Origin: Candidatus Omnitrophota bacterium
GTDB lineage: Bacteria > Omnitrophota > Gorgyraeia > JAFGHF01
NCBI GenBank assembly: GCA_042571705.1
Contig: JBHPFV010000005.1
Location: forward strand, 4,628-68,627
Direction: 5' to 3'
Length of the DNA stretch: 64,000 nucleotides
Numbering within the stretch: the first letter of the stretch is position 1; every line of letters starts with the position of its first letter. A program made the translations under genes and the position numbers. Shown here one piece after another: positions 1 to 64,000 of the stretch. The notes beneath the pieces were generated by a model. The model was not told the DNA's origin. It was given only the letters and a program-made list of their open reading frames with translations, and did no database searches.

Positions 1-2046
1 AGGCTCGTTCTTAATCTCACGATGGATAGCGACAAAGCCATCACCGCCAACTTTGATACATGGCAGCCTCCGATAGGTATCCCAGACCCCGGATGGGGGA
101 TTGATGACGATGTCAATAGTTACTATGGTGACGGAACCGGAGCCACCTACGACTACTCAGATGACGAAGTAGGAGCTGTAGCTTACAGACTGACTAGCAG
201 GAACGAGCCGTACACGCATTATATCGATCCTGACGATGGCAGTGCTACAGACACAGACAACCCTCATGGTACGGAGGCCGTACCACGTTTAACATATCCT
301 TCTAATATGAGAAACCTTCCTGCTGGCAGTGTGGTTGAGATTCACAGCGATCTTGGCTCTATGGATGGTTACACTGGTAAGATGGAAGGAGACGGAACCT
401 TAGCGGCACCAATCTTTATTCGAGGCACGGCCACCGATAAGCCGGTTTTAACCACTCTTGAAGACTATACTATGTGGCCTTCTGGTGATTACTATATTAT
501 TGAGAACATAGATTTTGACGGGGATCATGCAGCTTATCCTAAAAACCCCCAGTTTATATATCAAGATCAGAGAGGTTCTGGTGCAAAGACTCATTTGGCT
601 GTACGGGGTTGTGAGTTCCATAATACGATGGATGTACCATTGGTCGGCGGGTTTGTTATTAAAGTAGTAGGCACGCCGGGTGCTGAGACCCAAGTAGAGA
701 ATTTCGTCTTTTATAACAATAGCTTTCATCACCTTGGTGAAGGAAGAACGTTATCTCAAGATGAGGGTGGCAAAGATGTCAAGGGAATAGGGAGCTTCGG
801 AGGTGTAAAGCACGTATGGATTTTGAATAATGAGTTCTATGAGATGGCAGCCGCGGCTGCACAAACCATGTTTCAGGATGCAACATCAGATCATCCCGAG
901 TTTATCTATTTTGGCGATAATACCATTCATGATACCTTTGAGTCTGCTTTTTCCTGCAAGGATGGCAAGAATGTTATCATCTCGCAGAATGTAGCTTATA
1001 ATTATGGAACGGAGCATACAGGGGATTATGAGGATAATGCTCCCTTCACCTGTACTGGAGGAGGGGGTGAAACTGGGGAAGCGGCTGCAGGTAAACAAAA
1101 CATCTGGTATTTATTCAACACAGTTTATGATTGCACCACCGCTAAAGGTGCTTTTGCAAGTTATACGGCGGGGACAGCAGATTATCCTACCGAATTATAC
1201 TATATTGGCAACGTAATCTATGACGTTGTTAGTCCTGATGGAGATGCGGTAGGATTTTACGGTTACTGGCGTCGGGATATATATTGGATTGCCAATGTAT
1301 TATATAATGTTGACACGCCATTTTCATTCTCCCTCAGTGTACGTACTTACCACCCTTCAGATAGTATAGCGACATTTGTCAATAATATTATCGGAGACCT
1401 CCCAGCGACTAGCAAGCACGGTCAACATATGAGAATAAGTGGCAACGATGCTGCTCACGCCAGAGCAGTTTATAGCCACAATCTTTTTTATGAATCTAGT
1501 GGTGACGCCATAATTAACCGACGTCGCATGAATACAGATGGTACTCCCATATCTTTCACGGATTATACTATTGACGAGTGGGAGACCGCATTCTCTACTC
1601 AGGCTGTTGGGTTTATTGAAGCTGATCCTATGCATACTGATCCGGCCAATGGAGATTTCAGCTTACTGGCAGCTTCTGCAGCTATAGATGCCGGGACGTC
1701 ATCCGGCATCGTTCAGCAGGTGTTTGATAGATTTGAACAGCTTTACGGTATAGACATAAGGAAGGACATGGAAGGTATTTCACGGCCGCAAGGTGCTGGT
1801 TGGGATATTGGGGCTTATGAATATGGGGCCTCCGGATTTCTCTATGGCGATGTCTCTGAGAATGGCGCCATCTCAGCAACCGATGCGGCCATGGCTGCCC
1901 GCTATGCGGTCGGTTTAATTAGCTTAACTGCTGATCAAATTACCAAGGCCGATGTCTCAGGCAACGGCTCGATCTCAGCCGCGGATGCCGGCTGGATTGC
2001 CCGTAGGGCCGTGGATCCGAGTTTAGTGTTTCCGGTGGAGCCTTAG
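1..2046 (+). CDS. Secreted right-handed beta-helix (pectate-lyase fold) protein with C-terminal dockerin; 5' end cut by the window edge
   Basis: The frame is open from nt 1 (RLVLNLT precedes Met at 22). The '..TMDSDKAITANF' stretch resembles the end of an InlB-B-repeat-type module. Beta-helix repeat signatures are present (IIENIDFDG, VRGCEFHN, FYNNSFHH, ILNNEFYE). The last ~70 aa are two dockerin Ca-loops (DVSENGAISATDA, DVSGNGSISAADA). Confidence 0.75.
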   Translation, partial: RLVLNLTMDSDKAITANFDTWQPPIGIPDPGWGIDDDVNSYYGDGTGATYDYSDDEVGAVAYRLTSRNEPYTHYIDPDDGSATDTDNPHGTEAVPRLTYPSNMRNLPAGSVVEIHSDLGSMDGYTGKMEGDGTLAAPIFIRGTATDKPVLTTLEDYTMWPSGDYYIIENIDFDGDHAAYPKNPQFIYQDQRGSGAKTHLAVRGCEFHNTMDVPLVGGFVIKVVGTPGAETQVENFVFYNNSFHHLGEGRTLSQDEGGKDVKGIGSFGGVKHVWILNNEFYEMAAAAAQTMFQDATSDHPEFIYFGDNTIHDTFESAFSCKDGKNVIISQNVAYNYGTEHTGDYEDNAPFTCTGGGGETGEAAAGKQNIWYLFNTVYDCTTAKGAFASYTAGTADYPTELYYIGNVIYDVVSPDGDAVGFYGYWRRDIYWIANVLYNVDTPFSFSLSVRTYHPSDSIATFVNNIIGDLPATSKHGQHMRISGNDAAHARAVYSHNLFYESSGDAIINRRRMNTDGTPISFTDYTIDEWETAFSTQAVGFIEADPMHTDPANGDFSLLAASAAIDAGTSSGIVQQVFDRFEQLYGIDIRKDMEGISRPQGAGWDIGAYEYGASGFLYGDVSENGAISATDAAMAARYAVGLISLTADQITKADVSGNGSISAADAGWIARRAVDPSLVFPVEP

Positions 2047-2087
2047 GAGCGAAAAATGTAAAGCGAAAAGCGAAAAATGGGGCGAAA

Positions 2088-3983
2088 ATGAAAACCAAAA
2101 TCCAAGATACGAAACACATAGTCCTAACCATTCTCCTGATCATGGTCTGGTCCATTCTTGCCCAGGTTGCGGCTTGGGCAGCCACCTATTATGTGGATGC
2201 TACCAATGGTGATGACCGCAATGATGGACTTTCACCAGAAAATGCCTGGGAAACGATTAAAAAGGTTAATGACTTTAATTTTGCTGACGGAGATACCGTC
2301 CTTTTTAAAAGAGGAGAAACCTTCAGTGACGCAACCCTTACAGTAGATTATCTTCCAAATAATTTCACAATAGCTGATTACGGAGCCGGGGAGAAACCCT
2401 GGATTAATGGGAATGTCGTTAAACCGATTGATATTCGCCCTAGTGAAAAAAAGAATAATTTAATTATAAAGAATATTGATATCAGCGGGCAGGGGTGGGT
2501 GCCAACTATCACAGGAGGGTATAATACAGATTTTGGGGGCATTCATAATCTGTTGATTGACGGACTTTTTGGAGATGGCCATAAGGGATGGGTGACAGGA
2601 GACAGGATCAAACATCCTGTATGGCTACGGAGTAGTCTAACCGGAGTTATTGAAATTAAAAATTCTGAGTTATTTAACTGGGGACATAGAGAGATACGAA
2701 CTGCGGGGGATGAGACTGTTGTAATTAATCCAAGGATGATTCAGAATGCAGATAAAATTTTAATACATCACAATAAGATTTATAATATAGTTAGCGATGC
2801 TATACAGTCATTTTATGCTACCACCCCAACAGAAATTTATGAAAATGTGTTTTATAATTGCGGGGAAGAGGCAATTGATATTAAGGGAAGCGATAATTTC
2901 TATGTACACCATAATGAGTATTATAGGACACCTGATTTTACTGGTGATTGGGGATCTCCAGTTCATGATCAAACTCAGGCCTTTATGAATATCGGTAATA
3001 GTGCTGGAGAGAGCGGGTACCCAGATAGAATCTCAAAAAATGTAATTGTTGCGTATAATTATGTTCACAGTGGGGATATACGGGGAGTTAGGGCTCATGG
3101 GCATGAAAATGTGACTGTTTACGGAAACAGGTTTGAAAACATAAAAAGACCAGCCATCCATATACGGGGTCAAACTGATGTTAGCGTCTTTAATAATGTT
3201 ATAACTATAAATAATTTGATTCCTAGTACAGATGTTGATTCTGTTGGGGATCCTGTAATTCCAGAGTATGCAATGCATATTTATGGGCCAGGTAATGGTA
3301 AATATTTTAACAATGTAATACATGATGATTCTTCTCGTGTTGGTTATAGAGCAGCAGTTGTAATGAGGCGCGTAGACAATAATTTAGAGTTCAGGAATAA
3401 CATTGTCTATAACTTGAATGCAGAAGAGTATCCTTTGTTCTTTTTTGAAAATATTGGGGAGCCGGCAATTTCTAACAATATATTTTATAATGAAAACAGC
3501 GACAATAGGATATGGGCAAATGGAACTGTATATTCCTTGTCAGATCATGATTCCTGGGTTTCAGCAGGACATACAGGAGATATATTTTCTGCCCCAAGCT
3601 TTGTTAACGCTCCTGCTGATCTGCATTTGCAGGCAGGCAGCAGAGGAATTGATGAAGGAACTGATGTTGACTTAACAGAGGATTTTGAAGGAAAGCATAT
3701 TCCGCAAGATGGGGATAATAACGGAAGTGCAGAGCCTGATATTGGAGCTTATGAGTACAGTGCTGCTGCACAGCTTCTCTATGGCGATGTCTCGGAAAAC
3801 GGTGCCATCTCCGCTACCGATGCGGCGATGTGCGCCCGCTATGCCGTAGGCTTGATCACGCTGACGCCAGCGCAGATTACCGTCGCCGATGTCTCAGGCA
3901 ACGGCTCGATCTCAGCCGCGGATGCCGGCTGGATTGCCCGCAAGGCCGTGGATCCGAGCATCAGATTTCCAGTCGAGCCTTAG
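2088..3983 (+). CDS. Secreted right-handed parallel beta-helix repeat protein with C-terminal dockerin
   Basis: Signal peptide (LTILLIMVWSILAQVAAWA). N-cap YYVDATNGDDRNDG. Repeated beta-helix turns (IIKNIDISG, IHHNKIYN, VHHNEYY, VFNNVI, FRNNIVYN). The C-terminal dockerin is nearly identical to that of the upstream gene. Confidence 0.8.
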   Translation: MKTKIQDTKHIVLTILLIMVWSILAQVAAWAATYYVDATNGDDRNDGLSPENAWETIKKVNDFNFADGDTVLFKRGETFSDATLTVDYLPNNFTIADYGAGEKPWINGNVVKPIDIRPSEKKNNLIIKNIDISGQGWVPTITGGYNTDFGGIHNLLIDGLFGDGHKGWVTGDRIKHPVWLRSSLTGVIEIKNSELFNWGHREIRTAGDETVVINPRMIQNADKILIHHNKIYNIVSDAIQSFYATTPTEIYENVFYNCGEEAIDIKGSDNFYVHHNEYYRTPDFTGDWGSPVHDQTQAFMNIGNSAGESGYPDRISKNVIVAYNYVHSGDIRGVRAHGHENVTVYGNRFENIKRPAIHIRGQTDVSVFNNVITINNLIPSTDVDSVGDPVIPEYAMHIYGPGNGKYFNNVIHDDSSRVGYRAAVVMRRVDNNLEFRNNIVYNLNAEEYPLFFFENIGEPAISNNIFYNENSDNRIWANGTVYSLSDHDSWVSAGHTGDIFSAPSFVNAPADLHLQAGSRGIDEGTDVDLTEDFEGKHIPQDGDNNGSAEPDIGAYEYSAAAQLLYGDVSENGAISATDAAMCARYAVGLITLTPAQITVADVSGNGSISAADAGWIARKAVDPSIRFPVEP

Positions 3984-3992
3984 GAGCGAAAA

Positions 3993-6260
3993 ATGAGAAA
4001 CAATATAACCAGTCTTTCTATTCTGATTTTACTGTGGCTGATCCTGCCGCAAGGACCAGCCTGTGCAGAAGGTCCAACAGACTATGTCGCTTATTGGAAG
4101 CTGGATGAAACCAGCGGCAGTTTAGCTGCGGACGCCTCCGGCAATGGAATCAACGCGACCCTGCAAGGCAATGCGTCGTGGCTGCCTTCAGGCGGCAGGG
4201 TGGACGGGGCTTTGAGTCTGGACGGATCGGATGATTACGCACTCTCGAGCGACCACAGCATGCTGGACAGCGCGCATCTGACTGTGGCCGCGTGGATCTA
4301 CCACGACACAAACCAGGATGGCTGGCGCGTGATCGCTACCCGGCAGATGGGCACGGGCAACGCTGAGCACTACTTCCTTGGTCTTTGCAACAACGAATTG
4401 CGCTGGATGGTGCGGACCGAGAACGGTGTTTCGGGCCATACCACAGCCATGCCCACGATCTTCCCAGGCCAGTGGGTACACCTGGCCGGCACCTTTGACG
4501 GCCAGGCCGTGCGCGGCTACGTGAATGGTGTCGAGGTATTCAGCTACGCCCACAGTGGCAGCATCGCTGCGGACAGCAATGGCATTTGTATCGGTGCCGG
4601 CAACAACAGCGGCACTTGGGTTGAGTTTTTTGACGGCCGCATCGACGATCTGCGCATCTACAACTATGCCCTGACTGCCGCCGAGATTGCGGCTCTGACA
4701 CCCGTTGTTGTCAATGATCGAATACGTCCCTGGGCTGCAAATACCCGGTACTGGCAGTATAAGGGAGAGCCGGTACTGCTTTTAGGCGGAAGCAAGCAGG
4801 ACAATCTGTTCCAGATACCGGACCTGGAAGAGCACCTTGACCTGCTGGCAAGCGTCGGCGGCAACTACATCCGCAACACCATGAGCGACCGTGAGGAGGG
4901 CAATGTCTATCCTTACAGACAACTCCCAAGCGGACTATATGATCTCGATCAGTGGGAAGATGAGTACTGGGAGAGATTTGATACCATGCTTCGCCTTACC
5001 AATGAGCGAAACATCATAGTACAAATCGAGGTCTGGGATCGGTGGGATTTTGCCGATGGTCATTGGTTGGGGATCGAGAGCTGGGGGCCGCATCCGTACC
5101 GTCCCGCCAACAACGTCAATTATACGGAGGAAGAAACAGGGTTGGCGGAGAGCTATCCGAACATGAACTTACATCCCTTCTTTTTCACAGTCCCCGGCAT
5201 GGAGAACTACGAACCGCGATATGACCTCCTTCGTGGATACCAGGAGCGTTTCGTCGCAAAGATGCTCTCGTACAGCCTTCCCTACGGCAATGTTCTTTAT
5301 TGCATGAACAACGAGACCCCCGCTGAGGTAGCGTGGGGGCAGTACTGGATGGCATTTATCAAATCTCAGGCGGAACAGGCCGGCGTGGACGTCTGCGTGA
5401 CAGACATGTTCATTGACGTATACGATCCAGAAAACTCTGACAAGCTCAAGGTGATGCTGGACAACCCGCAGCTTTATGATTTTCTCGACGTCTCACAGGT
5501 CAATAACAGGAACTTCGGTGACACCCACTGGAATCGGTTGCATTGGATTGTCGAACAAGTTAATGTCCATCCGCGTCCCATCAATCACACCAAGATATAT
5601 TCTGATGGTGCACCCGATATATGGTGGGCAGGTACGCCGCAGGACGGAATCGAGCGATTCTGGCGAAATATCCTATGCGGATCGGCTTCGTCCAGGTTCC
5701 ATCGTCCGCCAGCTGCTGGAATCGGCCTTAACGAAACGGCGCAGGCCTGTATTCGGGCGGCAAGAAAGGCTGAAGGCCTGGTTCGTTTCTGGGATCTTAA
5801 GCCGCACATGGAATTGATCAGCGATCGTAGCGAAAACGAGGCTTACCTCGCCGCGAGCCCCGGAGAGGCATACGTTTTGTTTTTCTCTCTCGGGGGCAGC
5901 GTGCAATTGAATATGGCGGACGTTGCAGGGTCCATGACGCTGACATGGATCAATATAAGCTCCGGAGAATTTGGCGGAAGCAGTGACGTGGCCGGTGGCG
6001 GGGTCACGACGATTACCGCGCCAAGCGCATCGCCCTGGGTGGCCGTAATTATCAATTGCTACGGCGATGTTTCCGAAAACGGCTCGCTTTCAGCCTATGA
6101 CGCTTCCTTAGCTGCTCAATACGCGGTCGGCTTAATTACTTTAACTGCCAATCAAATTACTAAAGCCGATGTTACCGGAAACGGTTCAGTCTCGGCAACA
6201 GACGCCTCCTGGATTGCCCGCAAGGCGGTTGATGCCAGCGTGGTCTTTCCGGTCGAATAG
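3993..6260 (+). CDS. Secreted LamG-lectin domain + glycosidase-like (TIM-barrel-like) protein with C-terminal dockerin
   Basis: Signal peptide. LamG/concanavalin-like domain ending in FDGRIDDLRIYNYALTAAEIAAL. The central ~400 aa resemble a glycoside-hydrolase barrel, but this assignment is weak. C-terminal dockerin (DVSENGSLSAYDA, DVTGNGSVSATDA). Confidence 0.7.
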   Translation: MRNNITSLSILILLWLILPQGPACAEGPTDYVAYWKLDETSGSLAADASGNGINATLQGNASWLPSGGRVDGALSLDGSDDYALSSDHSMLDSAHLTVAAWIYHDTNQDGWRVIATRQMGTGNAEHYFLGLCNNELRWMVRTENGVSGHTTAMPTIFPGQWVHLAGTFDGQAVRGYVNGVEVFSYAHSGSIAADSNGICIGAGNNSGTWVEFFDGRIDDLRIYNYALTAAEIAALTPVVVNDRIRPWAANTRYWQYKGEPVLLLGGSKQDNLFQIPDLEEHLDLLASVGGNYIRNTMSDREEGNVYPYRQLPSGLYDLDQWEDEYWERFDTMLRLTNERNIIVQIEVWDRWDFADGHWLGIESWGPHPYRPANNVNYTEEETGLAESYPNMNLHPFFFTVPGMENYEPRYDLLRGYQERFVAKMLSYSLPYGNVLYCMNNETPAEVAWGQYWMAFIKSQAEQAGVDVCVTDMFIDVYDPENSDKLKVMLDNPQLYDFLDVSQVNNRNFGDTHWNRLHWIVEQVNVHPRPINHTKIYSDGAPDIWWAGTPQDGIERFWRNILCGSASSRFHRPPAAGIGLNETAQACIRAARKAEGLVRFWDLKPHMELISDRSENEAYLAASPGEAYVLFFSLGGSVQLNMADVAGSMTLTWINISSGEFGGSSDVAGGGVTTITAPSASPWVAVIINCYGDVSENGSLSAYDASLAAQYAVGLITLTANQITKADVTGNGSVSATDASWIARKAVDASVVFPVE

Positions 6261-6305
6261 TTTCTCTTGTCTTCCCCGCCAAATTATGCTAAAATTCCTA
6301 TTACT

Positions 6306-8768
6306 ATGACGGAGTCTGTCTATCCCTTTAAAAAAATTGAGGCTAAGTGGCAGAGGCATTGGCAGAAGATCGGCCTGTTTAAAATGGACCCTAAATCTGC
6401 TAAAGCTAAATACTACTGCCTGATGATGTTTCCTTACCCCTCGGCGGCCTTGCATGTCGGCCATGGCCGCAATTACATCATTGGTGATGTTGTGGCCCGG
6501 TTTATGATGATGAAGGGCTATAATGTGCTCACCCCCATGGGCTGGGATGCCTTTGGCCTGCCGGCAGAAAACGCCGCCATCAAAGACGGCGTCCATCCTA
6601 AGACCTCTACCCTTAAAAATATCGCCCAGATGAAGAAACAGCTCAATGCCTGGGGCACAGGTTACGATTGGGCTCGTGAAGTCACTTCCTGCCTTCCGGA
6701 TTATTATAAATGGACGCAGTGGATCTTCTTAAAGCTTTACCAGCAGGGCTTAGCATACAAGAAAAAGGCCGCGCTAAACTGGTGTCCTTCCTGCCAGACC
6801 ATTCTAGCAAATGAGCAGGTGATTGAAGGAAAATGCTGGCGATGCGAGAGCCAGGTAGGGGAGAAAGAGCTGGAACAATGGTTCTTTAAGATTACCGCCT
6901 ATGCCCAGCGGTTATTGGACGATTTGGCTAAGTTGAAAGAGTGGCCGGAGCGGGTGCGGATAATGCAGCAGAACTGGATTGGACGCAGCGAAGGCGTGAA
7001 AATAGATTTTCCTATTGTTGGTGAAGGCGGCCGCTCGTTAAGCTGTTTTACCACCCGCGTAGATACTATCTATGGGGCTACTTATATGGTCTTAGCCCCT
7101 GAGCATCCGGAGATCGAGGCATTAGTGGCCGATGCCCCTGACAAAGATGATATTGTTGCGTTTATTGAAAGGGCGCGGCAGCAAAATATTATGGCCCGGG
7201 CCGATGCCGAGATAGAAAAAGAAGGTATCTTTACCGGCAGACATGTGATTAACCCGGTCAATAACCGCCAGATCCCGCTTTGGATTGCCAATTATGTGTT
7301 GATGGAATATGGTTCCGGAGCGGTGATGGCTGTGCCGGCGCATGATCAGCGCGACTTTGAGTTTGCTAAAAAATATAATTTACCTGTCGAGGTAGTGATT
7401 GATAACCCTCAGCGGCCTTTAGATGCTCAAAGCATGCCCCAGGCCTATGTTGACGATGGCCTGATGGTCAATTCCCAGACCTTTAACGGCCTGGGCAACC
7501 GCGAAGCGATGGAAAAGATCGCCGATTTTATGGAACAAAAAAAGATCGGCCGGCGCACCATACATTATCGTCTGCGTGACTGGTTGATTTCGCGGCAGAG
7601 ATATTGGGGCGCGCCGATTCCGATTATCTATTGTGAAAAATGCGGCCAGGTCCCGGTTCCGGAAGATCAACTTCCGGTTTTACTGCCGGAGAAGGTCGAG
7701 TTTAAACCGCACGGGGAGTCGCCGCTGAAACAAGCCAAAAGTTTTGTCCGGACGAGCTGTCCCAAATGTAAAGCTGAGGCCACTCGTGAGACTGATACCA
7801 TGGATACATTTGTCGATTCCAGCTGGTATTATTTGCGCTACCTTTGCCCCCAAGACAAAACCCAGGCCTTTAATCGCGCACTGGTCAATAAATGGCTGCC
7901 TGTGGACCAATATATCGGCGGGGTGGAACACGCTATCTTACATCTTTTATATTCCCGCTTTATTACTAAGGTCTTTTTTGATTTGGGATTGATCGGTTTC
8001 GATGAGCCGTTCAAAAGGCTGTTCACCCAGGGAATGATTATCAAAAACGGGGCCAAGATGTCCAAATCTAAGGGTAACGTAGTTTCACCCGATCAGCTGA
8101 TTGCCAGATATGGGGCCGATACGCTCAGGTTGTATACTTTATTTATTGGTCCGCCGGAAAAAGATGCCGAATGGAATGATCGCGGCGTAGAAGGGTCCTG
8201 GCGGTTTCTGAATCGAGTCTGGAGGCTGGTAGAAAAAGTTAAAACGAAAAACGAAAAACTAAAAACTAAGGAAAGCCGGGCTCATGGCCAGTTAAACAGG
8301 AAGATACATTTAACAATTAAAAAGGTGACTGAAGATATTGAGCAGGAATTCCATTTTAATACCGCGATTTCCGCGGTGATGGAGCTGGTCAATGAGACCT
8401 ATAAGGCCCAGGAGCAAGGCCTAGATGTGGCGACCTTAAAACAGGCACAGGAAACAATAGTGATCTTGCTGACTCCTTTTGTGCCTCATCTGGCTGAAGA
8501 GCTGTGGCAGAGGCTAGGACACAAGCAGAGCCTGCATCAACTTTGCTGGCCTGATTATGACAAAGCCGCCCTGCAGGCCGCCGAGGCCCTGATTGTGGTT
8601 CAGGTCAATGGCCGGGTCCGGGCCAAAATTACTGTTGCCCACAATTTAGAACAAGAGAAATTAAAGCAGCTGATCCTGCAGGATCCAAAAGTTACCAAAT
8701 GGCTTAACGGTAAGCCGATCAAGAAGTTTTTAATTGTCCCTAATAAACTGGTCAGCCTGGTAATATGA
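6306..8768 (+). CDS. leuS: Leucyl-tRNA synthetase
   Basis: HIGH-type motif (HVGHGRNY), KMSKS (KMSKSKGN), CP1 editing region and Zn-type CxxC pairs. The ORF opens at 6267, but the conserved N-terminus (TESVYPFKKIEAKWQ) starts at Met 6306. Confidence 0.95.
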   Translation: MTESVYPFKKIEAKWQRHWQKIGLFKMDPKSAKAKYYCLMMFPYPSAALHVGHGRNYIIGDVVARFMMMKGYNVLTPMGWDAFGLPAENAAIKDGVHPKTSTLKNIAQMKKQLNAWGTGYDWAREVTSCLPDYYKWTQWIFLKLYQQGLAYKKKAALNWCPSCQTILANEQVIEGKCWRCESQVGEKELEQWFFKITAYAQRLLDDLAKLKEWPERVRIMQQNWIGRSEGVKIDFPIVGEGGRSLSCFTTRVDTIYGATYMVLAPEHPEIEALVADAPDKDDIVAFIERARQQNIMARADAEIEKEGIFTGRHVINPVNNRQIPLWIANYVLMEYGSGAVMAVPAHDQRDFEFAKKYNLPVEVVIDNPQRPLDAQSMPQAYVDDGLMVNSQTFNGLGNREAMEKIADFMEQKKIGRRTIHYRLRDWLISRQRYWGAPIPIIYCEKCGQVPVPEDQLPVLLPEKVEFKPHGESPLKQAKSFVRTSCPKCKAEATRETDTMDTFVDSSWYYLRYLCPQDKTQAFNRALVNKWLPVDQYIGGVEHAILHLLYSRFITKVFFDLGLIGFDEPFKRLFTQGMIIKNGAKMSKSKGNVVSPDQLIARYGADTLRLYTLFIGPPEKDAEWNDRGVEGSWRFLNRVWRLVEKVKTKNEKLKTKESRAHGQLNRKIHLTIKKVTEDIEQEFHFNTAISAVMELVNETYKAQEQGLDVATLKQAQETIVILLTPFVPHLAEELWQRLGHKQSLHQLCWPDYDKAALQAAEALIVVQVNGRVRAKITVAHNLEQEKLKQLILQDPKVTKWLNGKPIKKFLIVPNKLVSLVI

Positions 8769-9958
8769 AATCAATGCCGAAAAATTTATTTATTTTAGTA
8801 ATTACTATTTCGTTATGCTGGCCTGGGGCCTCGCAAGCGGATGAGGTGGGTTTGAGTAACGGCAATGTGCTTACGGGTATTGTGATTAAGGAAACAGAGG
8901 ACGCGGTGGGCCTGGAGGTATCTATAGGAGCGAGCATTACTTTCTCTAAGCAGGATGTAGCCTATATAAAAAGATGGGATCAGGAGCAAAATCAGGAGCT
9001 GACCGAGCTATGGCAGCGGGAAAGAGAAGAGCGTAGTCAGGCGGAGCTGGCGCGTCAGAAGTTTGAGGCCAGGCAAAAGGCCCGTGGCTTGGTTAAATAT
9101 CGCGGTAAGTGGATTGCCGAGACTGATAAGAAAAAAATGGAGACCAAAGAATATATCGATAGTGTGCTTAAGGCCAAGCTTGAGCGGGGTGAAATTGCCC
9201 AATCCACAGATAGCGGCCGCACTAAGGTGGCCCGGACTATTCTTACCAGAGGCAATTGGCATTATCGCACCACCGAACATTTTATTGTTTATTATGAGGA
9301 TTTAATGCAGTCTAAGATTGTCGCCGACCGCGCAGAGTATTATTATGAAAAGATTGCCTACGATTTAGATTATGACAAATCAATCTATTGGCCCCAGAAG
9401 TGCGAGGTATTTATTATTCCCAGCGAAGAGAAGTGGGAAGAGTATATGCGGGGGCTAGTGCGCAGGTTTGATCATATCGGCGGTTTTGTGCCCAGTACCG
9501 GAGAAAAAGAGATCTATCTGTGCACTTTAAGCCTACCGTATCTTTCGGTTACCTTTCCGCATGAACTGACGCACCTGATCTTTGCTGAGTTCGCCGGAGG
9601 CGCAGCCATCCCGCTTTGGTTGAATGAAGGCTTAGCGATTTATGAAAGCGGCTTAATCGGTTATGCCGATGAGATGCTGCGAGAAAAAGTCAAGCAGGCC
9701 GAGCACATGCCTTTGAAAGATATGCTGGAGAGCGAAGATTATCCTCAGAGCGAAGAAGGGATGAAGCTCTATTATGCCCAGGCTGAAAAAACAGTAGAGT
9801 TTCTAATTACCCAACATGGCCGCAAGAGGTTTTCCCGCCTTTGCCGATTGTTATTCGGCGGTCAGTCCTTTGCCAAGGCCTTGAATTTAGCTTACGGCGA
9901 CGTATATTACAACCAGGATGAATTTCAGCGGGCCTGGATCAAGTATATCTTGAAATAA
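8765..9958 (+). CDS. Secreted peptidase-MA-like (HExxH) domain protein
   Basis: Signal peptide. HELTH followed by WLNEGLAIYES, a gluzincin-like arrangement typical of peptidase MA-like domains. ATGA overlap with the leuS stop. Confidence 0.6.
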   Translation: MKSMPKNLFILVITISLCWPGASQADEVGLSNGNVLTGIVIKETEDAVGLEVSIGASITFSKQDVAYIKRWDQEQNQELTELWQREREERSQAELARQKFEARQKARGLVKYRGKWIAETDKKKMETKEYIDSVLKAKLERGEIAQSTDSGRTKVARTILTRGNWHYRTTEHFIVYYEDLMQSKIVADRAEYYYEKIAYDLDYDKSIYWPQKCEVFIIPSEEKWEEYMRGLVRRFDHIGGFVPSTGEKEIYLCTLSLPYLSVTFPHELTHLIFAEFAGGAAIPLWLNEGLAIYESGLIGYADEMLREKVKQAEHMPLKDMLESEDYPQSEEGMKLYYAQAEKTVEFLITQHGRKRFSRLCRLLFGGQSFAKALNLAYGDVYYNQDEFQRAWIKYILK

Positions 9959-9960
9959 AG

Positions 9961-10326
9961 ATGCTTAATTTAACTAAACAGGAAAAAATAATTCTCTTGT
10001 TTTTAACCGTCAGCTTTATTTGCGGGTCGGCCTTTAGCGCTTTCAAAAAAAGTCAAGCTAGCCCCAAACTTAGGATTCAGACCTACGAAATAGAAACGCT
10101 GGAAGACGCCGATAGATTCATCGAACAGCAGGCCCAGGTTAATATTAATAGTTTTGATATCAACGAACTTACCCGCTTGCCCGGCATCGGCAAGACCTTT
10201 GCCCAAAGGATTATCGACTACCATAAACTGAACGGCCCTTTCTATGGCAAAGAGGAATTAATGCGGGTTAAAGGCATCGGTGAGAAAAAGTTCGAAATAT
10301 TAAAAGATTCAGTTATCTTAGAATAA
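9961..10326 (+). CDS. comEA: ComEA-type helix-hairpin-helix DNA-binding competence protein
   Basis: N-terminal TM segment. Tandem HhH motifs (LTRLPGIGKTFAQRII, LMRVKGIGEKKFEIL). Confidence 0.85.
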   Translation: MLNLTKQEKIILLFLTVSFICGSAFSAFKKSQASPKLRIQTYEIETLEDADRFIEQQAQVNINSFDINELTRLPGIGKTFAQRIIDYHKLNGPFYGKEELMRVKGIGEKKFEILKDSVILE

Positions 10327-10338
10327 ATTTTTGAAAAA

Positions 10339-10680
10339 ATGCTCGGAATAGATATAATCAATATCGCGCGGATTAAAAGCATGTACCAGAAACACGGCCT
10401 GGCTTTCGTGGAGAAAATCCTGGATCAGCGGGAGATCAGCGATCTGCCTCTTAAGAAAAACAGCTATTTTTTTAAAAAGCTATGTTGTTATATTGCCTCT
10501 AAAGAGGCGATTTTTAAGGCCTGCTCAGAATATAAGCTAGAATGGAAGGAAATTTCCATCAGGGACATCTCCGCTGCCCCGAAAATTCAGATCAGCCGGC
10601 CAAATTTTAAAAAAAAGATCAAGCTGACATTTAGCGTTAGAAAGGACTTGGTCCTCTCGCAAGCCATAGTTACTGAATAA
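10339..10680 (+). CDS. acpS: Holo-ACP synthase (4'-phosphopantetheinyl transferase)
   Basis: GIDIINIARI N-terminus and the ASKEAIFKA motif. The size (~113 aa) is typical of AcpS. Confidence 0.85.
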   Translation: MLGIDIINIARIKSMYQKHGLAFVEKILDQREISDLPLKKNSYFFKKLCCYIASKEAIFKACSEYKLEWKEISIRDISAAPKIQISRPNFKKKIKLTFSVRKDLVLSQAIVTE

Positions 10681-11225
10681 TGAACATCGGACAAAAAATA
10701 AAAAATCTGCGGATTAGCCAGGACCTGACTCTCAAGGTGTTAGCCGGGAAGGCCGGGGTCACGATCAGCTTTCTCTCCCAATTAGAAAGAGGGTTGACCT
10801 CTCCTTCAATCAGTTCTTTGGAAAAGATTGCCCAGGCCCTGAATTTACAGGTAGTTAATTTCTTCCAGGATCAGGAAATCAAGGAGATAGTTTTCGTCAG
10901 AAAGGGCGCCGGGCGGAAAGTTAAATATAAAATGCGCCAGATTTTGGTTGAGGCCCTGGCTTCGGGGTTTTCCGACGTCAATATGCAGTCACAACTTTTT
11001 ACGCTGGGCGCGGGGGCCAACCTGACCAAAGATTTTATTCCCGCTTACGGAGAGAAGTTCGCCACGGTCATAAAAGGCAGCGCAAAATTATTTTTTGACG
11101 ATAAGGAGTTTGCCTTTAAGCAGGGTGACAGTATATATTACACCGCCACGCAGGCGCAGTGTAAGATAGTCAACATCGGAAGTGCTAAAGCCGAAATCCT
11201 TTTGATCTCTTTTGTGCGCGATTAG
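10680..11225 (+). CDS. XRE-family HTH + cupin domain transcriptional regulator
   Basis: N-terminal HTH_XRE (IKNLRISQDLTLKVLAGKAGVTISFLSQLERG). C-terminal cupin-like beta region. The start overlaps the acpS stop by 1 nt. Confidence 0.8.
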   Translation: MNIGQKIKNLRISQDLTLKVLAGKAGVTISFLSQLERGLTSPSISSLEKIAQALNLQVVNFFQDQEIKEIVFVRKGAGRKVKYKMRQILVEALASGFSDVNMQSQLFTLGAGANLTKDFIPAYGEKFATVIKGSAKLFFDDKEFAFKQGDSIYYTATQAQCKIVNIGSAKAEILLISFVRD

Positions 11226-11250
11226 CCAAAAAAGCCGGTTTGAACAAGGC

Positions 11251-11637
11251 ATGGGCATGGGCAAAAAAATATCGGAAAAGAGAAGGCAAAGCCGCCTGAA
11301 CGACAACGTTTTTCTTTCTTATCGGGTGCAGAAAAAACTGTTAGGAGAATTCAAGGCGGTGACGCGGAATATCAGCTCCGCTGGCTTGATGTTTGAGGCC
11401 GAAAAAGACTTTTATCCTGATCAGGACCTGACGCTGGAGATTTACCAGCCGGTTAATCGATTTAAGACATTAATTTATGTTATCCCGGCTACGGCCAGGG
11501 TAGTTTGGACAAATAAGATTAGACAGGGCTTTTTTGAATTAGGAGAAAATAGATACAGGATGGGGGTGGAATTTACTAAGATTAGCCCCCAGGATAAGGC
11601 AGTGATTATGCGTTATGTCCAAGAGCAAGGCGATTAA
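11251..11637 (+). CDS. PilZ domain protein (c-di-GMP receptor type)
   Basis: RxxxR (RRQSR) and N-x-S-x-x-G (NISSAG) PilZ motifs. The ORF opens at 11212, but Met 11251 lies past the upstream stop. Confidence 0.75.
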   Translation: MGMGKKISEKRRQSRLNDNVFLSYRVQKKLLGEFKAVTRNISSAGLMFEAEKDFYPDQDLTLEIYQPVNRFKTLIYVIPATARVVWTNKIRQGFFELGENRYRMGVEFTKISPQDKAVIMRYVQEQGD

Positions 11638-11677
11638 AGGATTTTTTTTGTTCGCTAATTTAAGCTACACTTAAATA

Positions 11678-11706
11678 TTTACAGTATAGCTTAAAAATGA
11701 TAGAAT
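11678..11706 (+). promoter_or_regulatory. Candidate sigma-70 promoter (TTTACA-17-TAGAAT) immediately upstream of the KS-like gene
   Basis: -35 tttaca at 11678-11683, 17-nt spacer, -10 tagaat at 11701-11706. The ATG lies only 6 nt downstream and has no Shine-Dalgarno. Confidence 0.4.
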
Positions 11707-11712
11707 ATAGAC

Positions 11713-12939
11713 ATGTGCGCTAAGGAAAATGTGATTTCAAGTATAGGCATTGTTGCCGCCAGCGGGGTCGGCAAAGAAGAGTTTTGGTCTGGCCTGGAAA
11801 GAGGCGAGGATTATCTGGCTGAGCTTAATTTAATCCCCGATGCAGATTTTCCGGTCAAAATGGCGGCCGAGGTCAAGGAGTTAGACGCCAAAGGCTTTTT
11901 AGGGCCCAAGGGGTTGCGTAATTTAGACCGCAGCGCGCTGTTTTTACTCATCGCCGCGCAGCAAGCCATTCAGGAGGCCGGATTGCAGATTGACCAGAAT
12001 AACTGCGAAAACATCGGGGTCTGCACAGGGACGACCTTTAGCCACTTATGGTCAATTTTCGCGTTTGATCAGGAGGTATCTGATCAGGGTGTAGAGCTAG
12101 CTAATCCGGCCCTTTTTCCTTCTAACGTAATGAATGCCGCCTCCTCTCATGTTTCTATACGCTACAATATACAGGGGTTCAATGCCACAATCAGCACCGG
12201 ATGCGCCTCAAGTATTGCCGCCCTGGACTATAGCGTTAATGCCTTAGAGACTAAAAGAGCCGAAGTTGCTTTGGCCGGCGCGGTAGAAACCTTAAATTTA
12301 CCCTTGCTATTGGGTTTTCATAAATTGGGATACATGGCCGGCCTAAAAGGCCAGCTGCTCAATTGCCCCTTTGATCGCCGCAGGAACGGTCCTGTTTTCG
12401 GGGAAGCGGCAGTGATGTTTTGCGTAGAGGACTCACGCCGGGCCCAGGAAAGAAATGTCCGGCCTTTGGCTAGAATACGCAGCGTAATTAATATTATGAA
12501 TCCTTTCGGTCAAGGCCTGGAGCAGGCGATTAAGCGCGCGCTGGATCAAGCCGGGGTGGGGCTGGATGATATCGACTATATTTCCAGCTGCGCTAATTCT
12601 TCGCAAGATTTAGATAAAACAGAGGTCGCGGCCTTAAAAGGTATCTTTGGCAACAAGCTAAAAAAAATACCTGTCAGTTCGATAAAATCAATGCTGGGGG
12701 AGACCTTATCCGCTTCGGCCGGTCTGCAAGTCGCTTCTTGCATCGGGGCGATGGAAAGGGGGATTATTCCTCCGACCATAAATTACCGGGAAGAGGATCC
12801 GGAATGTTTGATTGACTGCGTGCCGAATAAAGCCCAAAAAAAAGAAGTGGATTTAGCGTTAGTTATCGCTTCTGGGCTGGGAGGGTATAGCAGCGCCTGT
12901 ATTTTAGAAAAATACTCAGAGCAAAAAAAAGAGAGATGA
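11713..12939 (+). CDS. Beta-ketoacyl synthase-like protein with non-canonical catalytic residues (Cys present, both His replaced)
   Basis: KS fold with the active-site context TGCASSIAALDY. The position of the first catalytic His reads ISSCANSS. The second reads SIKSMLGETLSA (Glu). Confidence 0.8.
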   Translation: MCAKENVISSIGIVAASGVGKEEFWSGLERGEDYLAELNLIPDADFPVKMAAEVKELDAKGFLGPKGLRNLDRSALFLLIAAQQAIQEAGLQIDQNNCENIGVCTGTTFSHLWSIFAFDQEVSDQGVELANPALFPSNVMNAASSHVSIRYNIQGFNATISTGCASSIAALDYSVNALETKRAEVALAGAVETLNLPLLLGFHKLGYMAGLKGQLLNCPFDRRRNGPVFGEAAVMFCVEDSRRAQERNVRPLARIRSVINIMNPFGQGLEQAIKRALDQAGVGLDDIDYISSCANSSQDLDKTEVAALKGIFGNKLKKIPVSSIKSMLGETLSASAGLQVASCIGAMERGIIPPTINYREEDPECLIDCVPNKAQKKEVDLALVIASGLGGYSSACILEKYSEQKKER

Positions 12940-13691
12940 GCGAAACCGCAGAGTTTAAACAGCAGACTGTAATCATTACCGGAGGCTCATCCGGTATCGG
13001 CCGGGCCTTGTGCCTGGCCTTTGCCAAGCTGGGGGCCAATATAGTTTTTACATTTAACAAGAGCAAGGACAAGGCGCGGGAATTAAAACAAATAATCGCG
13101 GATCTTGGTGTCCCTTGTCTGGTTGTGCCCACGGAGATTAAAGACTATGGACAATGCCGCGAAGTCATCGAACAGGCGATAGCTCAATTTTCCAAAATCG
13201 ATATTTTAATCAATAACGCCGGGATAGTCAGGGACCGGGCCTTAATGATGATGCTGCAGGAAGACTGGCAAGAGGTGATCGATACAAATTTAGGCGGCGT
13301 ATTTAACATGAGCCGGGCGGCCATTACCACCTTTTTAAAGCAGCGCCAGGGATGTATTATCAATATCAGCTCAGTCAGCGGATTAATCGGCCTGCCTCGC
13401 CAGACCAATTACAGCGCGGCTAAGGCCGGGATCATTGGTTTTTCTAAAGCGCTGGCTAAGGAAGTCGCGGCTTATAATATCCGGGTCAATGTAGTCTGTC
13501 CGGGATATATCAAAACAAATATGGTTAGTTCGCTAAAAAAAGAATTACTCGATTCTCTGATTAATGCCATTCCTTTTAAACGTCTGGGAGATCCTGAGGA
13601 AGTGGCTGAGTTGTGCGTATATTTAAGCTCAACTCGAGCACGTTATATTACCGGGGAGGTGGTCAAGATAGATGGCGGATTAGCAATTTAA
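12936..13691 (+). CDS. 3-oxoacyl-ACP reductase (SDR, FabG-like)
   Basis: TGGSSGIGRA cofactor motif, NNAG, and the YSAAK catalytic motif. ATGA overlap with the upstream gene. Confidence 0.9.
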   Translation: MSETAEFKQQTVIITGGSSGIGRALCLAFAKLGANIVFTFNKSKDKARELKQIIADLGVPCLVVPTEIKDYGQCREVIEQAIAQFSKIDILINNAGIVRDRALMMMLQEDWQEVIDTNLGGVFNMSRAAITTFLKQRQGCIINISSVSGLIGLPRQTNYSAAKAGIIGFSKALAKEVAAYNIRVNVVCPGYIKTNMVSSLKKELLDSLINAIPFKRLGDPEEVAELCVYLSSTRARYITGEVVKIDGGLAI

Positions 13692-13712
13692 CTAAAGGTA
13701 AAGGAGGTCAAG

Positions 13713-13967
13713 ATGCCCAAACAATGCTTTGAGGAGATGGAGCAGGAAGTAAGAAAGATACTGGCCCAGGTTGCTGAGACTTCCGAGGAGGAAATTAGCG
13801 ATGACGCCGACCTGGCAAATGATTTAGGCGTCGACAGCATGATGGCGCTGGAGATTGTGGTGATGCTGGAAAAAAAATATAAGATTAAGATTCCGGAACA
13901 GCGAATACCGACCATTCGCTCGTTTCGTAATGTGCTGGAATTGCTGGAAGAACTACTGGAGCAATAA
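13713..13967 (+). CDS. Acyl carrier protein
   Basis: 84 aa, acidic, with the phosphopantetheine attachment context LGVDSMMALE. Preceded by an AGGAGG RBS. Confidence 0.85.
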   Translation: MPKQCFEEMEQEVRKILAQVAETSEEEISDDADLANDLGVDSMMALEIVVMLEKKYKIKIPEQRIPTIRSFRNVLELLEELLEQ

Positions 13968-13971
13968 TTAA

Positions 13972-14421
13972 ATGCAAAGTTTTGTAGATATGAATTGGCT
14001 AAGAGAAGTCTTGCCGCAAAAGTATCCCTTTTTCTTTATTGACCGGATATTAAGCGCCGACATCAAAGCCGGCCGCGTTGTTTGTTTGAAGAATATGACT
14101 ATCGATGAGTATTTTTTTAGAGGGCATTTTCCTGACCATCCGGTTGTGCCGGGGGCATTTATTATCGAGACCTTAGCCCAGGCCAGCATTGTATTATACG
14201 CGCTCTGCAAACCAAATTTGGCCCGGAAAAAGCCGGATTACTATTTAGGCAAAGTGGAAACTAAATTTCTCAGGCCGGTAAAACCGGGAGACCAGTTGAT
14301 TCTGGAGGTACGCAGCTTAAGGCTTTTGGATACAGCCGGGCTGGTCAGCGCCAAGGCCTTAGTAGATAATCAGCTTGCGGCCAGCGCCAAAATATCCTTT
14401 GGAGTTAAGCTAAAACAGTGA
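13972..14421 (+). CDS. 3-hydroxyacyl-ACP dehydratase (FabZ-like hot-dog fold)
   Basis: HFPDHPVVPGAFIIETLAQ catalytic His motif typical of FabZ. Confidence 0.85.
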   Translation: MQSFVDMNWLREVLPQKYPFFFIDRILSADIKAGRVVCLKNMTIDEYFFRGHFPDHPVVPGAFIIETLAQASIVLYALCKPNLARKKPDYYLGKVETKFLRPVKPGDQLILEVRSLRLLDTAGLVSAKALVDNQLAASAKISFGVKLKQ

Positions 14422-15614
14422 AAAATACTGTAGCGGTGATAGGTTTAGGAGTAGTTTCGGCGTTGGGTATCGGAATAGATAATTTTTGGCGCAACTTAAT
14501 TGCCGGCGAATCAGGCATCAGCAAAATTGATGCCTTTGACACCAGTAAGTATAGCCGGGAGTATGCCGGCGAAATAAAAAGATTCGACCCTGATCAGTTC
14601 ATGCCCGCGAAAACAAGCCGATTGTTAGGCCGGGCCGCGCAATTCGCGATCGCGGCCACAAAATTAGCGCTTGAGGATGCCTGTATCAGAACAGCAGAAT
14701 TAAAGAGCAGGAAAGTAGCCGTTATATTAGGAACAACTCTTCCGGAAGGTAATGCCCTGGATCACGTGTCCCGGCTATTGGTCCAGAAAGAAATAAGCAA
14801 GTTGTCCCCTAGAGACTTGCTCAGTATTTTCCCGCCGTCTATCCCGATGAATGTCAGCGCTCATTTAGGCATTGAATCGACCAACTTTTTAATCCCTTGC
14901 GCTTGCGCGGCGGGAAATTACGCTATTGGCTATGGGTTTGATTTATTACAGAGCGGGGCTGTTGATTTAGCGATAGTCGGGGGAGCCGAGGCCATTTCCC
15001 GGCTTACTTTCCAGGGATTTCATCGCTTAGCGGCCATGGCTCCGGAGAAATGTGCCCCTTTTGACCGGCATAGAAAGGGGATGCTGGTCGGAGAAGGAGC
15101 GGGCATATTAATCCTGGAACGCTCAGCTACCAAAAACTCATCGGCCTATGCCCAAATTTTAGGCTATGGACTTTCCTGCGACGCGCACCATATAGCCATT
15201 CCTAAGAAAGAAGGCCTGAAGAAGGCAATCACCAAGGCCTTGGGCAATGCCAAGATAACCGCAGGAGATCTAGATTATATTAATGCCCACGGTACCGGAA
15301 CGCTGGCGAACGATAAAACAGAATCCGCCGTCATAAAAGAACTATTTTCCGCCAGGCCTAAAAAGATACCGGTCAGTTCAATAAAATCAATGCTCGGACA
15401 TTGTATGGGCGCGGCCTCGAGCATCGAGGCGATTGCCTGCTGTATGGCGCTTAAAGAGCAGCTCATCCCGCCGACGATAAATTTTACCACTGCCGATCCA
15501 GAATGCGACATTGACTGCGTGCCCAACAAGGCGCGGCGGATCAAGCTAAAGACTGTTTTAAATAATAGCTTTGCCTTTGGAGGTAATAACTGTTGTGTTG
15601 TCTTCGCTAACTAG
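14418..15614 (+). CDS. Beta-ketoacyl-ACP synthase II-like (canonical Cys-His-His)
   Basis: Active-site Cys (PCACAAGNYA), INAHGTGT and SIKSMLGHCMGAAS motifs. The GTG start overlaps the upstream stop (GTGA). Confidence 0.9.
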   Translation: MKNTVAVIGLGVVSALGIGIDNFWRNLIAGESGISKIDAFDTSKYSREYAGEIKRFDPDQFMPAKTSRLLGRAAQFAIAATKLALEDACIRTAELKSRKVAVILGTTLPEGNALDHVSRLLVQKEISKLSPRDLLSIFPPSIPMNVSAHLGIESTNFLIPCACAAGNYAIGYGFDLLQSGAVDLAIVGGAEAISRLTFQGFHRLAAMAPEKCAPFDRHRKGMLVGEGAGILILERSATKNSSAYAQILGYGLSCDAHHIAIPKKEGLKKAITKALGNAKITAGDLDYINAHGTGTLANDKTESAVIKELFSARPKKIPVSSIKSMLGHCMGAASSIEAIACCMALKEQLIPPTINFTTADPECDIDCVPNKARRIKLKTVLNNSFAFGGNNCCVVFAN

Positions 15615-16698
15615 ATGTAAACGCTGCGGTTTACCAGAGACTTATCCGGGAATAAAATTTAACCGGGAGGGCAATTGCAATTATTGCGTTTATCATGATC
15701 TGTCCAAGGAACGCGAGCGGATAATTAAGTCAGAGCTAAAGGGTCAATTCAGGAAACTGATCAAAAAAATAAAACGCCAAAATCACAAATATGATTGTAT
15801 CGTGGCCTATAGCGGCGGAAAAGACAGCACCTTTCTTTTGCAGTTCCTGAAAAATGAGTTTGGCTTAAAGATCCTGGCCCACACCTTAGATAATGGATTT
15901 ATTTCCCGGGCTGCGTTAAAAAATATCAAGAGCATCACCAGCGTGTTGAACATCGATTATAAAATAACCAGGCCGCAATGGGGCGTATTAAAAAAGGTTT
16001 TCACTCAGGCCTTACTGAATAAATTTCCTTACCCAAAAGAAATTCTGGCCTTAGCCAGTCCGGTCTGCGCGGTATGTATCGGCATGGTGTTTGGCTCAAC
16101 GATAAATTTGGCCATGGAGTCAAAGATACCGCTGATGTTTATCGGCTTTACCCCGGGCCAGTACCCGACGATTAGCTTAGAGAACTTTCTCAAAGTGCAA
16201 TCCTGCATGTTCCTTTCCGATAAAGTCTATCGAGACGATCCGCTGGATATATTAAAAGTCCTGGCCGATCCGGTCAAAGAGCAATTTGGGCATCAGGTAG
16301 AGAAATATTACTTTAGCAGCCAGTATTTCTCAACAGGCCTGCCGGTGCCAAAAGTCCTTTTTCCTTTCCATGTTATTGTTGATTATGACGAAAAACAGAT
16401 CCTGCGGGAGATCGCGAAAATCGGCTGGGTCAAGCCCAAAGATACGGATAGTTGTTCCACGAATTGCTTGCTGAATACCGCCGGTAACTATGCCTGCGTC
16501 AAGCAACTGCGCTATCATCCGTATATTGGGGAATTAGCTCATTCAGTCCGGGAAGGTAAGATCAGCCGCCGCCAGGCCCTGGAAACGGCCAGGACCAAAA
16601 CAGATTCCTACGCGCTGAAGCGCTCATTGCGGGCGTTAGGGCTAAGTAAAAATGAGATTATTAGGCAAAATGAAAAATATCCCAAAAGAAAAAAATAA
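15571..16698 (+). CDS. PP-loop ATP pyrophosphatase, N-acetyl-sugar-amidotransferase-like
   Basis: N-terminal Zn-ribbon-like CKRCGLPETYPGIKFNREGNCNYC, then the PP-loop AYSGGKDS. The true start is probably GTG/TTG near 15595. Confidence 0.65.
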   Translation: MPLEVITVVLSSLTRCKRCGLPETYPGIKFNREGNCNYCVYHDLSKERERIIKSELKGQFRKLIKKIKRQNHKYDCIVAYSGGKDSTFLLQFLKNEFGLKILAHTLDNGFISRAALKNIKSITSVLNIDYKITRPQWGVLKKVFTQALLNKFPYPKEILALASPVCAVCIGMVFGSTINLAMESKIPLMFIGFTPGQYPTISLENFLKVQSCMFLSDKVYRDDPLDILKVLADPVKEQFGHQVEKYYFSSQYFSTGLPVPKVLFPFHVIVDYDEKQILREIAKIGWVKPKDTDSCSTNCLLNTAGNYACVKQLRYHPYIGELAHSVREGKISRRQALETARTKTDSYALKRSLRALGLSKNEIIRQNEKYPKRKK

Positions 16699-18286
16699 TG
16701 CCCCGGGAGCGGACTTAAATAGTTTTGAGCTCACCGTGCGAATCAGCGGGACTTTATTGGGTCAGCTCAACACCAGGCAGATTTTTCTCTCGCCTTATTC
16801 TCTGATCGCGCCGATGGCCCAAATTCTCGGCTTAAATACACCGGCGATGGGCAGCGGCAATTCACCGTATTCGATTACCTCCTTTATTTTTGACTGGCAG
16901 GATCAGGCCGAGTTGCTCAGGCAGGCCTTTAACATACCATTAAGCGAAAAAAGAAAGATTATCGACGAATTCTATGAAATGATCGCCCCGGTTTTATTGA
17001 GTCAGGAGCAGGAATACATCGAGCTCTTAGTCAACACCAAATATAAACGGGCATTAAGCGGTTCGGCAAAACAGACTCGGAGAATCAAGCAAATACTGAG
17101 GAAAAAATTTTCCATTTTTTCAGCTTTGATCAATCGGTATAGCTACAAAAAAGGGGATTATGGTTACATCGTCCATTACGGCTACCCCGAAGATTTATAT
17201 AGAGAACATGATTTTTTGCAAAAGTTGCCCCGGGCCCGGGCCCAACAATGGCGCGCTGGTTCATTTCCCATAGTCAACGAGATGGTGTTTAATAATTTTC
17301 CCGGTTCGGGCTTAAAGTCGAAGACTAAGGTCCAGGGCTGGGTAATCTTTATCGCTAACTATACAAAAGAGTTGTTGGAGGATAGCAGTTTAAGGAAAAA
17401 CAAGATTTTGCAGGCCGCCCGATTGGCCGAAAAATTAGGCGCCAAAATCGTCGGGATGGGCGGGTTAGTGGCCTCATTTGCCCAAGGCGGCCAGTGGCTA
17501 TCCAGGCAGTTAAAAGACGTTGGTTTTAGCACTGGCCACGCCTATACAATAGGGAATATTCTGGAAATGATCGACAACACTGTTGAAAAGGTGGGCCTTG
17601 AAATAAATGAGGCGACTATTGCCGTGCTTGGGGCCGCAGGTTCTATTGGCTCAGGATGCGTCAAGTTATTAGCCCCCAGGAAGCCAAAAAGCGTGATTTT
17701 GATCGATTTAAACAGTTTTAACGCCCAGCAAAACTTAGAGCTGCTCAATCGGACAATTAAACAAAAAAGTCCGGATACACGGGTGAAATTCTCCGCTAAA
17801 CTCAGCGATATGCGTACTGCGGATATAGTGATTGTGGCCACAAATTCACCAACTTCGCTGATCGCCGCGGAACACTTAAAGCCCGGGGCGATCTTGATTG
17901 ACGACTCCTTTCCGAAAAATGCTTCTCAAGAACTGCTGAGCCAACGCGATGATATCATTCTATTAGAAGGCGGGATCATGCAGCTACCGAAAGGGCTGGA
18001 TATCTTTTTTGCCAGAAATATGCCTGATTTAATGGATGCCCCCTTAACCCGGGTCATTAGCTGTAAACAGACCTACGGTTGTTTCGCGGAAATTCTAGTC
18101 TTGGCCTTGTTTGGTCATCGCGGCAACTATGGCTTAGGCTATTCCGACCCTGAATTAGCGGAAAAAATAATATCAAGATCCAGGGAAGCCGGTTTTTCGC
18201 TGGCGCCGGCGCAGTGCTTTGATCGGGCGGTTGAGGAAAAAAGATTCAGGCGGATCAGCCGGATAGTCAAACAAAGGCAACGCTGA
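16652..18286 (+). CDS. Long-chain acyl-ACP reductase (cyanobacterial AAR / COG5322-type) homologue with ~200-aa N-terminal extension
   Basis: The C-terminal ~340 aa are colinear with AAR as I recall it: GMGGLVAS, ATIAVLGAAGSIGSG (Rossmann), AILIDDSFPKN, and TYGCFAEILVLALFG (position of the catalytic Cys). The start is uncertain (16652 or 16670). Confidence 0.65.
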   Translation: MRLLGKMKNIPKEKNNAPGADLNSFELTVRISGTLLGQLNTRQIFLSPYSLIAPMAQILGLNTPAMGSGNSPYSITSFIFDWQDQAELLRQAFNIPLSEKRKIIDEFYEMIAPVLLSQEQEYIELLVNTKYKRALSGSAKQTRRIKQILRKKFSIFSALINRYSYKKGDYGYIVHYGYPEDLYREHDFLQKLPRARAQQWRAGSFPIVNEMVFNNFPGSGLKSKTKVQGWVIFIANYTKELLEDSSLRKNKILQAARLAEKLGAKIVGMGGLVASFAQGGQWLSRQLKDVGFSTGHAYTIGNILEMIDNTVEKVGLEINEATIAVLGAAGSIGSGCVKLLAPRKPKSVILIDLNSFNAQQNLELLNRTIKQKSPDTRVKFSAKLSDMRTADIVIVATNSPTSLIAAEHLKPGAILIDDSFPKNASQELLSQRDDIILLEGGIMQLPKGLDIFFARNMPDLMDAPLTRVISCKQTYGCFAEILVLALFGHRGNYGLGYSDPELAEKIISRSREAGFSLAPAQCFDRAVEEKRFRRISRIVKQRQR

Positions 18287-18882
18287 TGATGGATGTCTTA
18301 GAACTAATCAAATCCAGGCGGACTATACGCAGATATCAGGATAAACCGGTTCCCCAGGTAATGGTCAAAAAAATTATTGAAGCCGGGATTTGGGGCCCGT
18401 CTTTGTTGGCCCCGGGTTTCCAGCCCTGGGTATTCATTCCGCTGGTGGATCAGGCGTTGATCAAAAGAATTAGCGGTATTATGCTGGAGCGGTCAAAAAG
18501 CGCCGGGGTCCTGGGCAGAAGGATTTTGACTTTGAGCGCGGAGACAATAGCCAACGCCAAAACAGTAATCGCGGTTTACAATTGTTCCTGCCTGGCTAAA
18601 TTTACGGAAAAAATTACAAAACCGTATGTAAAATACGCTAAGGCCGCTGAACTATCCGCGATATCCGCCGCTATTCAAAATATGGTGCTGACCGCGGAAA
18701 GTTTCGGAATAGGCTCCAGCTGGCACGACACACCGCTGTTTTGCGAAAAAGGCATTAACCAATTACTTAATACAGACAATAAGTTAGTCGCGGTTTTAAC
18801 TTTTGGCTATCCTGCCGAAACCGGCCAGCGCGCTCGCCGTAAACCGCTGGCTGAAGCAGTGCATTATCAGAAATTTGCCTAA
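18286..18882 (+). CDS. Nitroreductase-family (FMN) oxidoreductase
   Basis: RRTIRRYQDKPV N-terminal signature with typical size and topology. The ATG overlaps the upstream TGA by 1 nt. Confidence 0.75.
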   Translation: MMDVLELIKSRRTIRRYQDKPVPQVMVKKIIEAGIWGPSLLAPGFQPWVFIPLVDQALIKRISGIMLERSKSAGVLGRRILTLSAETIANAKTVIAVYNCSCLAKFTEKITKPYVKYAKAAELSAISAAIQNMVLTAESFGIGSSWHDTPLFCEKGINQLLNTDNKLVAVLTFGYPAETGQRARRKPLAEAVHYQKFA

Positions 18883-18883
18883 G

Positions 18884-20314
18884 ATGAAAAAATATGACGC
18901 GATAATTATTGGTTCCGGAATCGGGGGCTTAAGCTGCGGTTGTTATTTAACCAAGTATGGCGCCAAGGTCTTGATCGTTGAGCAACACTCTCAGGCCGGG
19001 GGCTACTGTTCCTCATTTTCCAGGGCCGGTTATCGATTTGATGTCGGAGTGCATTATTTGGGCGGTCTGAAGAGGACTTTCCTGAAAAATATCTTTGATG
19101 AATTAGAGCTGACCGGGACGATTCAGTTTAAACAGTTCGATCCCACGGATAAAATTACTCTGCCTGACCGCAGCACTTACATCAGGGCCAAGCTCTCAGA
19201 AACTAAATCTGAGTTTAAAAACAGTTTTCCCAAAGAAGCAGCTAACATTGAACGGTTCTTTAGTTTTATTACCCGCAAAGACCTGTTTCAGATCTATAAG
19301 AAAATCAAGCGCTTAAATTTCCAACAGATTCTAGATGAGTTTTTCACGGACTATAAATTAAAAGCGGCGTTAGAGATAATGCTCTGTAATTTCGGGCTTG
19401 CGGCCAGCCAGGCTGCCGCCTTGACCGGTGTAATTTTGTATCGGGACTATATCTTGGATGGAGGGTATTATCCTGAAGGCGGTATGCAAGGACTTAGCCA
19501 GGCCTTCGTGAATAGATTCAAGAGCCATGGAGGCGAGCTGGTCTTAAATAAAAAGGTCGAGCGGATATTAGTCCAAAATAAAAAGGCCAGGGGGGTAATG
19601 CTCAATGACGGTGAGCTGCTCAAGGCCGATGCGGTAATATCTAATGCCGACGCCACCCAGACCATTAAGCAGTTGTTAGCGGATGATGATTGCAAAGAAG
19701 CCAAAATTGTCGATCGCTTGCGGGTTTCGCCCTCGCTTTTTGTCCTCTATATTGGCACTGACCAAGACTTAGGCCGGTTTACAAATGAAACCTGCAATAT
19801 TTGGAGCGCCGATACTTATCGCTTCGGCCGGTTTATCGCTCAGTTAGATAAGTGTCTCAACAGGCCCAGTCCGCCTTTTTTGATGATTAGTTTTCCTTCC
19901 GCGCATAGGCATGGCTCCAACCTCAAGCGTAAAAACACAATTCAGTGTTTTTCAATAGTGCCGTTTAAATCGTCGCAGTTCTGGAATGATTACCGCGCTG
20001 AATTAACCGAAAGGTTAATTTCTCGAACGGCGAAGCTCCTGCCGGATTTAGAGAATCATATAAAAGTAAAAGTAACCGCGACCCCGCTTACTTTTCACAG
20101 GTATTCTCTTAATCGTGAAGGGGCCGGTTTCGGCTGGGCCTCAACTCCGGAGCAGGTGCGCTCTACGCTTTTTCCGCCAAAAAGTTCGATTGCCCGATTG
20201 TTTTTTACCGGTCATTGGTGTACAATAGGTAGTGGCCAGGGCGGAGTGCCCAAAGCGATTTTTTCGGGGAGAAAAACCGCGCGAATAGTTTTAAGCACGT
20301 TAGGGCAAATGTAA
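18884..20314 (+). CDS. FAD-dependent oxidoreductase of the phytoene desaturase (CrtI/RetSat-like) family
   Basis: KYDAIIIGSGIGGLSCG dinucleotide-binding motif followed by EQHSQAGGYC. The length is ~476 aa. The ORF opens at 18803, but Met 18884 follows the upstream stop. Confidence 0.8.
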   Translation: MKKYDAIIIGSGIGGLSCGCYLTKYGAKVLIVEQHSQAGGYCSSFSRAGYRFDVGVHYLGGLKRTFLKNIFDELELTGTIQFKQFDPTDKITLPDRSTYIRAKLSETKSEFKNSFPKEAANIERFFSFITRKDLFQIYKKIKRLNFQQILDEFFTDYKLKAALEIMLCNFGLAASQAAALTGVILYRDYILDGGYYPEGGMQGLSQAFVNRFKSHGGELVLNKKVERILVQNKKARGVMLNDGELLKADAVISNADATQTIKQLLADDDCKEAKIVDRLRVSPSLFVLYIGTDQDLGRFTNETCNIWSADTYRFGRFIAQLDKCLNRPSPPFLMISFPSAHRHGSNLKRKNTIQCFSIVPFKSSQFWNDYRAELTERLISRTAKLLPDLENHIKVKVTATPLTFHRYSLNREGAGFGWASTPEQVRSTLFPPKSSIARLFFTGHWCTIGSGQGGVPKAIFSGRKTARIVLSTLGQM

Positions 20315-20330
20315 AAATTATGAGGAAAAG

Positions 20331-22493
20331 ATGAATGTATTCGCTGTTTCCAGCGCTATCGTTTTCTGCACCAATATTGTCATCGCGCTATTTGTATTCT
20401 TTAAGAGAAAAGGGCAGAGGGCCAGTAAGGTCTTGGGCTGCTTCTGTTTCGTAGTTACCTTATGGGGCCTGGGCGGCTATATCTTCTCCACCGCGGCCAC
20501 CAAAGCGCAGGCCTATCTTGGTTGGCAAATCGGCTATATTTGCTGTATCCTCTCCAGTCCGATGTATTTTCACTTTGTCTATTTATTCCTTGATTTAAAG
20601 GAGAAATTTTACAAACATATTTTAACAATCGCGTATATCATGTCGGCGATTTTTCTGGCGCTGACACTTTGCTCCAAAGAATTATTTTTGGGCGATTTAA
20701 AATTTGTATTTAATCAATTCTATTGGACCAGCTGGGGGCCGGTCTGGCTAATCTATCACATCAGTTTTAATTGGATATTGTTGTCCTATGCTTTTTTCTT
20801 ATTGGTCAAGGCTTATCTTCCCTCTACGGGCATTGTGCGTAATCAATTAAAGTATTTCCTGTTGGGTTCGATTATGGGCTGGATCGGCGCCCACGGTGAC
20901 TACCAGGTCGCTTTTAATAAATACGTTTATCCATATTTCAATTTCTTGATTGCCTTTTACCCCGGATTGTGGGCTTACGCTATTATCAAATACCGTTTAA
21001 TGGATGTTCGCGTGGCGGTGACCCGGGCCGGATTGGTTATCGCTCTGTATACAGTTGTCTTAGGCGTTCCGTTTTACATCGGCTACCGCAGCCAAGACTG
21101 GTTTTTATCTACCGTCTTAGGCCTGTTTTTGGCTACCAGCGGTCCGCTGGCTTACCGTTTTTTGCAGAAAAGGGCTGAGGATTTATTGCTCCTCAAGCAG
21201 CGCCGCTATCAAAGGATTCTGGTTAAGGCCTCAAGATTAGTAGTCAAAGAATACCAGCTGGAGAAGCTGTTAAGATGGATTGTCCACGTGGTCAAGAAGA
21301 CCGTGGGGAGTACTTACGCGGCGGTATTTCTTTATGAAAGACAAAATAACATCTTTTGCCTGCGGACCAAAAGAGGAAACGGCCAAATCCCTGACGAATT
21401 AGCTTTCTCCTGCGACCACCCGTTTATTGATTATATGGCCCAGCAAAAAGAGCCCTTTTTCTATGAGGAATTGCCGCTATCGATCAGGATGTCTTTAAAT
21501 ATTCCGTTCGAGATAAATATCATTATTCCTTCTTTTATTGAAGACCAGCAATTGGGATTTCTTATTTTAGGTGAGAAAATAAATCAGCAATTTTATTCAT
21601 CAGACGATATAAATATTTTCAAGATGTTTGCCCGTCAGGCCGGGTTGGCAATTGAAAATGCCCAGTTTTACAGCCAATTACAGGCCGAAACGGATGTATT
21701 AAAACAGACAATTCAGCGCTTGCGTGATACTCAAGATGAACTGATTCAAACAGAAAAGCTGAACGCTGTGGGCCAATTGGCCAGCGGCGTGGCCCATGAG
21801 GTCAGAAATCCGCTGGGGATCATCATCCAGGGAGTTGACTTGCTGGAAGCGGAAATAGCCGAGCCTAAAAAACAAAATAAAGCGGAAATGACTAAAACTC
21901 TGCAGATGTTAAAAGATAGCGTACGCCGGGCTAATAGAATCGTCAGCTCACTGATTGATTTTTCTAAAGCTAGGAAATTGGAGTTAGGTCCGGAAGACAT
22001 CAATGCTGTCTTAGATAGCGCTTTAACTTTGGTAAAGTTTAAATTTAAGAACATCGAGCTGGTTAAAAAGTTTAAAAAGGATATCCCTAAAGTCCTGATT
22101 GACAAGCATAAAATTGAACAGGTATTTGTCAATGCCTTCTTAAACGCGGTCCAGGCCATGCCTGAAGGCGGAAAACTCACGATTCGCGTCAACGCTTATG
22201 ATAAAATGTTGGCAAGTATTGGTAAGGGCGTAGGCAGAAGAGGCAGCGATTATTTTAAATGCGGCGAACAAGCTGTGGTAGTGGAAATTGAGGATAGCGG
22301 CAGCGGCATTTCTGAGGAAAATTTAAAAATGATCTATGATCCGTTTTTTACCACTAAAGGCCCCAGCGGGGGCACAGGTTTAGGATTATACGTCAGCCAG
22401 AATATAATTAATATGCACAAGGGCCTGATCAATCTGGAAAGTCGGCTCGGCAAAGGCACAAAAGTAAGCGTTACCTTAAAAGTAGCGCAGTAG
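20331..22493 (+). CDS. Membrane sensor histidine kinase (multi-TM N-terminus, GAF-like, HisKA, HATPase)
   Basis: About 7 TM segments. H-box GVAHEVRNPL. N/G boxes (NAVQAM, DSGSGI, GTGLGL). Confidence 0.9.
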   Translation: MNVFAVSSAIVFCTNIVIALFVFFKRKGQRASKVLGCFCFVVTLWGLGGYIFSTAATKAQAYLGWQIGYICCILSSPMYFHFVYLFLDLKEKFYKHILTIAYIMSAIFLALTLCSKELFLGDLKFVFNQFYWTSWGPVWLIYHISFNWILLSYAFFLLVKAYLPSTGIVRNQLKYFLLGSIMGWIGAHGDYQVAFNKYVYPYFNFLIAFYPGLWAYAIIKYRLMDVRVAVTRAGLVIALYTVVLGVPFYIGYRSQDWFLSTVLGLFLATSGPLAYRFLQKRAEDLLLLKQRRYQRILVKASRLVVKEYQLEKLLRWIVHVVKKTVGSTYAAVFLYERQNNIFCLRTKRGNGQIPDELAFSCDHPFIDYMAQQKEPFFYEELPLSIRMSLNIPFEINIIIPSFIEDQQLGFLILGEKINQQFYSSDDINIFKMFARQAGLAIENAQFYSQLQAETDVLKQTIQRLRDTQDELIQTEKLNAVGQLASGVAHEVRNPLGIIIQGVDLLEAEIAEPKKQNKAEMTKTLQMLKDSVRRANRIVSSLIDFSKARKLELGPEDINAVLDSALTLVKFKFKNIELVKKFKKDIPKVLIDKHKIEQVFVNAFLNAVQAMPEGGKLTIRVNAYDKMLASIGKGVGRRGSDYFKCGEQAVVVEIEDSGSGISEENLKMIYDPFFTTKGPSGGTGLGLYVSQNIINMHKGLINLESRLGKGTKVSVTLKVAQ

Positions 22494-22501
22494 CCCAAGA
22501 A

Positions 22502-22930
22502 ATGGTGGCTCAGATGAAGAAAAAGAAGGTCATGATTGTCGACGATGAGCAGGATTTTCTGTATCTGACTAAGCTCAATTTAGAAAGAACCGGGCAATAC
22601 AGTGTTTTGACCTTATTAAGCGCGCAAGATATTGTCGCGCAGGTGCATTCCTTTAAACCTGATATTATATTACTGGATATCCTGATGCCCAGAATTGGCG
22701 GGATGGAGGTCTGTAAGATATTAAATAATGACCCCGTTGGCCAGAAGGTGCCGATCGTTATCCTTTCTGCCTTAGACAAAGACATCGATAAGCTTCAGGC
22801 CTATCAGGCCGGGGTGATAGATTTTCTGGTCAAACCCATAGAAAAGGCCGAGCTGATTGCCAGGGTAGAAAAAGCCCTAAGCTTAAATGAAATGGAGTCC
22901 GCAGATGAAGAAGAAAATATTGATTATTGA
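22502..22930 (+). CDS. Response regulator, receiver domain only
   Basis: MIVDDE, phospho-acceptor context ILLDILMP, and LVKP. No output domain. Confidence 0.85.
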   Translation: MVAQMKKKKVMIVDDEQDFLYLTKLNLERTGQYSVLTLLSAQDIVAQVHSFKPDIILLDILMPRIGGMEVCKILNNDPVGQKVPIVILSALDKDIDKLQAYQAGVIDFLVKPIEKAELIARVEKALSLNEMESADEEENIDY

Positions 22931-23279
22931 TGACGAAGAAGCTTTTACAAAATTAGTCAAATTAAATCTTGAACGCACTGAAAAATATCAAGTCAAAACG
23001 GAAAAACAAGGCTCGCGGGGCTTAGCTGCCGTGAAGAGATTTAAGCCAGACTTGATATTACTGGATGTATTGATGCCGGAGGTTGGAGGCGGTACAGTGT
23101 TTGCGCAAATAAAGGAAGACGAAAGCCTCAAAGATATTCCAGTGGTATTTTTGACTGCGGCTGCAAGAAAAGAAGAAGTAAGTTCTAGAGGCGGCGCCAT
23201 AGGCGGTCACCCGTTTATCGCCAAGCCTGTAAGTAAAAAAAAACTTATTGCTTGCATTGAACAGAACATCCGTAGCTGA
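22905..23279 (+). CDS. Response regulator, receiver domain only
   Basis: KILIIDDEE, LILLDVLMP, IAKP. The ORF opens at 22887; Met 22905 gives the canonical N-terminus. Confidence 0.85.
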   Translation: MKKKILIIDDEEAFTKLVKLNLERTEKYQVKTEKQGSRGLAAVKRFKPDLILLDVLMPEVGGGTVFAQIKEDESLKDIPVVFLTAAARKEEVSSRGGAIGGHPFIAKPVSKKKLIACIEQNIRS

Positions 23280-23299
23280 TACTTATCATTTGACTAAAG

Positions 23300-23413
23300 T
23301 TGAAAAATAACCCCCTGGGCCTGATTTGCCTTTTATTTTGTTTAGGGATATGGGCAGCTAAATATGTTCATCTCCCTTTATTTTTTGTAGTTTGGGGTGC
23401 AGGATTAAGTTAG
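23300..23413 (+). pseudogene. Orphan duplicate of the comEC 5' end (37 codons, then stop)
   Basis: It translates to LKNNPLGLICLLFCLGIWAAKYVHLPLFFVVWGAGLS*, against the ComEC N-terminus MKNNPLATICFLFCLGIWAAKLAHIPLFFVIVSCGL. A 30-nt core is identical (ttattttgtttagggatatgggcagctaaa). Confidence 0.75.
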
Positions 23414-23461
23414 GTAAAGATTTGTGTTTGTTTATTCAGGATCTTGTTATATAATAAAACC

Positions 23462-24016
23462 ATGGATTTTTTATTGGTTTTTAAATTTTTAATAACCACT
23501 CTTAAACAGCACAAAATAGATTTCGCCATTATCGGTGGATTTGCCCTCCAGGCCGCAGGCATCACCAGGGCAACACGGGATATAGATTTAGCTGTCTTGA
23601 GTAAAGATGTCCCGGATATAAAAGCTATTATGCTTAAGCACGGCTATGAGCTTATTCATGAGAGTGAAGATATATTGAATTTTGTAGGAAAGAAATTTGA
23701 ATTAGGCAGAGTAGACTTCTTACTCGCCCATAGGAAGTATGCGTTGTCGATGCTTCAGAGAGCTAAGGAAGAGTTGGTTCTTGGTGGAAAATTTAAAATT
23801 AAAGTAGTCAGAATAGAAGATTTGATAGGTCTTAAACTACAGGCAAGTGCCAATGACCCTAAGCGCCTACGTCAAGACATGGCCGATATAGTGCAGCTTA
23901 TTGACGAGAATCGTTCTAAACTTGATATGAACCTGGTGAGGGAATATTTTCAGATTTTCGATAGGACGCAAGACTTAAATGATATTATTAAGGAGATCAA
24001 TGATGTTAAGCAATAA
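23462..24016 (+). CDS. Minimal nucleotidyltransferase-fold protein (AbiEii/MNT-like family)
   Basis: IDFAIIGGFALQAAGITRATRDIDLAV is the G-x-motif plus DxD of small NTases. IEDLIGLKLQA...DMADIVQL forms the C-terminal helix. The family name is recalled from memory. Confidence 0.55.
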   Translation: MDFLLVFKFLITTLKQHKIDFAIIGGFALQAAGITRATRDIDLAVLSKDVPDIKAIMLKHGYELIHESEDILNFVGKKFELGRVDFLLAHRKYALSMLQRAKEELVLGGKFKIKVVRIEDLIGLKLQASANDPKRLRQDMADIVQLIDENRSKLDMNLVREYFQIFDRTQDLNDIIKEINDVKQ

Positions 24017-24206
24017 AGAAAAAAAAGAAATGCTTGAAGATGCAAACAACACAGAGAGAAGAGCGCAATTCAGGTTTGGGAAGAGCAAGAACCGAGGCTT
24101 AGATTCAATCGATGAGTATCTCCTATTTTTAAATAGTGTCCAAAGAGTCTTTGCCCCGATTAAAATCTTTAAGCAGCCGGCGCCTACAGAAAAGAATAGG
24201 CTTTGA
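24000..24206 (+). CDS. Small hypothetical protein overlapping the NTase gene 3' end
   Basis: A 68-codon ORF (MMLSNKEKKEMLEDANN...) overlaps the upstream gene by 17 nt. No recognisable motif. Confidence 0.35.
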   Translation: MMLSNKEKKEMLEDANNTERRAQFRFGKSKNRGLDSIDEYLLFLNSVQRVFAPIKIFKQPAPTEKNRL

Positions 24207-24226
24207 TAAGTTTTATTAGATAAGTT

Positions 24227-26614
24227 TTGAAGAATAACCCCTTAGCTACAATCTGCTTTTTATTTTGTTTAGGGATATGGGCAGCTAAACTTGCCCATAT
24301 CCCTTTGTTTTTTGTAATTGTGAGTTGTGGTTTATTTTTAGTCGCTGCCTTAGCGAGTTTACAGAAAAAGGTTTTGTTCTCAATTTCTCTGAGTCTAGCC
24401 GTATTGCTTGCCGGATCCCTGCATCTTAGCAATAGCCAAATCTATCCTGCCAACCATATCTCTAATTTTGTCTCAAACAAAGGACAAGAGGTTTCTCTCA
24501 TAGGCCGGGTAGCCAGCAATCCTGAAACTTCCCAAACCTTTTATCATTCCCAAAAGAGCAGCTTTACCTTGCGGGTTAATGCCTTGAAGGTTGAGGATAA
24601 GTGGCAACCAATAGCGGGTCTGGTAAAGGCAACTTTATATGGGCAAAGAAGAGTTGCCTATGGGGATCAGTTGCTTTTGGAAGGCTCTTTGGCCAGGCCC
24701 CCGGGATTGCGTAATCCCGGTGGATTTAATTATCGTGAATATCTAGCCAACCACAACATCTTTGGCCTGCTTAAGGTGAAAGAGAAAGATACCTTTCAGG
24801 TAATTTCTTCTAAAAAAGACTCATCAGTTGTTAGGCATATTTTTAAATTTAAACAGAAATTACACAGCATTATCTATCGGCACCTTGAGCCTGAGCAAGC
24901 TGCGCTATTGTCCGCTATTCTATTAGGAGAGCGCTCGGAACTTTCCCAAGATATAAAAGACTTATTCATTTCAACGGGCACTATTCATATCTTAGCCATC
25001 AGTGGTTTGCACGTCGGCCTAATCGCGTTTATTATAATCATGCTTTTGCGAGCCCTACGCCTGAAGCTGAGCGTGGCCTATCTTTTGACTATTTTCTGCT
25101 TAGTTATTTACGCCGGCTTAAGCGGCATGCGCCCTGCGGTGACCAGGGCCACGATTATGGTCAGCGTGGTTTTATGCGGTTTGTTGATCAATAGGGAAAC
25201 AAAGATATATAATTCTTTGGGCCTGGCCGCCCTGATAATTTTAGTCGCCAATCCGCGGATGCTTTTTGACGTCGGGTTTCAACTCTCCTTTTTAAGTGTG
25301 ATCTCAATTGCCTATTTTAGCCCGCGGATAGTAAAGTTCTTTCCGGAACAGCAAGGCTGGCGGCGCTATCTGGCGCAGGCATTTTCAGTATCTTTAGCGG
25401 CCTGGCTAGGCCTGGCGCCGCTAATTGCTTATTATTTTAATATCGTCACGCCGGTAGCTATCCTGGCCAATCTGATTATTATTCCTTTGCTTTTACTGGT
25501 GGTAGCCACAGGCTTTACTCTTTTGGTCTCAGCCCAGATCAGCGGTTTTTTGGCAGGAATTTTTGCGAATAGTTGCTGGCTTAGTTTAACCGGGTTGACT
25601 AAAGCGGCCTTTCTTTTTTCTCGGATGCCGTTAAGTTCCTTTTATTTGCCTAAACCGGGGGCGCTATTTGGTTTAAGCTATTATACGCTGTTATTATTGA
25701 TTTTTAATTATCAGCGGCTCAACCTTTCTAAAGGTAAGCTGGCGATTGTGTTAGCTGTAACAGCAAACTTTTTAGTTTGGCCGCCGTTATTTAAACCGGC
25801 TTCGGATAATTTAAGCGTCACCTTCCTGGATGTCGGCCATGGGGACGCTATTTTTATCGAGCTCCCCGGTACCGGCGGTAATATTTTAGTTGATGGCGGG
25901 CCGGGTCAAGAAAATGATGCCGGCCGCCGGGTAATCTTGCCATTTTTGAGGAATAGAGGGATCAATCAGATCGATGTCGTTATACTGACGCATCCGGATG
26001 ACGACCATCTCGGTGGGCTGGCGAGCGTATTAAAAAATATAAACGTAAGTCATGCCTTTGATAACGGGATGACCAAGCGCTCCAGCGTTTTTAAGGCTTA
26101 TCAAGCCGCAGTCAAGCAACGGGCGGTGAATTACCAGATCCTCAAACAGGGTGATCAGATTAGCGGATTTAGCAAAGTTGGGTTGTTTGTACTGCATCCG
26201 CCTGAGCCGCTTTTAAGCGGCACGGACAAGGATATTAATAATAATTCTTTGGTCTTAAAGCTTGTCTATAAAGATATCAGTTTGCTTCTTTGTGGAGATA
26301 TCCAGTGCCAAGCCATCCCGTATCTTTTGGCCTTAAGCCCGATGTTGCCGGCAGCGATAATAAAAATACCGCATCACGGCAGCGATGAAGGGCAAATTGA
26401 ACGTAGTTTCCTTGATCAGGTAGCGGCGCGATTTGCGGTAATCAGCGCCGATAGGAACGCGCGTTTCGGCTTTCCCAGGCCGCGGATAGTGGAGCAATTG
26501 GTCAATACAGGGGCGCAAGTATTCAATACCGGGGAACACGGTGCGGTGACTGTGGTTACGGATGGGCGGGATATTTGGATCGAGACCATGACTGATGCCG
26601 AAGCGGGAATTTGA
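24227..26614 (+). CDS. comEC: DNA internalisation competence protein ComEC/Rec2
   Basis: N-terminal TM/OB region, a polytopic competence domain, and a C-terminal metallo-beta-lactamase domain (FLDVGHGDAIFI, HPDDDHLGG, PHHGS). TTG start. Confidence 0.9.
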   Translation: MKNNPLATICFLFCLGIWAAKLAHIPLFFVIVSCGLFLVAALASLQKKVLFSISLSLAVLLAGSLHLSNSQIYPANHISNFVSNKGQEVSLIGRVASNPETSQTFYHSQKSSFTLRVNALKVEDKWQPIAGLVKATLYGQRRVAYGDQLLLEGSLARPPGLRNPGGFNYREYLANHNIFGLLKVKEKDTFQVISSKKDSSVVRHIFKFKQKLHSIIYRHLEPEQAALLSAILLGERSELSQDIKDLFISTGTIHILAISGLHVGLIAFIIIMLLRALRLKLSVAYLLTIFCLVIYAGLSGMRPAVTRATIMVSVVLCGLLINRETKIYNSLGLAALIILVANPRMLFDVGFQLSFLSVISIAYFSPRIVKFFPEQQGWRRYLAQAFSVSLAAWLGLAPLIAYYFNIVTPVAILANLIIIPLLLLVVATGFTLLVSAQISGFLAGIFANSCWLSLTGLTKAAFLFSRMPLSSFYLPKPGALFGLSYYTLLLLIFNYQRLNLSKGKLAIVLAVTANFLVWPPLFKPASDNLSVTFLDVGHGDAIFIELPGTGGNILVDGGPGQENDAGRRVILPFLRNRGINQIDVVILTHPDDDHLGGLASVLKNINVSHAFDNGMTKRSSVFKAYQAAVKQRAVNYQILKQGDQISGFSKVGLFVLHPPEPLLSGTDKDINNNSLVLKLVYKDISLLLCGDIQCQAIPYLLALSPMLPAAIIKIPHHGSDEGQIERSFLDQVAARFAVISADRNARFGFPRPRIVEQLVNTGAQVFNTGEHGAVTVVTDGRDIWIETMTDAEAGI

Positions 26615-26748
26615 TGCAGTAGAAATGTGTTGCAGCAGGTTTTTATTTAAGGTAAAATATCGCTATTCGTCAAGGATAAGATTTCGTTAAAGAGACGAAA
26701 AATATGCAATTGTCAGCAGCAAAAAAACAAAATTTCTGGGTACAATAG

Positions 26749-28440
26749 ATGAAATCCCTTTGTAGGCAACTGCATTGGATAGCAAACTTCACTTTGCTGA
26801 TTGTAGCTTTAGTTGTTTATATCACACCTGGCTATTGCTATGATCAAAGTAGGCCTTTTTCTAGGTTTATTCAAGAGACGAAACAGAAAAAAAATCATTA
26901 TCTCAATGTGCTCAACCTTGGCGACGACGCGTTATTAGCGCGGATCCACCTTATTCGCTATGCGCAAAAATCAATTAATATTCAGACTTTTCACTGGGAT
27001 ATTGATGAAACCAGCAGATACTTTATCTACGAGCTTATCGAAGCCGCTAAACGAGGCGTTCAGGTTAAGATTATCGTTGATTGCAATACCTTGCCGAAGG
27101 CGCCTAAACTATATGCCTTCATAGCAGCTGCCCATCCGAACTTTAGGATAAAAGTATACAATCCGTTAACAGAGAAAATTCGAAATCCAAAAGCGATTTT
27201 GGCGATAGAGGCCTTGATGGATTTTCGCAGCGTCAATCAAAGGATGCACAACAAATTGTTTATTATCGATGGTGAGATTGGCATTACCGGTGGACGTAAT
27301 TATGCAAATGACTACTATGACCGTGGAAAGCAGCGCAATTTTAGAGACTGTGATCTGCTGATCATTGGACCGGTAGTAAATCAAATGACAAATTCTTTTT
27401 TAGAATACTGGGAGCATCCATTGGTTGTTGATAGCCGAGACATGCTTGATGTGCGCAAGCTCATTGACAATAAGGATTATCCCGAATATAAGGATAGAGA
27501 CAGTTTTCAGCTTAGGAATTCTTTTGATGATATTGATCGCTGCGCTCTGGATGAAGAATGCATTAAGTCCAAATTCATCGACCATCATTATATGGTTAAG
27601 CAAATAGATTTTTTTGCGGATCAACCAGGAAAGATTGAAAAATTAGGGAAAGATAAAGTCTCGCGAACAACATATGAGCTATCTAAACTCATCCAATCAG
27701 CAAAAAAATCAATTGTAATGCAGACGCCGTATCTTGTTATCGGTAGGGAAAATAATAAGTTTTATAAGAATTTAAGAAAGGATAATCCAGATATCGAAAT
27801 CCTCGTCTCAAGCAATTCTTTGGCCGCGGCCGATCATACGCACGCTTACGCGTTTTCTTACAAAAATAAAAAGAAATATATTAAAAATTTCCGATGGCAA
27901 ATATTTGAGTTAAAACCTAGCCCTAAGGACGCCGACAAAATGATTTCTCCGGTTACTGGAGATTCCAGATCTGAAGATTATCATGTCTGTATTCACGCAA
28001 AAAGCTATGTTGTGGACCAGGAAAAAGTCTGGGTTGGTTCATTTAACCTTGATCCTCGCTCAGCTAATTTAAATACAGAAGTTGGAGTTATTATTTATGA
28101 TGCCCAAGTGGCGCAGGTTATTGAACAAGATATTCGCCGCGATATGGCCAATCACAATAGCTGGACAATAGCAAAAAGACGAAACGTGCCGATCGGCTCT
28201 TTTGTCGGCGAGGCCCTGGGAACCGTTGTCGACTCTGTACCGATTGTTAAAGTCTGGCCTTTTACGTATTCAGGCAGTTACGAATTAAGGGAAGGAAAAG
28301 AAGCTGTTTCAATTTTCCACGACGATTTTTATAATCATTATAAATACGTTGGTCCCTTTCCCGGAGTTCAAGGAACAGGAAAAGAAATCGAAGCCCGCCT
28401 GTTGAAGGCTTTTTTCGGGCCGATCGAACCGCTTATTTGA
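26749..28440 (+). CDS. Phospholipase D / cardiolipin-synthase-like protein (two HKD motifs)
   Basis: HNKLFIIDGEIGITGGRN and HAKSYVVDQEKVWVGSFNLDPRS. N-terminal anchor. Confidence 0.85.
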   Translation: MKSLCRQLHWIANFTLLIVALVVYITPGYCYDQSRPFSRFIQETKQKKNHYLNVLNLGDDALLARIHLIRYAQKSINIQTFHWDIDETSRYFIYELIEAAKRGVQVKIIVDCNTLPKAPKLYAFIAAAHPNFRIKVYNPLTEKIRNPKAILAIEALMDFRSVNQRMHNKLFIIDGEIGITGGRNYANDYYDRGKQRNFRDCDLLIIGPVVNQMTNSFLEYWEHPLVVDSRDMLDVRKLIDNKDYPEYKDRDSFQLRNSFDDIDRCALDEECIKSKFIDHHYMVKQIDFFADQPGKIEKLGKDKVSRTTYELSKLIQSAKKSIVMQTPYLVIGRENNKFYKNLRKDNPDIEILVSSNSLAAADHTHAYAFSYKNKKKYIKNFRWQIFELKPSPKDADKMISPVTGDSRSEDYHVCIHAKSYVVDQEKVWVGSFNLDPRSANLNTEVGVIIYDAQVAQVIEQDIRRDMANHNSWTIAKRRNVPIGSFVGEALGTVVDSVPIVKVWPFTYSGSYELREGKEAVSIFHDDFYNHYKYVGPFPGVQGTGKEIEARLLKAFFGPIEPLI

Positions 28441-28529
28441 TAGAGGTAGGATAGGCTCTGGGGGCACCCTTACGATTTGATTTTGGCGAAGAATAGTTTA
28501 AACTGAAAACGGAGAAAGGGGAAGCAATA

Positions 28530-29321
28530 ATGGTCAAGCAAATATTTATTTGTTTGTCGGTTTTGTTTGTAGTTGTGTTATGCGTTAATCCGCCATGCTA
28601 CGCCAGATATTATAGTGATCAATGGGAGGTGGAGAGCACCGATGATTTTTCAGGTTTGATTTTAGGCATGGGCGCTCTTTATAGCACCAGTCCCTATGAA
28701 GGCGTTGATGATCAGGTCTGGCCGGTACCGATTATCTTAGGCCGCTACCAACGATTCTATGCTGATGGCGCCTCAGTCGGATATGTTTTTCATGAAATGA
28801 ATCAGCCGAAAGTGGACTTCTCAGCAGTGCTGGCACCGCGATTAATGGGTTATGATTCTGAAGACAGCGATACCTTAGCCGGGATGGAGGATCGCGATTG
28901 GAGCTTAGACGGAGGCTTAAGGGCCAGATACACCAATGAATATTTCCGTTTAACCGCAACCGGTCTGATTGACTTAGCCGGCAACCACGAAGGCTTTGAA
29001 TTTAGTACCTATATTTCCAAGACCTTCTTCGATGGTTTCTTAACCCCGAGATTTGGCATTAAGGTGCAAAGCGAGGACCTGGTTGATTATTATTACGGAG
29101 TTCCGGCCAGCGAAGCCACAGCCACGCGCCTCGAATATATCGGTGATACTACGGTTAATATCGTCGCCGGAGTTGTCTTGGCCGCTCCGCTGCCATGGGA
29201 AAATTGGGTTGCCGTGGCAACTTTTCAATATGAACATTTAGGTTCTGAAATCGAAGACAGCCCGATTGTTGATGAAGACGGCATCTTTACTTACACTGGT
29301 GGTGTAGCCTACAAATTTTAA
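28530..29321 (+). CDS. Outer-membrane beta-barrel protein, MipA/OmpV-like
   Basis: Signal peptide, amphipathic beta-strand periodicity, and a C-terminal YKF. The SPYEGVDDQVWPVPII region resembles MipA family proteins (from memory). Confidence 0.55.
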   Translation: MVKQIFICLSVLFVVVLCVNPPCYARYYSDQWEVESTDDFSGLILGMGALYSTSPYEGVDDQVWPVPIILGRYQRFYADGASVGYVFHEMNQPKVDFSAVLAPRLMGYDSEDSDTLAGMEDRDWSLDGGLRARYTNEYFRLTATGLIDLAGNHEGFEFSTYISKTFFDGFLTPRFGIKVQSEDLVDYYYGVPASEATATRLEYIGDTTVNIVAGVVLAAPLPWENWVAVATFQYEHLGSEIEDSPIVDEDGIFTYTGGVAYKF

Positions 29322-29343
29322 TACAATAAATAAGCTATTTCTA

Positions 29344-29997
29344 TTGAAATTTTTTTATATTTCTATAATATTACTCATCTGTTTCACTGATCTGCGTTTT
29401 GCCTTTGGCGAAGACGATTTCCAATATTGGAATACAGAAAACGCGTCTTGGCAACTAGCTGATAATTGGAAAATACAATTGGAAGCGGAATTCCGCTTTG
29501 GCGATGACGCTTGTGATTTCTATTATCAACATTCAGACTCAGGAGCAACATTTTCCGGCCTGGCGGAATGGTTAGATATTGGATTCAATTACCGCCAGAT
29601 ATTTGAGGAAAAAAACAGCGATTGGAAATATGAAAACAGGCCGCACCTGAATGCTACAGTTAAATTTAATTTAGGAGGGTTAAAACTTAGCAATCGAGGT
29701 AGATTGGCATATAGAAACAGAGAAGATGCCGATAACTTTTGGCAATACAGAAACAAGCTGACCCTTAAATTTCCTAATAAACTCAGCAAATTGGATATTC
29801 AGCCCTATCTCGCTGATGAGATCTTTGTTAGCTTTGATGATCAAGAGCTCAACCGAAACCGGCTTTATGTAGGGTTCTATTTAAAATTATTAAAGAGTTT
29901 AAAAGGGGAAATATTTTATCTCTGGCAGCGCAGCAAAAGCAGCGGAAAATGGACCAATGCTAACATACTGGGTACAAAACTAAAATTCTCTTTTTAA
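29344..29997 (+). CDS. Outer-membrane beta-barrel protein (DUF2490-like)
   Basis: Signal peptide, an FQYWNTE start to the mature part, alternating strands, and a terminal F. TTG start. The family is recalled from memory. Confidence 0.5.
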   Translation: MKFFYISIILLICFTDLRFAFGEDDFQYWNTENASWQLADNWKIQLEAEFRFGDDACDFYYQHSDSGATFSGLAEWLDIGFNYRQIFEEKNSDWKYENRPHLNATVKFNLGGLKLSNRGRLAYRNREDADNFWQYRNKLTLKFPNKLSKLDIQPYLADEIFVSFDDQELNRNRLYVGFYLKLLKSLKGEIFYLWQRSKSSGKWTNANILGTKLKFSF

Positions 29998-30007
29998 ATA
30001 TTAGCAA

Positions 30008-30072
30008 TAAATAAGCCGTTGTAACTAGCATCATTACAACGGCTTTTTTATTTTGGTGCCGAAGCGGGGATT
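30008..30072. repeat. Copy 1 of the terminator hairpin + 19-nt tRNA-Leu 3'-end repeat (distal island boundary)
   Basis: aagccgttgtaa..ttacaacggctt hairpin, then tggtgccgaagcggggatt (30054-30072). This is identical to nt 46984-47002 of the intact tRNA gene. Confidence 0.85.
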
Positions 30073-30132
30073 AATCAGTTAATCGTCCTAATTTTGCAAA
30101 GAAGAAATAATGTAAGATTTTAAAACAAGTGC

Positions 30133-30161
30133 TTGACATGTTTCGTTACATATGATATACT
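30133..30161 (+). promoter_or_regulatory. Sigma-70 promoter TTGACA-17-TATACT for the TA operon
   Basis: ttgaca at 30133-30138, 17-nt spacer, tatact at 30156-30161. Confidence 0.6.
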
Positions 30162-30193
30162 TGTAATAGTCTAAGAAGTGGGGGAGGAGTAAA

Positions 30194-30991
30194 ATGGCAG
30201 ATACATTTTATAAAAAATTAGGTATGCGGATTAAAGCCTTAAGAGAGCAAGCTGGATACTCACAGGAGAAATTAGCTGATTTGCTTAAAATAAGCAGGGT
30301 TTCTCTATCGCAGATTGAAACTGGAGATAGAAGGTTAAGCGCCGAGGAAGTAGCGGAGCTATCAAAAGTATTCAACGTTACTTCAGATATTTTACTCGAC
30401 TTAAAAAAGGATATAAAAGTGGTTTTAGAAAAAACAAAGAAACCTACAAAAGTAAGGCCAGAGGTTCGGATTAACGTGCCGCAAAAGAACTTAGATAAGT
30501 TTAAAGAAGTTTTACTCTATATTCTTAATCAAGTGGGCTCAAAGCCAAATATTGGTGAGTCTGTGCTATATAAGCTACTTTATTTTATCGATTTTAATTA
30601 TTACGAGAAATATGAAGAACAGCTTATCGGCGCCACCTACATAAAAAATAATTATGGCCCCACTCCTAAAGAATTTATAAAGATAATTGATGAAATGGAA
30701 GCCCAAAAGGAAATAATTAAAGTGGAGGATAAGTATTTTCAGTATCCCCAGCGAAAGTATCTTCCTTTAGAGACGCCTGATTTATCTAAATTGAAAGCTA
30801 GCGAATTAAAAATGATTGATGATGTATTGGAAAAGCTTTCTGATATGAATGCTGCGCGGATAAGTGAATACTCGCATAACGACGTTCCTTGGCTTACCAC
30901 AGAAGACGGTGAAATAATAGATTACGAATCTGTTTTTTACCGCACCCCGGAATACTCCTTGAGGTCTTACAGTGAAAAAGATATTCAATGA
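30194..30991 (+). CDS. XRE-HTH + DUF4065 (Panacea/SocA-like) antitoxin-type protein
   Basis: N-terminal HTH_XRE (IKALREQAGYSQEKLADLLKISRVSLSQIETG). The C-terminal part (VLYKLLYFIDFNYYEKYEEQLIGATYIKNNYGPTP) is typical of DUF4065. Confidence 0.75.
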   Translation: MADTFYKKLGMRIKALREQAGYSQEKLADLLKISRVSLSQIETGDRRLSAEEVAELSKVFNVTSDILLDLKKDIKVVLEKTKKPTKVRPEVRINVPQKNLDKFKEVLLYILNQVGSKPNIGESVLYKLLYFIDFNYYEKYEEQLIGATYIKNNYGPTPKEFIKIIDEMEAQKEIIKVEDKYFQYPQRKYLPLETPDLSKLKASELKMIDDVLEKLSDMNAARISEYSHNDVPWLTTEDGEIIDYESVFYRTPEYSLRSYSEKDIQ

Positions 30992-31346
30992 AATCAAGGC
31001 CCTCCCGGAATTCGACAAGGATTTAAAAAAACTTAAAAAGTTTAAAACGCTTAAAGAAGATTTAGATATATTTACCGAGAAACAACTTCAGCTTTTTCAT
31101 AAATTAGGCATAGATAATAAGGGAATAGTCCAAATATCAAATCTTGGTATTGAATGTCCAAATATTTATAAAGCAAGAAAGTTTGCTTGTAGATCTTTGA
31201 AAGGCAGAGGATCCGCAAGTGGCATTAGGGTAATTTACGCCTATTTTGAAGATAAAGATCGCGTAGAATTTATTGAGATATACTATAAAGGCGATAAGGA
31301 GAGCGAAGATAGAGGAAGAATTTTAAGGCATTACGGCAAAAAATAG
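30972..31346 (+). CDS. RelE/ParE-superfamily toxin-like protein
   Basis: 124 aa. The GTG start overlaps the upstream gene by 20 nt. GIRVIYAYFEDKDRVEFIEIYYKGDKE matches the conserved RelE/HigB-type beta-sheet core. Confidence 0.6.
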   Translation: MKKIFNEIKALPEFDKDLKKLKKFKTLKEDLDIFTEKQLQLFHKLGIDNKGIVQISNLGIECPNIYKARKFACRSLKGRGSASGIRVIYAYFEDKDRVEFIEIYYKGDKESEDRGRILRHYGKK

Positions 31347-31387
31347 TTTTAAGATATAAGGCGATTGAGATAGTATATCCGTAGGAA

Positions 31388-31450
31388 AAATAGCCGTTGT
31401 AAGTATCATCACTACAACGGCTTGTTATTTCTGGTGCCGAAGCGGGGATT
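31388..31450. repeat. Copy 2 of the hairpin + 19-nt tRNA-Leu 3'-end repeat
   Basis: agccgttgtaagtatcatcactacaacggct, then tggtgccgaagcggggatt (31432-31450). Confidence 0.85.
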
Positions 31451-31506
31451 TGATTGTGGGTGAGTTTTGTTTGGTTGTGTGAAGCTGTGGCTGGGTGTGG
31501 ATATTT

Positions 31507-31537
31507 GCGTAACTTTATAATTTATATAAGGTTACGC
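31507..31537. repeat. Island-arm inverted repeat (gcgtaac..gttacgc)
   Basis: The hairpin sits 75 nt after the tRNA-fragment start. The same element with the same spacing is at 41244-41274. Confidence 0.6.
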
Positions 31538-31591
31538 CTTTTTGTTTGCCTTTATCTGTTTGGAAAGCTTTAGCCTATTTAGGCATGAATG

Positions 31592-31612
31592 TGGCACAAA
31601 TCTGGCACAGAC
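31592..31612. repeat. 21-nt direct repeat TGGCACAAATCTGGCACAGAC (copy 1 of 4)
   Basis: Exact or near-exact copies at 41101, 41329 and 46915, all in the same orientation. Confidence 0.8.
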
Positions 31613-31655
31613 CCTTTCCCATCACAAGGTTTCAACGTAAAAAAGCAAAAAATCC

Positions 31656-31684
31656 TTGACATAGCTTTTATTAAGTGCTATTAT
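31656..31684 (+). promoter_or_regulatory. Sigma-70 promoter TTGACA-17-TATTAT upstream of nikR
   Basis: ttgaca at 31656-31661, tattat at 31679-31684. Preceded by an A-tract. Confidence 0.55.
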
Positions 31685-31713
31685 TTTAAGAAACGTAATA
31701 CCAAGGATAATAT

Positions 31714-32130
31714 ATGTCAGAGTTATTTAGATTTGGAATTTCATTAGAAAAAGAGCTACTAGAAAAATTTGATCATCTTATTAGAGAAGAGAATTATACT
31801 AACCGCTCTGAGGCTTTTCGAGATTTAATCCGTCAGGAGCTAGTAAAGAAGCAGTGGCAGGAAGGTAAAGAGATTGCCGGAGCCATTACTATTATTTACA
31901 ATCACCACAAAAGAGAACTTCTTAACAAAATTATTGATCTCCAACACGACTTTCAAAAAGCGATCATATCCACACAACATATCCATTTGGATCATAATAA
32001 TTGCTTGGAGATAATCGCGATCAAGGGTAACCCAAAAGAAACACAAAAGTTATTCAATACCTTAAAATCTATCAAAGGCATAAAACACGCTGCTCTATCT
32101 ATGACAACGACCGGCAGTAAAATACCTTAA
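31714..32130 (+). CDS. nikR: Nickel-responsive regulator NikR (ribbon-helix-helix + metal-binding ACT-like domain)
   Basis: RFGISLEKELLEKFD...NRSEAFRDLIR RHH domain. C-terminal IIYNHH...HIHLDHNNCLE His/Cys metal-site motifs. Confidence 0.85.
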   Translation: MSELFRFGISLEKELLEKFDHLIREENYTNRSEAFRDLIRQELVKKQWQEGKEIAGAITIIYNHHKRELLNKIIDLQHDFQKAIISTQHIHLDHNNCLEIIAIKGNPKETQKLFNTLKSIKGIKHAALSMTTTGSKIP

Positions 32131-32224
32131 TCTATGGGGTATTATTTTTTTTCTTTGCAAGTAGCACGATTTCGATAATAGTAATATTAACATATTTACA
32201 GCTTCGCAAAGAAGGAAATGAATC

Positions 32225-32980
32225 GTGGGGAAAATTTTAAATTTAATCTTATTTTTGATAATTGCTTTTCCAATAATTGTACCTTCTATTGCCTATGCAG
32301 CAAGGCCTTTATCTACTGATGATGCAGGTACAGTAGAAGAAAGACACATTGAAATTGAAAGTGGCTTTGAATATGTTAATCAAACAGACGAAGAGAATAG
32401 TTTGAATTTAGTGTTAAAATACGGCATTATCAAAAATTTGGATTTGGGCACAGAGCTACCCTATAAATTTATCAATCTTAGTGGAAGCGCTGATGTTGAC
32501 GGCATAGGAGATATAAAAGTTACTACTAAATATCGTTTTTTAGAAGAGACAAAAAAAATTCCTGCTTTGGCTTTTAGTTTTAGCGTTAAAACCAAAACAG
32601 GCAGCGAAGCCAAGGGCATCGGTTCTGGGGAGGTGGATTATATTTTAAACGGGATAATTACTAAAACAATAGATAAGTTCATTAACCATTTAAATTTAGG
32701 TTATACGTTTGTCGGTGAACCTGAGGAGGGAAACCCTGACGATATTTTTTCTTATAGTTTAGCCTTAGAATATCCCATGTATGAGAGGTTAAGTATAGTA
32801 GGAGAGATTGCTGGTGAGACTACCTTTGAGGGAGATTTTGATGACAATCCCTGCAGTGGATTACTGGGGCTAAATTATGCCCTCAACGAAATGACTTCCT
32901 TCGATTTTGGAATGGGATTTAAGATATCAGACGCTAGCCCTGATTACAAAATTATTACAGGTTTGACATTTGGCTTTTAA
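32225..32980 (+). CDS. Outer-membrane beta-barrel transporter-like protein (MetA-pathway/'transporter' OMP family-like)
   Basis: Signal peptide (AYAARPLSTDDAGT..), alternating strands, and a terminal F. GTG start. The family is recalled from memory. Confidence 0.5.
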   Translation: MGKILNLILFLIIAFPIIVPSIAYAARPLSTDDAGTVEERHIEIESGFEYVNQTDEENSLNLVLKYGIIKNLDLGTELPYKFINLSGSADVDGIGDIKVTTKYRFLEETKKIPALAFSFSVKTKTGSEAKGIGSGEVDYILNGIITKTIDKFINHLNLGYTFVGEPEEGNPDDIFSYSLALEYPMYERLSIVGEIAGETTFEGDFDDNPCSGLLGLNYALNEMTSFDFGMGFKISDASPDYKIITGLTFGF

Positions 32981-33005
32981 ATAAAAGGAGAGGAGGGAAG
33001 GTAAA

Positions 33006-33302
33006 ATGTGTTATACTGCACCATTAATAGGAGCTATAGTTACAACTGTGGCTTGGAAAAAGACAAAAGATGTAAAAGTCTGGTGGCTAAACTTAATGTT
33101 CTACGGAGGTGCATTATTTGGAGTAATAGACCATTTTTGGAATGGCGAGTTATTCCTTATTTCCGAAAACATAATTAGCGATTTGCTATTGGGTGTAACT
33201 ATTACAGCTATTATCCTCGTATCATGGGGAGCAGCAGTTATATGGAGCAAGGTAAACCCTACTTTAGCTAATTATGTGAACCTTAAGAGCCAATCCATCT
33301 AA
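33006..33302 (+). CDS. Small integral membrane protein, unknown function
   Basis: 98 aa with three hydrophobic segments. Preceded by GGAGAGGAGGGAAGG. Confidence 0.5.
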   Translation: MCYTAPLIGAIVTTVAWKKTKDVKVWWLNLMFYGGALFGVIDHFWNGELFLISENIISDLLLGVTITAIILVSWGAAVIWSKVNPTLANYVNLKSQSI

Positions 33303-33325
33303 CCCTTTTTGTTTGAAAAAAAGAC

Positions 33326-33354
33326 TTGACAGGGGCTAAGCTATGGAGTATACT
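33326..33354 (+). promoter_or_regulatory. Sigma-70 promoter TTGACA-17-TATACT upstream of the Fur-family gene
   Basis: ttgaca at 33326-33331, tatact at 33349-33354. Preceded by an A-tract. Confidence 0.6.
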
Positions 33355-33389
33355 TGATAATGGAAACCAGTATCAATAGGAGATGAGTG

Positions 33390-33863
33390 ATGCCTCAACG
33401 AGATGGAACAGGACCACCTTGGTGGCACGGAAGGTTTAGGGGATGCGGCTATAGAATGACTGTGCCTAGGCAGGCCATATTAGATGTATTAAGCAAAACA
33501 TCTAAGCATCTGAGTGCTGAGGATGCATATATGGTTGTCCATAAGAACTATCCCAATGTAGGGCTTACGACCGTCTATCGTACTTTAGAATTATTAGTTC
33601 AGGTAGGCCTGGTTTTTAAGTTCGATTTCGGTGATGGGAGAGCACGATATGAGCTGTCAGAAGGGCCAAAAGGAGTTAGGCATCACCACCATTTAGTCTG
33701 TACAGATTGTGGCAGGGTTATTGATTATACAGATTTTATAGATGAAGAAGTAGAATTACTTAATCAAACGGAAAAAGGGCTTTCTAAAAAGTTTAATTTC
33801 AAAATCACTAATCATCTTATCCAATTTTATGGATTATGTGATAAATGCAAAAGTGAGAAATGA
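33390..33863 (+). CDS. fur: Fur-family metalloregulator with an N-terminal MPxxDGTGP (DUF5320-like) extension
   Basis: Winged-helix region (RQAILDVL...TVYRTLELL), HHHHLVCTDCG and CDKC Zn/metal sites. The N-terminus is MPQRDGTGPPWWHGRFRGCG. An AGGAGA RBS lies 8 nt before ATG 33390. Confidence 0.8.
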   Translation: MPQRDGTGPPWWHGRFRGCGYRMTVPRQAILDVLSKTSKHLSAEDAYMVVHKNYPNVGLTTVYRTLELLVQVGLVFKFDFGDGRARYELSEGPKGVRHHHHLVCTDCGRVIDYTDFIDEEVELLNQTEKGLSKKFNFKITNHLIQFYGLCDKCKSEK

Positions 33864-33889
33864 GATTTATATTTTTTTTCACTGTAAAT

Positions 33890-33908
33890 GAAAATGATTA
33901 TCATTAAC
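33890..33908. promoter_or_regulatory. Fur box upstream of the DUF5320 gene
   Basis: gaaaatgattatcattaac matches the classical GATAATGATAATCATTATC consensus at 16 of 19 positions. The core palindrome is aatgat-t-atcatt. Confidence 0.65.
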
Positions 33909-33930
33909 AAACAGGAAGGAGGTGTTTAAG

Positions 33931-34233
33931 ATGCCAGGTTTTGACGGAACCGGTCCCATGGGAATGGGTCCTATAACAGGCGGAGGAAGAGGTTTTTGTG
34001 CCGTGCCTATGAAAGATTGGCGGAGGCCCTTTGGTGGTAGATTCTTTGGTAGAGGCAGAGGCCGAGGCTGGAGACGTGGTTGGTTTGGTTATGGAAGCCC
34101 TAATGCTTCAGAGTTTACGCCGCAACAAGAAGCGGAGATGCTCAAAAAAGAAGCTAAGGCTATGCAGGATGAGATAAACTCCATACACATACGTATAAGT
34201 GAATTGGAATCCGCAGAGAAAAAGACTAAATAA
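33931..34233 (+). CDS. DUF5320-like protein (Gly-rich N-terminus, coiled-coil C-terminus)
   Basis: MPGFDGTGPMGMGPITGGGRGFC, RG-rich middle, C-terminal coiled coil (EAEMLKKEAKAMQDEINSIHIRISELE). A GGAGG RBS precedes ATG 33931. Confidence 0.7.
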   Translation: MPGFDGTGPMGMGPITGGGRGFCAVPMKDWRRPFGGRFFGRGRGRGWRRGWFGYGSPNASEFTPQQEAEMLKKEAKAMQDEINSIHIRISELESAEKKTK

Positions 34234-34262
34234 AAAGCACTTAATAACAAAGGAGTCTATTT

Positions 34263-34661
34263 ATGAGAGTGGCGATATCCACGGATGGGGATTTTGTATC
34301 TGCTCATTTTGGCAGATGTCCGTCATTTACTATTGTCGATATTGAGAATGATAAAGTTACGAAGAGAGAAGTCATAGACAATCCTGGGCATCAACCAGGA
34401 TTTATACCGCAATTCTTGCATGAAAGAGATGTCAATTGTATTGTTGCCGGTGGCATGGGAATGAGGGCAACAGGACTTTTCAACGAACTTAGGATTCAGG
34501 CAGTTGTAGGAGTAAGCGGAAATATTGATGAAGTAATAGAGAAACTTCAAAAAGGAACTTTAGAAGGTGGCGAGAGTCTATGTAAACCTGGTGCAGGAAA
34601 AGGATATGGTTTAGATAAGACTGAATGCGATCATCCTAAACAGGATAAATGTGATCATTGA
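34263..34661 (+). CDS. NifX/NifB-C-terminal-like (dinitrogenase FeMo-cofactor-binding fold) protein
   Basis: MRVAISTDG..VSAHFGRCPSFTIVDIE...VNCIVAGGMG is the typical motif series of this family. Confidence 0.8.
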   Translation: MRVAISTDGDFVSAHFGRCPSFTIVDIENDKVTKREVIDNPGHQPGFIPQFLHERDVNCIVAGGMGMRATGLFNELRIQAVVGVSGNIDEVIEKLQKGTLEGGESLCKPGAGKGYGLDKTECDHPKQDKCDH

Positions 34662-34679
34662 TTGAGAGGTGGTGAGAAC

Positions 34680-35054
34680 ATGAAGATTTGCATAACTTCA
34701 CAAGGAGACAATTTGGATTCACAGGTTGACCCACGCTTTGGAAGATGCCAGTATTTTATCATTACAGATACCCAGACTTCTGGATTAGAGGTAATTCAAA
34801 ATCCGAATATTGATTCCATGGGGGGCGCAGGTATTCAATCAGGGCAACTTGTGGCAACTAAAGGAGCCAAAGTAGTTTTAACTGGCAACGTAGGTCCAAA
34901 CGCCTTTCAGACTTTACAAGCAGCAGGGATCGATGTAATTACCGGAGTATCCGGTATCGTTAAAGATGTAACAAAGAAGTACAAAAAAGGCGAATTTAAG
35001 CCAACCCAAGGCCCAAGTGTCAATTCTAAATTTGGTATGCCAACGAAGAAATAG
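34680..35054 (+). CDS. NifX/NifB-C-terminal-like protein (second copy)
   Basis: MKICITSQGDNLDSQVDPRFGRCQYFIITD...VVLTGNVGPNAFQ. A GAGGTGGTGAG RBS precedes ATG 34680. Confidence 0.8.
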   Translation: MKICITSQGDNLDSQVDPRFGRCQYFIITDTQTSGLEVIQNPNIDSMGGAGIQSGQLVATKGAKVVLTGNVGPNAFQTLQAAGIDVITGVSGIVKDVTKKYKKGEFKPTQGPSVNSKFGMPTKK

Positions 35055-35066
35055 GGAGAACTTAAA

Positions 35067-35240
35067 ATGGCAGTTAGGGTGAATAAAATTAAATGCGATG
35101 GTTGTGGGGCATGCGCTGATGTTTGTCCTGCAAATGCTATTGAAATTAAACAAAGCAAGGTTGTTGTAAGTGATGAGTGCGTGGAATGTGGTGCATGTGT
35201 AGATGAATGTCCAAACGAAGCGATATCGCTTCCAAAATAG
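35067..35240 (+). CDS. 2x[4Fe-4S] ferredoxin (57 aa; absent from the supplied ORF track)
   Basis: It translates to MAVRVNKIKCDGCGACADVCPANAIEIKQSKVVVSDECVECGACVDECPNEAISLPK*, with two CxxCxxCxxxCP motifs. Preceded by a GGGAGAA RBS. Confidence 0.85.
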   Translation: MAVRVNKIKCDGCGACADVCPANAIEIKQSKVVVSDECVECGACVDECPNEAISLPK

Positions 35241-35252
35241 AAGGTGAGTGAA

Positions 35253-35468
35253 ATGCCGAGAGGAGATGGAACAGGACAAGGCCCGGGGACAGGTAAAGGT
35301 ATGGGAAGAGGTGGCGGTAGAGGCAGAATGGGTGGAAAGCGTCCAGGGTCAGGTCCTGGCGGAAGTTGCATCTGTCCAAGTTGTGGTTCGAAGATTCCTC
35401 ATCAGGCTGGGGCGCCGTGTGCTTCTTCAAGTTGCCCCAAATGCGGAAATCAGATGGTGCGGGAGTAA
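35253..35468 (+). CDS. DUF5320-like Gly/Arg-rich protein with C-terminal zinc ribbon
   Basis: MPRGDGTGQGPGTGKGMGRGGGRGR N-terminus. CICPSCG...CPKCG C-terminus. Confidence 0.65.
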   Translation: MPRGDGTGQGPGTGKGMGRGGGRGRMGGKRPGSGPGGSCICPSCGSKIPHQAGAPCASSSCPKCGNQMVRE

Positions 35469-35471
35469 TTA

Positions 35472-36083
35472 TTGAAAGAGAAACTATTAGAAAATCATAA
35501 AAGATATTTAGATAGAATAAATTTCTACAAGAAGTTTAGCTATGATGTTGAAGAAGAGAGAAAATTCATCTTAGAAAAGTCATACCCTCTCTATGGAGAC
35601 ATAGTAGAAGTAGGAACGGGCAAGGGGTATTTCACTGTTGAACTTGCTAAAGAAGGATATAACTTTACCAGTATAGACATTTCAGATGATGAACAGGAAT
35701 TCGCCAGATTTAATATAAAATATTTCGGCTTTGAAAAGCTTGTAGATTTTAGAATAGAGAACGCAGAGCACCTAAGTTTTGACAATTCCAGCTTCGATAT
35801 AATATTTTCTATCAACACAATTCACCATCTTACCAATCCGGTTAAAGTAATAGAGGAGCTGATAAGGATAGCTACCCTTGAAGGAAAGATAATTTTAAGT
35901 GATTTTACTGAAGACGGCTTAAAAATTATAGATAAAGTTCATGCAGCCGAAGGAAGAGTACACAAAGCGGGGCGGACAAACTTATCAGAGGTAGGTAATT
36001 ATTTAGAACGGAGAGGATTTAGTATCCAAAAGCACAAAAGCAGATTTCAAAAAATTCTTATCGCTTATCGCCAAATTATATAA
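35472..36083 (+). CDS. Class I SAM-dependent methyltransferase
   Basis: Motif I IVEVGTGKGYFTVELA, acidic loop SIDISD, and FDIIFSINTIHH. TTG start. Confidence 0.75.
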   Translation: MKEKLLENHKRYLDRINFYKKFSYDVEEERKFILEKSYPLYGDIVEVGTGKGYFTVELAKEGYNFTSIDISDDEQEFARFNIKYFGFEKLVDFRIENAEHLSFDNSSFDIIFSINTIHHLTNPVKVIEELIRIATLEGKIILSDFTEDGLKIIDKVHAAEGRVHKAGRTNLSEVGNYLERRGFSIQKHKSRFQKILIAYRQII

Positions 36084-36088
36084 TAGTT

Positions 36089-36934
36089 ATGATTATTTCA
36101 ATTGCCAGTGGAAAAGGTGGAACAGGAAAGACTACAATAGCCACCAGTCTTGCTCTCTCCATAAATAGTGGTGTTCAATTTTTAGACTGTGATGTTGAAG
36201 AACCCAACGCCCATATTTTCTTAAGACCAAAGATTCAGCAAAGTAAGGCGGTATCTGTTCCCGTACCTAAAATAGATGAATCTAAGTGCACTTTCTGCGG
36301 CAGGTGTGCGGAAGTTTGCGCCTATAATGCCCTTGCCGTGCTCAAGAATAAGGTGCTAACTTTTCCACATTTGTGCCACGGCTGTGGAGGTTGCAATCTT
36401 CTTTGTCCCCAAAAAGCAATCACGGAAGTTAATAAGGAAATAGGTGTTGTAGAAATTGGCAATTCAGCTAACTTGCAATTCATACATGGAAGATTAAATA
36501 TTGGCGAAGTAATGTCACCGCCTTTAATCAGAGCAGTTAAAGAGTACATTAATCCAACCCGGAGCGTAATTGTTGATGCTCCTCCGGGCACTTCTTGTCC
36601 TGTTATAGAGACAGTTAAAGGCAGTGATTTTTGTATGCTGGTTACCGAACCAACTCCTTTTGGTTTAAACGATTTGATATTAGCGGTTGAAGTTTTGAGA
36701 AAATTGAATATTTCCTTTGGAGTTATAGTAAATAGGTCTGGTATCGGAGACAATAGCCTGGGTCATTACTGCAAGAAAGAGAATATTCCTGTACTAATGC
36801 GGATCCCTTTTAGAAAAGAAATAGCTTTTGCCTATTCAAAAGGAATTCCTATTGTGAGTGAATTCCCAAAGTATAAGCAGGAATTTGTAAAGTTATATAA
36901 AGAAATCACGGAAAGAATAAGATGGAGCAAATAG
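36089..36934 (+). CDS. MinD/ParA-type P-loop ATPase with inserted 2x[4Fe-4S] ferredoxin domain
   Basis: Deviant Walker A SGKGGTGKTT. CTFCGRCAEVCAY and CHGCGGCNLLCP clusters. Confidence 0.85.
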   Translation: MIISIASGKGGTGKTTIATSLALSINSGVQFLDCDVEEPNAHIFLRPKIQQSKAVSVPVPKIDESKCTFCGRCAEVCAYNALAVLKNKVLTFPHLCHGCGGCNLLCPQKAITEVNKEIGVVEIGNSANLQFIHGRLNIGEVMSPPLIRAVKEYINPTRSVIVDAPPGTSCPVIETVKGSDFCMLVTEPTPFGLNDLILAVEVLRKLNISFGVIVNRSGIGDNSLGHYCKKENIPVLMRIPFRKEIAFAYSKGIPIVSEFPKYKQEFVKLYKEITERIRWSK

Positions 36935-37764
36935 TAGTAATCAGCGGAAAGGGTGGTACAGGTAAGACAGTGCTGACTGCATCATTTGCCGTCTTAGCGA
37001 AAAATGCAGTCTTTGCGGACTGTGACGTAGATGCAGCTGACCTGCACTTATTATTAAAGCCAGAAATAAAGGAAAAACATGAATTCAGGAGTGGGAGGAC
37101 TGCGAAGATTGATAAAAAGCTTTGCCAAGAATGCGGTAAATGCATAGCTGCCTGCCGTTTTGATGCGGTAAATAAAGATTTCACAGTAGATTCTATCTCC
37201 TGTGAAGGTTGTGGTGTCTGCAATCTTGTTTGTCCAGCGGAAGCTATCAGGATGGAAGAAAACTTATCCGGAGAGTGGTATATATCAGAAACAAAGTACG
37301 GCCCTATGGTACATGCAAAGCTCGGTATTGCCGAAGAAAATTCCGGCAAACTTGTAACGCTAGTACGACAAAATGCAAAGAAAATCGCAGAAAGAGGGAA
37401 TAAGGACTATGTTATTGTTGATGGGCCTCCCGGAATCGGCTGTCCAGTGATTGCTTCATTAGCAAATGTAGATTTAGCCTTGATAGTTACCGAACCCACG
37501 CTTTCCGGTATTCATGATATGAAAAGGGTTGCCGATGTTACTAAGCACTTTGGTGTTAATGCAAAGGTGGTCATAAATAAGTACGATATTAACTTGAAGA
37601 ACACACAGGATATTAGAAAAATTTGCCAGAATAGAAATGTAGAGATTTTGGCCGAACTACCTTTTTCAGAAGATGTTATCAAGTCGTTAGTAGACGAGGT
37701 TCCTGTTGTTACGTATAATAATGCAATAACCAATGAGATTATTGAGTTATGGCAGAAGATTTGA
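36922..37764 (+). CDS. MinD/ParA-type P-loop ATPase with inserted 2x[4Fe-4S] ferredoxin domain (paralogue)
   Basis: SGKGGTGKTV. CQECGKCIAACRF and CEGCGVCNLVCP. Overlaps the upstream gene by 13 nt. Confidence 0.85.
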   Translation: MEQIVVISGKGGTGKTVLTASFAVLAKNAVFADCDVDAADLHLLLKPEIKEKHEFRSGRTAKIDKKLCQECGKCIAACRFDAVNKDFTVDSISCEGCGVCNLVCPAEAIRMEENLSGEWYISETKYGPMVHAKLGIAEENSGKLVTLVRQNAKKIAERGNKDYVIVDGPPGIGCPVIASLANVDLALIVTEPTLSGIHDMKRVADVTKHFGVNAKVVINKYDINLKNTQDIRKICQNRNVEILAELPFSEDVIKSLVDEVPVVTYNNAITNEIIELWQKI

Positions 37765-38129
37765 CTTATTACCCAAAGCAAATCGTAACACTTGCTAAGA
37801 GCCCAAAACATTTTGGAAGAATGAACGACCCCACTAGTAGCGCATGTATTAAGGGTCCCTGTGGGGATGAAATGGAGTTTTATCTTACTATCAAGGACAA
37901 ATTCATCGAAGATGCAACATTCTACACTAAAGGTTGCATTGCAACAATAGTATGTGGTTCTATGACCGCACAGTTAGCAGCAGGAAAGTCTGTTAATCAG
38001 GCTCTAGGGCTTTCTCCAAGAAAGGTAATTGAAGCCTTGAATGGTTTGCCGGAAGATAATTGCCACTGTTCCATTTTAGCTGTCAGCGCTCTTTATAGAG
38101 CTATTGCAGACTATTTGCTTAAGAAATAA
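37749..38129 (+). CDS. IscU/NifU-N-terminal-like Fe-S cluster scaffold protein
   Basis: The three conserved Cys contexts are present: GPCGDEMEF, KGCIATIVCGS, NCHCSILAVSAL. Confidence 0.75.
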   Translation: MAEDLTYYPKQIVTLAKSPKHFGRMNDPTSSACIKGPCGDEMEFYLTIKDKFIEDATFYTKGCIATIVCGSMTAQLAAGKSVNQALGLSPRKVIEALNGLPEDNCHCSILAVSALYRAIADYLLKK

Positions 38130-38142
38130 AAGGTTATGAAGG

Positions 38143-38853
38143 ATGCAAATAAGAGTACTTTTTGATAGCGTTGCTATGGATAACAGGTTTTTAACGGGAT
38201 GGGGTGTTTCATATTTAATTGATGGAAAAGTTCTATTTGATACAGGTGAGAAATCAAGTTCATTGTTTAGGAATATGCAAACTATGGGCGTGAGGATTTC
38301 TGATATAAAAGTGGTTGTTATTTCTCATGACCATTGGGATCACAGAGGTGGTTTATGGGGGATTTTGAAAGAAAATCCCAAGCTAAAAGTTTGTGCTTGC
38401 CCTAATTTTAGCAGAAGATTTAAGAATAGGGTTAAATCTTCTGGTGGTCAACTAATCGAAGCCGATCAATTTACTCAAGTTTACAAAGATATTTATAGCA
38501 CTGGAGAGGTAGAAGGAAGATATGTCGGTAAATACATGCCAGAACAAGCCCTAGTTTTAAGAACAAAAAAAGGTATATCGGTCCTTACAGGTTGTGCTCA
38601 TCCCGGAATAATAAGGATTATTGAAAATGTAAAACGAAGTATATCTGGCAATATTTATCTTGTTATGGGCGGTTTTCATCTGATGGGTAAACATAAAAAG
38701 ACAATCACACCTATTGTGGATAAATTTCGGCAGTTGAAAATAAAGAAAGTTGCGCCCAGACATTGCACCGGCAAAAATGCTGCAGAGTTATTTAAAGAAA
38801 AATATGGTGGCGATTTTATTGAGGTAAAAGTCGGACAAACAATAGAAATATGA
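38143..38853 (+). CDS. Metallo-beta-lactamase-fold protein
   Basis: ISHDHWDHRGG (HxHxDH), a later GCAHPG, and a final HCTG. Confidence 0.75.
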   Translation: MQIRVLFDSVAMDNRFLTGWGVSYLIDGKVLFDTGEKSSSLFRNMQTMGVRISDIKVVVISHDHWDHRGGLWGILKENPKLKVCACPNFSRRFKNRVKSSGGQLIEADQFTQVYKDIYSTGEVEGRYVGKYMPEQALVLRTKKGISVLTGCAHPGIIRIIENVKRSISGNIYLVMGGFHLMGKHKKTITPIVDKFRQLKIKKVAPRHCTGKNAAELFKEKYGGDFIEVKVGQTIEI

Positions 38854-38913
38854 TTTGGCACCTTCTTAAGAGCTGGTACAACTGATGGGGGCCGGTCACT
38901 AGAAAGGAGAAAA

Positions 38914-40071
38914 ATGGATAACAGGTCTTGGTTCTCGCAAATCGCTTTTAAACAACGGATTTGGCTGTTTTCAACCTTAGCAGGAATGCTTGCGATTATA
39001 GCTTTTGGGATTTTGTTAAGCCCACCGAGCAAGTCAAAGGAATCAATCGATTTCAACATTAATATGTCTATTCAGGATATTGCTCCCAAACTTGGAGTTA
39101 CAGGTAAAGGCCTTGCCAGGGAACTTGAACTGCCACTCGACGCTTCTAAGAAAAAACCAGTCCGGACGTTAGGTGTGACATACGAAGAACTTGATCATGC
39201 CATTGAACACATTCTATCCCATCATGATTCTGTGCTTAAATATTATGTTTATGCAGCACTGGTTCTCTTGGGACTTGTATTTCTTGTGAGACTAGGGCGT
39301 CCAGATAATTCTGATAGTAAGAACCGCCGTGTCTGGTACCCAAAAACCCCATATATTGTTGCTCTCTTGTTTTCTGTAATAGTAGCTGGATTCATTCTTG
39401 GCAAGTCACCTAATCCCATGGAAGGGACGGTCAAAATATTTAAATCCATGGTGGGGCTTTATCCTGATCCAATGGTCAAAGTAATCGCCTTTGTCTTCTT
39501 CATTATATTGGCCATTGTTGGAAATAAAATTATTTGTGGCTGGGCGTGTCCTTTTGGTGCTTTGCAGGAACTTATCTACAGCATACCAATTTTACGAAAA
39601 ATCAAAAAAATGAAACTCCCATTTGTATTCACAAACGCAATCCGCGCATGTCTTTTTTTTGCCATGCTTCTTTTTCTGTTTGGAATCATTGGAGGGCGCA
39701 AGGGATTTGTGATTTATCACTACGTTAACCCTTTTAACCTATTTAATCTTGATTTCGAGACATTCAGTATTCTGCTGACAGTAACCGTTGCCTTGTTGAT
39801 ATCATTTATTATCTACCGTCCATTTTGTCAATTTATTTGCCCTTTTGGCCTTGTTTCTTGGATAACTGAGCGATTCAGCATTTTTCGTATTCGAATTAAC
39901 AAGGAGAAGTGCACCCAATGCGGTGCCTGTATGAAGGCATGTCCCCTAGAAGCTGCAAAAGGCCGGGTTAACAGAAAAAGATTACCAGCAGATTGTTTTA
40001 GCTGTGCGCGTTGTTTGAATGTTTGTCCAGTTGATGCCATTCAATATGCACCTTCCTTAAAAAAGGCATAA
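38914..40071 (+). CDS. Integral-membrane polyferredoxin (NapH/MauN/NosR-like 4Fe-4S binding protein)
   Basis: Multiple TM segments with the membrane Cys motifs CGWACPFGALQE and CQFICPFG. C-terminal CTQCGACMKACP and CFSCARCLNVCP. Confidence 0.8.
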   Translation: MDNRSWFSQIAFKQRIWLFSTLAGMLAIIAFGILLSPPSKSKESIDFNINMSIQDIAPKLGVTGKGLARELELPLDASKKKPVRTLGVTYEELDHAIEHILSHHDSVLKYYVYAALVLLGLVFLVRLGRPDNSDSKNRRVWYPKTPYIVALLFSVIVAGFILGKSPNPMEGTVKIFKSMVGLYPDPMVKVIAFVFFIILAIVGNKIICGWACPFGALQELIYSIPILRKIKKMKLPFVFTNAIRACLFFAMLLFLFGIIGGRKGFVIYHYVNPFNLFNLDFETFSILLTVTVALLISFIIYRPFCQFICPFGLVSWITERFSIFRIRINKEKCTQCGACMKACPLEAAKGRVNRKRLPADCFSCARCLNVCPVDAIQYAPSLKKA

Positions 40072-40192
40072 CAAAGCGTTGTAATTGGACTTATTTGTTC
40101 TTATCTATGGGATTTACCTTCCAGCTCAACAATCTTAGGATTATATAGCCCGTTTTTATATTACCAACAGGAATAAAGACTATATTAACAAA

Positions 40193-40942
40193 ATGGTGAA
40201 AAAGTTTATTTATTCAGGAATAATTGTAGGCCTGGCAATCATTTTGAGCTCTTGCGCTAGAGCGCCAATTAGACCTATAGCATATCCACCCAAAGAGGCA
40301 CCTATTTTAAGGAAAGATGTCATTCATACAGTAGCCCCAGGAGAGACGGTTTGGCGTATAGCTAAGATGTATGATATTGAAACCAAAGATATCATGCGGG
40401 CGAACACTCTAAAAAAGGCAAAAGAGCTAAAAATGGGCCAACGTCTTTTTATACCAGATGCTGCGCCACTCAAAGCAGTCATTTCCCTTTACCGCTCTAA
40501 GAAATGGAAATACATCATTATTCACCACAGCGCAACCGATGAAGGATGTGCGTTGCATTTCCATTTTGCGCATCATTCAAGGGGATTTAAAAAAGGATTG
40601 GGTTACCACTTTGTTATTGATAATGGAACGCGGGGAAAAGAGGATGGACATATTGAAGTTTCACCTCGTTGGTTAAAACAACTGGATGGCGCGCACTGCA
40701 AGGCTTCAGGAATGAATAACAAGGGAATAGGCATTTGTCTTGTGGGCAATTTCAATAAAGAACAAGTTCCTAAAAAACAGATGGATTCATTACTATATTT
40801 GGTGAATTGCCTGAGAAAACACTATAGAGTTCCTCTAAAAAACATAATGGGACATGACCAGGTTTTCGGGGCAAAAACAGAATGTCCGGGTAAGAATTTC
40901 CCTTTAGATAAATTTAAAGAACAACTTGGAGCATCAAATTGA
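40193..40942 (+). CDS. Lipoprotein: LysM + N-acetylmuramoyl-L-alanine amidase (Amidase_2/PGRP type)
   Basis: Lipobox ILSSC. LysM (HTVAPGETVWRIAKMYDIETKDIMRANTL). Amidase_2 motifs (IIIHHSAT, GYHFVIDNG, GHDQV..ECPG). Confidence 0.8.
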   Translation: MVKKFIYSGIIVGLAIILSSCARAPIRPIAYPPKEAPILRKDVIHTVAPGETVWRIAKMYDIETKDIMRANTLKKAKELKMGQRLFIPDAAPLKAVISLYRSKKWKYIIIHHSATDEGCALHFHFAHHSRGFKKGLGYHFVIDNGTRGKEDGHIEVSPRWLKQLDGAHCKASGMNNKGIGICLVGNFNKEQVPKKQMDSLLYLVNCLRKHYRVPLKNIMGHDQVFGAKTECPGKNFPLDKFKEQLGASN

Positions 40943-40980
40943 GGGAATACAAATGGGTAAAAAAATAATACCCTAACAGA

Positions 40981-41066
40981 TTAAGGTATTTTACTGCCTG
41001 TCGTTGTCATAGATAGAGCAGCGTGTTTTATGCCTTTGATGGATTTTAAGATATTCAATAGCTTTT
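40981..41066 (-). pseudogene. Inverted 3' fragment of a nikR gene
   Basis: The reverse complement of 40958-41066 is near-identical to nikR 32045-32152. It encodes ..LLNILKSIKGIKHAALSMTTTGSKIP*, including the stop and downstream hairpin. Confidence 0.8.
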
Positions 41067-41100
41067 TTGAAAAGTGCCGTTGAAAAATTAGATTTTTAAC

Positions 41101-41186
41101 TGGCACAAATCCGGCACAGACAAAAAAGAGTCGTTGTAACCCCAATAGTTACAACGACACATATTTTCTGGTGCCGAAGCGGGGAT
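41101..41186. repeat. 21-nt DR (copy 2) + terminator-like hairpin + 18-nt tRNA-Leu 3'-end copy (boundary between islets B and A)
   Basis: tggcacaaatccggcacagac, then gtcgttgtaac..gttacaacgac, then tggtgccgaagcggggat (41169-41186). Confidence 0.85.
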
Positions 41187-41243
41187 CTGATTAAAGGGGA
41201 GTTTCAGTTGTTTGTATTGACTTACTTAAAATTGCATATGGTT

Positions 41244-41274
41244 GTGTAACTGCATTATAAATATAAAGTTACGC
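41244..41274. repeat. Island-arm inverted repeat (gtgtaac..gttacgc), second copy
   Basis: Lies 75 nt after the tRNA-fragment start, as in islet B. Confidence 0.6.
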
Positions 41275-41328
41275 CCTTTCATCTGGTTTTGTCTAGCCCT
41301 ATTAAATCAGGCTATTTTAACATAGATA

Positions 41329-41349
41329 TGGCACAAATTTGACACAAGA
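41329..41349. repeat. 21-nt direct repeat, degenerate copy 3 (tggcacaaatttgacacaaga)
   Basis: Lies 160 nt after the tRNA-fragment start. Copy 1 sits exactly as far from its own tRNA fragment. Confidence 0.65.
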
Positions 41350-41594
41350 AGGGCAGACATTTCCCAATTTGTAACATATTTAATTACAAATAGTTACATA
41401 ATTTGTTAATAGTTACAAAAGTTGCATTTTAGGCCTTGCTTTTTTCCATTTATATGGCATACTTGTACTAAGATAGACGCGAAAAAAGGCAAATGCCGGG
41501 TAACCGGCAGACTCCGCCACAAGGAAGGCGGATTATCTTGTATTGGATTAGACCCTGCGCCTAGAGGAATTGCGCAGGTCTATTCTTCTGAATT

Positions 41595-41639
41595 AGAGGC
41601 GGCCAGGATAAGCAAAGCTACAGGCGCCTCTTTTTTATT
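41595..41639 (+). terminator. Intrinsic-terminator-like hairpin + T-run inside the leader of the giant ORF (possible attenuator)
   Basis: agaggcggcc..aggcgcctc followed by ttttttatt, 44 nt before ATG 41683. Preceded by several stable hairpins. Confidence 0.4.
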
Positions 41640-41682
41640 GCGCAGCTGAGCTACCGATGTCTTATAACCGGTAGCCATTTTT

Positions 41683-44600
41683 ATGCGCAAGAGAAGTCCC
41701 AAAAGAAGACAAGATGCCTCCTGGATCTGGCTATGCAGCCTGCTAGCCATATTCTTTATCTTTATTATAGTCAGCTATGGCAGGGGTAGCCTAAGAGCAA
41801 ACGGTTCTTACCAAAAGACTGTCTCTCAAGTAGCCGAAAGCATTAAACTCACCCCCTACACTCCACCTACCCTAAAAAGCCTAATCGTCCATCCTGAATC
41901 CACTGATAACTACTTTGACTTTATCCTGGACACCCAGGAAGAACCTGTTGAAGATGAGGATAGCTTAGAGCCTATAGCCAAGGAACTAATCGACTACTTC
42001 TTCTTAGGTATCACCCTGCCAAGTGATGATCTCTGGGTTAACCTTAACTCAGTCCGGCAAAATGCCATCACCAGCCCCAGACTTGCCTTAACAGACATAG
42101 GAAAGGTACTTTTAGAGGCAGATTTAACCCTGAAGAAGGACTGCTGTAGGTTTACTGATCCTAGAACCAAGACCGGTAAAGAATACTGGGGTAAACTACA
42201 AGCCAGGCTTAATGAAGCAAACCTAAGTACCTCTCAACTACCCATAGGCAATAGGTTCTGGATCATACCAGAGGAAGCTGTTGTAGAGGAAAACTCTGAT
42301 AATCATACAGTCACCATAGTCAAATCCAAGCTAAAAGTTTGCCTACAACAAGAATACCTTGAACTACAAAACAACCAAGTAACCCTCTTATCTGACCAAA
42401 ATCAACACCCCCAAGCAAGATTAGCCCAGGATATTGCCGACTTTACCATGAAAGAGGTAATACTACCAGCTATTCAAGAAGAGGTAAACTATGGCAAAGC
42501 TTATGCCAAATTAAGACAAGTTTATAACTCCCTGATCTTAGCTGAATACTACAAGCAGAAATACCACCATGGCCAGGGACTATACCCCAAACTCATCAAC
42601 AGAGCCCATATCCAAGGCTTAGAGTCAAATGAACCTTGGAACACCCAAGACTTCTATCAGGCCTATGTCAAATCCGCTCAAGAAGGCGAATATAAGCTTA
42701 CTCAACAAGAATATGACCCCTACCTTGCTTCAATGGTCCAGAAATACTACTTCTATGGGGGTGTGTTGATTAGCAAACTAAGGGATGTTTTGCAGAGAAG
42801 GGTAAAAGATTCAAGTTCTGCAATGCAAAAACAAGCTGAGGCCTTAAGGATAGAAATTGATAAAGATGCGGAAGGACGCTACTGGTATGTTCGAAACTAC
42901 ACCCAACCGCAAAGCCCATGGAAGACCATTATAAAGATTTTCAGAGGAAAGAAGCCAAAAGATCAGGTAGAATTTGCAGGCAGGCCTATCGAGTCCTCCG
43001 AAAAGTATAGGCTAAAGCAAATATTAGAAAAATTTGAAAGTGAGTCAAATGTTGTACCATCTTATGATGAATCGAGTTATGTCTCTATTTTGTCGGATGA
43101 GCTATGTCATAATGTAGGCTGGGATAGTTTTATCGCTTCTCATTTAGATAATAATTTTTTAATACGTGAATCCGCTTTCAAGAACGATAACCTGTTAACA
43201 ATCACCTTATTATTGCCTAATCAATTTAGGTGGGAACATTCTCTAGATTCATTACGTGCACTTAATGAAAAACTTATGACATTTGGGCTTTATGTTGATA
43301 GTAAGGGAACCCTATATGAGATAGAAGATAAGGGGTTGGTGGATACGGATCAGGGAGCAGTAGAAGTCCTTTATGTACATCTTATTGATAAATATCCCGA
43401 TGGGGAAAAGAGAAGCGGAGGATTTAGCTCCCACAGTGATAATCGAATAGTTATATGTAGAGATGCAATAAAAAGACAGGTTACAGAGATCAAGCAGGTT
43501 TTAAATAGCATGACCTCCGTAGATATAAGTAAAGGTGCAAAATTAGTAGGTATCGCACTATTGAAAAAGGGACTCGGATCTTCTGATTTCAAAGAATGCT
43601 GCAGATTGGTTGAACAAGGCATACTTCTTCATGAGGTTAAGCATGAAGTTTGCAGGCGCATGTTAGGAGGGCAGGCAAAAGTTAAATGGCCAGTTTTGGA
43701 CGAAGAATTTGCAGAACTGTACACAATTAGAAATGCAGAAGAACCTTTTCATATTCTTGCCAACCTTGTTGGCAAAATTGCAGTACAGCAAGAACTTACG
43801 GAAGAAGAAGCTAGAGAACGACAAGCAGCAGTTAATGTTTTGATCCGGCTGTCAAAGCTTCGAAATATGGATGTTTTTCCTTGGCTATCTTTTATGGTAG
43901 AAAGAGGGACTAAAGAAGACTTAAATGATGCAGCTAGAGTAGCCTATGTAGACTCGGAAGAAGTATGGATAGAACAATATGCCAAACTTGGCCATCAATT
44001 CGGCGGGCCCAGTGGAGGGCTCCACGCTGGGGAAGTAGAGCCGGCGATTCGAAGAATTCTAAAAGCAGATCCAGGATTAGCTGATAAATCTGCGGAAGAA
44101 CTCCTTGAGCATCTTAAACAACACCATGAAGGAATATTTGATGCTGTGGATAAAGCAAAGAGGATAGAGCAAGTTCAAAACATATTAGATATAAAGAGAA
44201 ATTCGTTGCGGCAATTTCAATATTTGACAGAGAAAGACGAAAATTGGCCGTTAATATTGACATTTTTTCAAGATCTTGGTGTGCAGCAAAATTATAACAT
44301 TGCCCATGTCGGTGTACATGCTCAAAGTAATATGGCAATTGCTGCTGCCTATTTAGAAGCACATTATACAGGATATGAGTTAGATCTCGAGAACTTTAGT
44401 AGGAACCAAGAGTATATAAGCCAATTGCTCAATACTCCTCAGGTAGCTAAAGAATTGCCTGGGACGATCAAGTATCTTCAGGGAGAGTTCTCTTCAGGGG
44501 AAAAGTCTCAATCTAAATCTTTTGGCCAGCGAAGCCAGGATGTTGTTTTAATAATAAGTGGCGCTTTAAGTGATCCTTATTATCCTGTATCTGACCCGGA

Positions 44601-46821
44601 GGAAGTTTTTATTGAGTCATTGCGTGTAATTAAGTCTGGCGGAAGGCTTGCTGTAGGAACTTATGGATGGTTATCAGAATTAAAGACCGCAGAGGAAGTG
44701 ATGCGTAGGGTATTGGCCAGGCCTGAATGGAAAGGTGTCCAATTAACGGAAGAATGGGCAGTAGATTATAAAGAAAGTTTACATTTCAGAGCAAGAATAT
44801 ATAAAGTTATCTTCCCGGAAGACACCTTTTTAAGACAGAAGAACCCAGCCGGTGTTGACTTTAGAGGAATAGAATCAAAAGGAGAAAGCAAGGCGGACTT
44901 CGGCCAGGATAGGTCTGCCGGTATAGGTGGGCGCTCCGAACCAAGTGAAGTAAAATCTAAACAAGCAATAACTGCTGTTATCAAGACCGATCAGGGAGAA
45001 ATAGATGTTACTCGAGCAGCTATGGAGGGTATTCAAAATTTTGCTCGAGCGCAATTTATAACTTTGGCCAGGGATATTACTTCTCTGTGTAAAATTACAA
45101 AGAAAGAGCATGAAGATGGAAAAACATTATATGCAATCGTGATTTCACATCCCCTAGATGTAAGCATATACACAGAACTTATTATTGATGATTCAGATTA
45201 CAGATTTTTTAAAGGTCGCAGGATTATGCGCGGAGCAGAGTACCCTATACCCAGAGAAGAAATAGAAGAGGAAGCAGTAGATCATAATACAAGAAAAATA
45301 AACATAGTTGCCCCAGGAGTGCTGGAAGCTATACAGACAGAAATCACATTCTCCGTTGCCGAAGGTGTTCCTGTATTGCTGGTTACAGAACAGAAAAGAA
45401 GGATAAACAGGGAACTCCACGGCGCAGCAATTATAAAAAAGGATATCGATAGCGGCAGAAATAGATTAGAAAAAATTACCCCCAAAACACAGGGGCAAAT
45501 CTTTAGCGTCAGCGCGTTTGCAAAGGAAGGTCAATCTCCCGAAGAGGCAAAAGAAAAAAGCGATAACTTTCTTAAGTCATTCATGATGGTGTTATCTGAA
45601 AAACATATACTTTCCAAAGCTTATTTATCATTAGAAGATGGAGAGGTACAACTTGTTGTACAAACAAGTCTGCCTAAAATATTTAAACTTTCACACTTCT
45701 CAGTTTATCATAAATTGTCGGAACTGCTAACAGACGAGGCAGTTGTTGATTTGTTCGGTCGTCAATATTTAAATAAGCGAGAGGAGATCACGGATGACAA
45801 TATAACAGGGAAGCTTAAACAGGTGCAAATAATTGATATAAAACGTGTTGGCTATTGGGGCACTTTTGCGACCCCATATTACACTGGGTATTCTAGAGAA
45901 TCGATATTTAGGGAAGACAGTAGAGCGTATACAAAAGATGACCAAGATTTTGTGGCTTTTCTGCATATGCATCCAAAAGGTTCCGGGCCTGAATATTTTT
46001 ATAAACTACGACCCTTATGGAATGATGAGGTCATTGGAGATTTTATCAAAAATAATTATGCTGATATTTCATCTATCCCCTCGTCTGGTGACCTCAGGGG
46101 ATGGTATGAGGAAATCGATGAGCAAATGATGGCTACTCCTACAGGCGGATTATTCTTCCCAATGAGGGGGATTGTTTACCATAGATTAGTCGTGCATGGT
46201 AGCGGAGATGATTTGGACGCTGACGCTGAAGATAAAGCATCCTTTATGTTTTATCAGATTCCAGAAACAACCAAGAAACGGGAGGAATGGTTAACACTCA
46301 TAAAAAGATATGACCAATTACTAGGCCGCAAAGATGATATAGGTAGTTACAGACAGACTATTCAAAGAGTTATTGAATTGTGCAGGAAATATCAAGTAAA
46401 ACCTGAAGTTCTGAAACAGGATAAATTGCTCGATAATCAATTCGAAGGCGATATAGACGAGATATCTCCTGAAGTATTTGCTAGGGTATGGGACCAAGGG
46501 ATAGGAATCAATATTAAGGAAATCCTACAAAAATGCGATATCCGTTGGCCAGCAGGAGAAAGATTATCTGCAGGACAAGAAGGTCTTAGTGAAGTAGTTA
46601 TGGATGCAGATGAGAGTGGCGGATATATAATTTGCAATGGCAGAAGGTCACATTTTGAGAAAGTGCCTGGCCAGTCTTATTATGTTATTTCTGGCGCAGG
46701 CTCGATTTCAGAAATACAGCTTTTGGAAAGTCTTGAAAAATTTAAACAAGATAATGAGACAGATAATACTGATTTCGGAGGTGTCGACTTTAGAAAAATA
46801 GAGATTAAAAAGGAAGAATGA
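41683..46821 (+). CDS. Giant (1712 aa) N-terminally membrane-anchored multidomain protein of unknown function
   Basis: Uninterrupted 5.1-kb ORF. TM anchor (WIWLCSLLAIFFIFIIVSY). HEVKH at aa 650-654. Methyltransferase-fold-like segment at aa ~870-1000. HMH...SSGD segment at aa 1428-1470. No family that I can name. Confidence 0.85.
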   Translation: MRKRSPKRRQDASWIWLCSLLAIFFIFIIVSYGRGSLRANGSYQKTVSQVAESIKLTPYTPPTLKSLIVHPESTDNYFDFILDTQEEPVEDEDSLEPIAKELIDYFFLGITLPSDDLWVNLNSVRQNAITSPRLALTDIGKVLLEADLTLKKDCCRFTDPRTKTGKEYWGKLQARLNEANLSTSQLPIGNRFWIIPEEAVVEENSDNHTVTIVKSKLKVCLQQEYLELQNNQVTLLSDQNQHPQARLAQDIADFTMKEVILPAIQEEVNYGKAYAKLRQVYNSLILAEYYKQKYHHGQGLYPKLINRAHIQGLESNEPWNTQDFYQAYVKSAQEGEYKLTQQEYDPYLASMVQKYYFYGGVLISKLRDVLQRRVKDSSSAMQKQAEALRIEIDKDAEGRYWYVRNYTQPQSPWKTIIKIFRGKKPKDQVEFAGRPIESSEKYRLKQILEKFESESNVVPSYDESSYVSILSDELCHNVGWDSFIASHLDNNFLIRESAFKNDNLLTITLLLPNQFRWEHSLDSLRALNEKLMTFGLYVDSKGTLYEIEDKGLVDTDQGAVEVLYVHLIDKYPDGEKRSGGFSSHSDNRIVICRDAIKRQVTEIKQVLNSMTSVDISKGAKLVGIALLKKGLGSSDFKECCRLVEQGILLHEVKHEVCRRMLGGQAKVKWPVLDEEFAELYTIRNAEEPFHILANLVGKIAVQQELTEEEARERQAAVNVLIRLSKLRNMDVFPWLSFMVERGTKEDLNDAARVAYVDSEEVWIEQYAKLGHQFGGPSGGLHAGEVEPAIRRILKADPGLADKSAEELLEHLKQHHEGIFDAVDKAKRIEQVQNILDIKRNSLRQFQYLTEKDENWPLILTFFQDLGVQQNYNIAHVGVHAQSNMAIAAAYLEAHYTGYELDLENFSRNQEYISQLLNTPQVAKELPGTIKYLQGEFSSGEKSQSKSFGQRSQDVVLIISGALSDPYYPVSDPEEVFIESLRVIKSGGRLAVGTYGWLSELKTAEEVMRRVLARPEWKGVQLTEEWAVDYKESLHFRARIYKVIFPEDTFLRQKNPAGVDFRGIESKGESKADFGQDRSAGIGGRSEPSEVKSKQAITAVIKTDQGEIDVTRAAMEGIQNFARAQFITLARDITSLCKITKKEHEDGKTLYAIVISHPLDVSIYTELIIDDSDYRFFKGRRIMRGAEYPIPREEIEEEAVDHNTRKINIVAPGVLEAIQTEITFSVAEGVPVLLVTEQKRRINRELHGAAIIKKDIDSGRNRLEKITPKTQGQIFSVSAFAKEGQSPEEAKEKSDNFLKSFMMVLSEKHILSKAYLSLEDGEVQLVVQTSLPKIFKLSHFSVYHKLSELLTDEAVVDLFGRQYLNKREEITDDNITGKLKQVQIIDIKRVGYWGTFATPYYTGYSRESIFREDSRAYTKDDQDFVAFLHMHPKGSGPEYFYKLRPLWNDEVIGDFIKNNYADISSIPSSGDLRGWYEEIDEQMMATPTGGLFFPMRGIVYHRLVVHGSGDDLDADAEDKASFMFYQIPETTKKREEWLTLIKRYDQLLGRKDDIGSYRQTIQRVIELCRKYQVKPEVLKQDKLLDNQFEGDIDEISPEVFARVWDQGIGINIKEILQKCDIRWPAGERLSAGQEGLSEVVMDADESGGYIICNGRRSHFEKVPGQSYYVISGAGSISEIQLLESLEKFKQDNETDNTDFGGVDFRKIEIKKEE

Positions 46822-46914
46822 GGCGGGCCCAAACGCCCAAGGCCCTGATTGCCTTCAGAGGCCTCGCGTCTATCTTGATGGGTCCGCTTCGTCTCCTTTT
46901 AGTTGTTTTCTAAC

Positions 46915-46935
46915 TGGCACAAATCTGGCACAGAC
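46915..46935. repeat. 21-nt direct repeat TGGCACAAATCTGGCACAGAC (copy 4)
   Basis: Identical to copy 1. Lies 69 nt from the tRNA 3' end. Confidence 0.8.
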
Positions 46936-46943
46936 ATAAAATA

Positions 46944-46974
46944 AGCCGTTGTAAGTATCATCATTACAACGGCT
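46944..46974 (-). terminator. Rho-independent terminator of tRNA-Leu
   Basis: On the minus strand: aagccgttgtaa-loop-ttacaacggctt followed by a T-rich run, directly after the tRNA CCA end. Confidence 0.7.
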
Positions 46975-46983
46975 TTGTTATTT

Positions 46984-47070
46984 TGGTGCCGAAGCGGGGA
47001 TTCGAACCCCGACGAGATTGCTCTCACAACGCCCTGAACGTTGCGTGTCTGCCAGTTTCACCACTTCGGC
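46984..47070 (-). tRNA. tRNA-Leu(CAG), type II (long variable arm), CCA encoded
   Basis: The minus strand reads GCCGAAGTGGTGAAACTGGCAGACACGCAACGTTCAGGGCGTTGTGAGAGCAATCTCGTCGGGGTTCGAATCCCCGCTTCGGCACCA. Acceptor GCCGAAG/CTTCGGC. Anticodon stem CAACG/CGTTG with loop TTCAGGG. T-arm CGGGG-TTCGAAT-CCCCG. Confidence 0.9.
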
Positions 47071-47694
47071 CTAATTTAGAAATTGTTCAATTAATTTACG
47101 TTTACGCTGAAGACAGGGAATATTTTTGTTGTAGTAGATTGCATTTAATAGAGTTATTGATGCTGTTTTAGCATATCTGAGTTCATAAGCCCCAGAAACT
47201 TTTCCTATGAATCCGTCAACTCGAAATAAGCTTTTAATGCGCGATTTTAACCATTTAAGATGTTTTAGGCTGCCTGAGAAAAAACGCGTGTATAGTCGTT
47301 GACTATTAGGATATACTGCATCTTGAAAAACAGAGAGGCTTCCGTCTCCATCAATATACCCTCGTAAGTAATCACTCAAGTATTCGTCTGGTATAGATAA
47401 CTTAGATATAGTCTTGCTCTTCTTTGGGGTCAATCCTATCTGCTGAAGCCACCTATATAAATTTACATTCCCAAATTGGACAAAATAGTACTTTTTGGTT
47501 TTTGTGTATCCACTTGCCTTTAAACTTATCCTATTGTTTATTCCTAGGCAACGCTTGAAGGTATTAATTTGTTCTATGTCTTTAGATACCAATACCATAT
47601 GTCTACCGTCAGATGATAGATTACCATCTGTTGCCAATAGCCCGACCGCATAAGCTAGGTCATGTCTCCAAATTATTTCTGTTTTATTCCTCAT
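47071..47694 (-). CDS. Free-standing double-motif LAGLIDADG homing-endonuclease-family protein
   Basis: Motif 1 LAYAVGLLATDGNL and motif 2 YLRGYIDGDGSL, about 100 aa apart. The stop codon (47071-47073) directly abuts the tRNA 5' end (47070). Confidence 0.85.
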   Translation of the reverse strand: MRNKTEIIWRHDLAYAVGLLATDGNLSSDGRHMVLVSKDIEQINTFKRCLGINNRISLKASGYTKTKKYYFVQFGNVNLYRWLQQIGLTPKKSKTISKLSIPDEYLSDYLRGYIDGDGSLSVFQDAVYPNSQRLYTRFFSGSLKHLKWLKSRIKSLFRVDGFIGKVSGAYELRYAKTASITLLNAIYYNKNIPCLQRKRKLIEQFLN

Positions 47695-47704
47695 GGGTAT
47701 AATT

Positions 47705-47733
47705 AGTATATAGGAAAATTGCTAGAGTGTCAA
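47705..47733 (-). promoter_or_regulatory. Sigma-70 promoter TTGACA-17-TATACT for the LAGLIDADG gene
   Basis: On the minus strand: ttgaca (47733-47728), 17-nt spacer, tatact (47710-47705). Confidence 0.6.
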
Positions 47734-47794
47734 CAGTTTACGGTCCTAATCCTTGATTTTTCCTCTTCGCTGTGCTATATTAAGAGTCTGTGAA

Positions 47795-48250
47795 ATGGAC
47801 GAAAAGATACTGGCCCAAAATAAGGCTGCCCAGCGGGATTACCACATTCTCGAGATCTATGAGGCAGGGATTGAGCTCAAAGGCACAGAGGTTAAGTCGC
47901 TCAGAGCCGCTCAGGCTAATCTGAAAGATAGCTTTGCCAGGATTAGGGACTCGGAGGTCTTTTTGTTCAATATGCATATTAGCCCCTATGAATTTGGCAA
48001 TCTCGCTAATGTTGAGCCCAAGCGAGAACGCCGGCTTTTGTTACATAAAGCTCAGATTAGGAGATTACTAGGCCAGACTACTGTTAAGGGGTATGCGCTG
48101 GTCCCCTTGAAGGCTTACCTGAAGAAGGGCAGGGTCAAGATCGAATTGGCCCTGGTTAAAGGCAAGCGCTTATATGATAAGCGCCAGGATATTAAAAGAC
48201 GCGAAGATGCTCGTGAGGTACAACGGGCTTTACGTTTTAAAAACCGTTAA
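47795..48250 (+). CDS. smpB: SsrA-binding protein SmpB
   Basis: AQNKAAQRDYHILEIYEAGIELKGTEVKSLR and RERRLLLHK motifs. The ORF opens at 47753; Met 47795 gives the canonical N-terminus. Confidence 0.9.
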   Translation: MDEKILAQNKAAQRDYHILEIYEAGIELKGTEVKSLRAAQANLKDSFARIRDSEVFLFNMHISPYEFGNLANVEPKRERRLLLHKAQIRRLLGQTTVKGYALVPLKAYLKKGRVKIELALVKGKRLYDKRQDIKRREDAREVQRALRFKNR

Positions 48251-48267
48251 CCAGATAGCTAAAAAAC

Positions 48268-48651
48268 GGGGGTGACAGGCTTCGATCTGGATTGATCGAG
48301 GTGAGAGTGGCATGTGGAGGTTGTCAGGTGGCCTCCTTAAAAACCTGGCACGTTACAAACGCAAACTCAAACAGAGTTGCACGCGCCAGCCTTCCTGCTG
48401 GCGTGCTAGTTCCAGTCCTCAGCTAAAAAGCTGAGGCCTCCATTAGTCTTGCCTACGGGGCTAAATGGAGCATAAGTAGGATAGCCGGGTAGCTTTAGCT
48501 TTTGGGGTACTTGGCGAATTTTAAAAAGCTTTTCTTTTCCTGATCCCGCTTACCGGAGCTGGGAAAGAGAACTTAAAAAGGTAAGCTAAACATGTAGAGG
48601 CTCCTGCTGCGATGTCCAGGGACGCGAGTTCGATTCTCGCCACCTCCACCA
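48268..48651 (+). ncRNA. ssrA: tmRNA (SsrA)
   Basis: The 5' GGGGGTGAC pairs with the 3' ..CACCTCCACCA, giving a G3:U pair. tRNA-like T-arm GCGAGTTCGATTCTCGC. Located immediately after smpB. The candidate tag ORF is 48361-48426 (ANSNRVARASLPAGVLVPVLS*) with its stop in a hairpin loop, but the frame is not certain. Confidence 0.9.
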
Positions 48652-48681
48652 TCTTGACCAATTCGCACTTTTTCTCTTCAC

Positions 48682-48718
48682 CATTGCGAGAAGCTAGCAA
48701 AGCGAGCGACGAAGTATC
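48682..48718. repeat. Short palindromic dispersed repeat (cattgcgag..gcgagcgacgaag type)
   Basis: cattgcgagaagctagcaaagcgagcgacgaagtatc. Related copies in the opposite orientation lie at 61268-61311 and 61447-61484. Confidence 0.6.
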
Positions 48719-48866
48719 TGTAATTTAGAGATCTAAATCCTTTGGCCACTATATACAATAGTGGTCCTTTTTTTGTCTTTTGGGCAAGTTAAAATTGGCT
48801 TATAATGTACGTAACATATTGAAATACAATGAGATGAGGTTAATTGTTAAAATTTTAAAAAAATAC

Positions 48867-48895
48867 TTGACAAGTTAATAGTTGAGTGGTAAACT
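48867..48895 (+). promoter_or_regulatory. Sigma-70 promoter TTGACA-17-TAAACT upstream of the MarR gene
   Basis: ttgaca at 48867-48872, taaact at 48890-48895. Preceded by an A-tract. Confidence 0.55.
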
Positions 48896-48919
48896 ATATT
48901 GTAGGGAGGTAAGGTGACG

Positions 48920-49402
48920 ATGAGCATATTTAGAGAATTAGGTATTCGCTCCGGTAAAGACAGGTTAAACGAGGAAGTAGTATATAATATTGCACGTTCT
49001 TATGTATACGTTGAACAGGCTATTTCTAATTTCCTTACTAAATATAATTTAAGTTCTGCTAAGTTTAATATCCTTCTTATGGCCAAACATAGAGGGGAGG
49101 ATAAAGGTTTACCACAGCGTGAAATTTCAAGATTGCTTTTAGTGACTACTTCTAACATAACTCGTATGGTTGATAAGCTTGAAAAAGAGAGCTATGTTGA
49201 GCGTTTAGCTAAAGAAGGTGACAGAAGAGTTAATTTAATTAAGATTACGGAAAAAGGCGCAACTCTATTGGACGAAATCTGGCCGCATTATAAAGTAATG
49301 GTTGATAAGCTTGTTGCTTCTCCATTATCTGCTCAGGATAAGCTGACAATAATTAGCTTATTAGAGAAGTTCAAATGTGAGAACACGGAGAATAAATCGT
49401 GA
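48920..49402 (+). CDS. MarR-family transcriptional regulator
   Basis: Winged HTH (LPQREISRLLLVTTSNITRMVDKLEKESYVERLAKEGDRRVNLIKITEKG). A GGGAGG RBS lies 10 nt before ATG 48920; the ORF opens at GTG 48914. Confidence 0.85.
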   Translation: MSIFRELGIRSGKDRLNEEVVYNIARSYVYVEQAISNFLTKYNLSSAKFNILLMAKHRGEDKGLPQREISRLLLVTTSNITRMVDKLEKESYVERLAKEGDRRVNLIKITEKGATLLDEIWPHYKVMVDKLVASPLSAQDKLTIISLLEKFKCENTENKS

Positions 49403-52400
49403 GAAGATCACTTAGCCAAAGAGGCTTTAAGGCACTTTTGGCAACACAGTTTTTAGGCGCTTTTAATGATAACGCGTTTAAATTAATAGTTTCTCTTTTT
49501 GCAGTCAATTTGTTTGTTCAACAACGCGGAGGCACAGAGTATCTTTCACTTCCGGCAGCTATTTTTATACTCCCATTTTTGCTCTTTTCAACCTATGCGG
49601 GATTTGTTGCAGATAGAGTGTCCAAGCATAAGATTATTATTTGGACAAAAGTCCTTGAATTAATAGTTATGGTGCTTGGGTTTGCAGCATTAAGCGTAGG
49701 AAATATATGGGCAATACTCGTTGTTCTCTTTTTAATGGGGCTGCAGAGTACTTTTTTTGGTCCTGCTAAATACGGAATTCTTCCTGAAATGCTCGATGAT
49801 GAAGACTTATCCGAGGGTAATGGCGCTATCCAATTATGGACTTATGTGGCCATTATATCTGGTATGGCCTTTGGAGGATATATTTTTTACGTAACAAAAA
49901 ACAATCTTGGCCGTGCCGCATTATTCTTTATTGCAATCTCAATTTTAGGGATCATCACTAGCTTTTTTGTGACCAGAGTGCGTTCGTCTGGTTCGCGAAG
50001 GCGATTTGAATGGAATTTCCCTGCAGAGATTCTAAAGAATATTAAGAGAATCGCTTTGGTTAAAGCAATCTGGCTTTCAATAGTTGGGCTTGTGTATTTT
50101 GGTTTACTTGCTTCTATTTTTCAATTGAATATCCTGATTTATGCACAGAAAATCATGCGGGTCAATGAGCTTTATACAGGGTTTCTTTTAACTTTATTGG
50201 CGTTGGGCGTTGGTGTTGGCAGTATTGTTGCCGGTAAAATCTCAGCGAAAAAGGTGGAATTTGGATTTGTACCTTTAGGTTCGCTTGGTTTGAGTTTATT
50301 CTCAATATTACTGGGCTTTACTTATTCTTCCTATGCTATTACAGCAATTTGCCTTTTTATTTTTGGCGTTAGCGCAGGGTTCTATATCGTCCCATTAAAT
50401 ACATATATCCAACAGCAAAGTCCACAGGACAGGCGCGGGCAAGTATTGGCAACATTAAATTTTCTTTCTTTCCTGGCCGTTCTTATGGGTACTGGGATCA
50501 TTTTTGTGCTTCGAGAATGGATAGAACTAAATGCGGCTAGGATATTTTTTGTTTCGGGGATTTGCTCTATTTTGGTTACAGCGTATATCTTTCGTGTCCA
50601 GCCTATTGCTTTTATACGTTTATTGAATTGGTTTTTTACTCATTCGTTTTATAAGATGAAAGTTGTTGGTACAGAAAACGTACCCAGAGAAGGCGGGGCG
50701 TTATTGGTATGTAATCACGTATCATTTATTGACCCTTTGCTTATTCAGGGCTCTCTGCAGCGTCCTATTCGTTTTCTGATCTGGAGAGCAGTATTTAAGT
50801 TGCGCGCATTTAATTCTATTTGCAGAATCATGAAAGTAATCCCGATCTCTTTCACGGACCAGGCAAAGACAATAGCAGAGTCTTTAGAAGAGGCGCGCAG
50901 GGCAATTAAACAAGGGGAATTAGTATGTATCTTTGCAGAAGGCCACCTTACCCGCACCGGGAATATGCTCAGTTTTAATCGAGGATTTGAGCATATTATG
51001 AAGGGAATAGAAGCGCCAATAATACCTATGTATATCGATCGTATGTGGGGAAGTATTTTTAGTTTTAAAGACGGAAGGCCTTTCTGGAAAATGCCAAAAA
51101 CGATACCCTATCCATTAACGTTGTGTTTTGGTAAGCCAATGGCTTCTGATTCAGAAGTACATCAGGTCAGGACATCTGTCCTGGAGTTGTCATCCGAAGC
51201 CTTTAAGCTAAGAGGTAGAGATCAGGAAAAATTGCATATTGCATTCGTTAATGAAGCAAAGAAACATCCTTTTAAATTCTGCATAGCTGATTCGACTAAA
51301 ATGAATTTGAATTACTTGCAGGCACTTGCGAGTGTTATGGTTATATCCAAAAAATTATTTCCATCAAGTAGCAAGTACCAGATAGGCGAAATGATTGGAA
51401 TTTTACTGCCGGCTTCATGTATTGCATCATTGACTAATGGGGCAACCTTATTTGCGGGTAAAATACCAGTTAATCTTAATTTTACTGCTTCAAAAGAGAG
51501 TATTGATTCCTCCATTAAACAATGCCAGATAAAGACAATTATTACATCTAGAAAGTTCCTTGAGAGATTAAAATGGGATATACAAGATAACATGGTTTTC
51601 GTAGAAGACCTGAAAACTAATATTTCTTCTTTTGATAAGATTACATCATTTCTGGCCGCACTACTGCTACCTAGGTGGGCAATACGAGCCTTATATATCA
51701 GAGGAGACAAACACAATATTAATGATGTGGCAACAGTAATTTTCTCAAGTGGGAGTACAGGAGAACCTAAAGGAATAATGCTTTCGCATGGGAATATTTT
51801 TTCAAATATAGAAGGATTCTATCAAGTTATGCATTTGGAGCCCGACGATATTATAGTTGGGGTGTTACCGTTCTTTCATTCATTTGGTTTTACAGCAACA
51901 TTATGTCTGCCCCCGGGATGCGGAATAGGAGCAGTCTATCATAATAATCCCTTAGATGCGGCAACAATCGGGAAGATAATACAGAAGTTTAAGGCTACTA
52001 TTTTGCTAGGCACGCCTACATTCTTTTCAGCGTATATTAAGAAATGCAGCGCAGAGCAATTTAAAAGTGTCCGCTATGCGCTTGCCGGAGCCGAAAAACT
52101 AAAACAAAATATTGCCGATGCCTTTAGCAAAAAATTTGGCATTATTCCCTTTGAAGGATATGGCGCTACTGAACTATCTCCAATTGTTTCTTTAGGGATT
52201 TCTGATCAAATCAATGAAGATGAGCGTTTAACTCAACCCGGATACAAACCTGGAAAAGTCGGTCAGCCTATTCCTGGGGTGGCGGCAAAGATAGTTGATC
52301 CCGATACTTTTAAGCTGCTACCTTATAATGAAGAGGGATTGTTGCTGATAAAGGGACCGAATGTTATGCTTGGATATTTGAATCAGCCAGAAAAGACAAA

Positions 52401-52833
52401 GGAAGTGATTAAGGATGGCTGGTATATAACAGGAGATATTGCCACAATGGATGAAGACGGCTTTATTCAAATTACAGATAGGCTCAGCAGATTTAGTAAG
52501 ATTGGCGGAGAAATGGTGCCACATATCAAGATTGAGGAAGAGATTACTAATATTTTAGGCGCAGTGGAAACCTTGTGCGCTGTGACATCAGTTCCGGATG
52601 AAAAGAAGGGAGAACGGCTTGTTGTTCTTTATAAAGGAGATATAGATATTGAAAAATTGTGGGAGCAGTTGAATGCAAGTCAGATCCCTAAATTATGGAT
52701 TCCCAAGAAAGATAGTTTTTATAAAATTGAGAATATTCCTCTTTTAGGAAGCGGCAAACTAGATCTCAAGAGAGTTAAACGGATGGCTCAAAATTTAGCA
52801 AAAGATGTTAGTGAATCAGGAAAGCGAGAGTAA
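49399..52833 (+). CDS. Triple fusion: MFS lysophospholipid transporter (LplT-like) + PlsC-type acyltransferase + acyl-ACP synthetase (Aas-like AMP-ligase)
   Basis: 12-TM MFS N-terminus (FLGAFNDNAFKL). HxxxxD acyltransferase motif (NHVSFID). AMP-binding motifs (FSSGSTGEPKG, GYGATE, GDIATMDEDG). The GTG start overlaps the MarR stop (GTGA). Confidence 0.85.
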   Translation: MRRSLSQRGFKALLATQFLGAFNDNAFKLIVSLFAVNLFVQQRGGTEYLSLPAAIFILPFLLFSTYAGFVADRVSKHKIIIWTKVLELIVMVLGFAALSVGNIWAILVVLFLMGLQSTFFGPAKYGILPEMLDDEDLSEGNGAIQLWTYVAIISGMAFGGYIFYVTKNNLGRAALFFIAISILGIITSFFVTRVRSSGSRRRFEWNFPAEILKNIKRIALVKAIWLSIVGLVYFGLLASIFQLNILIYAQKIMRVNELYTGFLLTLLALGVGVGSIVAGKISAKKVEFGFVPLGSLGLSLFSILLGFTYSSYAITAICLFIFGVSAGFYIVPLNTYIQQQSPQDRRGQVLATLNFLSFLAVLMGTGIIFVLREWIELNAARIFFVSGICSILVTAYIFRVQPIAFIRLLNWFFTHSFYKMKVVGTENVPREGGALLVCNHVSFIDPLLIQGSLQRPIRFLIWRAVFKLRAFNSICRIMKVIPISFTDQAKTIAESLEEARRAIKQGELVCIFAEGHLTRTGNMLSFNRGFEHIMKGIEAPIIPMYIDRMWGSIFSFKDGRPFWKMPKTIPYPLTLCFGKPMASDSEVHQVRTSVLELSSEAFKLRGRDQEKLHIAFVNEAKKHPFKFCIADSTKMNLNYLQALASVMVISKKLFPSSSKYQIGEMIGILLPASCIASLTNGATLFAGKIPVNLNFTASKESIDSSIKQCQIKTIITSRKFLERLKWDIQDNMVFVEDLKTNISSFDKITSFLAALLLPRWAIRALYIRGDKHNINDVATVIFSSGSTGEPKGIMLSHGNIFSNIEGFYQVMHLEPDDIIVGVLPFFHSFGFTATLCLPPGCGIGAVYHNNPLDAATIGKIIQKFKATILLGTPTFFSAYIKKCSAEQFKSVRYALAGAEKLKQNIADAFSKKFGIIPFEGYGATELSPIVSLGISDQINEDERLTQPGYKPGKVGQPIPGVAAKIVDPDTFKLLPYNEEGLLLIKGPNVMLGYLNQPEKTKEVIKDGWYITGDIATMDEDGFIQITDRLSRFSKIGGEMVPHIKIEEEITNILGAVETLCAVTSVPDEKKGERLVVLYKGDIDIEKLWEQLNASQIPKLWIPKKDSFYKIENIPLLGSGKLDLKRVKRMAQNLAKDVSESGKRE

Positions 52834-52842
52834 GGAGAAACA

Positions 52843-53595
52843 ATGCAGCAAATAGCTTCAAGTAGATTGTACACAAAAGACAAGGTTACGCTTGCCTATG
52901 AACATGCGCAGCATGGACATCGGTCTATAATCATTGTCTGCCCGGGATTCTTTAATAGCAAAAAGAATAGATGGATGCGCAAAAGTAGAGAATTGCTTTC
53001 TAGAGAGCATGACACAATGATTTTTGATTTTCGTGGACATGGCGAAAGCGGCGGAAAATTCTCCTGGTCGGCAAAGGAGCATCGCGATGTCGAGGCAATC
53101 CTTGATTATCTCAAGCCCTATAATTATCGCTCCACAGGTATTCTTGCCTATTCTTTAGGTGCAGCAGCGTCAATTAACGCAGTAGCCAGGAGAAAAAGTG
53201 TCCAGAGTATGATTTTAGTTAGTTGTCCATATAGTTTCTGGAAGATAAATTATCACTTTTGGGAACCGGAAATGCTTTCCGACCTTAAAGATAATTTTGA
53301 GTGCGATTGGGAAGGTAAGGGGGCCCGAGCGGGCAGTTTATTAAACCCTAAAAGAAAGCCGATTAATGAAATCAAAAAAATAAAGGATATTCCTGTTTTC
53401 TTTATACATGGTAAGCGGGACTGGATTATCAAGGATTATCATTCACAGAGGTTATATGAAGCTGCCCAGGGCGTTAAAAAGATTGAATTAATAGAAGATG
53501 GTCTGCATGCCGAACGACTGATTCAACAACATCCAGAAAAGATGAAGACTTTAATTCTTGATTGGTTTAAAAGTACCTTAAAAAAGGAGGTCTGA
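52843..53595 (+). CDS. Alpha/beta-hydrolase fold protein
   Basis: DFRGHGESGG, nucleophile elbow AYSLGAA, and late D/H (GKRDW, GLHAE). Confidence 0.75.
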   Translation: MQQIASSRLYTKDKVTLAYEHAQHGHRSIIIVCPGFFNSKKNRWMRKSRELLSREHDTMIFDFRGHGESGGKFSWSAKEHRDVEAILDYLKPYNYRSTGILAYSLGAAASINAVARRKSVQSMILVSCPYSFWKINYHFWEPEMLSDLKDNFECDWEGKGARAGSLLNPKRKPINEIKKIKDIPVFFIHGKRDWIIKDYHSQRLYEAAQGVKKIELIEDGLHAERLIQQHPEKMKTLILDWFKSTLKKEV

Positions 53596-53596
53596 C

Positions 53597-54328
53597 ATGA
53601 GGTGGCTACTAATATCTGCGATTCAATTATTGTTTACTCTTTTTCTATATGCTGTTGGTATTATCATTATTGGTCTGGCTGTTTTTCCTGGCGTATTACT
53701 AGTGTTTAATGTCTGGAAGACTGCCGCAGTTTATCAGCCAGCGATAAGGATTTTGTTTCTATGTTTATCCATGACAGCGGCGTATTTTGTTTATGGAATT
53801 AGTCTAATTCTTCTTGTTGGTATCGTCAGGATTGTTTTTAGGCTATCTCTTCGGGAGGGAGAATACCCCTTACATTCACTCGGCGCCTTTAGATGGGCCT
53901 TAATTAATTCACTTGTATTAGTTGTTTCTAATACGTTTATGGATTTTATTTTACTCACCCCATTTATTAATATTTTTTATCGCTTAATGGGGGCTAAGCT
54001 TGGCAAGAATGTGCAGATAAACACTAAATTTTGTGCGGATCTTTCGCTGCTTGAAATTGGCGATGGTGCTGTTATCGGAGGACATGCTACAGTGATTGGG
54101 CATTCGTTTGAGCGCAGCAGAATAATCTTGAAAAAGGTAAAAATTGGCAAAAGCTCTATTATTGGCCTGAATTCAGTTATTTTACCCGGAGCAGACATAG
54201 GAGATGGTGCGCTTATTGCCGCAGGTGCTGTATTGGCCAAAAATACGGTAGTTGAGCCACGCAACGTTTATTTTGGGGTTCCGGCCACATCGCTTAAAGA
54301 AAGACATAAGCATAAGCGTGAAGAGTAA
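53597..54328 (+). CDS. Membrane-anchored left-handed beta-helix (hexapeptide repeat) acyltransferase-like protein
   Basis: Four TM segments, then hexapeptide repeats (IGDGAVIGGHATVIG, IGKSSIIGLNSVILPGADIGDGALIAAGAVL). Confidence 0.7.
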   Translation: MRWLLISAIQLLFTLFLYAVGIIIIGLAVFPGVLLVFNVWKTAAVYQPAIRILFLCLSMTAAYFVYGISLILLVGIVRIVFRLSLREGEYPLHSLGAFRWALINSLVLVVSNTFMDFILLTPFINIFYRLMGAKLGKNVQINTKFCADLSLLEIGDGAVIGGHATVIGHSFERSRIILKKVKIGKSSIIGLNSVILPGADIGDGALIAAGAVLAKNTVVEPRNVYFGVPATSLKERHKHKREE

Positions 54329-54344
54329 TAAAGAGAAAGTTGCG

Positions 54345-56066
54345 ATGAAAAAACTTACAGTTACCCTGACGACAATAAAAGAGCGCGATTCTATTTATCG
54401 ATTACGGCACGACGTTTATGCAAATGAACTTAATCAACATTCTCCAAATGTAGACGGCAGATTAAGCGATAAGCTGGATGAGGCCAATGTTTATTTCACG
54501 GCGAAAGCGGATGGCAAGGTAGCTGGGTTTATCAGCATTACACCGCCAGCGAGTCGAAGTTATTCTATAGATAAATATTTCTCAAGAGACACCTTGCCTT
54601 TTGACTTTAACAATGGATTGTATGAAGTTAGGCTTTTGACTGTGGTTAATCCTTTCAGAGGCAGTATAACTGCAGGTCTTTTGATGTATGCTGCATTCCG
54701 ATGGATAGAAGAAAACGGAGGCACTAGAATAGTCGCGATCGGGCGGCGAGAAGTCTTGGACCTATATTTAAAAGTAGGGCTAAAATCTCTTGGTCAACAG
54801 GTTAAAGCCGGCGCTGTTACTTATGAGCTTTTGAGTGAGACAACAGATAATATTATAAGGAAGTATTTAAGCAAATATAAGAACCAATTAGAGAAACTGA
54901 GGGAAAAAGTCAATTGGCAGCTTGAGATCCCATTTTATGGTCAAGACTCCTGTTATCACGGCGGTACCTTCTTTAAGGCTGTTGGTGAAGAGTTTGACAA
55001 TCTTGATAGGAGGAATAATATTATCAATGCTGATGTGCTTGACGCTTGGTATCCCCCTTCTCCAAAAGTAATTAGGGCTTTACAGCAACATCTCCCGTGG
55101 CTTTTGTATACATCTCCTCCAACAAATTGCGAAGGGATGCTGAGGACAATTGCGCGTGTGCGTAATATTGACCCTGGATGTATTTTGCCAGGAGCAGGCT
55201 CTTCCGACTTGATTTTTTTGGCCTTGCGGCAATGGCTTAATCTTTATTCAAAGGTTCTCATCCTGGACCCAACCTATGGAGAATATGCGCACATACTTGA
55301 AAAGATCATAGGTTGTGAAGTTGATCGCTTTGCCCTTTCGCGTAATAAGGGATATGTACTCGATTCTATGCAGCTAAAGGAAAAACTTAATGCTAATTGT
55401 TACGATATGGTTATAATTGTTAATCCAAATAGTCCTACTGGACATTATGTCCCTAGGGAAGAGCTGGAAAGTGTTTTTAGACATGTTTCTCCAAAGACGC
55501 TTGTTTGGGTAGATGAAACATATGTTGAATATGTTGGACCTGGTAATTCTCTTGAATATTTTGCTTCTCAAAGAGATAATGTAATTGTTTGTAAATCGAT
55601 GTCTAAGGTTTACGCACTTAGCGGGTTACGTGCCGCTTATATCTGTACTTCAGCTAAATTAATTAGAGCCTTAAAGAGAATCACTCCGCCTTGGGCTGTT
55701 AGCCTTCCAGCCCAAATAGCGGCAGTTAAAGCCCTGCAGGACCCTGGATATTATATGGGGAGGTATAAAGATACACATCTCCTGAGAAATGAATTAGCTG
55801 TGCAACTCAAGAGTTTAGATGGTTTGGATATTGTTCCTGGCGTGGCGAATTTTCTCCTTTGTCATTTACCTGAAGATGGGCCAGATGCCGCAACAATTCT
55901 AAATAGATGTCAAAAATATGGCCTATACCTGCGTGATGTGACTGCAATGGGAACATCGATTGGTAGACATGCCTTTCGTATCGCCGTTAAAGACAAAGAC
56001 ACAAACAGGCGAATGATAGGAATTCTAGGGAAAGTTTTACAAAAAGAGGCAATGATAGAAAATTAG
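54345..56066 (+). CDS. Fusion: GNAT-like N-acyltransferase (N-acyl amino acid synthase/OlsB-like) + class I/II PLP aminotransferase (HisC/CobD-like)
   Basis: The N-terminal ~190 aa contain YRLRHDVYANELNQH and FRWIEENGGTRIVAIG. The C-terminal part contains NPNSPTG and SMSKVYALSGLRAAY (PLP lysine context). The ORF opens at 54252; Met 54345 follows the upstream stop. Confidence 0.7.
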   Translation: MKKLTVTLTTIKERDSIYRLRHDVYANELNQHSPNVDGRLSDKLDEANVYFTAKADGKVAGFISITPPASRSYSIDKYFSRDTLPFDFNNGLYEVRLLTVVNPFRGSITAGLLMYAAFRWIEENGGTRIVAIGRREVLDLYLKVGLKSLGQQVKAGAVTYELLSETTDNIIRKYLSKYKNQLEKLREKVNWQLEIPFYGQDSCYHGGTFFKAVGEEFDNLDRRNNIINADVLDAWYPPSPKVIRALQQHLPWLLYTSPPTNCEGMLRTIARVRNIDPGCILPGAGSSDLIFLALRQWLNLYSKVLILDPTYGEYAHILEKIIGCEVDRFALSRNKGYVLDSMQLKEKLNANCYDMVIIVNPNSPTGHYVPREELESVFRHVSPKTLVWVDETYVEYVGPGNSLEYFASQRDNVIVCKSMSKVYALSGLRAAYICTSAKLIRALKRITPPWAVSLPAQIAAVKALQDPGYYMGRYKDTHLLRNELAVQLKSLDGLDIVPGVANFLLCHLPEDGPDAATILNRCQKYGLYLRDVTAMGTSIGRHAFRIAVKDKDTNRRMIGILGKVLQKEAMIEN

Positions 56067-56076
56067 GAACTAAAAG

Positions 56077-57348
56077 ATGATAACAAGACTCGTAAGGAAT
56101 ATGCTTTCCGACCAAAGGGATGATTATGTTTTTTACGCATCCGATGATAAAGCCTTGTTTGTTGATCCCAAAAAGGAGTTCGGGTTATACATTCACATCC
56201 CTTTCTGCAAAAGCATGTGTCCTTATTGTCCATACAACAAGGTTTTTTACAAAAAGGAATTGGCTACTCAATTCAAAGACGCCATTGTAAATGAGATTAA
56301 AAGATATAACGCGAAATTAGGACAAAGGCAATTCTATTCACTATATGTTGGGGGAGGAACACCGACATTACTTATCGATGAATTAAAAGATATTGTTAAT
56401 GAATTAAAGAGGTTATTTATATTAGATGGGCCGCTCGCAGTTGAAACAGTACCAAGTGATATTACAGATAACAAGGTTAGGAAACTAAAGGAAATAGGTT
56501 TTGATTATATAAGTCTTGGTGTTCAAAGTTTCAATGATAAATATCTTTCTCTTATTGGGCGTAATCATAATGCTGACGAAACAAAGAAAGCCATCGAGCT
56601 TATTAGTCAGCATAGGTTTAAGTTGTTCAACATTGATCTGATTTTCGCATTTCCAGAACAAAATTTGAAAGAGCTACAATCAGACCTAATAGAATGTTTA
56701 TCCTTCAATCCAGACCAGATTACTTGTTATCCTTTATTTACCTTTCCTTATACGGCTGTCGGAAAATATCTCAAAATAAAAAAATTAAAAATGCCTCCTA
56801 TAAAACAACGAAAAGCGATGTATTATCTAATAAGTGATTTCTTTAAGAAAAATTCATATTATCAATCGTCAGTCTGGGGATTTAATAGGATAAAAAAGGA
56901 ATCGTATTCTTCTGTCACAAGAGACTACTATATTGGATTGGGAGCAGGGGCCGCCTCATATACAGGTGAATACTTTTATTTTAATACTTTCTCTTTGAAA
57001 GAATACATGAAAACCTTAAACCAGAAGTTACCTATTGCCTTAAAAATGAATGTGAGTGATAGAATGAGTCGGCTTTTTTGGTTATATTGGCGATTTTATG
57101 AAACGCGTATTCCGTTTGATAAATATAAACAAGAATTTCAGAGCGATATAAAAAAAGATTTCGGTTTCATTTTCAAGTTAATTGAACGCATGAATTGGGC
57201 AGATAAAAATGGCCCGAGCGAATTAAAACTCAACAAGATAGGTTGCCATTGGATACATTTAATACAGAATCAGTATGCATTAAACTATGTAAATAAAATA
57301 TGGCCTATTTGCCAGAAAATACCATGGCCCCAAAAGATTCCACTATGA
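56077..57348 (+). CDS. HemN-like radical SAM enzyme (HemW / class C methyltransferase-type)
   Basis: HIPFCKSMCPYCPY (CxxxCxxC), YVGGGTP, GVQSF. Confidence 0.8.
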   Translation: MITRLVRNMLSDQRDDYVFYASDDKALFVDPKKEFGLYIHIPFCKSMCPYCPYNKVFYKKELATQFKDAIVNEIKRYNAKLGQRQFYSLYVGGGTPTLLIDELKDIVNELKRLFILDGPLAVETVPSDITDNKVRKLKEIGFDYISLGVQSFNDKYLSLIGRNHNADETKKAIELISQHRFKLFNIDLIFAFPEQNLKELQSDLIECLSFNPDQITCYPLFTFPYTAVGKYLKIKKLKMPPIKQRKAMYYLISDFFKKNSYYQSSVWGFNRIKKESYSSVTRDYYIGLGAGAASYTGEYFYFNTFSLKEYMKTLNQKLPIALKMNVSDRMSRLFWLYWRFYETRIPFDKYKQEFQSDIKKDFGFIFKLIERMNWADKNGPSELKLNKIGCHWIHLIQNQYALNYVNKIWPICQKIPWPQKIPL

Positions 57349-58253
57349 GTAAAAATTTATTACATAAGACATGTTATTATTTATGGTGGACTTATCAATG
57401 TAAGTTTCACAAGAGGAAAATCCCTCTAACAAGCTCCTTAATACTTACTGATAAATGTAACTTGAAATGTCAACATTGTACAGTTGCTAATCTGGGGTAC
57501 GCAGAGTCAAGCTACAAAGACGTCATAAAAGATATTAGGACATTATACAATATGGGATCTCGTATGCTTGTAATAACGGGCGGAGAGCCGTTCTTATGGG
57601 AGGATGGAGAATATAGGCTTAATAATGTGGTTAGAGAGGCAAAACGATTAGGTTTCTTTCGAATAGTCGTGTGTACTAACGGAACGTTTGAATTGAAGTC
57701 AGACGCAGATTATCTTTGGGTTAGCCTTGATGGATTTCCCAAAGAACACAATACGATTAGAGGCGATGTATATGGGGATGTAATACATAATATATCCCAA
57801 AGCAACCACGAAGGCATTTATATAAACTTTACAATAAGCAAGGTTAACCTTATGGATTTAGAAGATTCTGCGGATGTTGTTTTGAATTGTAGGGATATTC
57901 GAGGAGTGTTGTTTCACCTGTGTACGCCATATATTGGCTCTGATGAGACCATAATGCTGGATGAGGAGGAAAGGAATATAGCAATTAACAAACTACAACG
58001 AATCAAAAAAAGACATCCAACGAAAGTATCTAATACATTTGATGGCATTAACCTACTAAAGAGTAATAGATGGGAAAGGCCAATATGGGCAAGTATTGTT
58101 ATCAATCAAGGAAAGATAAGCCCTTGCTGTTGTAGAAAAGGTATATATGATAGCGATGTGTGTTTGAAATGCGGTTGTTCGCCTGCAGTTGAAACATTAG
58201 TATTGCAAAGGCTGAAACCTTTAGCAATAATTGAGAATTTGAGATTTTTGTAG
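57345..58253 (+). CDS. Radical SAM enzyme with Cys-rich C-terminal auxiliary-cluster-like region
   Basis: LTDKCNLKCQHCTV (CxxxCxxC), ITGGEPF, and a C-terminal PCCCRKG...CLKCGC. ATGA overlap with the upstream gene. Confidence 0.8.
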   Translation: MSKNLLHKTCYYLWWTYQCKFHKRKIPLTSSLILTDKCNLKCQHCTVANLGYAESSYKDVIKDIRTLYNMGSRMLVITGGEPFLWEDGEYRLNNVVREAKRLGFFRIVVCTNGTFELKSDADYLWVSLDGFPKEHNTIRGDVYGDVIHNISQSNHEGIYINFTISKVNLMDLEDSADVVLNCRDIRGVLFHLCTPYIGSDETIMLDEEERNIAINKLQRIKKRHPTKVSNTFDGINLLKSNRWERPIWASIVINQGKISPCCCRKGIYDSDVCLKCGCSPAVETLVLQRLKPLAIIENLRFL

Positions 58254-58293
58254 ATACTCTTATCTTTTGGGATGCCGGGGAAAGGGGATACTT

Positions 58294-58467
58294 CTATTTT
58301 TTGCGCACTGCCTTAGCAACGGTTTTGTGGTCAATTCCTAAGATCTTGCCTATCTTGGTATAGGATAAGCCCAAAAGGTGTAATTTGATTGCTTTTTGGG
58401 CTAATTTTTGGTATAAATAAGGGTACTTTACTGGAAGGATCTTAATGTGAGCCTGGATCTCAGCCAT
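58294..58467 (-). CDS. Small HTH protein or recombinase/transposase-type HTH remnant
   Basis: MAEIQAHIKILPVKYPYLYQKLAQKAIKLHLLGLSYTKIGKILGIDHKTVAKAVRKK*. Most of it lies in a 128-nt repeat that recurs at 61495-61621. Confidence 0.4.
   Translation of the reverse strand: MAEIQAHIKILPVKYPYLYQKLAQKAIKLHLLGLSYTKIGKILGIDHKTVAKAVRKK
58303..58430. repeat. Direct repeat A (~128 nt) encoding the HTH segment on the minus strand
   Basis: Aligns with 61495-61621. The last ~50 nt are almost identical (aaaaggtgtaatt..ttgctttttgggctaattt.tggtataaataagggtacttta). Confidence 0.8.
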
Positions 58468-58864
58468 AGTTCGAATTGGTTGTGACCGGGTCCACCAAAA
58501 TTTTGCGACAAAGCAAAAATTTGGTGGAGGTCTGAACGAGCGTTGCGAGCCGACAAGGCGAGCAGCGAGTGAAGACACCACATCCTTAACAATTAGAGAA
58601 GAACAATGGATGCCCCTGCTAAAAGTATGTTGGGCACCACCACCTTATCAAACGTTGAAAAAGGGGACACTTCTTTTTTTGCCGACATTTTCACTTTGCA
58701 AAAATAGGGACTGTCCTTTTTTTGAACAGTAGCAAAAAAAGACGGTTCTATTTTAAAGTAATTAAGGGTTGTGTCCCTAGAATCCAAAATTTGCACGGAA
58801 CTACGTATCATATTGTTATCAACATCGGCCAGCCCGGGGAGGGTAGATTCAATTGTTCCAGAAT

Positions 58865-61057
58865 ATGTTTTCTAACAAGTCAGACAAGAATAATTTAAAT
58901 CGAAAAATGATGTTGCGTCTTTTCGCAATAAGTTTTGGGTCTCTTTTTTGGGAGATTCTGCTAATTAGATGGATTCCCTCAGAACTTCCTTTTCTCGCTT
59001 TTTTCCGTTCGCTTGTTCTCCTGGCCTGTTTCTTAGGTTTAGGCATAGGTTGTATTGCCTATAAGCGCATTAAACTTGGAAATGGATCACCTGTGATATT
59101 ATTTCTTACGGGTATATTTATTATTAGCCTTATTATCTCAGCCGGAGGATCTAATCTTAGATCAAGAGGTTTTGGTAATAAGGTAGGAATATTTCAGCAA
59201 GAGGCAAAAAATGTAGCAGCCCAAAGAGACAAACCTAATCTAGTTGATTTTACAATTGAATTTGAAGGAGATAAAAGTGGTGGTAAATTAGTCATTATAT
59301 GCACTTTTATTTTGGTAAGCCTGACTTTTATTCCTATGGGGATTATGTTAGCCCGTTGTTTTAGTAATTTAAGTCCTATACCAGCTTATCTAATCAATGT
59401 TTTGGGAGCGCTTATTGGAACTTTAACTTTTATAGGAGCATCAGTCACGATGCTCTCACCTCCTTATTGGTTTTTAGTTGGTTTAGCCGCATGCTGGTTT
59501 ATTCTTCCCCGTACCCATAAATGGCAAGCTATTTTTTTTACGCTGTCAATTTTACTTCTTGGGGTTATTTTCTATCAGAACCGTCATCCCAATGTTATTT
59601 GGTCTCCTTACCAACGAGTAGAATACCGTCTTAAATATACTAATTTAGAAAAATTCCCATCTATTTCCCGCAAAAAAGCACTTGTTGAAGGCCCGATATA
59701 TGTTAATTATGATTTTCATCAGTGCATGGTGGATTACGGTTTTACGAACAACAGAGAAATACTGATAGAGGTATTAAAATCTTTTCATAAAAATATTGAT
59801 CGTTCATTTTCTTTGCCAGGTGATTTATATATAACTTACCATCTGCCATACTTTTTTTGTAAACCCCAAAATGTGTTAATTATTGCTTCAGGAGCTGGCA
59901 ATGAAGCTGCTGCTGCATTACGAGAAGACGTTGAACAAATAGATGCCGTTGAAATTGACCCTGCTATTATAGAAATAGGACGGAAATTTCACCCGGAACA
60001 ACCATATAGAGATTCACGTGTAAATATTATTTGTGATGATGCCCGCGCCTTTCTTAATCGCACAGATAAGAAGTATGACTTAATAGTTATGAATCAAGTT
60101 GATTCACATTCCCAGTTCGCATCCAGTGCTAATTTGCGACTTGACAGTTATATCTATACAGTTGAATTCTTTGAACAGGTGCGCCGCCACCTTAGTCCGA
60201 ATGGTATTTTTGCTATGGAATTTAGCGGGTTTCACTGGCATAATTTGCAATGGTCGCGTGAACGAATGAAGGAAATCCTCTGGCGGGTATTTGGTTATAC
60301 ATGTACACAGCAAGTATTTCGTGGCGGTGGAGGACCAATGTTCCTAATTACCCCTGCGGCTCGACCAGGCCCGGTTTCATATAATAACAATATTTATGTT
60401 AGCACAGACAACTGGCCCCAGTTTTACTTGCGCGGGCCAATAATTCCAAAAGCATATGTGCGTCTAATTGCATATGTATTGCTGATAACGGTAATAGGTG
60501 TTTTTATCGGCAATCCCAAAAGTCTCGCGCGGATTGATACTCATTTTATGTTTTTAGGGGCAGCATTTATGATGTTTGAGATTAAAAGCATATCAGAACT
60601 TTCGCTATTGTTTGGTTCGACATGGTTGATTAATTCTCTGGTGATTATAACAATCCTGCTTGCAATTGCCGCAGCCAACCTTGTTATATTAAAATTTAAA
60701 AAAATACCTTACTCAATATGTTACGTTGTAATATTCATTTCACTTATCCTGGAAATAATATTTCCTGCCAATAGGTTTTTAAGCTTTAGCTTTATCTATC
60801 GATTAATGGTGTCTTTTCTTTATGTTGCGGTTCCTATTTTTGGTGCCGGTTTAGTATTTGCTACATCCTTTCGCCGAGCAATTCAGCCTCCTCTAGCTCT
60901 TGGATGGAATATTCTTGGGGCAATAATAGGAGGATTAGGTGAATATCTTAGTCTTATAACAGGTATTAGAGTTCTTGGTTTTTACATACTTGGGCTGTAT
61001 GTTTTATCCCTTATTACCTTATCACGGTCTCACCTCAAAATCAACAATCTTACTTGA
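58865..61057 (+). CDS. Polytopic membrane protein with spermidine-synthase-like (aminopropyl/methyltransferase fold) domain
   Basis: N- and C-terminal multi-TM regions flank VLIIASGAGNEAAAAL..IDAVEIDPAIIEIGRKF..YDLIVMNQVDS. The ORF opens at TTG 58853. Confidence 0.75.
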   Translation: MFSNKSDKNNLNRKMMLRLFAISFGSLFWEILLIRWIPSELPFLAFFRSLVLLACFLGLGIGCIAYKRIKLGNGSPVILFLTGIFIISLIISAGGSNLRSRGFGNKVGIFQQEAKNVAAQRDKPNLVDFTIEFEGDKSGGKLVIICTFILVSLTFIPMGIMLARCFSNLSPIPAYLINVLGALIGTLTFIGASVTMLSPPYWFLVGLAACWFILPRTHKWQAIFFTLSILLLGVIFYQNRHPNVIWSPYQRVEYRLKYTNLEKFPSISRKKALVEGPIYVNYDFHQCMVDYGFTNNREILIEVLKSFHKNIDRSFSLPGDLYITYHLPYFFCKPQNVLIIASGAGNEAAAALREDVEQIDAVEIDPAIIEIGRKFHPEQPYRDSRVNIICDDARAFLNRTDKKYDLIVMNQVDSHSQFASSANLRLDSYIYTVEFFEQVRRHLSPNGIFAMEFSGFHWHNLQWSRERMKEILWRVFGYTCTQQVFRGGGGPMFLITPAARPGPVSYNNNIYVSTDNWPQFYLRGPIIPKAYVRLIAYVLLITVIGVFIGNPKSLARIDTHFMFLGAAFMMFEIKSISELSLLFGSTWLINSLVIITILLAIAAANLVILKFKKIPYSICYVVIFISLILEIIFPANRFLSFSFIYRLMVSFLYVAVPIFGAGLVFATSFRRAIQPPLALGWNILGAIIGGLGEYLSLITGIRVLGFYILGLYVLSLITLSRSHLKINNLT

Positions 61058-61161
61058 TCTTTTATCCAGAAAGCAGCTCAATATTCAATTAAATAATTCA
61101 TTAGTTTCTTCCGCGTAAAGCCAGTTGCGAAACTCGTCCAGTTGGGGGGCACAATAGTTAA

Positions 61162-61422
61162 TTATCCAATAGTGCTTTCTTTAACATAAACCTCAAAAAC
61201 ATCCTTCTTGAGCCTTATCCCAGATATCTGTGACTTAGGGTTCCATGTCTTAATATTATCATTTTGAGATTGCTTCGCACAGGCACCTTCGGTGGCTAGG
61301 CTCGCAATGACGTGAGGGGCGGTTACGAGTATGGCCTTTTTTGTTTCGTGCAGGATGCGGACTTGGGTCCAGATAATGCGTTCTTTAGGATATAATAGTG
61401 AGCAATAATTGAATGGCCACAT
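61162..61422 (-). CDS. Hypothetical small protein with an in-frame short-repeat insertion (doubtful)
   Basis: 86-codon ORF. The central ..HVIASLATEGACAKQSQ.. is encoded by the dispersed palindromic repeat at 61268-61311. Confidence 0.3.
   Translation of the reverse strand: MWPFNYCSLLYPKERIIWTQVRILHETKKAILVTAPHVIASLATEGACAKQSQNDNIKTWNPKSQISGIRLKKDVFEVYVKESTIG
61268..61311. repeat. Short palindromic dispersed repeat copy
   Basis: gattgcttcgcacaggcaccttcggtggctaggctcgcaatgac, with ends gattgcttcg / ctcgcaatg. Confidence 0.55.
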
Positions 61423-61446
61423 AGTTAGTTCCTCCTTTCGTGTTTA

Positions 61447-61484
61447 GATTGCTTCGTCGCTCGCTTTGCTCGCTCCTCGCAATG
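61447..61484. repeat. Short palindromic dispersed repeat copy
   Basis: gattgcttcgtcgctcgctttgctcgctcctcgcaatg. This is the reverse-complement relative of 48682-48718. Confidence 0.6.
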
Positions 61485-61494
61485 ACGGAGGCGG

Positions 61495-61621
61495 CGAACT
61501 GCTTTGGCGGCGGTTTTGTGTTCGATTCCTAGGATTTTACCGATCTTGATATACGAGAGGCCTAAAAGGTGTAATTCGGTTGCTTTTTGGGCTAATTTCT
61601 GGTATAAATAAGGGTACTTTA
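61495..61621. repeat. Direct repeat B (~127 nt), 5'-truncated HTH remnant; also supplies a possible outward promoter
   Basis: Aligns with 58303-58430. On the + strand, ttgctt-17-tataaa (-10 at 61603-61608) sits 30 nt before the amidase ATG. Confidence 0.75.
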
Positions 61622-61637
61622 GAGGAATTTTAATAAA

Positions 61638-62735
61638 ATGAAAAGGACAGTTTTCCTACATACTATATGCTACATACTAACTGCTGCCTTTTTAGCTGGG
61701 TGCGCGACTACAACTACCTCGGCTGGCGCCGGGCTAAAGAAGACGGTGACGATTGAAGGCAAAAGATATGCCTTTGCCGAAGAGCTGGCTGAGCTTTACA
61801 ATGTGGATTATTATTGGGATCCGATTGCTAAAAAGGTAGTATTTAGCCAAAACGGAAAGCAAGCCAAGATGATGGTTGGCTCAAGAACAGTGCTCCTTGG
61901 CCAGAAGGTAGTCACGATAGATAAAGAGGTTGAATTTTACCAGGGTTCACCCGTAATCCCGCAATCTTTTGCCCAAAGGGCCCTGGCTGCGTTCTTGAAA
62001 GAACAGGGCCGGCGACCTACTCTGAGCGCAGGTTCGGTTTTAGGCGCGCCGATTAGAAGGGTAATTATTGATCCCGGCCATGGCGGTAAAGACCCCGGGG
62101 CTGTGGGCCGCGGCGGTCAATACGAAAAGGATATTGTTTTAAGCATAGCTAAAAAGCTTAAACGGCGGTTAAGCAGCATGGGCATTGCGGCTACTTTAAC
62201 CAGGAGTGACGATAGATTCCTCACGCTGGGCCAGCGCAGCCGCATCGCCAACAAGGAAAATGCCGATTTCTTTATCAGCGTTCATGCCAATGCTTCGCGC
62301 TCCCGCTGGGTCTCCGGTGTTGAGGTCTATTATCTTTCCGAAGCCATTGATGATGACTTGCGCTCTACGCAAGCCGCGAAAAAATATAATTTAAATTTGA
62401 AAGAAGACTACAGCGGCAAATACACCGAGGCCATTCTCTGGGATTTGACCTACCAACAGAACAGGAACAATTCAATTGATTTGGCCGGCCTGGTCTGTCG
62501 TTCATTAAGCCGGAATTTATCTCAGCGCAACAGGGGCAATAAGCCGGCCCGGTTTTATGTCTTAAAAGGGACCAATATCCCGGCCATCCTGATTGAGGTT
62601 GGTTTTATTAGTAATGCCCGCGAAGAAAAAAAATTAAAGGGTGCCGCCTACCAGGATAAAATTGCTCAAGCTATTGCCGGCGGGATCAGCCAGTACAACA
62701 GCAAATTTTCCCAGAAGCGTTACACTCGTTATTAA
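61638..62735 (+). CDS. Lipoprotein N-acetylmuramoyl-L-alanine amidase (Amidase_3, AmiC-like) with N-terminal stalk domain
   Basis: Lipobox FLAGC. IIDPGHGGKDPGAVG, FISVHAN, and ILIEVGFISN motifs. Confidence 0.85.
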   Translation: MKRTVFLHTICYILTAAFLAGCATTTTSAGAGLKKTVTIEGKRYAFAEELAELYNVDYYWDPIAKKVVFSQNGKQAKMMVGSRTVLLGQKVVTIDKEVEFYQGSPVIPQSFAQRALAAFLKEQGRRPTLSAGSVLGAPIRRVIIDPGHGGKDPGAVGRGGQYEKDIVLSIAKKLKRRLSSMGIAATLTRSDDRFLTLGQRSRIANKENADFFISVHANASRSRWVSGVEVYYLSEAIDDDLRSTQAAKKYNLNLKEDYSGKYTEAILWDLTYQQNRNNSIDLAGLVCRSLSRNLSQRNRGNKPARFYVLKGTNIPAILIEVGFISNAREEKKLKGAAYQDKIAQAIAGGISQYNSKFSQKRYTRY

Positions 62736-62740
62736 AAACC

Positions 62741-63541
62741 ATGAAAAAGGCGCAAAGACCAATAGGCATTTTTGATTCAGGGATCGGCGGCTTAACCGTA
62801 GTCCGTGAGGTAATCAAGGCCTTGCCGGATGAGGACATTATTTATTTTGGCGATACCGCGCGCTTACCTTACGGAAATAAGTCTCCCGAAACTGTAATCA
62901 AGTTTTCCCTGGAAAACACCAAGTTTTTACTTAAGTTTGGCGTTAAATTCATTATCGTCGCCTGTAATACATCTTCCAGCACCGCCTTGGCTACCTTAAG
63001 AAGGAGATTCCAGATCCCTTTTTTGGGCGTGATTGGCCCGGCAGTAAAGACGGCCGGTAAAATTTCCCAAAATGGTCGGATTGGCATTATCGGTACCAGG
63101 GCTACGGTCTCCAGTAATTGTTATCCCAACGCGATTAAACGCGCTAACCCAGCTTACCGCTCTTTTTTGCAGGCTTGTCCTTTATTTGTGCCTTTGGCCG
63201 AAGAGGGCTGGTTGAATGGCTCAGTAACCAGCCAGGTAGCCAGGCAGTATTTACAGCCCTTGCAGAAAAAAAATATCGATACATTAATTTTAGGTTGCAC
63301 GCACTATCCTTTATTGAAAAAAGTGATTAGTAAAGTGATTGGCCGGCAGGTAAAATTTGTCGATTCGGCAACTGAGACCGCCTTGGAGGCAAAAAGGATT
63401 TTAGGCAAAAACGGGCTGTTGCGCAATCAAGGCCACTTAAAAGGCGAATGTAAATTCTTTGTCTCTGATGAACCGGCGGTATTTAAAAAGGTCGGAAAAA
63501 GGTTTTTAGGCAAAACTATCAAAACCGTGAAGAAGGTTTAG
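62741..63541 (+). CDS. murI: Glutamate racemase
   Basis: IGIFDSGIGGLTV, VACNTSS, and LGCTHYP catalytic Cys motifs. Confidence 0.9.
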   Translation: MKKAQRPIGIFDSGIGGLTVVREVIKALPDEDIIYFGDTARLPYGNKSPETVIKFSLENTKFLLKFGVKFIIVACNTSSSTALATLRRRFQIPFLGVIGPAVKTAGKISQNGRIGIIGTRATVSSNCYPNAIKRANPAYRSFLQACPLFVPLAEEGWLNGSVTSQVARQYLQPLQKKNIDTLILGCTHYPLLKKVISKVIGRQVKFVDSATETALEAKRILGKNGLLRNQGHLKGECKFFVSDEPAVFKKVGKRFLGKTIKTVKKV

Positions 63542-63543
63542 CT

Positions 63544-63924
63544 ATGTACGAAATCAAGGTCCTGGCCTATTTCAACGCGGCGCATAATCTGCGCGGCTAT
63601 CAAGGCCGCTGCGAAAAGCTCCACGGCCATAATTGGCAGGTGGAGGCGCTGATTGGTGCAAATGAGCTAAATCACCTGGGCATGGTTTGCGATTTTAAAG
63701 AAATAAAGAAAAAGTTAACCTGGGTGTTAAAGGACTTAGATCACGGTTATTTGAATAAGCTCGATTTTTTTAAAAAGAAAAATCCTACTTCCGAAAGAAT
63801 TGCCGAGTTCATTTATTTTCGTCTGAAAAAACAAATAAAAGACCGCAGCCTTTGCTTAAACAAAGTCTCGGTTTGGGAAACTAAAGATTCTTGCGCCAGC
63901 TTTACCTTGGACGAAGATGCCTAA
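63544..63924 (+). CDS. queD: 6-carboxy-5,6,7,8-tetrahydropterin synthase
   Basis: AAHNLRGYQGRCEKLHGHNWQVE motif. About 125 aa. Confidence 0.85.
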   Translation: MYEIKVLAYFNAAHNLRGYQGRCEKLHGHNWQVEALIGANELNHLGMVCDFKEIKKKLTWVLKDLDHGYLNKLDFFKKKNPTSERIAEFIYFRLKKQIKDRSLCLNKVSVWETKDSCASFTLDEDA

Positions 63925-64000
63925 GCGAGCGATTGTGCTTCTATCCGGGGGAATTGATTCGGCGACCTGTCTGTATCTAGCTAAAAAGCAGGGCGCCAGG
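63917..64000 (+). CDS. queC: 7-cyano-7-deazaguanine synthase, 5' part only (runs off the window)
   Basis: MPKRAIVLLSGGIDSATCLYLAKKQGAR has the PP-loop SGGxDS. Overlaps the queD end by 8 nt. Confidence 0.8.
   Translation, partial: MPKRAIVLLSGGIDSATCLYLAKKQGAR

Follow-up and report, generated by a model that had tools for sequence, protein, structure and literature searches.

A long AAR/TAD-superfamily protein encoded with a PP-loop partner in a type II PKS/FAS-like operon of Omnitrophota: homology and putative role in chain release

The locus raised the question of what a homologue of the cyanobacterial acyl-ACP reductase (AAR) would do in an Omnitrophota bacterium, where it carried an N-terminal extension and had no aldehyde-deformylating oxygenase (ADO) nearby. 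The AAR superfamily attracts interest in connection with biofuels and because it provides an off-loading route for natural-product assembly lines. One of its branches, TAD (putative terminal amidation domain) of the CarI/VatR NRPSs, has a solved structure (PDB 9E4S-9E56), but its reaction is still undemonstrated: amide formation by TAD was never shown, and no activity was reconstituted (bioRxiv 10.1101/2024.10.28.620694). The protein described here was a stand-alone TAD-like enzyme locked to one ATP-dependent partner and a small ACP system, and its family would be far more tractable than a megasynthase for learning what a TAD-type active site does.

Homology and domain architecture of the AAR-like protein

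The AAR-like ORF encoded 544 aa from ATG 16652, or 538 aa if it started at M7 (ATG 16670); M7 appeared the likelier start, being that of the NCBI annotation of an identical protein (538 aa) and being also favoured by the alignment of homologues. More than 110 full-length homologues displayed 40-66% identity.

The sequence-only reading had taken the C-terminal part for an AAR homologue, and this part (~375 aa) proved truly homologous, its catalytic Cys and Rossmann motif lining up with those of AAR: (i) the protein matched AAR (PDB 6JZQ) at E = 1.3e-13 (phmmer); (ii) the family profile matched AAR at E = 1.3e-23 and spanned AAR residues 6-321; and (iii) the AF2 model (pLDDT 91) matched AAR at E = 8e-18 with TM 0.79-0.81 normalised on AAR (Foldseek). 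All four motif pairs quoted in that reading were reproduced in the HMMER alignment (AAR-like protein/AAR): IVGMGGLVAS/ISALGGFTSI, ATIAVLGAAGSIGSG/ATVAVVGATGDIGSA, AILIDDSFPKN/CVLIDGGYPKN, and TYGCFAEILVLALFG/MFACFAEAMLLEFEG, the last of which contained AAR Cys294, equivalent to C477 of the AAR-like protein and kept in 48 of 50 family members. The grouping with shikimate or amino-acid dehydrogenases that it had named as a counter-possibility was not found, the next-best Foldseek folds having E > 5e-7 and TM ~0.35. The AAR-like protein was a distant relative of cyanobacterial AAR, in which the AAR fold and the catalytic Cys (C477) were conserved.

AAR (PDB 6JZQ/6JZU) and the AAR-like protein shared the three-domain fold (colinear over AAR residues 6-321), Cys294/C477 (at the domain interface in AAR), AAR H7 (retained as H175), the GxxGxxG loop, and the TTG and PKN motifs, and both would presumably begin by moving the acyl group from ACP to the Cys, but they differed in several respects: core identity was only ~26%; the AAR-like protein had TTGH and DDSFP, while AAR had TTGN and DGGYP; the AAR-like protein contained an additional 9-10-residue insertion bearing C471 and an additional 165-aa helical N-terminal domain; and AAR was partnered with ADO, while the AAR-like protein had a PP-loop partner and no ADO. 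The AAR model TIGR04058 matched at 75.4 bits (E = 5e-21), well under its curated equivalog cut-off of 449.7 bits. AAR orthology was rejected on this score and on the absence of the NADPH-binding Arg triad, so the earlier label stood in the sense of a homologue but not, given also the DDSFP loop, in the sense of the AAR family. The occurrence outside cyanobacteria likewise held but was not itself new: AAR relatives in other phyla were already known as the PigE N-terminal domain (PMC8341465) and as TAD domains (bioRxiv 10.1101/2024.10.28.620694), and short relatives were plentiful in Patescibacteria.

The N-terminal extension, previously given as ~200 aa, was real and indeed unrecognisable, but the part lacking an AAR counterpart measured ~165 aa (residues 1-166), AAR residue 6 aligning near residue 172. 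Structure prediction, which had been proposed for this extension, gave six helices (22-37, 48-58, 79-93, 97-115, 119-128, and 139-162; AF2 pLDDT 88-91), with no structural relative in PDB (best Foldseek E 0.74). The domain was strongly conserved across the family and contained the motifs SPYS...Q..GL..P.MGSG.SPYS and ExRxIIDExYxMIAP.LL.E. Its profile had 24 matches among 1.84e9 representative proteins, nearly all of them members of the AAR-like family or apparent fragments; the few matches outside the family were weak, and the two that were checked were both spurious. The domain thus occurred only in the long AAR-like family, which thereby defined an orphan 165-aa domain. It co-occurred perfectly with the PP-loop partner (0/54 short homologues, which lacked the domain, carried a PP-loop gene), and since it was found only where this partner occurred, we infer that it docks or gates the partner.

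Cofactor site and placement within the AAR/TAD/PigE superfamily

AAR binds the 2'-phosphate of NADPH through R189/R193/R314 (PMC7089970), and the corresponding positions in the AAR-like protein were L353, a gap, and Y497. Three elements of the site were nearly or wholly invariant among 50 family members: (i) TTGH (T294, G295, and H296 in 50/50, with T/S at residue 293); (ii) the beta2-end residue 352 (Asp in 43/50 and Glu in 7/50), aligned to Asp2102 in 'LCD' of TAD, where this Asp selects NAD(H) over NADP(H) and CoA; and (iii) the D417-D418-S419-F420-P421 loop (D, D, and P in 50/50), aligned to 'VDDSGP' of TAD, whose Pro is cis. The dinucleotide site would accordingly seem to be of NAD(H) type, as in TAD; NAD(H), not NADPH, would be expected because R189, R193, and R314 were absent and the beta2 end was acidic. 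With the Arg triad replaced and the DDSFP loop present, NADPH-dependent reduction of acyl-ACP to aldehyde was therefore not the default expectation.

TAD was the top Foldseek match of the AAR-like protein (E = 2e-20). They shared the invariant Cys, TTGH, the NAD(H)-selecting beta2 Asp, and the D-D-S-x-Pro nicotinamide loop, and the function of each was only putative, but they differed as follows: (i) TAD was a C-terminal NRPS-module domain following PCP, while the AAR-like protein stood alone in a type II KS/KR/DH/ACP operon; (ii) they had ~25% identity and fell into separate clades; (iii) the HMM alignment to TAD ended at residue 436, and the C-terminal half of the AAR-like protein, including YGCFAE, aligned more closely to AAR/PigE than to TAD; and (iv) TAD had neither the helical N-terminal domain nor a consistently co-occurring partner. 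PP-loop NAD synthetase genes were noted beside some TAD clusters by the TAD authors (bioRxiv 10.1101/2024.10.28.620694).

The best curated-HMM match of the AAR-like protein was NF053554 (PigE; E = 1.9e-31, residues 222-542), at 109 bits versus a cut-off of 850 and over model positions 56-360 only. The N-terminal thioester-reductase domain of PigE (NF053554; PMC8341465) resembled the AAR-like protein in having a thioester substrate within a secondary-metabolite pathway and in its aligned Cys (NGCMAE), but it displayed the AAR-type signatures TSGN and DVALP and was fused to a class III aminotransferase consuming the aldehyde. PigE-type membership was rejected, since the match lay below the cut-off and neither an aminotransferase fusion nor an operon aminotransferase was present.

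In the NJ tree (212 core columns, without bootstrap), the long family was monophyletic and sister to the short Patescibacteria-type clade, while TAD grouped with L064, L076, and L077, apart from the long family. The AAR-like gene appeared to encode a new clade of the AAR/TAD/PigE-reductase superfamily.

PP-loop partner and operon context

Two features of the context had been absent from the sequence-only reading: a coupled PP-loop gene upstream and a dedicated ACP/KS/CLF-like/KR/DH set. The AAR-like and PP-loop genes sat in a dedicated type II PKS/FAS-like operon (Table 1), whose KS/CLF-like/KR/DH set with its dedicated ACP contained no enoyl reductase. Orthologues of its dehydratase in related loci matched ApeI/ApeP-like families, the nitroreductase-family gene was present only in loci of Omnitrophota MAGs, and an ACP adjoined the AAR-like/PP-loop pair in the other loci whose neighbourhoods could be read. 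The earlier statement that no deformylating oxygenase lay nearby was borne out: ORFs of at least 200 aa across the whole 64-kb window (the entire stretch of DNA analysed) gave no match to Pfam Ald_deCOase, which was also absent from the related loci examined.

Table 1. Coordinates of the operon, its flanking genes, and the motifs of the AAR-like and PP-loop proteins
Feature	Position	Strand	Basis or remark
ACPS-type phosphopantetheinyl transferase, HTH-cupin regulator, and PilZ protein	10339..11637	+	Immediately upstream of operon
ACPS-type phosphopantetheinyl transferase	10339-10680	+	
HTH-cupin regulator	10680-11225	+	
PilZ protein	11212-11637	+	
KS_A, CLF-like partner subunit	11713..12939	+	Cys kept, both catalytic His lost
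FabG-type ketoreductase	12936..13691	+	
Dedicated acyl carrier protein	13713..13967	+	84 aa, DSM Ser motif
FabZ/FabA-fold dehydratase	13972..14421	+	
Ketosynthase KS_B	14418..15614	+	Complete Cys-His-His triad
PP-loop ATP pyrophosphatase, obligate partner	15571..16698	+	Directly upstream in 18/18 loci; TIGR03573
PP-loop partner, Zn-ribbon CKRC...CNYC	15616-15687	+	
PP-loop partner, C76	15796-15798	+	
PP-loop partner, SGGKDS	15811-15828	+	Residues 81-86
PP-loop partner, CAVC	16066-16077	+	C166xxC169
PP-loop partner, CSTNC	16453-16467	+	C295/C299
AAR/TAD-superfamily protein with N-terminal extension	16652..18286	+	ORF; HMM/Foldseek homology to AAR
Family-specific all-helical N-terminal domain	16652..17149	+	Residues 1-166; AF2, conservation
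AAR/TAD-like catalytic body	17150..18283	+	Residues 167-544; AAR/TAD alignment
Catalytic body, S/TTGH	17528-17539	+	
Catalytic body, GAAGSIGSG	17630-17656	+	
Beta2-end Asp D352	17705-17707	+	
Catalytic body, DDSFPKN	17900-17920	+	
C471	18062-18064	+	
Catalytic C477	18080-18082	+	
Nitroreductase-family flavoprotein (BluB/FbiB-like)	18286..18882	+	Accessory
CrtI-family (phytoene-desaturase-like) flavoenzyme	18803..20314	+	Likelier start ATG 18884
HisKA_7TM-GAF histidine kinase	20331..22493	+	Recurrently adjoins AAR-like enzyme clade
Two single-domain response regulators	22502..23279	+	22502-22930, 22887-23279

The PP-loop gene was translationally coupled to the AAR-like gene, its 3' end overlapping the start of the latter by 29-47 nt, and it lay directly upstream in every one of the 18 full-length loci having upstream DNA. 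C16, C19, C36, C39, C166, C169, C295, and C299 were invariant in 17 orthologues. The best whole-length HMM match was TIGR03573 (E = 3.5e-39), at 135.2 bits versus a cut-off of 203.2. NASAT/WbuX enzymes are characterised by the PP-loop SGGxDS plus the tetracysteine CxxC-Xn-[GN]xCxxC (PMC10607449); NASAT/WbuX/WbpG (TIGR03573; PDB 8WEX) and the PP-loop partner shared the whole-length HMM match, the tetracysteine Zn motif, and SGGKDS, but true NASATs matched only residues ~12-200, i.e., the N-terminal half (tblastn), and the CxxC and CSTNC motifs were missing from genuine NASATs adjoining HisH/HisF2. No HisH/HisF-type ammonia supplier or sugar genes were found near the PP-loop partner. Its identity as a genuine NASAT was rejected on these grounds: 135 versus 203 bits, no HisH/HisF or sugar genes, and extra Cys motifs.

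The closest models were CtaC/TtcA/TtuA (PMC6772006), which had in common with the PP-loop partner a Zn-binding Cys motif, the PP-loop, CxxC with, by spacing, a putative third Cys, a lineage tied to carrier-protein (thiotemplated) pathways, and likely anaerobic hosts. C166xxC169 aligned to the Fe-S CxxC 'TTCSLCS' of E. coli TtcA (hhalign probability 88%, E = 3e-6), a likeness confined to the core, and this CxxC motif was also present in NRPS-embedded and Bacillus relatives; full-length relatives included an A-domain insert in an NRPS and a PP-loop-Condensation fusion. The Cys spacings were 80 and 126-130 in the PP-loop partner, and 76 and 127 for C154/C157/C284 of CtaC as taken from published residue numbers only (PMC6772006); the invariant C295/C299, 126-130 residues from CxxC, fell in a region outside all alignments, so that the third ligand was placed by spacing alone. 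The CxxC...C arrangement would thus appear to share ancestry with the [4Fe-4S] site of the TtcA/TtuA/CtaC-type sulfur inserters, and the PP-loop partner probably carries an iron-sulfur cluster. The CtaC-type PP-loop lineage would thereby reach beyond NRPS pathways into a PKS/FAS-like setting, in the uncultivated phyla Omnitrophota, Planctomycetota, Acidobacteriota, and Spirochaetes.

Putative chain release and rival readings

Our tentative preference, with a chance slightly short of even, is that the AAR-like and PP-loop proteins form a two-enzyme chain-release module in which the C1 oxygen is exchanged for sulfur or nitrogen. In this scheme, an unsaturated acyl chain would be assembled on the dedicated ACP by the type II PKS/FAS-like enzymes; the chain would then move to C477, a transfer known from AAR and proposed for TAD; the PP-loop partner would adenylate a C1-proximal carbonyl oxygen, with the chain on the AAR-like protein or still on ACP; and the adenylated oxygen would be replaced by sulfur (CtaC-like) or nitrogen via the same partner, leaving the product with a thio- or aza-carbonyl terminus. 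More specifically, though as no more than a guess, the TAD-like body would form an amide, which would then undergo thioamidation. Bolder, and distinctly doubtful, is the proposal that the two proteins are a hitherto unrecognised chain-termination machine of carrier-protein pathways, which turns the ACP thioester directly into a terminal thio- or aza-carbonyl group (a primary thioamide, thioacid, amidine, or nitrile, for example), and that the unusual lipid so formed is the ligand of the adjacent 7TM kinase; if true, the PP-loop enzyme would be a candidate for the 'missing component' that has blocked TAD reconstitution in NRPS pathways. Several points stand against the chain-release module: the substrates of CtaC are backbone amides in a peptide bound to PCP (PMC6772006), while in a polyketide chain no amide is evident that a CtaC-like enzyme could use, short of one made by the AAR/TAD-like protein; in whole-length HMM comparison, the PP-loop partner still matches the amidotransferase family TIGR03573 best; the operon contained neither a sulfur-carrier nor a glutaminase gene; and the AAR-like protein appears by its best HMM matches closest to bona fide reductases.

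This last point leads to plain reductive release, as in the sequence-only reading, an unlikely though serious candidate: an NADH-dependent AAR/PigE-like thioester reductase would free the chain from the dedicated ACP as a (poly)unsaturated fatty aldehyde, while the PP-loop, CrtI-like, and nitroreductase enzymes would act elsewhere in the pathway. The top curated models are reductases (NF053554, E = 1.9e-31; TIGR04058, E = 5e-21), the YGCFAE-containing C-terminal half lies nearer AAR/PigE than TAD, the nicotinamide would adjoin C477 as in AAR, and several members bear the JGI label 'fatty aldehyde-generating acyl-ACP reductase'. However, none of the three arginines that hold the NADPH phosphate in AAR is kept; D418, Gly in AAR, corresponds to the nicotinamide-stacking Asp of TAD that is said to favour NAD+; PP-loop enzymes are not known to adenylate a carbonyl of the kind that an aldehyde offers, yet their gene here is coupled in 18/18 loci and co-occurs perfectly with the N-terminal domain; and no aminotransferase, ADO, or alcohol dehydrogenase that could use the aldehyde was found in the operon region. 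Release of a lipid with an altered end group is thus more likely than that of a plain aldehyde. The PP-loop enzymes LarE, QueC, NadE, and AsnB adenylate carboxylates, and such kin (weak NCBIfam matches of the PP-loop partner), together with the tight translational coupling, would suit a LuxE/LuxC-like two-component carboxylic-acid reductase, in which a free fatty acid, once adenylated by the PP-loop enzyme, would pass its acyl group to C477 for NADH reduction to the aldehyde. This is very improbable: most loci have a dedicated ACP next to the pair, the conserved Fe-S-type Cys motif would be left without a function, NRPS-embedded relatives act on a substrate that is already a thioester, and the minimal Spirochaete locus (ACP, PP-loop, AAR-like, and FAAL) already has a fatty-acyl-AMP ligase beside the pair, so the PP-loop enzyme would not be needed for acid loading.

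A HisKA_7TM kinase gene followed members of the AAR-like clade of three architectures, namely long, short Patescibacteria-type, and PilZ-fused; this repeated association of the clade with HisKA_7TM sensor kinases suggests that the product or the enzyme state feeds a signalling pathway. Alternatively, the chief role of the AAR-like protein might be regulatory, that of a subunit sensing NAD(H) or acyl groups for the kinase next to it and not that of a biosynthetic enzyme; this would also suit the short forms in Patescibacteria, a group that to our knowledge generally lacks fatty-acid synthesis. Such a role has little probability, given the nearly invariant catalytic Cys and active-site loop set, the embedding of the long family in a full ACP/KS/KR/DH operon with a PPTase, and a kinase adjacency in only ~7/19 long-family loci. 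The HTH-cupin and PilZ genes upstream of the operon recurred in two related loci (L005 and L009).

Superfamily membership and dinucleotide site

The AAR-like gene was a real ORF encoding 544 aa; in a Candidatus Omnitrophota MAG, an identical protein of 538 aa, beginning at M7 (16670), bore the annotation "hypothetical protein", and the start at M7 was also favored by the homologue alignment. The sequence-only reading had claimed homology to cyanobacterial long-chain acyl-ACP reductase (AAR), and this homology held: (i) phmmer matched the protein with AAR 6JZQ (E = 1.3e-13); (ii) a 50-sequence family profile matched AAR residues 6-321 (E = 1.3e-23); and (iii) the AlphaFold2 model (pLDDT 91.2, pTM 0.91) superposed on AAR with a Foldseek E of 8e-18 and a TM of 0.79-0.81 normalised on AAR. 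All four motif pairs listed in that reading, catalytic Cys included, were recovered in the HMMER alignment, which placed C477 at AAR Cys294. Shikimate or amino-acid dehydrogenase identity, the alternative raised there, was rejected: Pfam gave sub-threshold Rossmann matches only, and formate, malate, and amino-acid dehydrogenases fell far below AAR and the putative terminal amidation domain (TAD) of NRPSs in Foldseek (E > 5e-7, TM ~0.35). Two further candidates were dropped: an anammox ladderane cluster (the source was an Omnitrophota MAG, and Scalindua loci matched at the Rossmann loop only) and kinship with the tambjamine "novel acyl-ACP reductase" TabE (an unrelated ALDH-type enzyme). More than 110 full-length homologues (the long family; 40-66% identity) were found in Omnitrophota, Planctomycetia/Pirellulales, Acidobacteriota, Spirochaetes, and Poribacteria. 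The occurrence outside cyanobacteria, noted in the sequence-only reading, was not new, since the AAR-related reductase domain of PigE (PMC8341465) and TAD were already known there.

The protein scored 75 bits against TIGR04058 (AAR; cut-off 449.7) and 109 bits against NF053554 (PigE; cut-off 850), and its best structural match was not AAR but the TAD of carmabin NRPS (Foldseek; 9E4S-9E56; E = 2e-20). In TAD, an Asp after beta2 excludes NADP(H) and CoA, and the second Asp of the D-D-S-G-cisPro loop, a Gly in AAR, stacks on the nicotinamide (bioRxiv 10.1101/2024.10.28.620694). The beta2-end residue was Asp in 43 and Glu in 7 of the 50 long-family members, and all 50 retained D, D, and P of the D417-D418-S-F-P421 loop together with T294, G295, and H296 of the junction motif, which read TTGH in the long family and TAD but TTGN in AAR and TSGN in PigE. 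R189, R193, and R314, credited with the NADPH specificity of AAR (PMC7089970), aligned to Leu, a gap, and Tyr. The residues compared made the dinucleotide site TAD-like, and NAD(H) is the predicted cofactor. The C-terminal half around YGC477FAE aligned better with AAR and PigE than with TAD. In a neighbour-joining tree of 212 core columns, without bootstrap, the ~530-aa long family formed its own clade, with short (~360 aa) Patescibacteria proteins bearing TAD-type signatures as its sister, AAR plus PigE in one other clade, and TAD in another.

Family-specific N-terminal domain and cysteine insertion

The N-terminal extension, put at ~200 aa in the sequence-only reading, comprised only residues 1-166 when counted as the part with no AAR counterpart, and it was as unrecognisable as described there. 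Six helices were modelled with high confidence over residues 22-162 in both full-length and isolated-domain models, and near-invariant polar motifs were present (SPYS...Q..GL..P.MGSG.SPYS; R101, D105, E106, and Y108). Foldseek gave no relative of this fold in the PDB (best E 0.74), and an exhaustive search of 1.84 billion representative proteins with the domain profile gave 24 matches only, all of them long-family members or apparent fragments bar a few weak ones; two matches checked outside the family (Microvirus H and a cadherin) were spurious. At the level of sequence and predicted fold, the domain is an orphan specific to this family.

A second family-specific trait was a 9-10-residue insertion ahead of the catalytic Cys, carrying conserved R455, N456, P458, D462, S470, and C471; it was confined to the long family, and neither AAR nor PigE nor the short homologues had it. 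C471, six residues before C477, was near-invariant (47 of 50 members), and the two cysteines may act as a pair in sulfur relay or in redox control.

Thiotemplated operon and PP-loop partner

The AAR-like gene lay within a tightly packed operon with all genes on one strand, just downstream of genes for a PPTase of ACPS type (10339-10680), an HTH-cupin regulator, and a PilZ protein. Weak evidence placed a sigma-70-like site ahead of it and no convincing terminator before ~24.3 kb. KS_A was CLF-like, as it lacked both catalytic His; classical CLFs lose the Cys, whereas KS_A kept it, so that the KS_A/KS_B pair was KS/CLF-like but atypical. Enoyl reductase was absent from the operon, and no ORF of at least 200 aa in the 64-kb window matched the aldehyde-deformylating oxygenase family, in agreement with the earlier remark that this partner was missing.

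Coordinates of the operon and of other features of the window
Feature	Position	Strand	Remark
KS_A	11713-12939	+	active-site Cys kept but both catalytic His lost (SCANSS, GETLSAS)
FabG	12936-13691	+	
ACP	13713-13967	+	
FabZ	13972-14421	+	
KS_B	14418-15614	+	full Cys-His-His triad
PP-loop protein	15571-16698	+	
AAR-like gene	16652-18286	+	
Nitroreductase-family protein	18286-18882	+	
CrtI-like flavoenzyme	18803-20314	+	
HisKA_7TM-GAF histidine kinase	20331-22493	+	
Two response regulators	22502-23279	+	
Sigma-70-like site	11678-11706		weak evidence
Cys insertion to C477	18062-18082		residues 455-477
Dockerin proteins	22-6260		
ParA/CbiA-type NTPase pair and the two proteins after it	36089-40071		
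1712-aa ORF	41683-46821		
207-aa ORF	47074-47694	-	
Second lipid-type cluster	49399-58253		

The PP-loop gene was found directly upstream of the AAR-like gene, overlapping or a few nt away, in 18 of 18 distinct loci with upstream DNA but beside none of the 54 short homologues, all without the N-terminal domain, so that this domain and the partner gene co-occurred perfectly. Frequent neighbours of the pair were ACP, KS pairs, KR, an ApeI/ApeP-like dehydratase, and a CrtI-like gene, and a minimal Spirochaete locus had the order ACP, PP-loop, AAR-like, and fatty-acyl-AMP ligase. An apparent PP-loop/AAR-like fusion (891 aa) in the homologous locus L007 was rejected, with a TAA stop at L007 9977-9979 and the genes 6 nt apart.

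The partner matched TIGR03573 (N-acetyl-sugar amidotransferase, NASAT) over its whole length (E = 3.5e-39), although its 135 bits fell short of the 203-bit cut-off. It harbored the NASAT Zn tetracysteine motif plus SGGKDS (motif per PMC10607449) and the further invariant cysteines C76, C166-x-x-C169, and C295-STN-C299. Its relatives, collected by tblastn against plasmids, fell into two classes: (i) genuine NASATs, which adjoined HisH and HisF2/AglZ and sugar genes and matched only the N-terminal half of the partner, without either of the extra Cys motifs; and (ii) full-length relatives keeping these motifs, namely an NRPS insert in Roseovarius/Pseudohalocynthiibacter (between the AMP-binding core and AMP-binding_C, just before PCP), a Streptomyces PP-loop-Condensation fusion adjoining an A-PCP protein and AsnB, and Bacillus genes annotated as QueC. 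A canonical sugar amidotransferase was weakened as a candidate by the lack of HisH/HisF around the partner and of the extra Cys motifs in genuine NASATs. The insert in the NRPS at L088 6415-14463 (Roseovarius pelagicus plasmid) and the N-terminal PP-loop part of the Condensation fusion at L089 8932-11112 (Streptomyces plasmid), both with the Fe-S-type motif, look like uncharacterised on-line tailoring domains.

C166xxC169 aligned to the CxxC of E. coli TtcA (hhalign probability 88%, E = 3e-6), which in the TtcA/TtuA family contributes to a [4Fe-4S] site of three Cys (PMC6772006). CtaC, the closthioamide thioamide synthetase, combines sites for Zn, ATP, and Fe-S (C154, C157, and C284; PP-loop D77/S78), acts on PCP-tethered substrates, and has homologues in thiotemplated clusters of anaerobes (PMC6772006); its motif spacings, compared via published residue numbers, were 76 and 127, close to the 80 and 126-130 of the partner.

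Proposed function, kinase link, and other features

Three elements were established: an enzyme of AAR fold that has the catalytic Cys and, for its dinucleotide, an NAD(H) site of TAD type; a PP-loop partner, obligate and coupled in translation, whose motif is of the Fe-S kind; and a dedicated ACP plus KS/CLF-like/KR/DH system. In the reading tentatively preferred here, at somewhat under an even chance, these would form a two-enzyme module: an ACP-built chain would be passed to C477, by analogy with AAR and with the proposal for TAD, the partner would adenylate a carbonyl oxygen near C1 and put sulfur (as CtaC does) or nitrogen (in the manner of NASAT/QueC) in its place, and the helical N-terminal domain might dock or gate the partner. 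In its most specific version, which leans on the putative function of TAD, an amide would be formed by the TAD-like body and then thioamidated by the partner. NADH-dependent reductive release to aldehyde, i.e., the sequence-only reading with its cofactor corrected, is rather unlikely; a LuxE/LuxC-like acid reductase is very improbable. The earlier observation was confirmed and its interpretation in part supported. The gene adds a new type to a superfamily already known, and the two-gene module is uncharacterised and widely distributed; judged from sequence, it is composed of an AAR/TAD-like enzyme with an orphan domain plus a CtaC/TtcA-like PP-loop enzyme in a small thiotemplated operon, and it offers a tractable way into TAD-branch chemistry.

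A HisKA_7TM (PF16927) kinase gene directly followed the AAR/TAD-like gene in three architectures: (i) the long family (the window and the homologous loci L003, L009, L011, L012, L019, and L020); (ii) the short ~360-aa Patescibacteria type (at least 23 loci); and (iii) a variant of 577 aa whose N-terminus gave a weak PilZ match. This recurrent adjacency is circumstantial and suggests a role in signalling for the product of the AAR-like/PP-loop pathway; no ligand is known for the HisKA_7TM sensor domain, and the alternative to the two-enzyme module in which the AAR-like protein mainly regulates the kinase is very improbable. The kinase followed proteins with the TTGH, beta2-Asp, and DD[S/A]xP signatures in the window, L011, L012, L020, L030, L031, L033, L036, L040, L052, L061-L063, L066, L076, and L085-L087.

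Elsewhere in the window, three consecutive large secreted-type proteins each terminated in a type I dockerin, one with a beta-helix and one with a Laminin_G_3/ConA-like domain, and suggest cohesin-dockerin surface assemblies, unusual for Omnitrophota. Two P-loop NTPases of ParA/CbiA type lay in tandem, both with a 2x[4Fe-4S] ferredoxin domain as an insert; next came a metallo-beta-lactamase-fold protein and a membrane protein resembling polyferredoxins. The 1712-aa ORF had no Pfam match at E <= 1e-3, and the 207-aa ORF, with a weak LAGLIDADG_3 match, lay on the minus strand among genes nearly all on the plus strand. The second lipid-type cluster encoded an Aas-like fusion of 1144 aa (MFS plus PlsC-acyltransferase plus AMP-binding), an alpha/beta hydrolase, a hexapeptide transferase, two radical SAM proteins, and a 604-aa protein that joins a FeeM-like N-acyl amino acid synthase with a class I/II aminotransferase.

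Follow-up and report, generated by a model that had tools for sequence, protein, structure and literature searches.

Four integrase-less islets in tandem at tRNA-Leu(CAG) of an Omnitrophota bacterium: a probable case of serial site-specific integration

Introduction

Omnitrophota are uncultured, mostly tiny-celled bacteria, and a limited literature search found no paper that describes tRNA-linked islands in them. The arrays that are closest to the locus discussed here have been described in other organisms. In integrons a gene for a tyrosine recombinase, intI, lies beside the primary site, and the attC sites are imperfect palindromes with extrahelical bases that are recombined as folded single strands. 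Islands at ssrA have been characterized in Dehalococcoides, where 16 have an integration module with a serine recombinase (DsiB) and 15 have no integration module; it has been suggested that the latter are cis-mobilizable (McMurdie et al. 2011, PMC3146451). CIMEs are decayed ICEs or IMEs that are mobilised in cis by an integrase-bearing neighbour (PMC5704250). Tycheposons encode a tyrosine recombinase, rarely a large serine recombinase, and usually have a replication module (10.1101/2020.12.28.424599).

In this work a locus between comEC and tRNA-Leu(CAG) was analysed in a window, the whole 64-kb stretch of DNA under study, and in related contigs. A sequence-only reading had described islets stacked at the tRNA without a resident integrase.

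Copies of the tRNA 3' end and the borders of the array

The 3' 19 nt of the tRNA, TGGTGCCGAAGCGGGGATT, are matched without mismatch at 30054, 31432 and 46984 and with one mismatch at 41169, which confirms the recurrence at 30054, 31432 and 41169 noted in the sequence-only reading. A fifth copy with two mismatches (17/19), at 26593, falls within the final codons of comEC. The five copies are co-oriented and one of them is the intact gene. None is expected by chance, and none of 100 shuffles of the sequence gave any match. A search of the 64-kb window for further decayed copies with three or fewer mismatches found none; the next-best match, at 7310 within the gene for leucyl-tRNA synthetase, has four mismatches, and all others have six. 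The array therefore starts at 26593 and not at 30008, and it consists of four segments, not three. From left to right these are 3.4, 1.4, 9.7 and 5.8 kb long. The three islets first described do have the sizes given for them, but the fourth, of 3.4 kb, had been missed.

The inserted DNA, four islets that together span about 20.4 kb (26615-46983), is located at the T-loop of the tRNA. Identity to the tRNA ends after GGGGAT(T/C)TGA and before a T, at 26612, 31451 and 41188 of the window and at 9824 of the related contig L082. The outermost attL sits inside the comEC stop region, and the tRNA sequence there stops after TTTGA, within the T-loop. A comparison of ComEC C-termini with those at empty sites showed that the last codons of comEC (..ETMTDAEAGI and stop) correspond to the antisense strand of what was originally the 3' end of tRNA-Leu. 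The 3' 19 nt of the intact tRNA-Leu(CAG) would have come from the last element that was integrated. All islet genes run in one direction and each islet is made up of cargo and att ends only. The features are collected in Table 1.

Table 1. Coordinates in the window of the array, its att ends and its flanking genes
Feature	Positions	Strand	Basis and details
comEC/rec2, conserved left flank	24227-26614	+	Pfam Competence, DUF4131, Lactamase_B; orthologues 57-61% identical
Displaced original tRNA 3' fragment, outermost attL: TGATGCCGAAGCGGGAATTTGA	26593-26614	+	17/19 match
Islet 0 (3.4 kb): PLD-like protein 26749-28440, MipA 28530-29321, DUF2490 29344-29997	26615-30007	+	Pfam
Border unit: terminator hairpin 30013-30045 and tRNA 3' fragment 30054-30072	30008-30072	+	
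Islet 1 (1.4 kb): HTH-Panacea (SocA-like) antitoxin 30194-30991, 124-aa ORF 30972-31346	30073-31385	+	Pfam
Border unit: hairpin 31391-31423 and tRNA 3' fragment 31432-31450	31386-31450	+	
Islet 2 left (P'-like) end: TGAT, palindrome, arm repeat	31451-31612	+	Repeat family, alignment
Islet 2 cargo (islet 9.7 kb)	31613-41092	+	Genes 31714-40942, Pfam; GC 0.387
Islet 2 right (P-like) end: arm repeat 41101-41121, hairpin 41130-41158, tRNA fragment 41169-41187 (1 mismatch)	41093-41187	+	
Islet 3 left (P'-like) end: TGAT, palindrome GTAACT..AGTTAC 41245-41273, degenerate arm repeat 41329-41349	41188-41349	+	
Islet 3 cargo (islet 5.8 kb): conserved leader of about 320 nt 41368-41682, 1712-aa ORF 41683-46821	41350-46906	+	
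Islet 3 right (P-like) end: arm repeat 46915-46935, hairpin 46943-46975	46907-46983	+	
Intact tRNA-Leu(CAG)	46984-47070	-	ARAGORN, sequence
Free-standing double-motif LAGLIDADG endonuclease gene 47071-47694, outside the array	47071-47733	-	Pfam LAGLIDADG_3

Empty and occupied sites in related contigs

An SmpB-based scan of GTDB representatives yielded distant relatives only, at most 65% identical. The site is empty in four related Omnitrophota contigs, L087, L088, L089 and L090, whose comEC is 58-61% identical. The same comEC end runs straight into the intact tRNA in these contigs (..GGGGATTTGA followed by ACCCCG..), comEC overlaps the tRNA 3' end and stops with a TGA in the T-loop, a hairpin is missing, and smpB is the next gene. 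In the ancestral state comEC and the tRNA were thus convergent and overlapped by about 21 nt, the comEC stop being in the T-loop.

Two relatives are occupied, each in a different way. In L083 (complete genome CP070837) the backbone order is kept as LeuRS, peptidase, ComEA .. ComEC, tRNA-Leu, SmpB, tmRNA .. AmiC, MurI, QueD, and the gap between comEC and the tRNA is 0.9 kb, compared with 20.4 kb in the window. A single 0.9-kb toxin-antitoxin islet fills this gap. L082, with a comEC that is 61% identical, has at least two islets with cargo unlike that of the window, in the order RNase_T islet, full junction module and islet with defence-type genes. The outermost breakpoints are different in L083 (13 nt) and in L082 (about 11 nt). 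Islet presence is therefore variable; the same DNA in the same order in every relative, which would have spoken against integration, was not found. The four empty and two differently occupied relatives support the earlier proposal of serial site-specific integration without a resident integrase.

L002 and L034 also have tRNA-Leu, SmpB and tmRNA together, but their left flanks differ, so they are uninformative about the empty site. L002 has a 563-aa ORF to the left of the tRNA; it shows no relationship to the PLD protein of the same length in the window.

The islets and their cargo

The GC content of the islets is 0.34-0.41, compared with 0.46-0.48 for genes that are in conserved order in relatives, in agreement with the AT-richness judged earlier by eye. 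Regions elsewhere that relatives lack are just as AT-rich; 48914-61057, for example, has a GC content of 0.38. The cargos had been described as unrelated, namely a toxin-antitoxin pair, a metallocluster-type operon and a single giant ORF, and these descriptions are borne out.

Islet 0 has a GC content of 0.405. Its ends lack arm motifs and are unrelated to the ends of islets 2 and 3, and L083 and L087-L090 do not have it at the site between comEC and tRNA. Islet 1 has a GC content of 0.343 and, according to a promoter scan, its own promoter, TTGACA-17-TATACT at 30133-30161.

Islet 2 begins with a left end that has the palindrome GCGTAAC-N17-GTTACGC (31507-31537), a T-run behind it and the arm repeat TGGCACAAATCTGGCACAGAC (31592-31612). 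A promoter was found at 31656-31684 by the same type of scan. The genes that follow are for NikR, an outer-membrane barrel, Fur, DUF5320, two NifX-like proteins and a methyltransferase, and then for two MinD-Fer4 proteins, NifU_N, an MBL-fold protein, Fer4_5 and an amidase-LysM protein. At least one of these genes, that for Fer4_5, encodes a protein that is highly conserved in Omnitrophota, unlike typical accessory cargo. The homologue of Fer4_5 in L093 has no module and lies among different neighbours.

The 1712-aa ORF of islet 3 has no Pfam match. It has the N-terminal domain of the Omnitrophota giant proteins, which is 80% identical to that of P0003, and a 3' hairpin. The leader and 3' end of this gene are conserved with L001, where the giant gene is away from tRNA-Leu. 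It was considered whether the leader and the 3' hairpin could be the ends of the element; since the L001 homologue is not at tRNA-Leu and has no module, both belong to the cargo.

The hairpin and the shared end module

A hairpin, GYCGTTGTAA-N9-YTACAACGRC, is found 10 nt before each of the four good tRNA-fragment copies, so the hairpins reported before the recurring fragments hold. It has a perfect stem of 10-12 bp, with a T-run after it on either strand as in a typical terminator, and folds at -15.3 to -16.5 kcal/mol. Within the 64-kb window the hairpin does not occur beyond the islet borders. The 65-nt units of hairpin and tRNA fragment are identical to each other at 46-61 of 65 positions. 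Compensatory changes in the stem were observed in the window (GCC/GGC to GTC/GAC, islet 2 right end, 41130-41158) and in L082 (TTGTAA/TTACAA to TTGCAA/TTGCAA). The hairpin of islet 3 (46943-46975) now acts as the terminator of tRNA-Leu. The earlier view of the hairpin as the tRNA terminator is thus correct for its present role but not for its origin; since empty sites have none, the hairpin was brought in by the inserted DNA.

An end module of about 250 bp is common to islets 2 and 3 of the window and to one islet of L082, and the cargos of these islets are unrelated. The order in the module is arm repeat CTGGCACA twice, hairpin, tRNA fragment, TGAT, GTAAC palindrome and arm repeat twice. The P arms of islets 2 and 3 are identical at 33 of 37 positions and the P' (left) ends at 108 of 156 (z = 9.6 against shuffles); the conservation of both can still be recognised in L082. 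An islet has arms either at its two ends or not at all. There are none in islets 0 and 1, and in the window only islets 2 and 3 have the common extended arm-bearing ends. Islets 2 and 3 are one element family. Within the window, the tRNA fragment, the hairpin and the arm motif are confined to islet borders, and in relatives they are found at the corresponding locus, which is not what a widespread REP-like family would give.

The arm motif TGGCAC-N5-TGGCA also matches the sigma-54 promoter consensus TGGCAC-N5-TTGCA, and the palindrome with its T-run also resembles a terminator. On the basis of these sequence resemblances, conservation of the module could be regulatory and not recombinational. 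Apart from tmRNA, Rfam gave nothing above threshold.

Searches for a recombinase

As had been reported for the part of the region first described, no domain of a recombinase, excisionase or transposase was found by Pfam and PHROGs in any ORF between 26.6 and 47 kb or in the ORFs tested elsewhere in the 64-kb window. Among the intergenic gaps of the array the largest measures 740 nt, and the module and the conserved leader take it up, therefore there is no room for an integrase pseudogene. A scan of IMG/VR with the arm motif and the junction pattern gave no match, and neither did BLAST of the module against phages and plasmids. In the JGI metagenomes the hairpin-plus-fragment pattern had no match; the junction pattern had three, each at an unrelated tRNA-Leu site of high GC content that lacks arms. 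The IMG/VR, phage, plasmid and JGI metagenome collections thus yielded neither an integrase nor an autonomous relative of the element family.

The gene next to the tRNA encodes a LAGLIDADG endonuclease. It matches the endonuclease family phrog_4645 (E = 1.4e-28), both motifs are visible in its translation, and it lies between the tRNA and the ancestral tRNA promoter, TTGACA-17-TATACT (47733-47705). A 77% identical copy is located at the same position in L089. This gene was considered as the recombinase and rejected, because L089 has it together with an empty att site.

Proposed mechanism and alternative explanations

The region 26615-46983 is probably a tandem array of four islets that arose by serial site-specific integration at the T-loop of tRNA-Leu(CAG), with the recombinase encoded elsewhere. 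Judged from the anatomy of the ends, an incoming circular element would carry an attP that consists of the last 19-22 nt of the tRNA behind a bidirectional terminator hairpin. Crossover in the T-loop would leave the old tRNA 3' end behind, the outermost of which keeps the comEC C-terminus intact, and would at the same time supply the tRNA with a new 3' end and a new terminator. The next element would enter the rebuilt tRNA and push the earlier islets outward. As later integrations displace earlier islets, islet 0 would be the oldest and islet 3 the newest. Since no recombinase was found in the array or in the window, the enzyme presumably acts in trans and would be encoded at another place in the genome or by a helper element. 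Judging from the target in the T-loop and from the direct repeats of arm type that flank the core, the putative enzyme is a tyrosine integrase. Several observations were counted against serial integration: islets 0 and 1 are arm-less, the outermost breakpoints in L083 and L082 deviate, Fer4_5 is highly conserved, and the collections searched held no autonomous relative or integrase.

Some of these observations would be expected if the array is a fossil. It is possible, if unlikely, that the islets came as conventional islands with their own integrases, that the integrase genes were later deleted, and that the islets are now fixed. Integrase-less island remnants beside tRNA genes are common (10.1101/2020.12.28.424599; PMC5704250), islets 0 and 1 have no recognisable arms, a gene of islet 2 is highly conserved across the phylum, and L082 and L083 have ragged outermost breakpoints. 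However, neither fragments of an integrase pseudogene nor surplus non-coding DNA are present, both ends of islets 2 and 3 are kept precisely with arm repeats 33/37 identical, and the tRNA fragments are intact at 18-19 of 19 positions. The module is also kept in L082, where comEC is only 61% identical. The border units have also to be considered as substrates for homologous exchange, in which one founding integration would have been followed by RecA-dependent swaps between border modules of 65-250 bp, with natural transformation as the source of incoming DNA and without a site-specific recombinase at work today. The locus adjoins comEC, comEA is present too, the units share 46-61 of 65 nt, and loop-out deletion is possible between direct repeats. 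Exchange of this kind is nevertheless improbable, as the units are exactly identical over short stretches only (roughly 20-30 nt) and neither the constant T-loop end of tRNA identity beside the conserved TGAT nor the arm repeats that flank the core are explained by it.

Could the tandem order be a product of assembly? The source is a metagenome-assembled genome, and repeats can mis-join contigs, so that single-islet alleles from co-existing strains might have been joined into a chimera. This is very improbable: 4-19 of the 65 positions differ between units and the flanks are distinct, therefore ordinary k-mers resolve the units, a P end meets a P' end at the junction 41093-41349 as predicted by tandem integration, and the same type of junction is present on the independent contig L082. 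The least probable explanation is that a LAGLIDADG homing endonuclease cuts endonuclease-free alleles and that repair co-converts the adjacent islets. The free-standing LAGLIDADG gene does abut the 5' end of the tRNA, and it is 77% identical between two genomes in which comEC is 58% identical, which suggests recent spread. But the small sample at hand already suggests that endonuclease and islets do not go together: L089 has the endonuclease gene with an empty att site and L083 has an islet without the endonuclease gene, and direct repeats of tRNA fragments are not produced by homing.

Comparison with known systems

Under serial integration with a recombinase acting in trans, the array is a clear new example of a known gene-collecting route and not a new mechanism. 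Like the ssrA islands of Dehalococcoides, the islets are in tandem in a host of the small-genome, uncultivable type, are bordered by repeats of a tRNA-like 3' end and are inserted at the T-loop. They differ in that the target is tRNA-Leu and not ssrA, that no recombinase is present in the array or in the readable parts of the two occupied relatives, and that the ends have arm-type repeats and a terminator borne by the element. The CIMEs of streptococci also have attL and attR flanks, lack integration and transfer genes and occur in tandem at a tRNA 3' end (PMC5704250); here, however, there is no integrase-bearing neighbour among the four islets, no autonomous relative was found in the collections searched, and the islets look like minimal units of cargo plus att and not like decayed backbones. 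Tycheposon islands of Prochlorococcus share the tRNA target, the displacement of older elements away from the tRNA and deeper into the island, the partial tRNAs between elements, the degenerate remnants and a cargo that reflects the niche (10.1101/2020.12.28.424599), but the recombinase and replication module of tycheposons are missing here.

The array resembles integron arrays in having co-oriented cargo units without a recombinase, end sites that form hairpins, and a single chromosomal stack. Unlike in integrons, there is no intI-like gene at the site, the gene beside the tRNA being for a LAGLIDADG endonuclease; the hairpin is a perfect terminator-like stem with a T-run and not an attC; the islets have their own promoters; and insertion duplicates the tRNA 3' end. 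A stronger reading, which we consider quite unlikely, is that the locus is a tRNA-anchored cassette platform, integron-like in function, and that Omnitrophota circulate cargo-only cassettes. Each cassette would then carry a self-insulating att module of about 250 bp (arm repeats, bidirectional terminator, replacement tRNA 3' end, second hairpin, arm repeats), a recombinase from elsewhere would capture cassettes serially at tRNA-Leu(CAG), and comEC and the tRNA would stay intact at each step.

Significance

The locus of comEC, tRNA-Leu(CAG) and smpB is a precisely defined, phylum-specific hotspot of gene gain with empty and occupied alleles and a recognisable att module. It is a neat answer to the problem of integrating into overlapping genes: the old tRNA end is the comEC terminus, and the element brings a new tRNA end and a terminator. 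The hotspot offers a handle for seeking the missing recombinase, and it can be used to catalogue accessory genes in metagenomes of Omnitrophota, of which the examples met here are toxin-antitoxin pairs, defence genes, metal and FeS operons and giant proteins. If it is true that the islets move in trans as minimal cassettes, cassette capture would extend beyond integrons.

Empty sites and the repeated tRNA 3' end

The terminal 19 nt of the tRNA-Leu(CAG) gene, read on the plus strand as TGGTGCCGAAGCGGGGATT, recur in the same orientation at four further positions (see table), the one at 26593 lying in the last codons of comEC. No match to the 19-mer arose in 100 shuffles of the sequence. More decayed copies (up to 3 mismatches) were not found over the 64 kb, the next best match having 4 mismatches at 7310. 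A hairpin, GYCGTTGTAA-N9-YTACAACGRC, lies 10 nt ahead of each of the four good copies of this fragment (30054, 31432, 41169 and the intact gene at 46984) and was not found away from them in the window. Its folding energy is about -15 to -16.5 kcal/mol, it has T-runs on both strands, and the 65-nt units of hairpin plus fragment are identical at 46-61/65 positions in pairwise comparison. Sequence matching thus bears out the repeats that the sequence-only reading had listed at 30054, 31432 and 41169, along with the hairpin ahead of each. That reading had also counted three stacked islets; the stacking stands, but there are four islets, since the copy at 26593 had been missed.

The giant ORF and ComEC of the window match NCBI proteins from a Candidatus Omnitrophota MAG (locus tag ACFL1I_02155). 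Identity to the nearest orthologues of ComEC is just 57-61%, so there is no close relative to compare; family-level relatives are nonetheless decisive. The complete genome CP070837 (L083) has the backbone order of the window (LeuRS, peptidase, ComEA .. ComEC, tRNA-Leu(CAG), SmpB, tmRNA .. AmiC, MurI, QueD), with 0.9 kb between comEC and the tRNA versus 20.4 kb in the window. In four other Omnitrophota contigs (L087-L090) comEC converges on tRNA-Leu(CAG) with an overlap of about 21 nt, at which the hairpin is absent. There ComEC ends in ..ETM(V/I/T)(D/G)AEAG(I/T/S), its TGA stop lies in the T-loop, and the tRNA body runs on (..GGGGATTTGA, then ACCCCG..) and is followed by smpB. In these relatives the strand opposite the acceptor and T arms of the tRNA encodes the final seven ComEC residues, and the C-terminal residues and the tRNA sequence covary between the genomes (GCC versus GCG). 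The window ComEC ends in ..ETMTDAEAGI and a stop, coded by TGATGCCGAAGCGGGAATTTGA, and TGCAGT.. follows where the tRNA body would be. Judged by this comparison, the 26593 copy, now the outermost attL, is what was left of the original 3' end of the tRNA, all of 26615-46983 is inserted DNA comprising four islets (numbered from 0, outermost, to 3, next to the tRNA), and the hairpin came in with the inserted DNA. Because the ancestral tRNA had coding sequence and no terminator downstream, a terminator hairpin would have been needed at insertion.

Occupancy variation among relatives, which the sequence-only reading had named as its own test, was found: four loci are empty (L087-L090) versus three occupied (the window, L082 and L083), and the cargo differs in each occupied locus. 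L083 has one Gp49/HTH toxin-antitoxin islet; on one side of it is the end of comEC, in which 13 nt of the L083 tRNA sequence are kept, and on the other the tRNA with the same hairpin as in the window. L082 has an RNase_T islet, a complete junction and then a second islet, which extends past the contig end and carries HEPN_AbiV, rve transposase, ApeA-HEPN and SIR2-like genes.

Features of the tRNA-Leu(CAG) array and of the empty sites in relatives
Feature	Position	Strand	Size	Content or match	Source
tRNA-Leu(CAG)	46984-47070	minus			ARAGORN
tRNA 3'-end copy	26593			2 mismatches	
tRNA 3'-end copy	30054			exact	
tRNA 3'-end copy	31432			exact	
tRNA 3'-end copy	41169			1 mismatch	
Islet 0			3.4 kb	PLD-like, MipA, DUF2490	
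Islet 1			1.4 kb	toxin-antitoxin pair: HTH-Panacea antitoxin and 124-aa ORF	Pfam
Islet 2			9.7 kb	metal/FeS operon: NikR, Fur, DUF5320, NifX-like, MinD-Fer4, NifU, MBL, Fer4_5, amidase	Pfam
Islet 3			5.8 kb	giant 1712-aa ORF	
Left-end arm repeat, islet 2	31592				
Left-end arm repeat, islet 3	41329			degenerate	
comEC/tRNA overlap, L087	12563-12583				
comEC/tRNA overlap, L088	5294-5315				
comEC/tRNA overlap, L089	11588-11609				
comEC/tRNA overlap, L090	5869-5890				

Structure of the islet ends

Identity to the tRNA breaks after GGGGAT(T/C)TGA, before a T, at 26612, 31451, 41188 and L082 9824. At the right ends (P) of islets 2 and 3 an arm repeat, CTGGCACAAATCYGGCACAGAC, which is a tandem of CTGGCACA spaced by one helical turn, stands at 41101 and 46915, just ahead of the hairpin. 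At their left ends (P') come the fragment, TGAT, a GTAACT..AGTTAC palindrome with a T-run and, about 140-160 nt in, the same arm repeat. Between the two islets the P arms are identical at 33/37 positions and the P' ends at 108/156 (z = 9.6 versus shuffles). The L082 module is recognisably the same (z = 4.3 and 2.9; P arms 25-26/37), with compensatory changes in its stems and an additional hairpin of 35 nt. Allowing up to 3 mismatches, the 64 kb hold three occurrences of the 21-nt arm motif versus 0.01 expected, always at islet borders. Each internal junction reads arm, hairpin, fragment, TGAT, palindrome, arm, as would be expected of an attP and equally of a place where one element's attR adjoins the attL of its neighbour. 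At the right side of islets 0 and 1 there are a hairpin and fragment, and no arms were found at either end. The window islets have arms at both ends or at neither, a pattern that fits each islet being one unit.

Read by eye, the arm motif matches the sigma-54 -24/-12 consensus save for one change. The palindrome with its T-run scores as a terminator, and strong sigma-70-like promoters follow at 30133 and 31656.

Cargo of the islets

The toxin-antitoxin pair, metal operon and giant ORF that had been read as cargo are confirmed by Pfam and ORF analysis, with no Pfam match for the 1712-aa ORF. The claim that no recombinase, excisionase or transposase gene is present in the region also held in domain searches of its ORFs. 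No such domain was found in the array or in the other window ORFs searched; about 19 ORFs outside 23.4-52.8 kb were instead judged housekeeping from their translations.

In islet 2, the membrane FeS protein with a Fer4_5 domain (38914-40071) is 75-88% identical to the best 119 of about 1,300 homologues listed, which are spread over Omnitrophota and beyond, and is far better conserved than ComEC (61% at best). So conserved a gene is unusual within an att-flanked islet; in L093 (4733-5896) it has a housekeeping-like neighbourhood.

The 1712-aa ORF (41683-46821) belongs to a large Omnitrophota family (183 matches) whose only common parts are an N-terminal domain (about 410 aa) that includes a transmembrane segment and a short C-terminal motif, GG[VI]DFRxIEIKK[ED]E. 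The middles are very different, with methyltransferase, HATPase, CheB, M48 and kinase domains among them. The homologue in L001 (6609-7019, 8198-12184), which is not at tRNA-Leu, is immediately preceded by a second, truncated copy of its N-terminus (90% over 224 nt). These features suggest that the protein body is swapped modularly. The non-coding leader of about 320 nt upstream of the giant gene (41368-41682) has 84% identity in aligned columns to L001 6266-6608 and holds conserved hairpins; a 75-aa ORF listed in it is probably not a gene. In Rfam it gave nothing beyond a match to the c-di-GMP-I-GGC riboswitch at 41598-41659, which falls well below the gathering threshold (22.8 bits versus 59, E = 0.005). 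The leader may be a new cis-regulatory RNA.

Neighbouring genes

A free-standing, double-motif LAGLIDADG homing endonuclease gene (47071-47694, minus strand; 207 aa; LLATDGNL and YIDGDGSL) separates the tRNA 5' end from its ancestral promoter (TTGACA-17-TATACT, 47733-47705), and so the tRNA must be co-transcribed with it. A copy at the same spot in L089 (11675-12334, minus strand) is 77% identical, while comEC of both genomes is just 58% identical; L083, L087 and L090 lack the gene. The higher identity and patchy presence suggest recent homing into the tRNA leader.

Between tmRNA and amiC, 12 kb of AT-rich DNA (48914-61057, GC 0.38) with MarR, an MFS-acyltransferase-AMP-ligase fusion, radical SAM genes and a spermidine-synthase-like membrane protein is missing in L088 and L090, where amiC directly follows tmRNA. 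The comEA-comEC interval (10339-24016) holds HTH-cupin, PilZ, two ketosynthases, FabG, FabZ-like, nitroreductase and amine oxidase genes, then a sensor kinase and response regulators. This cluster is not at that position in L083 and lies downstream of comEC in L092 (2921-12315). Both comEC flanks are rearrangement-prone.

Farther out, 22-6260 encodes three successive secreted proteins with a C-terminal dockerin type I domain (one beta-helix, one Laminin_G_3, one without other domain match). The 3' ends of these genes form a 221-nt repeat family (1838, 3775, 6055; 66-83% identity to the reference copy). A 134-nt direct repeat (58303-58436 and 61494-61627, 84% identity) lies upstream of two unrelated genes and carries a promoter-like TTGCTTTTTGGGCTAATTT.TGGTATAAAT, also found upstream of L001 genes.

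Origin of the array

The analysis shows directly that insertion was in the T-loop and that there are direct repeats; it also shows empty sites, turnover of cargo, conservation of the end module and the absence of a recombinase in cis. The repeat pattern first noticed is confirmed and extended, and its reading as serial integration into a tRNA 3' end is supported. Each islet would have arrived as a circle whose attP brought a replacement tRNA 3' end and terminator. Crossover in the T-loop would have rebuilt the tRNA, and later elements would have integrated into the rebuilt gene, so that age would decrease from islet 0, the first to arrive, to islet 3, the last. While the adjoining hairpin region is down to 46/65, the fragments are intact at 18-19/19 positions, from which we infer that each formerly ended this tRNA gene as its true 3' terminus and that its displacement is recent. 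The enzyme would then have to act in trans. Targets in the T-loop and anticodon loop of tRNA genes are reportedly typical of tyrosine integrases. Lambda-like attP sites typically have arm-type direct repeats around their core; the attP sites of large serine integrases are short and lack arms. The T-loop target and flanking arm repeats make a tyrosine integrase the more likely enzyme.

It is plausible, especially for islets 0 and 1, that the array is a fossil whose integrases were lost by deletion. Against this, no pseudogene or spare DNA is left over (even the largest gap, of 740 nt, is wholly accounted for), and both islet ends are precisely kept. Exchange of islets by homologous recombination following DNA uptake is conceivable, as comEC and comEA are both present, but leaves the fixed T-loop breakpoint unexplained. 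Spread assisted by the LAGLIDADG endonuclease is very unlikely: its gene, next to the tRNA, is independent of the islets, as L089 has the gene and an empty site and L083 an islet and no gene. An assembly chimera is unlikely given that the repeat units differ at 4-19/65 positions and that a like junction occurs in the independent contig L082.

Relation to known systems

Tandem islands with integrase-less members at tRNA and tmRNA genes are established (PMC3146451; PMC5704250; 10.1101/2020.12.28.424599), and the array integrated at tRNA-Leu works like them. Dehalococcoides ssrA islands are inserted in the T-loop, 16 with a serine-recombinase module and 15 without, the latter suggested by the authors to be cis-mobilizable (PMC3146451). 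CIME accretion is known at streptococcal tRNA genes (PMC5704250), and in islands built by tycheposons partial tRNAs separate successive integrations, with degenerate remnants as well (10.1101/2020.12.28.424599). No integrase was found, so the array is not a self-sufficient island or tycheposon, and it is not an integron either, as it lacks both a neighbouring intI and an attC-type site. It fits the descriptive definition of a CIME, and its descent from an autonomous element is conjectural. For Omnitrophota, a search of the literature turned up no earlier account of tRNA-linked islands.

What is particular here is that the whole array is without a recombinase, that the islets are minimal units of cargo plus module, that the element carries the terminator, and that the target is a comEC/tRNA overlap left intact by integration. 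An integron-like cassette platform anchored at a tRNA and served by a recombinase in trans is an unlikely reading. Since the arm is sigma-54-like and the palindrome terminator-like, part of the module's conservation may be regulatory and not recombinational. If so, the terminator, second hairpin and promoter region would serve to insulate the cassettes.
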